NCBI GenBank assembly: GCA_004563595.2
Contig: CP042461.1
Location: 210,001-242,000 of the forward strand
Reading direction: 5' to 3'
Source of the DNA: Candidatus Saccharimonadota bacterium
GTDB lineage: Bacteria > Patescibacteriota > Gracilibacteria > BD1-5 > UBA6164
Length of the DNA stretch: 32,000 nt
Part shown: positions 1 through 32,000 of the stretch, in pieces
Layout of the letters: each line of letters opens with the position of its first letter
Position numbering within the stretch: position 1 is the stretch's first letter
Notes under the pieces: generated by a model
Seen by the model: the letters and a program-made list of their open reading frames with translations, nothing else
Told to the model about the DNA's origin: nothing
Database searches by the model: none
Program-made: the position numbers and the translations under genes

Positions 1-1
1 A

Positions 2-403
2 TATTGATGAATAGTTTTAGTTTTAATAACAGCTATTTTAACTGCTATTAGTTCTTGAATAAGCAAAGAAATAATGCTACAAGAATATAATGTAGCTATC
101 TATCTTTTTATAGCATCAATTTTTTGATTAGTATTTTCTATCTTTTCATATTATTACTTAAATCATAGAAATAAAAAATATAATCATAAATGAATTTGAA
201 AATTTTCTATAATAAGTTGAATCTTATATACAGCTTCTTTTATTACTTTTACGTTAGCATTAAAGTGAAATTTAGCAGTAGTATTTACTATAGGGTCATT
301 TAGTATTCTCATTCCCATTATTCTTTCAATTATTTTTTATAAAGATCATTTTAACATGAAAAAATGACTTGTCATAGCTTTATCTATTATTTCTTTAGGT
401 TAG
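2..403 (+). CDS. EamA/DMT-like integral membrane protein, C-terminal part (5' end lies outside the window)
   Basis: The frame is open from the window edge to TAG 401-403 when TGA=Gly, with several in-frame TGA. The product is very hydrophobic (..IVLVLITAILTAISS.., ..AVVFTIGSFSILIPIILSIIFY..), typical of a transporter C-terminus. Confidence 0.5.
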
Positions 404-411
404 GATATAGT

Positions 412-439
412 CATTTAATCCCTTACTCTCAGTTCTAAC
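412..439 (+). repeat. 28-nt post-stop motif, copy A
   Basis: The sequence is CATTTAATCCCTTACTCTCAGTTCTAAC. It begins 8 nt after stop 401-403. Confidence 0.5.
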
Positions 440-506
440 CTCAGACGGATTTTGATTTTAGATTTTTTTTGTTAGTATAAGTAGAATTAATTAATAAATA
501 GTGCAT

Positions 507-764
507 ATGAAAAAATTATATATGGCATATGTCTGAGGAGATTCAAAAGATAGATTGATTGAAGATCATGAAATTATTTTTGTTGTGGCTGAAAATCCTG
601 CAGATGCTAAAAGAATAGCTAAGGAAAAAACTGTTTTAACATCAGGAGTGCATGTTGATGTTATGTCAGAAATCAAAAATATAGATGGCTATGATATATC
701 TCTTAATAAATCTGATAATAAAGAAGAGATAGTAAAAGTTTTAGGTTATTACACAGATATTTAA
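507..764 (+). CDS. DUF1543-like small protein
   Basis: ATG 507 is in frame with track ORF 555..764 through one TGA. The N-terminus MKKLYMAYVGGDSKDRLIEDHEIIFVVAE resembles the DUF1543 pattern (..GG....IE.HD..FVVA). Confidence 0.55.
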
Positions 765-784
765 TATTATTTTTCAAAAAAATC

Positions 785-1231
785 ATGGATAAGAATTTTA
801 AAATTGCTGCAAGATTAATTATCTTAAAAAATGATAAAATTTTGTTATGTGAAATGTGAGATGTATGGTGATTACCAGGGTGACAGGTTGAGTGGTGAGA
901 AAATATTATTGATACTTTAAAAAGAGAGTCAGTTGAAGAATTATGAATTGAAGCTATTTTTGATGAAGTCGCATTTACACAAGACTATATTGATATAGAT
1001 CAAAATATACATTGTTTAGAATACTTTTGTTTAATAAAAAATGATAATGATTTTAAGCAGGTAGTTAATACATATCATAATTCATCGCATGCTCATGAGT
1101 TGTATGATTTACAATGGTTTGATATGAATAGTATCCCAATTACAATGATGCCACAGAACTTCTTACCTACATTAAATGAAATTATAAATAATAGAATAGA
1201 TTTTAAATTTAGATATATTTCTCAAATATAA
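785..1231 (+). CDS. Nudix hydrolase
   Basis: A complete Nudix box, GGQVEWGENIIDTLKRESVEELGI (GX5EX7REUXEEXGU), appears only with TGA=Gly. It is preceded by WGLPGG. Stop is TAA 1229-1231. Confidence 0.85.
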
Positions 1232-1338
1232 GCATGATAAGGCATTCTGAAATGCTAGAATAATTAGTTGTGTATTATATGTTATAATAGGAGGTGAAAA
1301 AATGCCACGGTTTGAATATATTAATAATAAAAAAATAT

Positions 1339-1830
1339 ATGTGATGAGATAATATTTCTTCAATTGATTTAAAAATTTTACCAAACTTGATTAAAGAAGC
1401 TAAAAAATCAGATAGAAAAAGAATTATGTATTGTCTACATAATTCTGTTGATAGTATGTTGCATACTATGGTTAATGTTATATATAAAGATTCTTATATC
1501 TGCCCACATAAACATTTAGTAGATGATGGGTGCCAAGTTATTAAGAAATGAGAATCATATTTAATATTAGATTGAAAAGGTAAATTATTATTTTTTGATG
1601 ATAACTGAATTATTGAAAAAGTAATAGATATAGATGCAAATAAATGAAGTATGGTATTAGTTCCAGAAGGAGTTTGGCATAGTATTATATCAATTTCTGA
1701 GTATATAGTTATATTTGAAAATAAAACATGACCGTGGGAAGAATGAAAAGATAAAGTATTTCATGATAAATTCCCATTAGAAGGAGAAGATTGAGTGAAT
1801 AAAGTATTAGGTGAATGGTATAGTATATAA
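1339..1830 (+). CDS. WbuC-family cupin-fold protein
   Basis: The product has SDRKRIMYCLH..YICPHKH..GESYLILDGKG..VPEGVWHS..ENKTGPW, matching the WbuC cupin pattern. The start is uncertain; see the uORF/frameshift finding. Confidence 0.65.
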
Positions 1831-1839
1831 AAAATAAAT

Positions 1840-2211
1840 ATGAAATTACAAATTTGAGAAAGAATATTTGAAATAGAATTAAATAGTTCGATATTAGCAC
1901 AAAAAATTTTTAATCATCTTCCATTACAACTAGAGGTGAATGGAAGATATTGAGATGAAATATATACGTTAACTGATTTTGGATTTCCTTTAGATGAAAA
2001 TGCAAAAGAGATAATGGAAGTAGGGGATATTGCTTATTGGGTAAAAAGTGATGGTAGTAAAGAGGCTATAGCTATATTCTTTTGAAATACTCCTGCTGGA
2101 GATGGAACAAAACCAATACCTGTGAGTAAATGTAGTGTAATATGAAAAATAGTAAGTGAAATAGTAGATCATGAAATTATAGGAAAGTGAGATAAGATTA
2201 TTTTGTGATAA
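1840..2211 (+). CDS. cyclophilin-like fold protein (uncharacterised family)
   Basis: The frame is 123 codons with TGA=Gly. The motif ..EVGDIAYWVKSDGSKEAIAIFFGNTP..VSKCSVIGKI.. resembles the cyclophilin-like small-protein family. Confidence 0.45.
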
Positions 2212-2231
2212 CTTAACATTACAAATATATT

Positions 2232-2259
2232 CATCAAACTCTTCAATCTCAGTTCTAAC
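2232..2259 (+). repeat. 28-nt post-stop motif, copy B
   Basis: The sequence is CATCAAACTCTTCAATCTCAGTTCTAAC. It begins 20 nt after stop 2209-2211. Confidence 0.5.
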
Positions 2260-2300
2260 ACGTTCTACAATACCTCACCATTATAATTTTAACATAAAAA

Positions 2301-2336
2301 AGAGCCTCCCCGTTGCACCTTGAAGGCTCTTTTTTG
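2301..2336 (+). terminator. intrinsic terminator, copy 1 of the conserved-loop element
   Basis: AGAGCCT..AGGCTCT is followed by a T-run. The loop contains GTTGCACCT. Confidence 0.7.
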
Positions 2337-2464
2337 TTATGACTTTTTTTGAATTATATAACTATAAAAAACAACATACCTGATGAATCATCTCAACGAG
2401 AGTTGATTTTATAGAAAAAAAGGAAATAATAAAGAAGTAAATTATATCATTTAATTATAAACTC

Positions 2465-3181
2465 ATGGATACAAACCTCAATCTCGCAGTTCTCATAGAT
2501 GGAGATAATATTCCTTCGGCATATATTGGTGAAATGATAGAAGAAATAACAAAGTATGGAAACCCTACTATCAAGAGGATTTACTGAGACTGGACTCGTC
2601 CTGGACTCAAGAAATGGAAAAATCTTCTCCTCGAAAATGCTATCACTCCTATCCAACAATATGGATACACAACATGAAAAAATGCCACAGACTCAGCTAT
2701 GATTATAGACGCGATGGATATACTCTACAGCGAAAAAGTACACGGTTTTTGTCTCGTATCCAGTGATAGTGACTTTACTAGACTTGCAACCAGACTTAGA
2801 GAAGCAGGGAAACTCGTTATAGGAATCGGAGAAAAAAAGACTCCAAATCCTTTTGTCGTAGCCTGTGATAAATTTGTATACATCGAAATACTCAAAAAAC
2901 AAACCCAGAAATCTAAAGAAAGCTCAATAAGTGTTGATACTATTGGAGCAAAGGAAATTGCACTCATATCATCTACTATCAACGATATCTCTGACGAAGA
3001 TGGCTGGGCTTTTCTCTGAGATGTTTGAGGACTTATACAAAAGAAGCAACCAAGCTTTGATTCCAGAAATTACGGTTTCGAGAAGCTTACCCCCCTTATT
3101 AAAGCAACTTGAAAATTTGAAATAGAACAACGAGATAATTCAAAATCAAGATATAAACTGATTTATGTACGAAACTTATAG
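2465..3181 (+). CDS. NYN (LabA-like) domain protein with C-terminal OST-HTH/LOTUS domain
   Basis: NYN motifs are LAVLIDGDNI, RIYGDW, GKNATDSAMIIDAMD, LVSSDSDFTRLATRLREAGK. The C-terminal DEDGWAFLGDVGGLIQKKQPSFDSRNYGFEKL matches LOTUS. It is in frame with track ORF 2699..3019. Confidence 0.85.
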
Positions 3182-3321
3182 GAAAAGAAAGTTTTGAAGA
3201 AACATGTTTTTGTATAAAAGGGATTTGTTATATAAACAATAGGAATCATTTTGATTTCCATATTTTTATTGTAGTATATATTAAGAACCCATGAGAAGTT
3301 AATATTTTGTTATAATTATAA

Positions 3322-3747
3322 ATGGTAAACGAAAAAACAGCCAAGAGGTATTGGGATTATTTAGTGACCTATACGAATATAATTTCAAGTTTTTGAGAGG
3401 ACTTACAAGATAAATGTAGAAAAAAAAGATCTGGAGATATCACAATCACAAGAAAAAAGTATATGTATTTTGCAACGAAAAATTGAGTTACTCTTGTCAA
3501 TAAAGAGACCAATTTGGAATTAACTTTTCATTTTAATAATGAAGAAGATTCTATATATTTTGAAAAAGATAATATACATAGTTTTATAGAATCTGATTTA
3601 AATACATCAGGTTTATGAAAACACTTTTCTCCAAACCAAACTATTAGACTTGGATTATATAAAGAATGTTTAGATGAATTTGTATCTTCGGGGGTGATAC
3701 AGAAGAAAGACAATTGATTTATTATTAATAAAGAAGAAATATATTAA
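3322..3747 (+). CDS. hypothetical protein
   Basis: A 141-codon frame is open with TGA=Gly and ends in TAA TAA. I recognise no family. Confidence 0.45.
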
Positions 3748-3755
3748 TAAATATT

Positions 3756-4052
3756 ATGAAAATAGAAATATTGAGAGATAAGGTTTTTGATTATTTACTT
3801 GAAATGCCAAAAGGCAAAGTTACTACTTATAAAAAAATATGAGATTTATTTGGGGTTCATCAAAGAAAAATATGAAAAGTTATAAAAGGGAATGTAGATA
3901 TAGAAAAATATCCCTGTTATAAAGTATTAGAAAGTGAGTTAAAAATAGGTTTTTATAATTGAAGTGGAGGAATTCATGGTAAAGTACAAAAAATTAAAGA
4001 TGATTGAATTGAAGTAATCAAAGGTAAAATAGATCCGAAATATTTTATATAA
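3756..4052 (+). CDS. MGMT-family (methylated-DNA-protein-cysteine methyltransferase DNA-binding domain) protein
   Basis: The product has VPKGKVTTYKKIGDLFG..RKIGKVI..YPCYKVL. This is the PCHRV-type active-site region and HTH of Ogt/ATL-like proteins. Confidence 0.65.
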
Positions 4053-4077
4053 ACAACTATTTAGTATTCAAAATACA

Positions 4078-4105
4078 CATCAAGTCATTCAGCCTCAGTC
4101 CTAAG
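4078..4105 (+). repeat. 28-nt post-stop motif, copy C
   Basis: The sequence is CATCAAGTCATTCAGCCTCAGTCCTAAG. It begins 25 nt after stop 4050-4052. Confidence 0.45.
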
Positions 4106-4202
4106 ATGTTTTACTGAAACGGGTGTCTTTTTTTGATGAGCTTGTAATAATATTAAATTTACATATAATTATACATATAAATTTAATATTAAAAATAGTA
4201 TT

Positions 4203-4493
4203 ATGATCAAAGATAAAGTGATCTCAATTAGTGAGTTAAGAAGTAATGCAACAAAGATTATAGAAAACTTACCAAAAACAGGTGACCAATATATTTTTGT
4301 GCATAATAAACCAAAGGCAGTGTTAGTAGATATTGATTGGTTTGAAACAGTAAGTCAGAAATATAATAAACATGGTATTGAGTATATTAATCCTGATATT
4401 TTTGAGATTGATTCTATAAAAGAATATGAATCTAGAAAGAAAAAATGAGATTTAGAATATGTAGAAGCATTTAGTTTTTTAGACTCATTATAG
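4203..4493 (+). CDS. Phd/YefM-family type II antitoxin
   Basis: The N-terminus ISISELRSNATKIIENL...YIFVHNKPKAVLVDIDWFE is typical. The gene ends 4 nt before the toxin gene. Confidence 0.8.
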
Positions 4494-4497
4494 TAAT

Positions 4498-4761
4498 ATG
4501 TATAAAATAGCCATTGAGAAAAGTGTTACGAAGTTTTTAGAAAAACACAAATGAGAGAAATTGATTGAATTATTTAAAGAAAAGTTAATTATTTTATCAA
4601 ATAATCCATATAAAAATAACTTAGATATAAAAGCATTAGCTTGAAATGAGGATAAATATAGACTTAGGATCTGAAAGTATAGATTTTTATATGAAATACA
4701 AGAAGACATTATCACTATATCAATTTTGAGTGCTGATAGTAGAGGTTGAGTCTATAAATAA
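4498..4761 (+). CDS. RelE/ParE-family type II toxin
   Basis: The signature KYRLRIGKYRFLYEIQEDIITISILSADSRGGVY is present. The gene is 87 codons and tightly coupled to the upstream antitoxin. Confidence 0.8.
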
Positions 4762-4765
4762 AAAA

Positions 4766-4800
4766 AGATTCTTTCAGTTGCACCTGGAAGGCTCTTTTTT
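4766..4800 (+). terminator. terminator-like element, copy 2 of the conserved-loop element
   Basis: The sequence is AGATTCTTTCAGTTGCACCTGGAAGGCTCTTTTTT. It matches copy 1 at about 33 of 40 positions by hand alignment, but its stem is weaker. Confidence 0.55.
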
Positions 4801-4977
4801 AGTATGAGTTGTGATATTATATTTTGAATATTTTTATATCAGAGGACAAGTTTTAATATTAAAACTTACTACTTTTAATATACCATATGTATGAATAGCA
4901 ATTTTACAAAATATACCTTGTAAAACTCCTAATTGTGGTGTATAATATTCGTCCTTATATATATTAATAATACGTTT

Positions 4978-5538
4978 ATGAAATTTACAGCACCTATTAT
5001 GTTACTCTTGTTTGCGTTTATACTTGTTTGATGTACTGCATCACAAGATGATAATACTGCAAAAACAGATAAGGTAACAGTACAAAAAGAAGTACTTACT
5101 GAAAAACAAGCAGCTGAGTATGAAGCAGAAAAAGCAGGAGCACAAGAAACTCAAGCACAACTTGAAAAAACTCTTGGAGATACTGAGCTTCCAGTACTTG
5201 CATCAGGAATATTTGCAGGAATTGCCTCAGGTCATAATGCCGAAGGTTGAATAACTGTGAAAGACAATGGAGATACAGTAATTATTGAATTGGGTGAAGA
5301 CTTTGTTTCAGATAAAGGACCAGATTTATTCCTAATCCTTACACAAAATCAATTACTTACAGGAGCTGATCCAGTGCAACTTGATACTTCAAAAATTCTC
5401 AAAATTGATCCACTTGTGAGTCTCTCAGGTAGACAAATGTACGAAGTTTCAAAAGCTGACTTTGAAGCAAATAACTATGGTGTAGCTATATGGTGTAATC
5501 AATTTAATGTAGTATTCGGATGAGCTGTTTTTAAATAA
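4978..5538 (+). CDS. DM13-domain lipoprotein
   Basis: A signal peptide carries the lipobox LVGC, whose Gly is a TGA codon. The C-terminal part, GIFAGIASGHNAEGGITV..IIELGEDFVSDKGPDLFLIL..WCNQFNVVFG, fits the DM13 pattern. It is in frame with track ORF 5257..5523. Confidence 0.7.
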
Positions 5539-5664
5539 TAGAGCATATAGTTTTAGAAAAAATAAAAAGGTCAGGATTAAATGAGTGTAACTTTTTCTAT
5601 TGTATTCCCTCTTATTTTTTCTATAATTAAAAGAGAGTAAAAATATTTTCTAAATATACAGGTA

Positions 5665-6384
5665 ATGTCAAAAACAGTATACCCATGAGTTTACCAACAT
5701 AGGAGAATAGAGGAAATTAAACCAGATGTTTTTTTTCTACAATGAAGTGTTCAAATAAAGCCAGGACTTAATATTTCTCGTAATATGACAATACTTCGTC
5801 AAAATGGGGAACTTACATTGATTAATGCAGTGAGACTTGATACAGTAGGATTGAAAGAGCTTGAATCTCTTGGAAAGATCACATATGTTGTAAAAATTGG
5901 TCACTTCCATGGTATGGATGATCGTTATTATCTAGATACATATGGTGCAAAGTTTTGTTGCCTTGATGGAGTTGATCCTCAAACAACCCCAAAACAGAAC
6001 GTTCTTTTGAAAGATGGAGATATAATTTCAGGTGCAAAAGTATTAGTATTTAACAATGCAAATGAAAAAGAATGTGTCTTGCTTCTTCCAGAGCATGAGG
6101 GGATTCTGATAACCTGTGATAGTATACAATACTTTCATGATACAACTTACATGAGTTGGTTTGCTAAAATCATGTTACCACTTCTATGATTTAAAAAAGG
6201 GATGCTTCTATGACCACCTTGGCTCAAAACAATGACACCAAAGTGATCTTCTTTACAATCTGATTTTGAGAGAATATTACAAGAAGATTTTAAAATACAT
6301 ATATCAGCTCATTGGGGATATTGTGATGATGATGTTCAATGAAAAATACGCATGGCTATTGATAATGCTTTTCCAAAAAAATAA
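5665..6384 (+). CDS. conserved hypothetical protein (possibly DUF4336/MBL-like fold)
   Basis: The frame is 239 codons with TGA=Gly and in frame with track ORF 5785..6189. The family assignment is tentative. Confidence 0.45.
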
Positions 6385-6407
6385 AATAAAACCTTATTAT
6401 TTGAATA

Positions 6408-6977
6408 ATGAAAGAACTTCTCAGTACCATTAGAAAATGCCATGTTTGTGATCTGCCTTGTTGACCAAGACCAGTACTTTCTGTTTCAAAAACCTCAAAA
6501 ATTCTCATTATTGGACAAGCTCCAGGGATTAAGGTACATATGTCGGGAATACCATGGGATGATCCAAGTGGAAAAAGACTCAGAGAGTGGCTATCAGTAG
6601 ACGAGAGTATTTTTTATGATAATTCGAAAATAGGAATTATGCCTCTATGACTTTGTTATCCTTGAACGGGGAAGACTTGAGACCTTCCTCCAAGAAAGGA
6701 ATGTGCCCCTCTTTGGCATGAAAAAGTGCTTGCAGAGATGCCAGAACTTGAATGTATTATACTCATTGGGACATACGCACAGAAATATTACCTCTGAAAA
6801 GATATGTATCCAACCCTTACGCAGACAGTATCATATTATCAAGACTATTTACCAAAGTTCTTTGTACTTCCTCACCCTTCACCAAGAAATAATATATGGA
6901 TGAAAAAGAATCCATGGTTTGAAAAAGATGTGTTACCTGAATTAAAAGAGGTGATGAGAAAATTACTTAAAGTCTAA
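6408..6977 (+). CDS. uracil-DNA glycosylase superfamily protein (family 4/5-like)
   Basis: Motifs are CHVC, ILIIGQAPG, GIPWDDPSGKRL and VLPHPSPRN. Track ORF 6703..6903 is in a different frame and is a shadow. Confidence 0.85.
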
Positions 6978-7057
6978 TCTCTTCTCAGGAGATAGATTTG
7001 CATTAATACCATTTCATTTTACACTAAAAAGTATATTTATTTTTTAAATTACACATT

Positions 7058-7342
7058 ATGAAAACAGGTATTTGGAAAGTAGCGATAAAAAATGGAGAAA
7101 GGGAAAAGTTTATGAACTCATATGACGTATTCAAACAAGCCCCTGGCTTTATTAGTTGTCAATTTTATCCAGTGACTGGAGATGAAAATACTCTTTTTGC
7201 TATTGAAACATGGGAGTCAGAAGAGGCTCATAAAAATTTCATGGGTAGTGTATCACAAGAAACTATGGGAACATTATTTTCAATGTTAGATGGAAGACCA
7301 GAAGCATATGATTGTGAAATTGGTTTGAAAGTGGAGAAGTAA
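7058..7342 (+). CDS. antibiotic-biosynthesis-monooxygenase (ABM/Dabb) domain protein
   Basis: The ORF is intact in either code. FAIETWESEEAHKNFMGS is the typical ABM core. Confidence 0.7.
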   Translation: MKTGIWKVAIKNGEREKFMNSYDVFKQAPGFISCQFYPVTGDENTLFAIETWESEEAHKNFMGSVSQETMGTLFSMLDGRPEAYDCEIGLKVEK

Positions 7343-7417
7343 TGTATGTTATTAATGAATAAAGTCTCTTTCATTGAACTTGAAGTGGATTTCAATTATA
7401 AATATTCCTATTTGTAA

Positions 7418-7445
7418 TTGACTTAGTTTGTAATTTATTTATATT
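7418..7445 (+). promoter_or_regulatory. sigma70-like promoter TTGACT-N16-TATATT
   Basis: The -35 box is at 7418-7423 and the -10 box at 7440-7445. It lies upstream of the non-coding unit 7452-7780. Confidence 0.4.
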
Positions 7446-7451
7446 TAAAAG

Positions 7452-7780
7452 GTTAATTAATCAACGAAAAAGGAGGTGTATATTGATTAAATTTTCAATC
7501 GTCTAAATCGGGAATGTTCTGGTGTTTTTATGGAAAGATAGTTGGAGTCATACGTACCCATCTCTGTATCTATCTTTATATTGAGGAATTACTATCGTTC
7601 CCTCCCATAAGACTTAGCCCAAGCTAACCTAAGAAAGGAGTTTAAGACGAGCTCTCACTTACAGGTAAACGATAGGAAAAACTTTTAGTTTTTCGGTATC
7701 TTGTAGAAATGCCTAGAGGAAGTGACAGGTTCACATTCTACTTTGTAATAGCCCAAGGGAAACCTCAGGGCTATTTTTTT
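7452..7780 (+). ncRNA. candidate structured RNA of unknown class (promoter-to-terminator unit with no ORF)
   Basis: No frame exceeds about 37 codons in either code. Perfect helices found by hand are 7511-7517/7733-7739, 7534-7541/7570-7577, 7592-7599/7668-7675, 7613-7617/7629-7633 and 7676-7682/7688-7694. The unit ends in an intrinsic terminator. Confidence 0.35.
7748..7780 (+). terminator. intrinsic terminator
   Basis: The hairpin is ATAGCCC..GGGCTAT, followed by a run of seven T. Confidence 0.6.
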
Positions 7781-7824
7781 CATTACAACATAGCCATATA
7801 TTAGTATCAAATTACAATATTTTT

Positions 7825-7852
7825 TTGACATAAACTTTTAAAAATATATACT
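7825..7852 (+). promoter_or_regulatory. sigma70-like promoter TTGACA-N16-TATACT
   Basis: The -35 box is at 7825-7830 and the -10 box at 7847-7852, about 45 nt upstream of the MBL-fold gene. Confidence 0.5.
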
Positions 7853-7895
7853 AAGTGAGTACTTACTTAGTAGGTTTAAACTTTAATAATCAATA

Positions 7896-8981
7896 ATGAA
7901 AAAAAGATATATGTGATTAATTATGATAATAACAATAGTTATATGAATAGTTTGATTTGTTAATTTTCATCCTGTTTTTTGAGGAAAAGCAACATGAATA
8001 GGGTTCTCTCCAAATTATAAAGATGGGAAATTTCAGAATATTGAAAATGTAGCTATAAATACTCAGGATTGAAGTATTTTTTCAATGATATATGATTTTT
8101 TATTTAATGGAAGTCCAGAAAAGGTTCCGAAAATAACTATTCCAACTAAAAAAATAGATAATAGTAAATTGAGTGATAATTCTTTTGTCTGGCTCGGGCA
8201 TTCAACAGTTTTAATGGATATTGATCAAAAGAAGATAATTACTGATCCAGTGTTTTATGAGGCTTCACCATTATTATTTTGATGAAAACCCTTTAAATAC
8301 TCTCATACTCCAAAGATTGAGGATTTACCAAATATTGATGTAGTTGTTATTTCCCATGACCATTATGATCACCTAGATTATAAAACAATAACAGAGATAG
8401 ATTCAAAAGTGGGAGAATATTTAGTTCCTCTCTGAGTAGGATCACATCTTAAGAAATGGTGAGTGAAGCCAGAAAAAATAACTGAATTTGATTGGTATGA
8501 TAGTAAAAATATCGAAGGAATAGATTTTAATTTTACCCCAGCACAACATTTTTCAGGGAGGGGAATAACAGACAGGGCTTCAACTTTATGGTGATGATGG
8601 GCAATAAAGTGAAAGGAAAATAATGTTTATTTTAGTTGAGATACTTGATATTTTAAAGAGTTTAAAAAGATTTGAGAAAAATTCTGACCATTTGATATTG
8701 CTTTTTTAGAGAATGGTGCATATAATAAAAACTGGAAAGATATACATATGATGCCAGAAGAGGCTGTTATGGCAGGCTTAGACTTGAAAGCAAAAACCAT
8801 GATGCCTATTCATTGGTGAAAATTTGATCTCTCATTACATTCTTGGTATGAACCTATAGAAAGAGTTACAAAAGCAGCTAAAAATAAAAATATAGAAGTC
8901 TTTCATCCTCAAGTTTGAGAAATCTTTGAGAAAAATAATTTACCAAAAGAGAAGTGGTGGTCTGAATTAATAAAAAAATAA
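7896..8981 (+). CDS. MBL-fold metallo-hydrolase (NAPE-PLD/Lactamase_B_2-like) with N-terminal membrane anchor
   Basis: Motifs are VWLGHSTVL, VVVISHDHYDHLD, FSGDTGY and PIHWGKF. It is in frame with track ORF 8085..8282. Confidence 0.85.
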
Positions 8982-8993
8982 TATAATAAAAAG

Positions 8994-9539
8994 ATGAATA
9001 CAAAACAAAAATTAATCGCTTCAGCATTAAAGTTATTTAATGAAAAGTGATTTGAAAATACATCAACGACCTCAATTTGTAAAGATGCAGGTTTTTCTTC
9101 ATGAGCATTATTTGTTCATTTTAAAACAAAAAACGATTTACTTGATTACCTCTATGTTTCTATAAAAAAAAGATATTTTGATTTTGTGTTCTGAAATTTA
9201 GATCCAAGCTTAAAATTACTCGATAAAATAAGAGAGGTACTCAAAAGGTCTTTTCAGTATTACCTCAATAATTATCAAGAATATGTTTTTATGAAAAGCT
9301 TCGCGAACTCTATCCATATTTCACGTATAGCAAAAGAAGAAATTGAGTTTGAAATGCAGGAGTTTTTGAAATTGATAGATGAATTAAAAAATAATTGAAT
9401 CATCATTCATGAAGATAATAACTTGCTTATCTCAGCAATATCAGGAATTTTTTATTCATTAGTTGAATACTTACAGCAAACGTGAGATGAGGATATAGAG
9501 AAATGCATTGATCTCGTACTAAGAACTATAAAAAAATAA
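8994..9539 (+). CDS. TetR/AcrR-family transcriptional regulator
   Basis: The N-terminal HTH is KLIASALKLFNEKGFENTSTTSICKDAGFSSGALFVHFKTKNDL. Confidence 0.85.
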
Positions 9540-9567
9540 TTAATTATCTGGTTTTTTCAACAAATAT

Positions 9568-9604
9568 AAAAAGAGTTTCCAAATATAGCTGGAAACTCTT
9601 TTTA
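9568..9604. terminator. bidirectional intrinsic terminator
   Basis: The hairpin AGAGTTTCC-N10-GGAAACTCT is flanked by A-runs and T-runs. It sits between the convergent TetR and DUF1761 genes. Confidence 0.7.
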
Positions 9605-9615
9605 TATTTATATTA

Positions 9616-9999
9616 TTACAGTATTGCTTGGGCTATTACCATAATAACACCCATTACTAATATGAAACCTGCATCTGTCATGATCGTATATCTACTTTTT
9701 TGAGCCCATTTCCCATTACTTATTATCAGAGCCATAATGGTAATAATGATGAGAATAAGAGTTAAAAGTGCTTCGTTTTTTGCAGTAACTCAGACTACCC
9801 GAGCAAGTAAAAATGTTGCAATAAATTGTAATACCATAGCACAGGTCATATTTTTTGGATTATCTAATTTTAATCCATTTCATTCTGCCCATTTTGTGCC
9901 AAACATTTTTGGAGAATACCATAATGCACCAACACCAAAAGCTACAACTGCTCCTACTACTACTGCAATCCAGTTCACGTCTGTTATTAACTCGTTCAT
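9616..9999 (-). CDS. DUF1761-like small membrane protein
   Basis: The minus-strand frame is 128 codons with TGA=Gly. GVGALWYSPKMFGTKW is the DUF1761 hallmark. Plus-strand track ORF 9737..10099 is a shadow. Confidence 0.6.
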
Positions 10000-10150
10000 A
10001 ATATTTATTATTAATAATAAAAGTACATTTGTTATTATAGACGATATTTTAAATTTACAAATGAATCAATTTTTTCTACTCTATTTTTTATTTGATTAAT
10101 ATAAAAAATATTGTTTAGTCAACTTTATCCTTTAATAAAGGGATTTTCTT

Positions 10151-10178
10151 TTGACAGTAGGGTCTCAAAATATATACT
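10151..10178 (+). promoter_or_regulatory. sigma70-like promoter TTGACA-N16-TATACT
   Basis: The -35 box is at 10151-10156 and the -10 box at 10173-10178, about 45 nt upstream of the pilin gene. Confidence 0.5.
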
Positions 10179-10221
10179 TTTATTTAAATAGAGTTTATTA
10201 CCTCCTTAATGTTATAGATGT

Positions 10222-11844
10222 ATGCAACATATAAAAAATAAATGATTTACTTTAGTAGAGCTTATAGTTGTTATAACAATATTAATAATTCTTTGAACGA
10301 TAGCATTTATAAGTCTTCAATGATATACGAAATCAGCAAGGAATAGTACGAGAATATCAGATATAAAAAATACGGTAAATGTATTGGAACTTTTTTCTAT
10401 TAAGACAGGAAAATATCCACTTCCATGAAATGCTGTAGATAAAACAGCTTCATGAGGAACAGTCGTATTGTGGCAGTCATGAGATATGGATATAGTTGTT
10501 CAAAGGCAAGTTGAAAGACTTTCAAAAGTACCACTTGATCCGACAACAGGGGAGACGATGAAGTATGCAACGACATTAAGTAGAAAGGAGTATGAACTTA
10601 AATATGATTTTGAACTTGCACAGAATAGTGTTATAAATACAAGTTATGCCGAGGAAACTGCACCATATGTAAAATGAAACTATAATGGGTTATACCTATT
10701 AGCAGACAATAATACTTATTATTCAGTGCCGTGACTCCATACCTCTACAAATATACTTGATACAGCCGTAGATTTTGAGTTAAATAATCAGGTAGTTAAT
10801 TATCAAGTATGACCATTAACAAACTCATGAGTAACGCTTACAAAAACAAACCTAAGTACTAATTTTACTAATTTTGCTCTTGCTTTAAAAACAAGTTATG
10901 CGAGTGTACCTGAACTCAATGACGGTTTATATTCTGAGCTTATTAATATAGATGCCTCATCTGCAGAACTATTTATTGAAAATCTCTTGGATGCTAAAGC
11001 TGAAGCAGTCAATGCATGTGCTGCAAATCCATGATATACAAATACTACTTTTACCGCTTGATCACCCGCAAATGACGGTGAAGCATGGCAAAACACAAAT
11101 AGTGGAAACTCATGTTATTATGAGTGTACATGATGATACACTTGAAATGACTGTTCAGTAGAGCCTTTATACTGATGGAGAGCTTTAGATTCAAATTGTG
11201 ATATAGAAGATATATCACTCAACTCACAAGTATGGGCATGATGTAACTCTACCTTATGAGATTGATTTGAATGGGGGAAACAAGATAATGGGAATAATGG
11301 AACAATTATTTCATGTTATAATTATTCTTCTGTTAATAATGCAACATGTACGATATGAGATGTATCTATGGCAAGTAACACAAAGGCTAATACATGGTTT
11401 GCTGGTTCTAATGCAAATGGAGATCAGGAACAAGCTAATATATGGTGAAAACTCTATACATGGAATAATAGAGACAGCGCTTGTGGTACTTGATATCATG
11501 TGCCCAGTGATGCGGAATGGGAAGTACTAGAAACATATCTCAATGGATGAACAAATTGTAGAATAGGTCAAGATGGATGGAAATGTAGTGGCTTGGGATG
11601 GGAAGGACATAATTGAAAAACATCATCAAATAATATAGTTGAAGCTTTAAAGATCCCTTTAACATGATACCGTACATCTAATGGGAGCTCATTTACTTAT
11701 CGTGGATCGTATACTTTCTTATGGTCAAGTACTGAATCAGCAGGTAATGCTTATTATAGACGTGTACATTGGGATTATGACACAGTTGGTCGTGTTGCAG
11801 GGAATAAATGATTTGGATATTCTGTTCGTTGTATTAGAGATTAA
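10222..11844 (+). CDS. type IV pilin-like protein with C-terminal FISUMP (Fibrobacter succinogenes major paralogous) domain
   Basis: The class III signal is MQHIKNKG|FTLVELIVVITIL, with Glu5 present and the cleavage Gly encoded by TGA. The C-terminal part has GKLYTWNN..ACGTGYHVPSDAEWEVLETYL..FLWSST..GYSVRCIRD, the TIGR02145-type pattern. I checked all 541 codons and found no TAA or TAG. Confidence 0.85.
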
Positions 11845-11860
11845 GAATTGATAAATAAAT

Positions 11861-11899
11861 AAAAAGAGTCTTTCAGTTTTAACTGAAAGACTCTTTTTA
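11861..11899. terminator. bidirectional intrinsic terminator
   Basis: A 14-bp stem, AGAGTCTTTCAGTT/AACTGAAAGACTCT, is flanked by A-runs and T-runs. It sits between convergent genes. Confidence 0.8.
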
Positions 11900-11902
11900 T
11901 CT

Positions 11903-14425
11903 TTATATAGATGCTTGAGCAAGAGTATGAGCTGCTTTTTCTTTTGAATGATATCCCTTTAATTCTCTTATAATTTTAACAAGTGCATTGGCTATTTTTT
12001 TGTGCCTTATTTTATCATCTAAAGTTTTTGCTTTTCATGCAAGAGATACGTTTTCTAACCTATATTCTCTTAGTGCATCGACTGGATCTTGCGACTTTCA
12101 TCTATTATTGATTACTGTTCAAAGTCTAGCAATAACGTTTAGCTTTGTGGTATTTGAGAAGAGTTTATTAACTGCTTCTGACCAAAATGGATCTTCTATC
12201 GCATCAGAATAAGTACTCGCAAGTATTTCTGGAGTGACTTCTCAAGATTTTACAGCATTTATTGCTCTTATTGAAGCTTTTGTCATAGCAATAATATTTG
12301 ATTCTTTTCTTATCACTTTTGCATAAAATGAATTTTCCCCGGCTTGATCTACAAGTTTTTGCGTTGGGTAATATGCGTATCACTTGAAACCACTTTTAGG
12401 GCTATTCCCATTAATACTTCCACCTGGATGATCTTGAAGCCAAGGACCATGATGGTACCTTTCACCTATTTTTGTTTCAACATGACCACATTTTTCTCTA
12501 TCGGTTCTCTTACTCTTAACTTTATTTTCAACACCACATTCTTCTTTATTACCTTCTAGAGAGTCAATTATATTTGTTTGCGCATAAACAAGTGATGCGC
12601 CTCATTTTGCATTTCTTGGTATTCAAACATAGACTTTTATGAAATATCAGTCTTTTACTAATTGTTCATAGTATTCCTCATACTTATATCAATGCATACC
12701 TCAGACTGGTATTTTATGGTTTTTGTTGAGTCACATTTTTATATTCCTATGCTCAGTACCACACGATCAAAAATCATTTAGACTTTTGTGATGGTGAGTG
12801 ATATATTCTTCATCCATATGTGCAATTGCATAAGACCTTTCTCTTTCTTGGATGCTAGCTAAATATTCTTCTGGCTTTATGAGTGCTATTTTTGTTTGAT
12901 TAAAAATGAGGGGTCTTTGAGGAATGAATTCATTTTCATATTCAAATTTGCCAGTAGTTGCATTTCTCCTTACTAATTCCATTTCGTCTTTAAATTGGAG
13001 CGTAAGGTATTGTTGGCTAGCTGGAATAATTTCATCAAGTCTAGCAATAGATTCAACCTCTTTATTTTTAAATTGAAGTGTTATTGTTCAGTCAGTTCAT
13101 TTAGCAGCATGAGCAGCAAGTTTTTCTTTTTGAGTTCTTTCTTGGTATCTTTCAACTGGTCATAGATTTGCGAGTTCAATTTTTCTTAACTCTAGAGTGT
13201 TCGCAAATCTTACTTCGGTGTTATTGTATACTTTTACTCTTCATTTTTTTGATTTATTTAAAAAAGTAAATGCTTCAGTACTATTGTTTCTGTGAACCCA
13301 TCCTTGTCACTTTATATGCATAGCCATAATGGTTGGAGGGACAACCTCATGCATGGTTGATCTATTAAGTACTTCTTCATCTGGAAATTTGTATGCAAAG
13401 TATCAATTTTGTTCTGTAGTATATTTTTCAAATCTTTTTTCTTCTGAAAATGACTCGTACCAATTAATATTACTCAAGTATGTTTTATTAAGTAAATCTT
13501 CCATTGTAAAAAACCTTAATTTTGTACCTTTTGTCATATTTATAGGTTCTTCATTGCGGGTAAAGAATTCCTTAATTCCTGCTTTTCTGTATGCTATAGT
13601 TGCATAACTTCAATTGATTACTTTTACAACAAAAATATTTTCAGGGATTATTTGATTAATATCTAGTGACCTATTTGTTGTAATGCTAAATTTCCTTTTT
13701 CATTTATTTACTGCATCAAATATTAATTCTGCAGTTTTAATATTTGGATCTTCTCCTGCTAATTTTTCTTGAATAGGTTCTATCTCTGTTTCATTAGATT
13801 CATTTTCTACTGTTTGAATTTGGGTTGTTTGTATAGAATTTGATTCAGTTTGAGCTATTTGTTCACTTGGAAGAGTTTTTACGCTTTCTTTTACATAAAT
13901 GATATCTCAAATTTCTATTTTATTGATATTAGCTATTTGTGGATTCAGTTTTATAATTTCTTCATTTGTCATATTATGTCTTATCGCTATAGCAAAAAGA
14001 CCATCTTCATCAGATGTTCATACTATATATTCTAAGACTCAAAAACCCTCTTTTCTAATTCTTATTTGTTCATTAGGGTATATCTTATCCTCTCTTCATT
14101 GAAACCCTGGATTCATTTTTGATAAATCAGCGAGAGGTATGTCAAATTTTTCAGCGATTCGTCACCAAATATCATCTTTTTGCACTGTGTAAAACATTGC
14201 TTCATTTTCTTTTCATTTGAGACTGAGGCTATGATCGTTTCAATTGTTTGTTGGCTGTTCTGATTGATCTGGTCATTTACTCGCATGTACTAGAGAAGAT
14301 CATAGCATAACAATTGAAAGTGCTGACGCTATAACTCAGTTTTTTATAGCATTGATTTTTTGAGAAATTTTTCCTATTCAATTTATATTCTTTAGATCAT
14401 TCGATCATTGCGTGAGAATATTCAT
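11903..14425 (-). CDS. secreted/membrane-anchored protein with two LysM domains and a large uncharacterised C-terminal region
   Basis: The frame is 841 codons with TGA=Gly and in frame with track ORF 12767..12982. LysM repeats are YTVQKDDIWGRIAEKFDIPLADLSKMNPG and YIVGTSDEDGLFAIAIRHNMTNEEIIKLNP. Plus-strand track ORFs in this span are shadows. Confidence 0.75.
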
Positions 14426-14642
14426 AGTAGCAACTTAAATAATAATGGTATTGTATATTTTATGTATTATTGAAAGTATGTCAATTTTATTTATTAAATC
14501 AGAGTTAAAACTATCTGAATACTTAGTTTTTGTTGTTTTCGGAAAAATATCACAATTACTAAACCGAGTAAAATCAAAATAATCATTTGGATTTTCTGGC
14601 TTTTTTAATAGTATTTTTTTATTATATTTTATAAAAAATAAT

Positions 14643-15983
14643 ATGGACCTGAACACACAAATAGTCATTTATCTTTTTATTTATTTTACATTTATTGTTT
14701 GATACTCAATTTTTATATCAAGAAAACAAAGTAAAGAAGATTTTTTAATCTCCTCTCGAAATAGAAATTGGTTTTCTATATGAATGAGTAAATATGCAAC
14801 CAGTATCTGAGCAGCTTGGTTTATAACATATACAGCCTATATTTATGAATTTGGATTGGGAGTTTTTTCAGTAGTGATATGATATATTGTCGCTATGTTT
14901 ATTTTAGCATTTTATATAGCTCCAAAGTTACATAAAATATCAAAGAAAGAAAAATTTTTAAAGATATGAGATATAGTATTTTTTAAAACAAAAAGTAAGC
15001 TTGTTGAAAGCATCTCAAATATCAGTTCAACTCTGATTCTTTTTGTATGGTTGCTTGTGGTCGTGGTATGATGAGCAAATTTGATATCCTATTTTGGGAT
15101 CTTATCATATGAAGTTTCATTGCTATCTATATTAGCTGTAGTATGAGTATATCTCTATTTTATTTGATATAAATGAGTGGTTACAACAGATATCTTACAA
15201 TCAAGTATCATTGTTTTAGTTTTATTTGTGGTAAGTTATTATTTATTTAATAAAAGCGATCTTACAATTTTAGCAGATGTGGAGTTTAAAGAGATCAGTA
15301 TATGAACTGCAGTTGGATTTTTAATATATGGAATATTCTCTACGTTCTCATTTATTGATAGATATCAACTTATGTTTAGCTGAGCAGATGAGAAAAATAT
15401 CAAGAGGTGATTTCTGTTTGTTGTCCCTTTGATGTTATTCACTGTATTATTACTATTGATAGTGTGATTTTTTGTAAAAAATGAAATAGCTGGTTTAGAT
15501 CCTTCATTTGTATTTTTAAAAGCAATAGAGCTCTATGTACCACAAACATTCATCCCTATTGCAATGGTGATGTTTTTTGCAGCTGTAATGTCTTCTATAG
15601 ATTCATATATATATTGAATTTCTTCACATATTAACTTTTTAAAAATAAAAGATAAAATCAAAAATGTAAGAATAAATGCGCTTATTACTGTTATATTATC
15701 ATTTATTTTTGCTTATTTTATTAGAAATATTATAGATATCACTGTCTTTGCTGCTGGCTTTTCTCTTATTTTGTCAATCCCTATGATATATTTATTCTGG
15801 GGGAAGAATTTTGAAACAAAACAAAAAGGTGTTTCAAGATTTATATTCTCATTTATTTTCTCGATCATTGGCCTGATAGTTTGAATATCAATCTTTTGAC
15901 TTACTCCGACTATTGCTTTGTTTCCAATATTATTTGGGGGGATTGGTTTGTTTATAAATCTGGAGAAAATAAATAATGCTTAG
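14643..15983 (+). CDS. sodium:solute symporter-like polytopic membrane transporter
   Basis: The frame is 446 codons with TGA=Gly and has about 12 hydrophobic segments. The N-terminal FLISSRNRNWFSIGMSKYATSIGAAWF resembles the SSF family. Confidence 0.6.
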
Positions 15984-16041
15984 ATTTGATACAATTATAA
16001 GTTAATTATACCTAATTCATGATTATTGTATAGTGTATTAT

Positions 16042-16069
16042 TTGACACAGGAAAAATAATCCCTATTAT
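16042..16069 (+). promoter_or_regulatory. sigma70-like promoter TTGACA-N16-TATTAT
   Basis: The -35 box is at 16042-16047 and the -10 box at 16064-16069. An AAGGAGG Shine-Dalgarno (SD) site lies a few nt before ATG 16129. Confidence 0.45.
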
Positions 16070-16128
16070 TGGTTGCACTAATCAATGATGTTTAGTTGAA
16101 AACAAAAATCAAATAAGGAGGTTCTCAA

Positions 16129-17346
16129 ATGGATTCCACTACAAAAACACCAGAGGTATTGGAAACATTTTTGAAAAAATGTAAGGATATTATGCTGAAG
16201 CAAGAGCCTGACTCACGAGGAAGGTTAAGTTATTTAGATGGTTGGAGAGGATTAGCTATTTCGATAGTGCTTATAAGTCACTTTCTAGCAGTAAGTAAGG
16301 TCTTACCGTTTCATAGGATTGATATCGGTAGATTCGGAGTAGACATATTTTTTGTTCTCTCTGCAATGTTGATGGCAAATATCTTATTCATTAAGAAGAT
16401 GGATCTTTCTACTTTTTATAAAAGAAGAGTTAGTAGGATTTTTCCTGTACTTGTAACTTATATTGTACTTGTATATGCTATAAGTGCTGCTTTGGGACTA
16501 GGGTCAACAGATGAATGGAAGAATTTTTTCTATACATTGTTTTCTGTAAGAGGTTATATTACTGAAGGAGCAGATCTTTGGAATACGGGCTATGCTATTG
16601 GACATTTATGGTCATTGAATGCGGAAGAGCATGTATATCTTGTGTTTGGAGGACTTGCATTTCTTGCAAGTTTTGGTGTATTTAGTATTTTAGATAAGAA
16701 AGAGTCTATAGGGGTGGTGTTAATTACCCTTGGAGTTGCTTCAATCTTACTAAAGTATAGTTATGCTGTATTTCCATCAATTAAACCAGAAGGTGCACAA
16801 TTTAGAACAGAGATAATAGCAAGTCATATGCTGATATCAGCTGGATATTTTTTGCTTAAGGATTGGATTTGGGCTGCACTGAAGAACTGGTTTGGAATAT
16901 CTATTCCATCATGGTTACCTCTCATAGCATTTTTGCTGGCTATGTCTACCTATTCTTGGTTTGCTCCTTGGCAAGCATCTTTTGTTCTTTCCCCATTTTT
17001 GTTGTCTTTCACGGTGAATCACCTTGATAAAATGCCTTCGTTTGTAAATGCTATTCTGACATTTAAGCCGTTAAGGTATCTTGGAATATGGTCATATTCC
17101 ATATATTTATTGCATTATCCGTTTTATATTTACGGTGTAAAATATGGAGATTCACCTTATGTAGCAGGACCACCACTGCTTTTTCTTTCAATAGTTATTG
17201 GTGCTTTATCATTCTATATATTTGAAAACCCTGCGAGGACGTATTTAAATAAAAAGAAATGGTTTAAAGAGACTGGTAAAGCTGTTGAAACAAGTAAGGA
17301 AGTTAAAAGACCTTTACATGTTACTTATAAGCCGACAGGCAATTAA
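16129..17346 (+). CDS. acyltransferase family 3 (OafA/YrhL-type) membrane O-acyltransferase
   Basis: Motifs are LDGWRGLAISIVLISH, GVDIFFVLSAML, FYKRRVSRIFP, HLWSLNAEEHVY and GIWSYSIYLLHYP. The ORF is intact in the standard code because it contains no TGA codon. Confidence 0.9.
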   Translation: MDSTTKTPEVLETFLKKCKDIMLKQEPDSRGRLSYLDGWRGLAISIVLISHFLAVSKVLPFHRIDIGRFGVDIFFVLSAMLMANILFIKKMDLSTFYKRRVSRIFPVLVTYIVLVYAISAALGLGSTDEWKNFFYTLFSVRGYITEGADLWNTGYAIGHLWSLNAEEHVYLVFGGLAFLASFGVFSILDKKESIGVVLITLGVASILLKYSYAVFPSIKPEGAQFRTEIIASHMLISAGYFLLKDWIWAALKNWFGISIPSWLPLIAFLLAMSTYSWFAPWQASFVLSPFLLSFTVNHLDKMPSFVNAILTFKPLRYLGIWSYSIYLLHYPFYIYGVKYGDSPYVAGPPLLFLSIVIGALSFYIFENPARTYLNKKKWFKETGKAVETSKEVKRPLHVTYKPTGN

Positions 17347-17435
17347 ATAACTTGTAATATTAAAAGGATTTTTTTTATTATATTTCTTTCTTCAATTGAG
17401 TCTTTCAATTGTTGTAAATGAAAGGTAAACAACCT

Positions 17436-17472
17436 AAAACCTCAGAGCGATAGCTCTGGGGTTTTCTTTTTT
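17436..17472 (+). terminator. intrinsic terminator
   Basis: The hairpin AAAACCTCAGAGC-GATA-GCTCTGGGGTTTT is followed by a T-rich tract. Confidence 0.8.
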
Positions 17473-17654
17473 GTATTTATTGTAAATACAAAAGGTTTAT
17501 TTTTCTTTTTTGCTCAAGAATCAATTTCTAAGAGAGTTATATTTTATATATTAACAAATAATACTCTTTTTCGTCTATATATTTTATTAAAAAGTTTATG
17601 TAGTATCGTGATTATACTTATTGTTATAGTCATATATTCTGTAAGTTGAAGATT

Positions 17655-19640
17655 ATGAACACACAAAAACAAGCCTTTACACTGGTTGAGTTAATAGTAG
17701 TTATAACAATATTAGCTATTTTATCGACAATAGCATTTATAAGCCTTCAATGATACTCTGAAGATGCAAGAGATAGTACGAGAATAAGTGATATCAATAA
17801 CATAAAGATATCACTGGAACTTTTCTCACTGGCAACATGAAAATATCCACTTCCAGATAATTCACAAGACGTTACATATAGTTGATCTACACTATGGAAT
17901 CAATGAACGATCTGAAACCAAGTTATAACCAACCTATCAAGAAATTTATCAAAAATACCAACTGACCCCCTCTATGGAACAGAATATGTATATTCTACTC
18001 TTGAAAATAAAAAAGAATATGAGCTTATGAGTTTATATGAATGAAGTAATGTATCAAGTAATGGACTATTAAATACCACCTATGCAGCAACAAATACAAC
18101 TGTAAGAATGGATGGAACATATAACTGACTTTTTATAAAGACAGCAAACTACATAATACCAACACCCAGTATTATAACCGCAGATACATTACCATGAGTA
18201 CTTGATTCAGAGTTAATACAATCACAAGTAACCAATGGGGGAACGAATATTCCAAATATGTGAATTGCAAAGATTTCAGTATCAACAGGAGCATTATCAA
18301 ACTTATCATTATCTGTTTATAATGGATCTATCAATGAAGATTCATCTGCAGTAGAGAAACTCGCTGTATATCAAGCATTAGAATGAGCTTATTCAGGTTC
18401 AAGTTTAGCAAATAAATGAATCTACAAAACACTATTAGCTCAAACTACAGATGATGAAAAAGTAACTTTTACTCATTCGGTTGTGGTAAATGATAGCTCT
18501 GAACATAACCTAATTACTGGAACATGTGATAATGCAACAAAGCCAACAGATAATGGAAATATAGCATATATCGAGAACCCAACATGAGAAAATCAAGCAT
18601 ATGTACAAGATGGAGGAGAATGTTGATATACCTGTACTGGTTGATATACGTGAGTGAGTTGTGATATCATTCCTGCACTTATAACAAGCGCAAACTGTAC
18701 ATATGCAAATTGGATATGGATATCAAGTTGATATGATGTGAACATCTGAACAAGTCAATGAGATTGATTTTGTATATCGCCAAGAATGTGAACTTTTTGA
18801 GAATGAGCAACTGATGGTATGCCATGGAATGGATGGTGAAATGATCTTGTGAATGGAAGTTTTTGAGGTTGGGATAGTAATGCTGTAGATGATACTTCAA
18901 ATACATCAGTAGCAAAATATGGACAAACAAAACTCTTAGATACTGATAGTTGATATACTTGTGTAATATTATGATCAGCGAGTAGTGATTATGACCTCAC
19001 AGATGCTCAAGGAGATACTATTTATAATAGAATGAAATGGTTAGCTACCAATCAGTCAAATCTTACTGAGTTGCAGAATATTGATTGGATACAAAATGCT
19101 ACTCCACCAAATGGGCACTCAGTATCAGCATTATTTTTATCAGATTGTATAGATGGGGTAAAAGATTTATGAACAACAATGAGTTATATTCATAATGATG
19201 GGAATTCAGAGGAAATTACATATGCTGAATATAATACAGATGTAAGTTCAACTACATCTGGTTGAGATTTATCAAATACTACGTATCAAAATAGGCAAAA
19301 ATATTTAACTGCGTGGACTCAAGAAGTAGGCTCACACCTCCCGAGTGCATTTAGTTATATTATCAGTTGAAACGCTTCGGCAAATGATACTGTTTGAGAT
19401 TTTCTTACATGAACAGATAGGTGAGAATACCAAATGGCATGTGATAATTGATTGTTAACAGATCTTGAGGGGAACCCAGATCAAAAATGGATATGGCTAT
19501 CAGCTATTGGTTGAATGAGTGGGAATTATTGGGGAGCTGGTGCTCGTATAATCTGAGAAACTGCTTGTGATAATCAACATCATAGTAGTACTGGTGGTCG
19601 TGATGGAAGTAAAGCTGCAAGGTTTATAGTTCGTCCATAA
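17655..19640 (+). CDS. large type IV pilin-like protein (661 aa), paralog of 10222..11844
   Basis: The N-terminus is MNTQKQA|FTLVELIVVITILAILSTIAFISLQGY. I translated it line by line with TGA=Gly and found no TAA or TAG in 661 codons. It carries the Cys-rich motif ECGYTCTGGYTGVSC. Confidence 0.8.
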
Positions 19641-19646
19641 ATATTT

Positions 19647-19682
19647 AAAAAATAGCTTCTGTAATTACAGAAGCTATTTTTT
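19647..19682 (+). terminator. intrinsic terminator
   Basis: The hairpin AATAGCTTCTGTAA/TTACAGAAGCTATT is followed by a T-run. Confidence 0.8.
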
Positions 19683-19746
19683 AAATAGACTTTGGTTTGA
19701 TAATAATTACAATGGGAAATAATAAAATATTTCTCAATGCTTACTT

Positions 19747-20664
19747 ATGGATACATTTAACGACAAAATACTTTTTAAGTCAAGGCAACACAAAATTGTA
19801 TTATTTTTCAATTTCATACCATTATTTTTGCTTTTTATTCTCCCTCTTTTGGTAGGAACTTATTTTCTATTGGAGTTAACAATACTCAGTTTGTCTCTTA
19901 TTTTTACTGCATTATGTCTTATAAGCTTTGCGTGGGTATATTTTTTCTGGAGTAAATCTTATTTTTTGATTACAAATAAAAAACTATCTATCAAAGTAAG
20001 AAATGGGATATTTTCAAAATACCATATGAGTATTTATTTTAAGAATATCAAAGATATAGCATATGCAAAAAATAACATCTTTCATTATATGTTTAATTAT
20101 GGGACCTTCTTTGCGAGAAGTTCAGCCTGAGCAAGTGGAGATTTTGAGTGAGCAGCACTTCCAAAGGTAGAAATAATATATAAATATGTAAATAATATAT
20201 ATCTTTTAGCAGAAGAAAAAAGAGAGCTTTTAGATTCTCTTGAATCTATAGATTCAGGTATGCTTTTGAAAAAAGAAGTCAAAGAACCTTTTGAGGAAGC
20301 TATCCAAAAAGAACAAAAAATATTATGAGATATTCAATGAATAAAAGAAGTTGTATTATTAAATGATAAGGACAGGTCTTTTATTTTTGAAAATGAAGAG
20401 GATAGAAATCATGGGGTTTATGAACTGTTAAGAAAAAAGATAGCATTTGTAGTGACTCATGATTCAAGCTTGAGAGAACCTGATGAATCTATTGTATTGC
20501 AAAAATGAGAAAAAGTTATTTTCCCAACGGTAAAGTTTCATGAAATAAAAAGAGACTGAGTTATCTCAGCCTCTCCATCTCTCAAGGTCCATAATTACTT
20601 GAAAGATAAATTTGAAAATCTTTGAACAGATGATGCTACTATTTTGATAGGGTTTGATATGTAG
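19747..20664 (+). CDS. membrane protein with bacterial PH (YdbT/bPH_2-like) domain
   Basis: Two N-terminal transmembrane (TM) segments are followed by YFLITNKKLSIKVRNGIFSKYHMSIYFKNIKDI. Track ORF 19747..20130 continues through several TGA to TAG 20662-20664. Confidence 0.5.
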
Positions 20665-20668
20665 ATTT

Positions 20669-20734
20669 TTAATCATCCATTCCAGAATGAGTCCAATCAG
20701 ATTTTGCATGTCGTATTATGAAGAGAGTTTTCAT
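20669..20734 (-). pseudogene. 21-codon remnant of a histidine phosphatase (SixA/PGAM-type) gene
   Basis: MKTLFIIRHAKSDWTHSGMDD* keeps the catalytic RHA(K)S..W N-terminal motif. The frame stops where the 3' end of the convergent gene begins. Confidence 0.4.
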
Positions 20735-20737
20735 ATG

Positions 20738-21220
20738 TTATCTATTATTAGTTTTTACATTACATTGAGCCATATTTAATGATTTGGTGTTTTTTATTGC
20801 CTGTTCTATAATACCTGTATAAAGTATTTCAGATTGAAGGTTATTATTTTTTGCTCATGTCTTCTTCATAAAGTTTTGGAGCTTTGAAAATGATAAATTT
20901 TGTAGAATAAATGAAAGCTCTACTCCTTTTGGTTCATCTTGTATTGAAGTTAATTCAGTTTCCATTAATGATCGTATTTGAAGGAAAAGATATACTTGCT
21001 TTATAAACAATTGTCATTCAGTATCTATATATTGATTGTTAGATGTTGCATATATATTATGTTCTATTCATTCATAGATAAGAGCGCTTATTTCTTCATC
21101 ATTGGAGTTTATTATTCTCATAACTCGATCTTGAAATTGAGCAATTACTATTGGAGCAATTATTTTTTTGAGATAGGGTGAAGGGGGTTTATGAGTCTGA
21201 GAAGGACTATTTAGTTGCAT
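20738..21220 (-). CDS. hypothetical protein
   Basis: The minus-strand frame is 161 codons with TGA=Gly. I recognise no family. Plus-strand track ORF 20978..21181 is a shadow. Confidence 0.4.
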
Positions 21221-21365
21221 GTTTTTTATCTTATAATTAATGTTCTGCGTATCTTATAAAGATTGTTTATAAAGTCAAAAGAGTTTTTGTAAAATGCCTA
21301 TATTTTGTTTTATATCCTTATGTACTATTAAGAATATGATAATGTTTAAAATAATTTTTCGAAAT

Positions 21366-21398
21366 TCTTACCTTTCTCTTACTTTGGTTTTATATAAT
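21366..21398 (+). promoter_or_regulatory. direct-repeat box promoter TCTTAC-N5-TCTTAC-N10-TATAAT
   Basis: Hexamers are at 21366-21371 and 21377-21382, and the -10 box is at 21393-21398. The inverted repeat ATGTAAT-N6-ATTACAT (21404-21423) follows. Confidence 0.5.
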
Positions 21399-21548
21399 TG
21401 CACATGTAATTTAAATATTACATTTTCTTAATGATATAAATATATATTAAAAACAACCGTTTTTATCCTTACAATTATAAATACGCAGGATAACAAAAAC
21501 AAATACAAAAATATATATTCTACATTTTACTTATTAATAACAATAGTT

Positions 21549-22370
21549 ATGAAAGCAAAAAAAATAATAGCTACTACAGCTTTAAGTACAGTTTTATTAG
21601 GTTTAGGAATGACTGCAGTGTCTGCTGATTCAGATGAAAGTACGTATGAAGATAGAAAAGAAATGAGAATGGAAGCAAAAGAAAAAATGCATGACATGAA
21701 AGAAGATAGAAAAGAGTATATGGAAGGGAAAAGAAAAGAAATGAAAGAAAATAGAAATGAATTTAAATCTGAGAATAAAGAAGAAGTAAAAGAATTAATT
21801 GAAGCTTTATCAGATGAACAAAAAGAAGAATTAAAAGCTTTAAAAGATATTCATAAAGCTGAAACTGATGCTTTAAAACAAGAAATAAAAGATGCAAAAG
21901 ATGATTTAGAGACAAGAGATGAGTTAAGAGCAAAATTTGATGCACTGAGAGAAGAACATTTTTCTGAATTTAAAGAAATTGTTGGTGAAGATAGCGAGTT
22001 AGTTGAAAAAATGACAGAAAGACATGATATGTTTAAAGAAAACATGGAAATTAAAAAAGAAATGCACGAAAAAAGAAAAGACTTTAGAGATGATAAAAAA
22101 GAACTTATTGGAAAATATAAAGGAAAATTTATTGAAAGATTAGGTTCTAAGTTAGAAAAAATCTCTACTGATAAATTAGAGAAAATCTCTTCAAAAATAG
22201 ATGCTTTATATGAAAAAATAGAAGCAAAAACAAATATTTCAGATGAGAAAAAAGATACAATTCTTTCTCAACTTACAGCTCTACAAGACATAATCGATGA
22301 AAGATTAGAAGATAGTGATGCTGAAGAATTAGAAATAGATGATATTGTTGATGAAGTTTTAGAAGACTAA
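21549..22370 (+). CDS. secreted K/E-rich helical protein with two LTXXQ-type motifs (Spy/CpxP-like?)
   Basis: The signal peptide is MKAKKIIATTALSTVLLGLGMTAVSA. The mature part is highly charged. It carries LSDEQ (aa 87-91) and LTALQ (aa 242-246). The ORF is intact in either code. Confidence 0.75.
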   Translation: MKAKKIIATTALSTVLLGLGMTAVSADSDESTYEDRKEMRMEAKEKMHDMKEDRKEYMEGKRKEMKENRNEFKSENKEEVKELIEALSDEQKEELKALKDIHKAETDALKQEIKDAKDDLETRDELRAKFDALREEHFSEFKEIVGEDSELVEKMTERHDMFKENMEIKKEMHEKRKDFRDDKKELIGKYKGKFIERLGSKLEKISTDKLEKISSKIDALYEKIEAKTNISDEKKDTILSQLTALQDIIDERLEDSDAEELEIDDIVDEVLED

Positions 22371-22383
22371 TACCTCGTTACCA

Positions 22384-22420
22384 AAAAGAACCAATTTTAA
22401 AAAAAATTGGTTCTTTTTTT
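22384..22420 (+). terminator. intrinsic terminator
   Basis: The hairpin AAGAACCAATTTT..AAAATTGGTTCTT is followed by a run of seven T. Confidence 0.8.
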
Positions 22421-22427
22421 GTTACTT

Positions 22428-22460
22428 TCTTACGTAACTCTTACTATATACCCATATAAT
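22428..22460 (+). promoter_or_regulatory. direct-repeat box promoter TCTTAC-N5-TCTTAC-N10-TATAAT
   Basis: Hexamers are at 22428-22433 and 22439-22444, and the -10 box is at 22455-22460. Confidence 0.5.
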
Positions 22461-22639
22461 ATATGTATATATCGAATAGAACATGAAAAAAATAAAAACA
22501 AAAAATCAGTATTATTTATATTTAAATTAGGAATTACTATTGTTACAAAGTAGGTCATATTTTTAAATACTATATCAATAATACTTGAGGGATAAATGAT
22601 ATATCAAGAAAAAAGTTAGAATATGTATTCTAGCTTTTT

Positions 22640-22672
22640 TCTTACTTGATTCTTATTTTAAATAGTTAATAT
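22640..22672 (+). promoter_or_regulatory. direct-repeat box promoter TCTTAC-N5-TCTTAT-N10-TAATAT
   Basis: Hexamers are at 22640-22645 and 22651-22656, and the -10-like box is at 22667-22672, about 27 nt upstream of the response-regulator ATG. Confidence 0.45.
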
Positions 22673-22698
22673 ATAAGCATAATATTAACTATTTTTAT

Positions 22699-23358
22699 AT
22701 GAAAGTTTTAGTAATAGAGGATAATGAATTACTTTCAAGAAATCTTGTGAGGTATTTGGAATTAAAAAATATAGAATCTGATACAAGCTTTGATTGAAAG
22801 GATGGACTATACAAGGCATCGATTCATTTTTATGATGCTATAATTTTGGACATTAATCTCCCAGAAATAGATTGATTGGAGGTATGTAAAAATTTGAGAG
22901 AAAAATGAAAAAATACTCCAATTATTATGTTGACTTCTAGGTCTTCAAAAACAGATATAATTGTGTGACTTAATAATTGAGCAGATGATTATCTTGTAAA
23001 ACCTTTTGATTATCAAGAGCTTATAGCTAGAATAGACTCGCTTACCAGAAGAAACTTAAAGAACAAGAGCATATCAAAAATAGAAGTTTGAGAATATATT
23101 ATTGATCTAGAAAAAATAGAAGTTTCCAAAGGAGAAGAAAAAATAAAACTATCAACTCTTGAATTTGATCTGTTTAAATGTCTTGTTCAAAATAGATGAA
23201 AAGTCCTTTCTAGGAAGGATATATATGAAAAAGTCTGGTGAGAATTCGAAGAGTTTATGTTTAGTAAAACGGTTGATGTATATATTTGATATCTGAGGAA
23301 GAAGCTAGGAAGAGAAATGATTGAAACAAGAAAATGATTTTGATATATAATTAATTAG
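22699..23358 (+). CDS. OmpR/PhoB-family response regulator
   Basis: Receiver motifs are VLVIEDN, AIILDINLPEIDGLEVC, PIIMLTS and GADDYLVKPF. The winged-helix C-terminus has LSTLEFDLFKCLVQNRGKVLSRKDIYEKVWG..VDVYIGYLRKKL. Confidence 0.95.
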
Positions 23359-23360
23359 TT

Positions 23361-24605
23361 ATGGAAAGATCTAATTTAAAGAAAACAAGGAGGAAATTAA
23401 CTATTATGTTTACGATATTAGTTTTTTTTGCTTGTCTTATTTTGGGCTTAGTATTTTTATGAGCAAAATACCTCCATGAAAATAAAATTGAAAAAGATAA
23501 TTTTGCTTTTTCAACAAATACCATTCAAAAAAGGTTCATAAATTTAAAAGAATTCATATCAGTTCACGAGATTTGAAACAGTCTTTTTACGAGGGATAAG
23601 AACAGTTGAATTGTCAGAAAAAAGCCAAAGATAGAAGATAAATTGATAAATTTTTTAATTATAGATTCTGCTTGAGATATTATATATCAGAATATAAGAG
23701 ATAATATTGAATGAAAAGTGCTTGAAAGTGTCCTTCAAAAATTAGTATATAATAGAGTGTATAGAATTGATGATTACTATTTAAAAATCTCTGATTTAAT
23801 AGATCAAAAAGAAAAATATACTATTATATTTATAAAAAAACTAAGATATGATAAGGATGATTATATTTATGATTTTATAAGATTTCTGTTGATCTTATCT
23901 ATTTTTACAATTATTTTATATTTTATTTGATATAAATTTGTACAAAAAAATTTAGAACCTGTTGAAGAAACACTTCTCGATATGCAAGACTTTATTCATA
24001 ATGCTGGCCATGAATTAAAAACACCAATCTCTGTAATACATTGAAATTTACAATTACTCAAAGAAATAAAAAAATATGATAAAGATTTACTTATCGAATG
24101 AATAAAAGAAATTGAGAGATTAGATAAATTAATTGAGTGACTGATAGATCTTTCAAATATTAATAAAGAAGATAACTTAGAAAAATTATATGTACAAAAA
24201 GAAATTCAAGATATAGTATCTGACTTTGATGTAAAAATAAAAGATAAAGATTTAAGGTTAGTCACAAAACTTGAGTCGAAAATAGTTATCCATGCCAATA
24301 GGGAATATCTGTATATAGTAATTTCAAATTTACTTTCAAATGCTATTAAGTATTCAAATAAATGATGAAAAATCACTGTTGTACTTGATAAAAACAGATT
24401 GATTATGAAAGATCTTTGAATTTGAATCCAAAAAGAAAATTTTGAAAAAATCTTTATGAGATTTTTTAGGGAAGAAGGGATAAGAAGTTCGGATAGCTTT
24501 TGAATATGATTATCACTCGTGAGAAAAATAGTGAGGATCTATAACTGGAAAATAGAAGTCCAAAGTAAAGTTTGAAAATGAACGAAGTTTATAATTACTT
24601 TTTAA
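23361..24605 (+). CDS. sensor histidine kinase (two TM segments, HisKA + HATPase_c)
   Basis: Motifs are H-box FIHNAGHELKTPISVI, N-box ISNLLSNAIKYS, G1 KDLGIGI and G2 FGIGLSLV. It is in frame with track ORF 23718..23930 and starts 2 nt after the regulator's stop. Confidence 0.9.
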
Positions 24606-24614
24606 ATAAAAATA

Positions 24615-25700
24615 ATGCCTAAAACAGTAAAAAATTTTAATGTATGACCTTCAGAGTTATTCCACTGAGTAGCAGATTTTTTAATAGATGGTCTGAAAAA
24701 TGACGATTTTATTATTCCTCATAGGTGACCAGCTTTTTCAGAGATGTATAAAAATACTGAAAAAGCCTTTTATGATTTTTTTGAAATACCTGATGATTAC
24801 AGTTTGTTTTTCACATACTCTGCCACAGAAGGGATGGATATTCTGATAGAGTGAGTGGTAGATGATAGTATTACTCACATATCAAATTGAGATTTTTGAG
24901 ATTTATTTTCTGATCTTTCAAAAACGCTTCAAAAAGATGTAAATCTTATAAAAAATATAAGATGATCTCGAGTGGAAGTTGATGAAATGATAGTTCCAAC
25001 TGATGTATTAGCATTGACTGCAAATGATACCTCTACATGAGTGGAATATACCTCAGAAGATTTTAAAGAAATAAGGAATAAATTTTCTGAACAATTGATT
25101 CTTGTTGATGCTACTTCGTCATTTTGAGCTTTGTATTATGATATATCTTCTGCGGATGCATGGTTATTTTCTGTACAGAAGAACTTATGACTTCCATCAG
25201 GGTTAGGATTATTATTAGTGAATGATAAGATTATTCAAAAAGCATGAAAAAGACAAGAAAATTGAGTAAATATTTGAGGACATCATAATATTTTAAGTTT
25301 AAATAGTTTTTATTCAAACTATCAAACACCATCAACACCAAATATTATGTTGATACAGGCTTTAGCTTTTGTTATTTGAGCATATAAAGCTCATTTTTGA
25401 GATATATATTGATTAGAAAAGTATACTTTAGAGAAGGCAGAGTATTTTTACTCTATGATTGAAAAAATAGATACTGTTAGTGTCCTAAATACAGGCAAAT
25501 GAAAATCCAAAACAACATTTGTTTTGGATGTGCCAGATGGGGATGTATATGATTATATATTTTCTCTTTTACAAGGTGAGTGATATAGTGTGAGTCCTGG
25601 GTATTGAAAATTTAAAGAAAAAAACATTCGTGTAGCAAATTTTCCAATTCATTCAAGAAATGATATTGAGGAACTTTTTAAAGTTTTTCATCATCAGTAG
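24615..25700 (+). CDS. serC: class V aminotransferase, phosphoserine aminotransferase-like
   Basis: Evidence is the N-terminal FNVGPSEL, TYSATEGMD, LVDATSS, and FSVQKNLGLPSGLGLLLV with the PLP-binding Lys context. The frame is 361 codons with TGA=Gly. Confidence 0.7.
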
Positions 25701-26229
25701 GAATAATACTATCAATTGCTGCAAAAGTAGCATCTTTTCATGCTGGAATGATAATAGTAACATTACTTCATACTTCTCATTTAAAGTGAGTTATAGCAGC
25801 TGTGAGGACATTGTATGATTTTCCATCAGCAAGTACTTGGTATTTTTCTTTTTCTTTTGTTATAAGTCCTACTTTTGTTTCTCTTTCTATCGGAGCTATT
25901 TGTTTATAAAGCATTTTTCAACTTCATTCAATTGTAAGTTTCAGCTTATCTCATTGTACAAGTTTTGATTTAGAGGCGTAGTTTACAGGAACAGGATATT
26001 TATTTCCATCACCTCCCAGCATTTCTTCTCATGTGAAAACACCTTCAATTATTTTAGAATCAGCACTACTATAGCTATTTAAACCTCTCGTGTCTAAGTT
26101 TATTTCATCATCTAAACTAAGATTATTTTCTTCAAGAACATCTTTGAGGAGTTTTTTTGCATTTTTAATCGATTTTTCTGCAGTTACTATAAAGTCTCTA
26201 ATTGCAATAATTGTTTTTTTGTTTTCCAT
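25678..26229 (-). CDS. conserved hypothetical protein
   Basis: Track ORF 26029..26229 continues through TGA codons to TAA (plus-strand TTA 25678-25680). The motif GVFTGEEMLGGDGNKYPVPVNYASKSKLVQGDKLKL looks like a widely conserved uncharacterised family. Confidence 0.55.
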
Positions 26230-26309
26230 TTTTTTGTTTTTAATTTTTAATACTTCAATTATTTTACTGTAAAATGCTCCTTTTGTAAATAAATTGCTGT
26301 TTACTTTGT

Positions 26310-27329
26310 CTAAAAATATATTTCTATAAACTTTAGGATATCAACTTGGTAGAATAGAGTAATAAAAAATCAAATTGCCAGAAATGGTCAAAAAGGGACT
26401 TGGGTCTCAAGAGCTCCTCATTTATTTTTAATTTTTGCAGAGATGATATATCAAAATGAAAGGAAACTTCATGCTACATATGTGGCCATCATCCCTGGAA
26501 AAGATAAAGAGACTCAGAGTATTAATCATATGAAAATAGCAATTCTCAGGTCTCATCATCCCATCCATGCTCACTTAGAAACGAGAATTTGTAGAAAGAA
26601 GAATATAAAGATAGCTCATGCTCAAATAAGACCGTTAAATATAGCTATTTCAGTAAGGTGAATTCAATAAAAAACTTTGAATATATAGAGAGCAAGAATA
26701 GAGCCTACAACGATACTGACATCTGCTACTTCATGAAGTCATTTGAGCATCACTATATAGAGTCAGATAAGAATTATTATTGAGAGTATGATTGCCTGAA
26801 TTCATAGAGATATGCTTTCAACTCAAGCAGGAATATTTGATATGATATGAAAAGAAGGAAAGAGAGTCTGAGCTGATAGAATGATAGTGATTCATATAAT
26901 TCAAAGTCACAAAATTATCTCAGGAATTTCGAGAAATAATATATCATAAAAAGTATAAATAATAGTAAAAAATCAAATGAGAAGAAAGAATATAAGTTTT
27001 ATTATTTCTATACTGTTTCAGTTTAATATGAGAGTAAAATCTATTAAAAAGTAAGCAATAAAGGCAAACAGGAATCACGTTGATATTTCTAAAAATGGAT
27101 AGATAGCACTTACTTGTTTACTACACGAATAACACTTTCATTTATTGAAGAGGTATGAAAATATTGGAATGAGGTCAAGAGCTCTGAGTATCTTGTTACA
27201 ACTCCCACAGTGACTTCTTCCATTGAATATTCCAGACTCTCAAGATTTAATTCTATAGATAATTACAGAAGCAAAACTTCAAAAAAGAGTTCAAAAAATA
27301 AAGAGCATGATATAAAAAAAAGAGTTCAT
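26310..27329 (-). CDS. pilD: prepilin peptidase (A24 family, PilD-type) with N-terminal zinc-binding DiS-P-DiS region
   Basis: Motifs are FGSFASVIIYRIKSG, RSHCGSCNKILRALDLIPIFSYLFNKGKCYSCSKQVSAIYPFLE, AWMGGGDLRIA and VPFGPFLAIG. The frame is 340 codons with TGA=Gly. Confidence 0.9.
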
Positions 27330-27410
27330 GGATATGGATTTATAAAGTATTTGTATCTAATTATATAAAAAAGTAGCTAAAAAGCCACTTGGAGTATTTC
27401 AAATGGCCTT

Positions 27411-28208
27411 TTATTCTATTATTTCTCAAATGTGCTCTATATATATTATCTTTCAGCAATGTTTACAATGTGAAGCATCTCTATCATGTCTTTTTAATCC
27501 ACAGTGTTTACATTTATTATATTTTTTAATAGGACGAAATATAATCGTAATCATTCTTAAGAACAATCATGCTCAGAGAGTCATGATAAGTACTACAAGA
27601 ACCTTTCATCGATCTCAAATTACAACAATATCTCAGAATCAGGTTGTAGTTAAGGTGGAGATTGTAAAGTAGAGAGCATCGAGAAAGCTATTAATATCTT
27701 TGTTAATATCTACTTGTGCGATAAAAACAAGACTGGCCATGAAAAAGGTAAATATAAGGAGGTTCAAAATAGAAAAAATCAGATCTTTATTTCTTGAGAA
27801 GAAATTACTTACTTTTGATAAATCATGAATAACTCTATATGATCTGAGAATTTTCAGAGCTGTGAAAAAATGGAGTATGGTATTATCTACATAATAAAAT
27901 CTTACAAATATTGCTGTTATGATGATGATATCTAAAAGGCTGATCAAAGAAAAAACATATTTTGTTTTAAATTTATGTACTTTGAGTCTCATGTAAAATT
28001 CTAGGAGAAAATACACTCATAATCAAATTTGAATATTTTTTAAGATTTCATTATGAGGGAAGAAAAACTCAAAGAATAAAACAGATAAAAAAATCAGGTT
28101 AATAACAATAGATACTTCATTAAAAACTTTTCTATGTTTTTTTATATAGCCAAGTAGTTTTATTTTTTCTTTTTCTCCTTTTTTTACTGCTCTACGAGTA
28201 AAAGTCAT
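27411..28208 (-). CDS. potassium channel family protein with C-terminal CxxC..CxxC tail
   Basis: Track ORFs 28023..28208 and 27639..28016 join through TGA codons. The selectivity filter is TLTTTGFGD, with both Gly encoded by TGA. The tail is CKHCGLKRHDRDASHCKHCG. Confidence 0.85.
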
Positions 28209-28288
28209 TTTTTCTTATCTTTATATATTATCTTTTGATAGGATACTGATTTTGAAAGGAAAGAAAAACTTTTTTTGGAAAAGTTTTC

Positions 28289-28867
28289 TTACTGTTTTCT
28301 CATAAATACTATACTATCTCAATATGAAGTAAACACATGAGGAACTTTATGTTTATATACTCAGAGGTATTGTTCTCAAAACTGAGAAATAATTCTTCAA
28401 TCTTCACAAACTTTTCAGATATGGGAATATCCTCTATCTCATTCAGCAGTCATAATATCATCTTCTTGATTAAAGTAAACAATGATATCTCATTCTCCTG
28501 CTTTTTTTCAAGAAATTATCTTATGATCTTTAAGTAAGTCACTAAATATCATAGATTCTGATCTTATACGAAAGTTAAGATGAGATCTTGTTTCTCATAA
28601 TGCAAATAATACATCATTACTATAAGGATAGCTATAACGCTCACAGGTATACCTTACTATTTCATTTGTAATAAGTTCTATATCGGGAGAAGTTTTTGGA
28701 ATTTGTTCCCAGAGATCTTCAATATATCTAGGACTACGAAAATCTGTTATTTTATCCAGTTTTGTTCTTACGACTTCTGCTACTTTTCAGTAATTGGAAA
28801 GTAATTTTGAATGTTTCTCTAATTTATTTTGATTTTGTTCAACGAGAGTTGGAGTTGAATGATGCAT
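28289..28867 (-). CDS. hypothetical protein (possible papain-like/NlpC-P60-like fold)
   Basis: The frame is 193 codons with TGA=Gly. Cys (YTCERYSYP) and His (GYSHIGKV..DGRIISQFG) are spaced as in NlpC/P60-type enzymes. The call is weak. Confidence 0.4.
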
Positions 28868-29124
28868 GATTTATGTATTAAAAATAAATATATATATAAT
28901 AGTGTTTATCTATATTATGTCAATTTTTAAAGAAAATTAACCATTGAGCTTTGTATCCAGAACAATAGGAAAATTGTTAAGAATATAAGATTTTTTTATG
29001 AACTTTATATGAATAAGAGTATACCAATGAAATAAAAAATAGAAAATAGAGTAGAATAAACTATTTCTTTTTTCATACTTTTTCATATAATAGCGAAAAT
29101 TTTACAAACTAATTAAAAATAGCA

Positions 29125-30582
29125 ATGGCTGCATCAAATGAGAATGTGATAGGTTTTAAAAATGTGGATTTTCACTATGACTTTAGAAAACCTATTTTGG
29201 ATGAGGTAAGTTTTAATGTGAGAAAAGGATCAAAGATCACTATTATGGGACAAAATTGAGCTGGAAAATCAACTATTTTTAAGCTTATTAACGGAAGTTT
29301 AGAGAAAAAAGGAGGAGTAATAAATATAGATTCAAAACACACTATCGCTACGTGATACCAAGTAGTGCTACCAGAAGATAAAGAACTTACAATAAGTGAT
29401 TTCTTTAGAAAATACTTTAATGATGATTCTGTATTTAATATAGATAAACAAATCTTTGAGGTTTTAAAAGTTGTAAATCTAAAAGCTCCACTAGATAAAC
29501 AAATCAAAGCTTTTTCAGGAGGACAACAAGCAAGACTATTACTTGCTGCAGCGTTGATTCAAGATCCTGATATATTGTTACTTGATGAACCTACAAATAA
29601 TTTGGATACTGATTGAATATGGCATTTAACTGCATTTCTTCAAAATTATAAAAAAACAGTTCTTGTTATTTCTCATGATGCTGAATTTTTGAATAGTTTT
29701 ACTGATGGGGTATTATATCTTGATGTATTTACAAAACAAGTAGAACAATTTGTATGAGATTACCATAGTGTGGTAGAGCAAATCAAAAGAAATATGGAAA
29801 AAGAAAATATGGCGAATGCAAGACTCAAAAAAGAGGCACAAGCGAAAAAGGATCAAGCAAATACATTTGCTCATAAATGATGAAAACTAAGACTTGTAGC
29901 TAAAAAAATGAGGGAAGCTGCAGCAGATATGGAAGATGATATGGTAGATTCAAGAAAAGAGGATAAAGCAATCAAAGATTTTACTATACCTCTTCAAAAG
30001 GGAATTGGATGAGTACTTCTTGATATTCACTCTGTTCATATAATCAGAGATGATGAAGTGGTAGTTGAAGATGTTGAATATCAATTAAGAAAAGATGATC
30101 ATATGCTTTTGGCTGGGCCAAATGGAATTTGAAAATCAACCCTTCTTGAAAAGATAGTGAATAGTGATGAAACAGGTTGTAGTCTCACAGAGGGAATAAA
30201 AATTTGATACTATAGACAAGATTTCTCAAATTTAGATTTTGATCAAACTGTTTATGAATGTTTAAAAGAAGCTTGTGTAGATGATATTATAGAACAAGAT
30301 ATGAGATCAAAAGCTGCATGATTCTTGATCAATGGAGAAATCATGAAAACAAGAATTTGAGATTTATCAGAATGACAAAAAGGACTCGTTGCATTTTGCA
30401 GGCTTGTATTCTTACAACCTGGTATCTTGATCCTTGATGAACCAACGAATCATATCAACTTTAGGCATATTCCTATAATCGCAAAAGCACTTGATGCTTT
30501 TGAGGGAGGGATGATCCTTGTTTCTCATGTAGATGAATTTGTATGGCAAATAAGAATTGATCAGTATTTGGATTTGAAATAG
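29125..30582 (+). CDS. ABC-F family ATPase (two ATP-binding cassettes, no TM domain)
   Basis: Walker A motifs are GQNGAGKST and GPNGIGKST. Signatures are FSGGQQARL and LSEGQKG. Walker B motifs are ILLLDEPTN and [10 protein letters not shown] charged linker separates the cassettes. It is in frame with track ORF 29365..29616. Confidence 0.9.
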
Positions 30583-30620
30583 GGGGATATTCATAGTAAG
30601 AATGAAGAATTTAAAAAATT

Positions 30621-30659
30621 AAAAGAGTATTTGATATGATATATCAAATACTCTTTTTT
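30621..30659. terminator. bidirectional intrinsic terminator
   Basis: A 14-bp stem, AGAGTATTTGATAT/ATATCAAATACTCT, is flanked by A-runs and T-runs. Confidence 0.8.
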
Positions 30660-30691
30660 AAGGTATAATACCTTCTGTATTGTGTTAACAA

Positions 30692-31057
30692 TTATAGCCC
30701 CAATTGTTGCCTTATACTATTATAACTATTACATCCTACTTCATTCATCGGTAGCATTATAGCATTCTCCTTTAAGTATGCTTTAATTTTCATATCAATT
30801 AAGTTAGAAAATTTCATATTAGCAAAGCGATTTGCAATTTCTTTGTTAATTATTCTTGCGTCTAGAAGTTTTCGAACATCCAGTTCAAGAGAAAAAGCAC
30901 TATCAGATTCAGAAATGGTGCATGTTAGTCTTTTCACTAGATCTATTTTTCTAATAGTTGCTAGGTTTTCAGAATAAGCTTTTCCTTGTTGAGGAATGGG
31001 TGGAGTTGTTGTTTCAGTAACAGTTACAGTATATATAATTCCTTGTTTGGGGTACAT
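30692..31057 (-). CDS. hypothetical protein
   Basis: This 121-aa ORF is intact in either code. A GAGGA SD-like site lies about 10 nt upstream. I recognise no family. Confidence 0.5.
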   Translation of the reverse strand: MYPKQGIIYTVTVTETTTPPIPQQGKAYSENLATIRKIDLVKRLTCTISESDSAFSLELDVRKLLDARIINKEIANRFANMKFSNLIDMKIKAYLKENAIMLPMNEVGCNSYNSIRQQLGL

Positions 31058-31206
31058 ATAATTTAATCCTCATTTTTGTTACATGCTTTTGTAGATTATA
31101 TATAGATGAGGAAAAGTCAATATTAGAGGAACAGCTTTTTAACTCTTTTATTAATTTTTGATTACATTACTATACTTTTTTGCACTTTAAACAAAAAGTG
31201 ATATAC

Positions 31207-31249
31207 TATTTATAGTTGACTGTTGATAGTCAATAGTCAACTATAAATA
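31207..31249. promoter_or_regulatory. 43-bp near-perfect palindrome (candidate operator)
   Basis: The 15-bp arms are TATTTATAGTTGACT (31207-31221) and AGTCAACTATAAATA (31235-31249). A nested TTGA-TAG-TCAA sits at the centre. It ends 10 nt before the HTH gene's ATG. Confidence 0.5.
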
Positions 31250-31259
31250 ATAAAAAACG

Positions 31260-32000
31260 ATGAAAACAAATACAAGAAATAAAATATATGAATATATACA
31301 GGGAAATGCACCTGTAACGATCAAAAATATAGTTGAAGTTTTTGATATTTCAAAGCAAGCAATACATATTCATGTAATGAAACTTTTTAATGAGGATAAG
31401 ATATATAAAGTATGAAAGCCACCAAAAGTATATTATTTTGCAAATGATGAAATAATAGCTCATGAAGATTCAAAGCTAATACGCACAGATACTGTAATTG
31501 AAAATAATTTTGTATTTTTTGGAGCAGATTGAATCCTAAGATATTGAAACGAATGATTTGAGCTTTGGTGTAAAAAAAGAAATCTAGATATCCAAAAAGA
31601 ATCTGAAATTTATACAAAAACTTTTGAGAAATATAAAAAATATAAAAATACTAAGTGACTTATTGATTGAAAAGTAAAAATGAGAAATACTTTTGATAAG
31701 GTATTTCTAGATGAAGTGTATTATCTAGATTTTTATAGTATTGAAAAATATTGAAAGACAATGCTATGAAATTTGATGTTGTATTGAAAACAAACTTGAG
31801 AAAAAAAGTTAGCAGAAAAAATAATTGAAATTATAAAAGAGCCTATATTCAATGTAATACAAAATAAAAAGATAGATAGCTTCGCTTTTATTCCACCAAG
31901 TATAGACAGAAAAGTTCAACTTATGAGTTTACTGAGAAGTGGTTTGAATATCAAACTTCCAGAACTTAACCCTATTAAAATCTTCAAAGATACTCCGGTT
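31260..32000 (+). CDS. winged-helix/HTH-domain protein with uncharacterised C-terminal domain (3' end lies outside the window)
   Basis: The N-terminus is KIYEYIQGNAPVTIKNIVEVFDISKQAIHIHVMKLFNEDKIYKVG. The frame stays open with TGA=Gly to the window edge. Confidence 0.5.

Follow-up and report, generated by a model that had tools for sequence, protein, structure and literature searches.

Gene content and reading frames of the window

The window analysed here is a stretch of 32,000 nucleotides with a GC content of 28.9%, corresponding to positions ~140.6-172.6 kb of JGI contig Ga0239576_1000025 in reverse orientation. When TGA is read as a sense codon, a greedy selection of non-overlapping frames gives 36 ORFs over 87% of the window, and adjusting this set to JGI's public gene calls leaves 35 genes with 86.2% coverage. 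The features referred to below are as follows.

1-32000, no strand: whole window, chromosomal segment of Candidatus Gracilibacteria bacterium 28_42_T64 (BD1-5)
785-1231, forward: Nudix hydrolase (Pfam NUDIX)
2465-3181, forward: NYN plus OST-HTH/LOTUS protein, containing RIY[TGA]DW (Pfam NYN, 5.4e-38)
4978-5538, forward: DM13-domain lipoprotein (Pfam DM13; lipobox)
6408-6977, forward: uracil-DNA glycosylase (UDG) superfamily protein, 5 TGA (Pfam UDG, 5.3e-26)
7896-8981, forward: metallo-beta-lactamase-fold hydrolase (NAPE-PLD-like), 19 TGA (Pfam Lactamase_B_2, 6.8e-38)
10222-11844, forward: pilin-like protein with a Fib_succ_major domain, 26 TGA (Pfam Fib_succ_major, N_methyl)
16129-17346, forward: Acyl_transf_3 (OafA/YrhL-like) O-acyltransferase, 0 TGA, 26 GGN (homologues); first standard-code ORF, 405 aa
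17655-19640, forward: second pilin-like protein, 35 TGA, site QA/FTLVE
21549-22370, forward: Lys/Glu-rich protein with a hydrophobic N-terminal stretch, 0 TGA against 7 GGN; second standard-code ORF, 273 aa
22699-23358, forward: OmpR-type response regulator, 11 TGA (Pfam Response_reg, Trans_reg_C)
23361-24605, forward: histidine kinase, 17 TGA (Pfam HisKA, HATPase_c; motif coordinates)
24615-25700, forward: class-V aminotransferase (SerC-like), 19 TGA (Pfam Aminotran_5)
26310-27329, reverse: prepilin peptidase (PilD/A24), 27 TGA (Pfam A24_N_bact, 2.3e-22)
27411-28208, reverse: K+ channel (Pfam Ion_trans, Ion_trans_2; selectivity-filter motif)
29125-30582, forward: ABC-F ATPase, 485 aa, 12 TGA (Pfam ABC_tran, 1.2e-37; PDB alignments)

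No signal peptide was predicted for the Lys/Glu-rich protein. Under code 11, just two stop-to-stop ORFs of at least 200 codons are found, covering 6.8% of the window, as the original prediction had held for ORFs above 200 aa. Reading TGA as sense raises the number to 24, with a summed length equal to 79.6% of the window, while three are obtained when TAG is taken as sense and five when TAA is. The window also contains 73 TAA/TAG-free ORFs of at least 100 codons, a lower threshold than the 200 codons of the other ORF counts, compared with a mean of 5.9 (maximum 12) in shuffled sequence. The prediction of about 36 contiguous genes ending in TAA or TAG likewise agrees with the 35-36 genes over about 86% of the window, 25 of the 35 terminating in TAA and nine in TAG, with the remaining gene running off the window end. 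Since TGA was treated as sense, these endings are partly true by construction, and the real content of the claim lies in the agreement of protein lengths with those of homologues. The ABC-F protein has 485 aa and most of its listed orthologues 483-488 aa; in the OmpR-type regulator, TGA is read through at codons 215 and 213, which lie 5 and 7 codons before the TAG stop. TGA is thus a sense codon that is read through in the genes of the window.

TGA codons at glycine positions

Every motif cited in the original prediction is present with TGA at the glycine concerned, the coordinates having been checked. In the ABC-F protein, both Walker A glycines (GQN[TGA]AGKST, 29257-29259; GPNGI[TGA]KST, 30130-30132) and the signature-motif glycine (30373-30375) are TGA, as are two glycines of the K+ selectivity filter, TT[TGA]F[TGA]D (27639-27641 and 27633-27635). 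The histidine kinase carries TGA in its G1 box, DL[TGA]I[TGA]I (24417, 24423), and in its G2 box, F[TGA]I[TGA]L (24501, 24507). In the OmpR-type regulator, conserved receiver-domain and C-terminal glycines are TGA at 22873 (EID[TGA]LEV), 22978 ([TGA]ADDYL), 23335 and 23341. The same holds for three glycines of the Nudix box (881, 896, 944), the PilD motif MG[TGA][TGA]D (26553-26558), the lipobox LV[TGA]C (5029-5031) and the prepilin cleavage site K[TGA]/FTLVE (10243-10245); in the second pilin-like gene Ala, not Gly, precedes FTLVE. The motif RIYGDW had been offered as an example of tryptophan written as TGG, which is correct for its W, with the correction that its G is itself a TGA codon (2585-2587).

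Four proteins were compared with their best PDB homologues to tally the residues at TGA columns. Glycine occupies 28 of the 51 TGA columns (P = 1.2e-22 against a 5.3% background of Gly) and tryptophan none. Individual alignments gave Gly at 6/9 aligned TGA columns for the OmpR-type regulator (1kgs), at 9/19, with no Trp, for the SerC-like aminotransferase (3ffr), and at 9/11 for the NAPE-PLD-like hydrolase (4qn9), where Trp occurs at TGG columns. As controls, GGN columns hold Gly at 18 of 39, and TGG columns hold Trp at 7 of 12 and never Gly. About 45% of the TGA columns are non-Gly in the single best PDB homologue, which reflects ordinary divergence and not a different meaning, because GGN glycines show the same rate. 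In-frame counts are 330 TGA, 311 GGN and 93 TGG; glycine makes up 3.2% of residues if TGA is left out and 6.7% if it is counted. With TGA entered as X, 21 translations match Pfam domains, 20 passing the curated cut-off; the matches are mostly full length and span multiple TGA codons. Together, the columns and domains bear out the reading of TGA as a glycine codon and support a correspondence of TGA to Gly, with Trp excluded, in the window proteins.

Among the ABC-F orthologues, 94 of the best 120 listed cluster representatives are W-inflated, being translated with TGA as Trp, and across these 94 all 12 of the window's ABC-F TGA columns are G/W mixtures. Each G in such translations reflects a true GGN codon, so that TGA is interchangeable with GGN among the relatives. 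At two ABC-F TGG columns, as compared in protein translations, nearly all orthologues have Trp and Gly never occurs. At all 12 TGA codons the NCBI copy of this protein has G and the JGI copy W. JGI renders TGA in this contig as Trp.

Code 4, in which TGA means tryptophan and which Mycoplasma and certain insect endosymbionts use, finds some apparent agreement in W at 12/12 ABC-F TGA codons in the JGI, ENA and Logan translation, in the prevalence of W-inflated orthologues, and in a low-GC, reduced genome of the kind typical of code-4 lineages. It is nonetheless highly improbable. The column tallies refute it, as the original prediction had anticipated in judging code 4 unfit, and TGA alternates with GGN in orthologue translations while no orthologue has Gly at either TGG column. 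Code 4 would also raise the Trp content to 4.5% and would place Trp on glycines of the Walker A, Nudix, G1/G2 and GYG-type motifs.

Host genome and cellular origin

An NCBI protein carrying the species name 'Candidatus Gracilibacteria bacterium 28_42_T64' matches the acyltransferase at 100% identity, and a second one, with a generic Gracilibacteria name and on the same contig of 1,343,103 bp, matches the ABC-F protein at 100% identity. All named matches among the best 120 ABC-F hits are Gracilibacteria. These matches support a Gracilibacterium as the source organism, and the two proteins together with the JGI contig identify the window as part of the published closed genome CP042461. The strain name 28_42_T64 fits its 28.87% GC, a coverage of 42x and day 64. 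This BD1-5 genome of 1.343 Mb and 28.87% GC was recovered from a Deepwater Horizon oil-degradation microcosm, and its genes were predicted with code 25; prfA was present and prfB was not detected (Sieber et al., 2019, mBio; PMC6851277).

That the window comes from a mobile element with recoded stop codons, such as a phage, and not from a cellular chromosome is very improbable. Phages with recoded stop codons do exist, and phages interacting with Gracilibacteria have been reported (PMC10746230). The gene content is however cellular, with a two-component system, ABC-F, a SerC-like enzyme, UDG, PilD and transporters; no structural phage genes were found among the window's Pfam-matched genes, and the window sits within a 493-kb metagenome contig and a 1.34-Mb closed chromosome. 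The standard code, with the in-frame TGAs explained as pseudogenes, sequencing errors, selenocysteine or programmed readthrough, has a next to negligible probability, for although ORFs 16129-17346 and 21549-22370 are intact under code 11, it is refuted by frame-specific stop statistics (330 in-frame TGA against zero internal TAA/TAG in the 35 genes, with TAA and TAG abundant off-frame), and it conflicts with full-length domains, with TGA positions on which the independent JGI, NCBI, ENA and Logan assemblies agree, and with a TGA density of 3.5% of codons, far exceeding any selenoproteome.

Decoding of UGA and likeness to known systems

Almost certainly, the window is a normal piece of chromosome from a Gracilibacterium (BD1-5, candidate phyla radiation) that uses genetic code 25. 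UGA is decoded as glycine and makes up about half of the glycine codons in the window (330 TGA against 311 GGN), with UAA and UAG as the only stops left and UGG still tryptophan. Judging from relatives and the literature, UGA would be read by a UCA-anticodon tRNA with the glycine identity set G1:C72, C2:G71, G3:C70 and U73, presumably charged by GlyRS; release factor 2 would have been lost, leaving no competitor for UGA, and RF1 would terminate at UAA and UAG. No tRNA genes were found in the window or in the 8.6 kb past its right end. A 76-nt UCA-anticodon tRNA with the Gly acceptor-stem identity set occurs in at least 93 related genomes of a scanned set outside which CP042461 fell, nearly all labelled Gracilibacteria, 'Peribacteria' or Patescibacteria. 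The carriers include relatives whose ABC-F proteins are 79-81% identical to that of the window, and ARAGORN recognises the relatives' tRNA as such, while the Rfam tRNA model gives it 43.8 bits.

With NCBI translation table 25 (Candidate Division SR1 and Gracilibacteria code), the window shares UGA as sense on conserved glycines, UAA/UAG stops, UGG as Trp, low GC and membership in the Gracilibacteria, and its relatives carry the tRNA(UCA) with glycine identity elements. It is a textbook member showing no difference, from a genome published with code 25 (PMC6851277). Translation table 4 (Mycoplasma/Spiroplasma, Hodgkinia and others) is alike in that UGA is read through in a small AT-rich genome and in that RF2 loss is the proposed enabling step, as for code 25; it decodes UGA as Trp via tRNA-Trp(UCA), whereas code 25 decodes it as Gly via a tRNA-Gly-like UCA tRNA. 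The glyT-derived UGA suppressor tRNAs of standard-code bacteria also place Gly at UGA through a tRNA-Gly body with a UCA anticodon. These act at a low level and in competition with RF2, whereas the window uses UGA all the time, and more than any other glycine codon.

The meaning of UGA varies within the lineage. Of 15 Gracilibacteria species, Codetta assigned UGA=Gly to 13, while two NCBI-labelled 'Gracilibacteria' retain UGA as stop (PMC8629427), and proteomics of another BD1-5 population gave 97 peptides unique to a UGA=Gly database and three unique to a UGA=Trp database (PMC4032931). The direct evidence within the window removes the doubt arising from this variation for the CP042461 genome. 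The reassignment of UGA has been established since 2013, and for the CP042461 genome since 2019, so that TGA=Gly in this genome was already known and is no new discovery.

Consequences for annotation and gene transfer

The original prediction had warned that a standard-code annotation of this contig would be almost entirely wrong. A wrong table does ruin the contig, with 33 of the 35 genes broken under code 11; the warning is partly outdated, as NCBI already translates TGA as Gly and JGI reads through it as Trp. Code 4, as used by JGI, keeps the ORFs but places Trp at 3.5% of residues, including catalytic glycines. Public protein collections contain many W-for-G translations of this kind, which impair homology searches, alignment and structure prediction across the lineage as a whole.

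The acyltransferase gene stands apart, with no TGA among its 26 glycine codons (binomial P = 5e-9) and its closest homologue on standard-code contigs of 46-47% GC. On codon usage and homology, the balance tips slightly towards the gene having arrived fairly recently from marine Proteobacteria that use the standard code, the group to which Colwellia belongs. Colwellia dominated the source community and is the suspected partner. If this import is true, code 25 would be no barrier to inbound genes, and a low share of TGA in the glycine codons could be a simple mark of foreign genes in recoded genomes and perhaps serve as a rough clock for them.

Reading Frames and Readthrough of TGA

Stop-to-stop reading frames of at least 200 codons were counted in all six frames of the window, which has a G+C content of 28.9%. 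The original prediction had allowed for only two long frames under the standard code, and two were counted, rising to three when TAG is read as sense, five with TAA as sense and 24 with TGA as sense. Frames of at least 100 codons free of TAA and TAG number 73, compared with a mean of 5.9 and a maximum of 12 in shuffled sequence. With TGA as sense, 36 non-overlapping frames, the number that had been estimated, cover 87% of the window. This set was checked against the public JGI calls for the same contig, upon which one frame was removed and two spurious ones were replaced by opposite-strand genes (9616-9999, DUF1761, and 25678-26229). The corrected set holds 35 genes, covering 86.2% of the window with 9,191 codons. 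Of these genes, 25 end in TAA and nine in TAG, while one extends beyond the window end, in agreement with the claim that TGA never serves as terminator. In the frame statistics, in-frame TAA and TAG occur as terminators only (26 and 9), against 332 and 393 occurrences of TAA and 303 and 140 of TAG in the two off-frames; the same frame statistics give 325 in-frame TGA codons.

That TGA is translated is evident from a Pfam scan of the translations in which TGA was written as X. Domains were detected in 21 proteins, 20 of which exceed the curated cut-off, and most are full length and span several TGA codons. They include ABC_tran, Response_reg with Trans_reg_C, HisKA with HATPase_c, Aminotran_5, A24_N_bact, Ion_trans, Lactamase_B_2, UDG, NUDIX, NYN with OST-HTH, Cyclophil_like, DNA_binding_1, DM13, TetR_N, SSF and Fib_succ_major. 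The motifs quoted in the original prediction were all recovered, with TGA at each of the residues named there.

Identity of the Inserted Residue

Four proteins were each aligned to the best PDB homologue and the columns were counted by script.

PDB homologues and residues aligned to each codon class
ABC-F ATPase: PoxtA, 7p7q
Response regulator: 1kgs
SerC-like enzyme: 3ffr
MBL hydrolase: NAPE-PLD, 4qn9
TGA columns: 52 (51 aligned, 1 gap); Gly 28, Trp 0; remainder N, S, A, K, L, T, R, P, D, M
GGN columns (control): 40 (39 aligned); Gly 18
TGG columns (control): 12; Trp 7, Gly 0

The homologues thus carry mostly glycine and never tryptophan at TGA columns (28/51 and 0/51 of the aligned columns, respectively), with a binomial P of 1.2e-22 given that glycine makes up 5.3% of the aligned PDB residues. 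The prediction that genuine tryptophan is written TGG is borne out by the controls. Reading UGA as tryptophan (code 4) fails its defining test in the same 51 columns, and would raise the Trp content from 1.0% to 4.5%; the Gly content is 3.2% excluding TGA and 6.7% including it.

A second line of evidence comes from the ABC-F ATPase (29125-30582, + strand), whose best 120 database matches share 76-98% identity. Judging from their inflated Trp counts, 94 of these are translations made with TGA as tryptophan, and every glycine in them must therefore be a genuine GGN codon. In these sequences, each of the 12 columns where the window protein has TGA shows a mixture of G and W (at the Walker A glycine, 65 carry G and 29 carry W), indicating free exchange between TGA and GGN within the lineage, while the two real TGG columns hold tryptophan in nearly all 94 and never glycine. 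TGA therefore specifies glycine in the window. Proteomic proof of the same assignment exists for another BD1-5 population, where 97 peptides were unique to the glycine database and three to the tryptophan database (PMC4032931).

Proposed Decoder tRNA and Release Factor

UGA would be decoded by a tRNA with a UCA anticodon, presumably accompanied by loss of RF2. ARAGORN detected no tRNA gene across the window and the adjoining 8.6 kb past its right end, and an Rfam scan of the window returned no RNA family. GTDB representative genomes were scanned with a tRNA-shaped pattern (G1-C2-G3, U8, A14, a U-UCA-A anticodon loop, GTTCRANNC and a CGC-U 3' end), yielding at least 120 matches. At least 93 are copies of a single 76-nt gene that hardly varies, and almost all the genomes concerned carry the label Gracilibacteria, 'Peribacteria' or Patescibacteria. 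Its bearers include the complete genome HOT-871, as well as STE_112, STD2_250 and STA_93, whose ABC-F proteins are 79-81% identical to that of the window; CP042461 is not among the matches listed. A counterpart in CP042461 would be expected to be close to identical to GCGGGGGTAACATAAAAGAGTGAGTGTACTAAGGCTTCAACCCTTGGGTGTGCGAGTTCAAACCTCGTCCCCCGCT, about 76 nt long, with the pairs G1:C72, C2:G71 and G3:C70 and with U73. The gene of the relatives folds as a class-I cloverleaf, is called by ARAGORN as a tRNA with anticodon tca, and has the exact glycine identity set used by the authors of Codetta (PMC8629427). From these relatives we infer a tRNA(UCA) for the window's genome as well. The Rfam default 'gathering' scan over 24 kb did not pick up the gene in three loci of relatives (L060, L081, L032), yet with 300 nt supplied it reaches 43.8 bits over the full length of the tRNA model (cut-off 29). 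A tRNA as atypical as this one can therefore be missed by filtered scans.

Among the matches listed, a gene for a basic 110-aa protein adjoins the tRNA in 52 of the 80 loci with enough flank, beginning about 4-720 nt after it.

L060 4906-4981 and 5138-5471: tRNA(UCA) and 110-aa protein, respectively; likewise in L081, L009, L032 and about 50 more loci

In HOT-871 and GN02-872 the two genes are divergent. The protein (MANSHGL...DFYGMPR) has 43 residues invariant across 40 sequences and no sequence match in Pfam, NCBIfam or PDB. AlphaFold predicts its structure with mediocre quality (pLDDT 71.7) and is confident for the C-terminal 40 residues only; a fold search with the model gave no significant match. 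No orthologue from the window's genome occurs among the 120 homologues listed for this protein.

Ordinary-looking tRNA-Gly(UCA) genes also turned up in the tRNA pattern scan, in some assemblies from taxa for which UGA recoding is not known.

L118 596-666: Streptococcus sp. LQJ-218
L119 2860-2933: Thalassotalea MAG
L069 269-341: Gemmatimonadales MAG
L051 1799-1871: Archangium MAG
L006 and L027: further tRNA-Gly(UCA) genes

Several of these lie within a conserved Thr-Tyr-Gly-Thr tRNA cluster. They may represent glyT-type suppressors of UGA or stem from single-base errors in assembly; in L058, L099 and L109 the anticodon loop is shortened, which suggests indel errors.

Codon Usage and Genes Without TGA

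CGG has been reported by Codetta to encode tryptophan in some Gracilibacteria (PMC8629427). In the window it is essentially unused, at one of 9,191 codons (codon 67 of the gene at 9616-9999, - strand), which is too few to test that assignment; arginine is written mostly AGA (189), with 10 CGA. Two pilin-like proteins have C-terminal regions rich in TGA and Cys/Trp, and the gene for a PilD peptidase follows some 7 kb downstream.

10222-11844, +: pilin-like, 540 aa, type IV prepilin leader, Fib_succ_major domain
17655-19640, +: pilin-like, 661 aa, type IV prepilin leader, Ala replacing Gly before the FTLVE cleavage site
26310-27329, -: PilD peptidase

Three genes lack TGA.

16129-17346, +: acyltransferase, Acyl_transf_3 (OafA/YrhL-like); TGA at 0 of 26 glycine codons, P = 5e-9 given the 52% TGA share in the window
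7058-7342, +: ABM-domain protein; 0 TGA, 8 GGN, P = 0.003
21549-22370, +: Lys/Glu-rich protein, hydrophobic N-terminus, no Pfam match; 0 TGA, 7 GGN, P = 0.006

A block of genes at 4978-7342 also has few TGA codons and slightly higher GC. Non-self matches of the acyltransferase are at most 52% identical, and its named homologues belong to marine Proteobacteria (Flocculibacter, Colwellia, Neptunomonas, Alteromonas, Silicimonas). The closest homologue, which is unnamed, is part of a cluster for polysaccharide synthesis, and its contigs use the standard code and have 46-47% GC. Together with the absence of TGA, this pattern suggests import from a standard-code donor; the gene was probably acquired horizontally and is compatible with both codes by chance. 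It goes unmentioned in the genome paper (PMC6851277).

Source Genome and Public Translations

The acyltransferase frame is encoded on contig Ga0239576_1000025 (493,167 bp) of JGI metagenome 3300030037, and the sole 100% match of its protein is 'acyltransferase [Candidatus Gracilibacteria bacterium 28_42_T64]'. CP042461 was the first Gracilibacteria genome to be closed (Sieber et al. 2019; PMC6851277); its source is sample BD02T64, taken in a Deepwater Horizon oil-degradation experiment. The genome is 1.343 Mb long, with 28.87% G+C, 42x coverage and 33 tRNA genes; genes were predicted using Prodigal -g 25, and prfA was present while prfB was not detected (PMC6851277). Taken with the protein identities, this makes the window, which is of gracilibacterial lineage, part of a published and correctly annotated code-25 genome. 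The hypervariable PTD-repeat gene of that genome was not found in the window or in the contig stretch reaching 8.6 kb past its right end. The window is an unremarkable case of translation table 25, displaying every defining feature testable within it; the tRNA has been seen in relatives only, and RF2 loss is reported for the same genome (PMC6851277). The original prediction of a glycine UGA is thus correct and was well argued from sequence alone, and it concerns a property already known.

The ABC-F protein exists in two database versions, each equal to the window protein at all non-TGA residues. The version held by JGI, ENA and Logan has W at 12/12 TGA codons, a code-4 translation, while that in NCBI nr (Candidatus Gracilibacteria bacterium) has G at 12/12. 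The 94 W-inflated sequences were found among the best 120 ABC-F cluster representatives of a 5.8-billion-protein collection. In JGI, ENA and Logan, proteins of this lineage are commonly translated with TGA as tryptophan; public translations of code-25 lineages carry W for G as a systematic error.

What the first reader, a model, noticed from the sequence alone, without database searches (positions are those of the whole stretch)
21366..22672. Three promoters with identical TCTTAC-N5-TCTTAC-N10-(-10) layout flank the OmpR-type two-component system
The hexamer direct repeats are exactly 11 bp apart start to start. They occur at 21366/21377, 22428/22439 and 22640/22651 (the last half-site is TCTTAT). 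Each pair is followed after exactly 10 nt by a -10 hexamer: TATAAT, TATAAT and TAATAT. The repeats occupy the place of a -35 box, which is the classic arrangement for OmpR/PhoB/WalR-family activators (hexamer-N5-hexamer).
- Site 1 drives the secreted LTXXQ protein gene.
- Site 3 sits just upstream of the regulator-kinase operon, which would give autoregulation.
- Site 2 starts a roughly 240-nt leader that contains only a 15-codon ORF (MKKIKTKNQYYLYLN).
Degenerate half-sites (TATCTTATAA twice at about 21227 and 21250, and TATCCTTAT/C) and an inverted repeat at the site-1 start region (21404-21423) add further possible control.
Basis: seen in the sequence. Interest (0 to 1): 0.65.

Follow-up and report, generated by a model that had tools for sequence, protein, structure and literature searches.

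The report
Two-component regulator's three target promoters
Three promoters around a sensor/regulator gene pair in an uncultivated Gracilibacteria genome carry the same repeated DNA motif, most likely where the regulator binds to switch on itself, a secreted protein and a tiny extra transcript; this is how such regulators usually work, shown here in a little-studied lineage.

Summary
TCTTAC-N5-TCTTAY occurs exactly three times in 32 kb (0.02 expected). All three copies are on the + strand within 1.3 kb, and each lies 10 nt upstream of TATAAT, TATAAT or TAATAT.

The genome uses code 25 (TGA = Gly) and belongs to the Gracilibacteria.
- In 12 related genomes the same direct repeat (nCTTAC-N5-TCTTAM, with a TCATAC variant in two divergent lineages) sits 10-11 nt upstream of a -10 box.
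- It lies directly before the orthologous OmpR-family regulator gene and before the same family of secreted all-helical proteins, even where that gene is not next to a regulator gene.
- A matrix built from 13 sites found 7 of its 8 strong hits in six untrained loci within 300 nt upstream of those genes (P = 4e-10).

This is an autoregulated two-component regulon with PhoB/CiaR-type promoter geometry, so a new member of a known kind.

- The secreted protein is not a demonstrable LTXXQ/CpxP protein.
- Site 2 does not start a 240-nt leader. A strong terminator (22606-22643) makes it a stand-alone unit of about 175 nt. That unit is absent from all relatives examined and its product is unresolved (small RNA, 15-residue peptide or relic).

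The parts
21366..21382 (+). Site 1 operator: TCTTAC-CTTTC-TCTTAC
   Evidence: 23.1 bits. It aligns with the L099 site at 233 inside an otherwise diverged intergenic region.
21393..21398 (+). -10 box TATAAT of the secreted-protein promoter, 10 nt after the operator. The hexamer at the -35 position is ACCTTT, which does not resemble a -35 box.
   Evidence: direct reading of the sequence.
21404..21423 (+). Inverted repeat ATGTAAT-N6-ATTACAT at the predicted 5' end of the secreted-protein mRNA. Probably a 5' stem-loop of the 144-nt 5' UTR.
   Evidence: Fold of -4.3 kcal/mol, z -2.8. The arms are identical in L099 with a different loop. L100, L002 and L107 have other hairpin-capable repeats with different loop lengths at the same place.
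21549..22370 (+). Gene for a secreted, highly charged, all-helical protein of 273 aa with a signal peptide ending AVSA/DS. It is the conserved regulon target and its function is unknown.
   Evidence: Only 4 homologues were found in the 5.8-billion-protein database.
22383..22418 (+). Intrinsic terminator of the secreted-protein gene (16-bp stem, -16.3 kcal/mol)
   Evidence: The base of the stem is homologous to the terminator in L099.
22428..22444 (+). Site 2 operator: TCTTAC-GTAAC-TCTTAC
   Evidence: 22.2 bits.
22455..22460 (+). -10 box TATAAT of site 2
22467..22643 (+). Predicted stand-alone transcript of about 175 nt from site 2. It is AU-rich and its product is unresolved.
   Evidence: The start is inferred from the -10 box and the end from the terminator. 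No Rfam match and no homologue in relatives. The body without the terminator shows no fold signal (z -0.63).
22483..22530 (+). 15-codon ORF MKKIKTKNQYYLYLN inside the site-2 unit
   Evidence: Read directly from the sequence. There is no evidence for or against translation.
22606..22643 (+). Intrinsic terminator of the site-2 unit (17-bp stem, -17.9 kcal/mol). Its U-tract ends inside the distal half-site of site 3.
22640..22656 (+). Site 3 operator: TCTTAC-TTGAT-TCTTAT (autoregulation)
   Evidence: 20.0 bits. A 33-nt block covering the operator, spacer and -10 box is identical in L104-L106, whose regulators are 84-86% identical.
22667..22672 (+). -10 box TAATAT of the regulator-kinase operon
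22699..23358 (+). OmpR/PhoB-family response regulator, 219 aa, with 11 TGA = Gly codons
   Evidence: Pfam Response_reg plus Trans_reg_C. It reaches no NCBIfam equivalog cut-off. TGA codons correspond to Gly in homologues.
23361..24605 (+). Sensor histidine kinase, 414 aa. It has two hydrophobic segments around an extracytoplasmic stretch of about 135 aa, followed by HisKA and HATPase_c domains.
24615..25700 (+). Class-V aminotransferase gene starting 10 nt after the kinase gene; possibly co-transcribed
   Evidence: Co-transcription is inferred from the spacing only. L107 has an aminotransferase of a different Pfam family (Aminotran_1_2) at the same position.

Best explanation
The three sites are operators of the adjacent OmpR/PhoB-family response regulator (22699-23358).

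Proposed mechanism:
1. The membrane kinase (23361-24605) phosphorylates the regulator.
2. The regulator binds as a head-to-tail dimer to the 11-bp-spaced direct repeat nCTTAC-N5-TCTTAM.
3. The promoter-proximal half-site ends 10-11 bp upstream of a housekeeping-type -10 box and so takes the place of a -35 box.
4. Binding recruits RNA polymerase, as PhoB does at pho boxes and CiaR does at its repeats.

The regulon in this genome segment has three units, each closed off by its own terminator:
- the regulator-kinase operon itself (site 3, positive autoregulation);
- a secreted all-helical charged protein (site 1), whose mRNA begins with a small stem-loop;
- a separate unit of about 175 nt (site 2).

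What is shown and what is inferred:
- Shown: the motif, its geometry, its restriction to these promoters, and its conservation with the regulator and the secreted-protein family.
- Inferred: binding by this particular regulator, activation rather than repression, the transcription start sites, and any function of the site-2 product.
For: - Three exact sites against 0.02 expected. They score 20-23 bits and the next best position in the window scores 12.4. A further 9 kb of the same genome holds no more sites.
- The regulator has receiver and winged-helix Trans_reg_C domains.
- All 12 distinct relatives whose regulator-upstream DNA was recovered have the repeat 10-11 nt before a -10 box directly upstream of the orthologous regulator or its operon: L001, L002, L003, L004, L005, L084, L085, L086, L099, L104 and L107.
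- Genes of the secreted-protein family carry the site in L002, L004, L099, L100 (no regulator gene within 6 kb), L102 (two paralogues, TCATAC variant) and L107.
- Independent validation: in six loci not used for the matrix, 7 of 8 hits of 18 bits or more lie within 300 nt upstream of those genes, which is 3.4% of the positions scanned (P = 4e-10). There were 0 hits of 14 bits or more in 830 kb of regulator loci from other phyla.
- The recognition-helix region FMFSKTVDVYIGY(L/I)RKKLG is invariant (one Leu/Ile change, in L004) in the genomes with TCTTAC or TCTTAA sites. It differs in L003 and L005, which have the most divergent sites.
- No -35-like hexamer lies at a 17-nt spacing at sites 1 and 2 (direct reading).
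- The same geometry is documented for activation by PhoB, whose boxes lie 10 bp upstream of -10 (PMC1906773), and by CiaR, with TTTAAG-N5-TTTAAG followed after 10 nt by TATAAT (PMC3091779).
Against: - There is no binding, transcription-start or expression data for this organism.
- The direction of control is inferred by analogy. Several regulator promoters have TTG just after the distal half-site (TCTTACTTG...), 15-16 nt from the -10 box. This could act as a weak -35 box, and binding over it might repress.
- Only about 41 kb of an approximately 1.3-Mb genome could be scanned, so the size of the regulon is unknown.
- The site-2 unit is not conserved, so its place in the regulon could be an evolutionary accident.
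Confidence: 0.82

Rival explanations
1. The same regulator binds the same sites but represses: it occupies the -35 region and blocks RNA polymerase (negative autoregulation).
For: A TTG follows the distal half-site in many regulator promoters (TTGAT, TTGCT, TTGCC, TTGTT, TTGGT), 15-16 nt from the -10 box. It might serve as a weak -35 box that a bound regulator would cover.
Against: Sites 1 and 2 have no -35-like hexamer at all (ACCTTT and ACGTAA at 17-nt spacing). They would therefore be very weak promoters without an activator, which leaves little to repress. The fixed 10-11 nt distance to the -10 box across 19 sites is the documented activating geometry of PhoB and CiaR.
Confidence: 0.12
2. 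Site 2 drives a functional small gene: either a regulator-dependent small regulatory RNA, comparable to the CiaR-dependent csRNAs of streptococci, or the 15-residue peptide.
For: Site 2 has a perfect operator and a perfect TATAAT at 10 nt, with a strong terminator about 150 nt downstream. This is the template used to find csRNA genes: repeat, 10 nt, TATAAT, terminator within 250 nt (PMC3091779). Terminator 1 and site 3 are the homologues of the adjoining terminator and site in L099, so [site 2-body-terminator 2] looks like an inserted complete transcription unit.
Against: The unit is absent from every relative, including those with regulators 84-86% identical. There is no Rfam match. The body has no fold signal (z -0.63). 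Complementarity to nearby mRNA starts does not exceed shuffled controls. The JGI annotation calls no gene there.
Confidence: 0.3
3. The site-2 unit is a relic, for example the remains of a duplicated regulon gene (L102 has two tandem secreted paralogues, each with its own site). Alternatively it is an upstream auxiliary binding site for the regulator operon that happens to have a -10 box.
For: The unit is specific to this lineage. Extra regulator-type sites upstream of the main site also occur in L099 (106 bp), L004 (108 bp) and L100. The window spacing of 212 bp is about 20 helical turns. The transcript starts ATGTATAT, like the L100 secreted-gene leader.
Against: No residual protein similarity to the secreted family was found (best E 0.3 against a 185-nt target). 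Both half-sites and the -10 box are perfect, which is not expected of a decaying element.
Confidence: 0.45
4. The repeat is recognised by something other than the adjacent regulator: a different transcription factor, or an alternative sigma factor that reads it as a -35 element.
For: No binding data exist. At L100 the site occurs with no regulator gene within 6 kb.
Against: The motif travels with the orthologous regulator gene in all 12 relatives and diverges where the recognition helix diverges. A tandem direct repeat with 11-bp register is typical of OmpR/PhoB winged-helix dimers. The -10 boxes are of the housekeeping type (TATAAT). The motif is absent from the other promoters of the window.
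Confidence: 0.05
5. The motif is a chance product of AT-rich composition.
For: With two mismatches allowed the pattern is not enriched (16 found, 12.75 expected).
Against: The exact pattern occurs 3 times against 0.02 expected. Two of the three sites have a perfect TATAAT at exactly 10 nt. The motif is conserved in 12 genomes and was validated in untrained loci (P = 4e-10).
Confidence: 0.01

Closest known systems
PhoB-PhoR and the pho box (Escherichia coli)
   Same: An OmpR/PhoB-family regulator, tandem direct repeats in 11-bp register, boxes 10 bp upstream of the -10 box in place of a -35 box (PMC1906773), and autoregulation of the regulator-kinase operon (the last point is general knowledge of the Pho system, not tested here).
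   Different: The half-site sequence differs (CTTAC against CTGTCAT). The regulator scores 164 bits against the PhoB equivalog cut-off of 296. No phosphate-uptake genes lie nearby. The target is a secreted helical protein of unknown function.
CiaR-CiaH regulon with csRNAs (Streptococcus)
   Same: Identical promoter template: hexamer-N5-hexamer, 10 nt, TATAAT. Some promoters drive short terminator-ended RNAs (PMC3091779). Site 2 plus terminator 2 fits the search rule used for csRNA genes. Streptococcal regulators appear among the standard-code homologues at about 40% identity, but whether they are CiaR was not checked.
   Different: The half-site is TCTTAC, not TTTAAG. The recognition helix is TVDVYIGYLRKKL against VVEVYVSKVRKKL in CiaR. 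The candidate RNA is not conserved, has no predicted structure beyond its terminator and no detectable target complementarity.
CpxR-CpxA with CpxP (Enterobacteria)
   Same: An autoregulated envelope-facing two-component system sits next to a strongly regulated gene for a small secreted helical protein. The CpxR box GTAAA-N(4-8)-GTAAA (PMC5063474) resembles the reverse complement of this site (GTAAG-N6-GTAAG).
   Different: The regulator and kinase are not Cpx equivalogs (CpxA 79 bits against a cut-off of 486). The secreted protein is not a demonstrable LTXXQ/CpxP/Spy family member. The genes run in the same direction rather than divergently, and the repeat has a fixed -35-replacing position.

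Membership tests
OmpR/PhoB-family response-regulator operator at a -35-replacing (class II type) promoter | The cognate regulator has a receiver domain and a winged-helix Trans_reg_C DNA-binding domain | tested here: met
   Pfam Response_reg 9.1e-28 and Trans_reg_C 3.9e-21.
OmpR/PhoB-family response-regulator operator at a -35-replacing (class II type) promoter | Two or more half-sites as direct repeats about one helical turn apart | tested here: met
   Hexamers are 11 bp apart start to start at all three window sites and at 16 sites in relatives.
OmpR/PhoB-family response-regulator operator at a -35-replacing (class II type) promoter | The proximal half-site lies about 10 bp upstream of a housekeeping -10 box and there is no -35 consensus | tested here: met
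   The spacing is N10 or N11 at 19 of 19 sites. The -35 positions read ACCTTT and ACGTAA at sites 1 and 2 (direct reading).
OmpR/PhoB-family response-regulator operator at a -35-replacing (class II type) promoter | The site co-occurs and co-varies with the regulator across genomes (autoregulation footprint) | tested here: met
   Present upstream of the orthologous regulator in all 12 relatives. The most divergent sites occur with the most divergent recognition helices.
OmpR/PhoB-family response-regulator operator at a -35-replacing (class II type) promoter | Phosphorylation-dependent binding of the regulator and activation of transcription | not testable with these tools
   Needs EMSA or footprinting and in-vitro or reporter transcription.
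CiaRH-type regulon with regulator-dependent small RNAs | The regulator is a CiaR orthologue with the CiaR recognition helix | tested here: not met
   About 40% identity to streptococcal regulators. The helix is TVDVYIGYLRKKL against VVEVYVSKVRKKL.
CiaRH-type regulon with regulator-dependent small RNAs | Repeat-N10-TATAAT promoter followed by an intrinsic terminator within 250 nt and no long ORF | tested here: met
   Site 2: TATAAT at N10, terminator 22606-22643, and only a 15-codon ORF.
CiaRH-type regulon with regulator-dependent small RNAs | The small RNA is conserved among relatives and carries sequences complementary to the translation-initiation regions of its targets | tested here: not met
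   No homologue in any related locus. Duplex energies with local mRNA starts fall within the shuffled range. Only local targets could be tested.
Cpx envelope-stress system (CpxRA plus CpxP) | The regulator and kinase are CpxR/CpxA equivalogs | tested here: not met
   NCBIfam CpxA scores 79 bits against a cut-off of 486. CpxR is not among the 25 best regulator models.
Cpx envelope-stress system (CpxRA plus CpxP) | The regulated secreted protein belongs to the LTXXQ (CpxP/Spy) family | tested here: not met
   Pfam LTXXQ E 7.2 (7.8 bits against a cut-off of 24.3) and Metal_resist E 0.084. No CpxP, Spy or ZraP chain appears in the PDB profile search or the Foldseek search.
Pho regulon (PhoBR) | PhoB equivalog and pho-box sequence CTGTCAT-N4-CTGTCAT | tested here: not met
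   PhoB model scores 164 bits against a cut-off of 296. The half-site is CTTAC.

The most novel reading that the evidence does not exclude
Site 2 is the promoter of a genuine regulator-dependent small RNA (or 15-residue peptide) gene that was inserted as a complete promoter-body-terminator cassette between the secreted-protein gene and the regulator operon. If so, it would be the first two-component-controlled small RNA proposed in a code-25 candidate-phyla-radiation bacterium. Its terminator ends inside the distal half-site of site 3, so its transcription could also feed back on autoregulation by occluding that site.
Probability: 0.2. Interest if true: 0.6.

Novelty: new member of a known kind. 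Interest (0 to 1): 0.36.

Why it matters
Gracilibacteria are uncultivated, have reduced genomes and read TGA as glycine. Very little is known about how they regulate genes, and the literature searches here found no description of a two-component regulon in this group.

This locus yields three things:
- a testable operator consensus (nCTTAC-N5-TCTTAM, 10-11 nt before the -10 box);
- a small conserved regulon (the system itself plus one family of secreted helical proteins);
- evidence that these organisms use ordinary TATAAT-type -10 boxes and PhoB/CiaR-style activator-dependent promoters.

The regulated secreted protein is restricted to this lineage (4 homologues among 5.8 billion proteins), so it is a reasonable candidate for an envelope or host-interaction factor. 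The mechanism itself is textbook, so a specialist would find it useful rather than surprising.

Tried and rejected
- **Rfam.** A scan of 20600-23000 at E <= 5 gave only sub-threshold matches on the terminator hairpin.
- **Homologues of the site-2 unit.** blastn against the window and 15 related loci gave only noise. tblastn of nine secreted-family or lipoprotein sequences against the unit, to test the decayed-paralogue idea, gave a best E of 0.3.
- **Structure and targets of the site-2 RNA.** The fold signal of the whole unit (z -4.6) comes entirely from the terminator; the body alone gives z -0.63. RNA duplex predictions with the secreted-gene 5' UTR and the regulator, kinase and divergent-gene starts did not beat dinucleotide shuffles. 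A first, larger version of that script timed out.
- **LTXXQ/CpxP identity of the secreted protein.** Rejected after Pfam searches at strict and at E <= 10 thresholds, NCBIfam, a profile search of PDB sequences (best hit 6h9l_A, an uncharacterised protein, E 0.007, then apolipoprotein-like amphipathic helices), and an AlphaFold model (pLDDT 74) searched with Foldseek against the PDB (no hit at E <= 0.001).
- **Attenuator reading of the site-2 unit.** I saw no convincing antiterminator alternative to the 17-bp hairpin when reading the sequence, so I did not pursue this further.
- **Minus-strand 42-codon ORF (22430-22558).** It has a promoter-like match at 22607-22578. I judged it a composition artefact, being the reverse complement of an A-rich tract, and promoter-like matches in the region are fewer than in shuffles.
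- **Whole-genome regulon scan.** Not possible. Look-ups accept only table-11-readable window proteins, so only 9 kb beyond the window was added, and it held no further sites.
Full report
**1. The observation**

| Site | Distal half-site | N5 | Proximal half-site | -10 box (10 nt after the repeat) |
|---|---|---|---|---|
| 1 | TCTTAC 21366-21371 | CTTTC | TCTTAC 21377-21382 | TATAAT 21393-21398 |
| 2 | TCTTAC 22428-22433 | GTAAC | TCTTAC 22439-22444 | TATAAT 22455-22460 |
| 3 | TCTTAC 22640-22645 | TTGAT | TCTTAT 22651-22656 | TAATAT 22667-22672 |

- The pattern TCTTAC-N5-TCTTAY has three matches on both strands of the 32-kb window, against 0.02 expected from dinucleotide shuffles.
- With two mismatches allowed there is no enrichment, so the signal rests on the three perfect copies.
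- A position weight matrix built later from 13 sites scores them at 20-23 bits. The next best position in the window scores 12.4.
- Nine further kilobases of the same genome hold no additional site.

**2. Genetic code and genes**

- The regulator frame contains 11 in-frame TGA codons. In standard-code homologues, 7-9 of these 11 positions are glycine. The window therefore uses genetic code 25.
- The nearest named relatives are Candidatus Gracilibacteria MAGs.
- Genes re-called under code 25:

| Coordinates | Product |
|---|---|
| 21549-22370 | secreted, very charged protein, 273 aa |
| 22699-23358 | OmpR/PhoB-family response regulator (Response_reg plus Trans_reg_C) |
| 23361-24605 | histidine kinase (HisKA plus HATPase_c, two hydrophobic segments) |
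| 24615-25700 | class-V aminotransferase, starting 10 nt after the kinase gene |

- The regulator and kinase reach no NCBIfam equivalog cut-off. They form a lineage-specific system, not PhoB, CpxR, WalR or another named regulator.
- The window lies on a 493-kb JGI metagenome contig.

**3. Terminators change the picture for site 2**

- Two hairpins followed by U-tracts stand out: 22383-22418 (-16.3 kcal/mol) after the secreted-protein gene, and 22606-22643 (-17.9 kcal/mol) between sites 2 and 3.
- Site 2 therefore most likely produces a separate RNA of about 175 nt (about 22467 to 22640), not a 240-nt leader of the regulator operon.
- The last T of the U-tract is the first base of site 3.

**4. 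Comparative evidence**

Loci encoding relatives of the regulator, the kinase and the secreted protein were fetched from genome and metagenome collections.

- *Regulator promoters.* In every distinct relative whose regulator-upstream DNA was recovered, the same repeat sits 10 or 11 nt upstream of a -10-like hexamer directly before the regulator gene. These are L001, L002, L003, L004, L005, L084, L085, L086, L099, L104 and L107, with regulators 47-86% identical. In L084 it lies before a small lipoprotein gene that heads the operon.
- *Consensus.* The consensus is nCTTAC-N5-TCTTA(C/A/T).
- *Closest relatives.* In L104-L106, 33 nt covering the operator, spacer and -10 box are identical to window site 3, although the upstream gene is different.
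- *Secreted-protein genes.* The secreted protein has only four database homologues, plus family members seen in L002, L004, L102 and L107.
  - These genes carry the same site in L002, L004, L099 (two sites), L100, L102 (two paralogues with a TCATAC variant, the variant also seen before the L005 regulator) and L107.
  - L100 has no regulator gene within 6 kb.
- *Independent validation.* In six loci that did not contribute to the matrix, 7 of 8 hits of 18 bits or more fall within 300 nt upstream of a regulator or secreted-family gene. That zone is 3.4% of the positions scanned (P = 4e-10).
- *Negative control.* No hit of 14 bits or more occurs in 830 kb around OmpR-family regulators of other phyla.
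- *Co-variation.* The recognition-helix region FMFSKTVDVYIGY(L/I)RKKLG is invariant (one Leu/Ile change, in L004) where the site is TCTTAC or TCTTAA. It changes in L003 and L005, whose sites are the most divergent.

**5. Mechanism**

The anatomy matches activator-dependent promoters of the OmpR/PhoB family:
- tandem direct repeats in 11-bp register;
- the proximal half-site ending 10-11 bp upstream of a TATAAT-type -10 box;
- no -35 hexamer at sites 1 and 2 (ACCTTT and ACGTAA at 17-nt spacing).

The same geometry is documented for pho boxes (10 bp upstream of the -10 box; PMC1906773). It is also documented for CiaR (TTTAAG-N5-TTTAAG, 10 nt, TATAAT; PMC3091779).

I infer the following. The phosphorylated regulator binds as a head-to-tail dimer and recruits RNA polymerase. 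This gives positive autoregulation at site 3 and induction of the secreted protein at site 1. Binding, the direction of control and the start sites are inferred, not shown. A TTG that often follows the distal half-site in regulator promoters could act as a weak -35 box, which leaves repression as a minority possibility.

**6. The site-1 leader**

- The inverted repeat at 21404-21423 lies at the predicted 5' end of a 144-nt 5' UTR.
- Its arms are identical in L099 while the loop differs.
- L100, L002 and L107 have different hairpin-capable repeats with other loop lengths at the same place.
- Variable spacing favours an RNA 5' stem-loop, for example for mRNA stability, over a protein operator. 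The hairpins are weak (-4.3 kcal/mol), so this remains tentative.

**7. The secreted protein**

- The LTXXQ label is not supported. Pfam LTXXQ scores E = 7.2 and Metal_resist E = 0.084.
- A five-sequence profile finds no CpxP, Spy or ZraP chain in the PDB.
- The AlphaFold model (pLDDT 74) consists of long helices with no Foldseek match at E <= 0.001.
- It is a secreted helical protein of unknown function restricted to this lineage, and it is the most consistently conserved target of the system.

**8. The site-2 unit**

- Terminator 1 is homologous to the single terminator of L099, and site 3 to the L099 regulator site. The block [site 2-body-terminator 2] therefore looks like an inserted, complete transcription unit.
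- The unit fits the search rule used for CiaR-dependent small RNAs.
- Evidence against a conserved function:
  - no homologue anywhere examined;
  - no Rfam match;
  - no structure beyond the terminator;
  - no above-background complementarity to nearby mRNAs;
  - no residual similarity to secreted-family proteins.
- Extra regulator-type sites upstream of a main site also occur in L099 (106 bp), L004 (108 bp) and L100.
- Its product therefore stays open: small RNA, the 15-residue peptide (22483-22530), a relic, or an auxiliary site.

**9. Comparison with known systems and verdict**

- *PhoB and CiaR.* The element works like a PhoB or CiaR operator, but it fails the sequence-level membership tests for the Pho, Cia and Cpx systems.
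- *CpxR.* The half-site resembles the reverse complement of the CpxR box GTAAA (PMC5063474). This is a resemblance only.
- *Classification.* The finding is a new member of a known kind. It is well supported by phylogenetic footprinting, in a lineage for which my literature searches found no published regulon.

Interest is moderate to low. The unresolved site-2 unit is the only part that could turn out to be unusual.

Noticed in passing
window, whole; e.g. 22699-23358: The genome reads TGA as glycine (code 25). The regulator has 11 in-frame TGA codons, and 7-9 of them lie opposite Gly in standard-code homologues. Most genes in the window contain several TGA codons.
   Followed up: yes
window 4203-4493 and 4498-4761: A type II toxin-antitoxin pair: Phd/YefM antitoxin (Pfam 6.1e-10) followed by a ParE-family toxin (9.4e-06).
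   Followed up: partly
window 10222-11844, 17655-19640 and 26310-27329 (-): Two large proteins with prepilin-type N-terminal methylation motifs (one also has a Fib_succ_major domain), and a prepilin peptidase (A24_N_bact) nearby. This suggests a type IV pilus or pseudopilus apparatus with unusually large pilin-like subunits.
   Followed up: no
L099 1337-1999: The regulator of the closest secreted-protein relative has an in-frame TAG where all relatives have Lys (GADDYMT*PF). The rest of the gene and the kinase gene are intact. This is a nonsense mutation, a sequencing error or a recoding event.
   Followed up: partly
window 22428 to 22640; L099 127 to 233; L004 4887 to 4995: Additional regulator-type sites lie 212, 106 and 108 bp upstream of a main site, which is about 20, 10 and 10 helical turns. 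This may reflect in-phase cooperative binding or may be coincidence (n = 3).
   Followed up: partly
L100 5870-5897: Three further half-sites (TCTTAA, GCTTAG, TCTTAA) in 11-bp register lie just upstream of the main site of the secreted-protein gene, reminiscent of multiple pho boxes.
   Followed up: no
L102 406-923 and 945-1869: Two tandem paralogues of the secreted helical protein. Each is preceded by its own TCATAC-N5-TCATAC repeat with a -10 box at N10.
   Followed up: partly
L107 4192 (- strand): An 18.2-bit matrix hit with CATAAT at N10 lies antisense inside the secreted-protein gene. About one hit of this strength is expected by chance in all the DNA scanned.
   Followed up: no
window 21229, 21252, 21316, 21467: Four isolated YCTTAY half-sites, all on the + strand, lie in the site-1 intergenic region and leader, against about 1.2 expected. 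They are not clearly conserved in L099.
   Followed up: partly
window 2465-3181: A protein with an NYN ribonuclease domain and an OST-HTH/LOTUS domain (Pfam 4.8e-39 and 6.4e-19).
   Followed up: no
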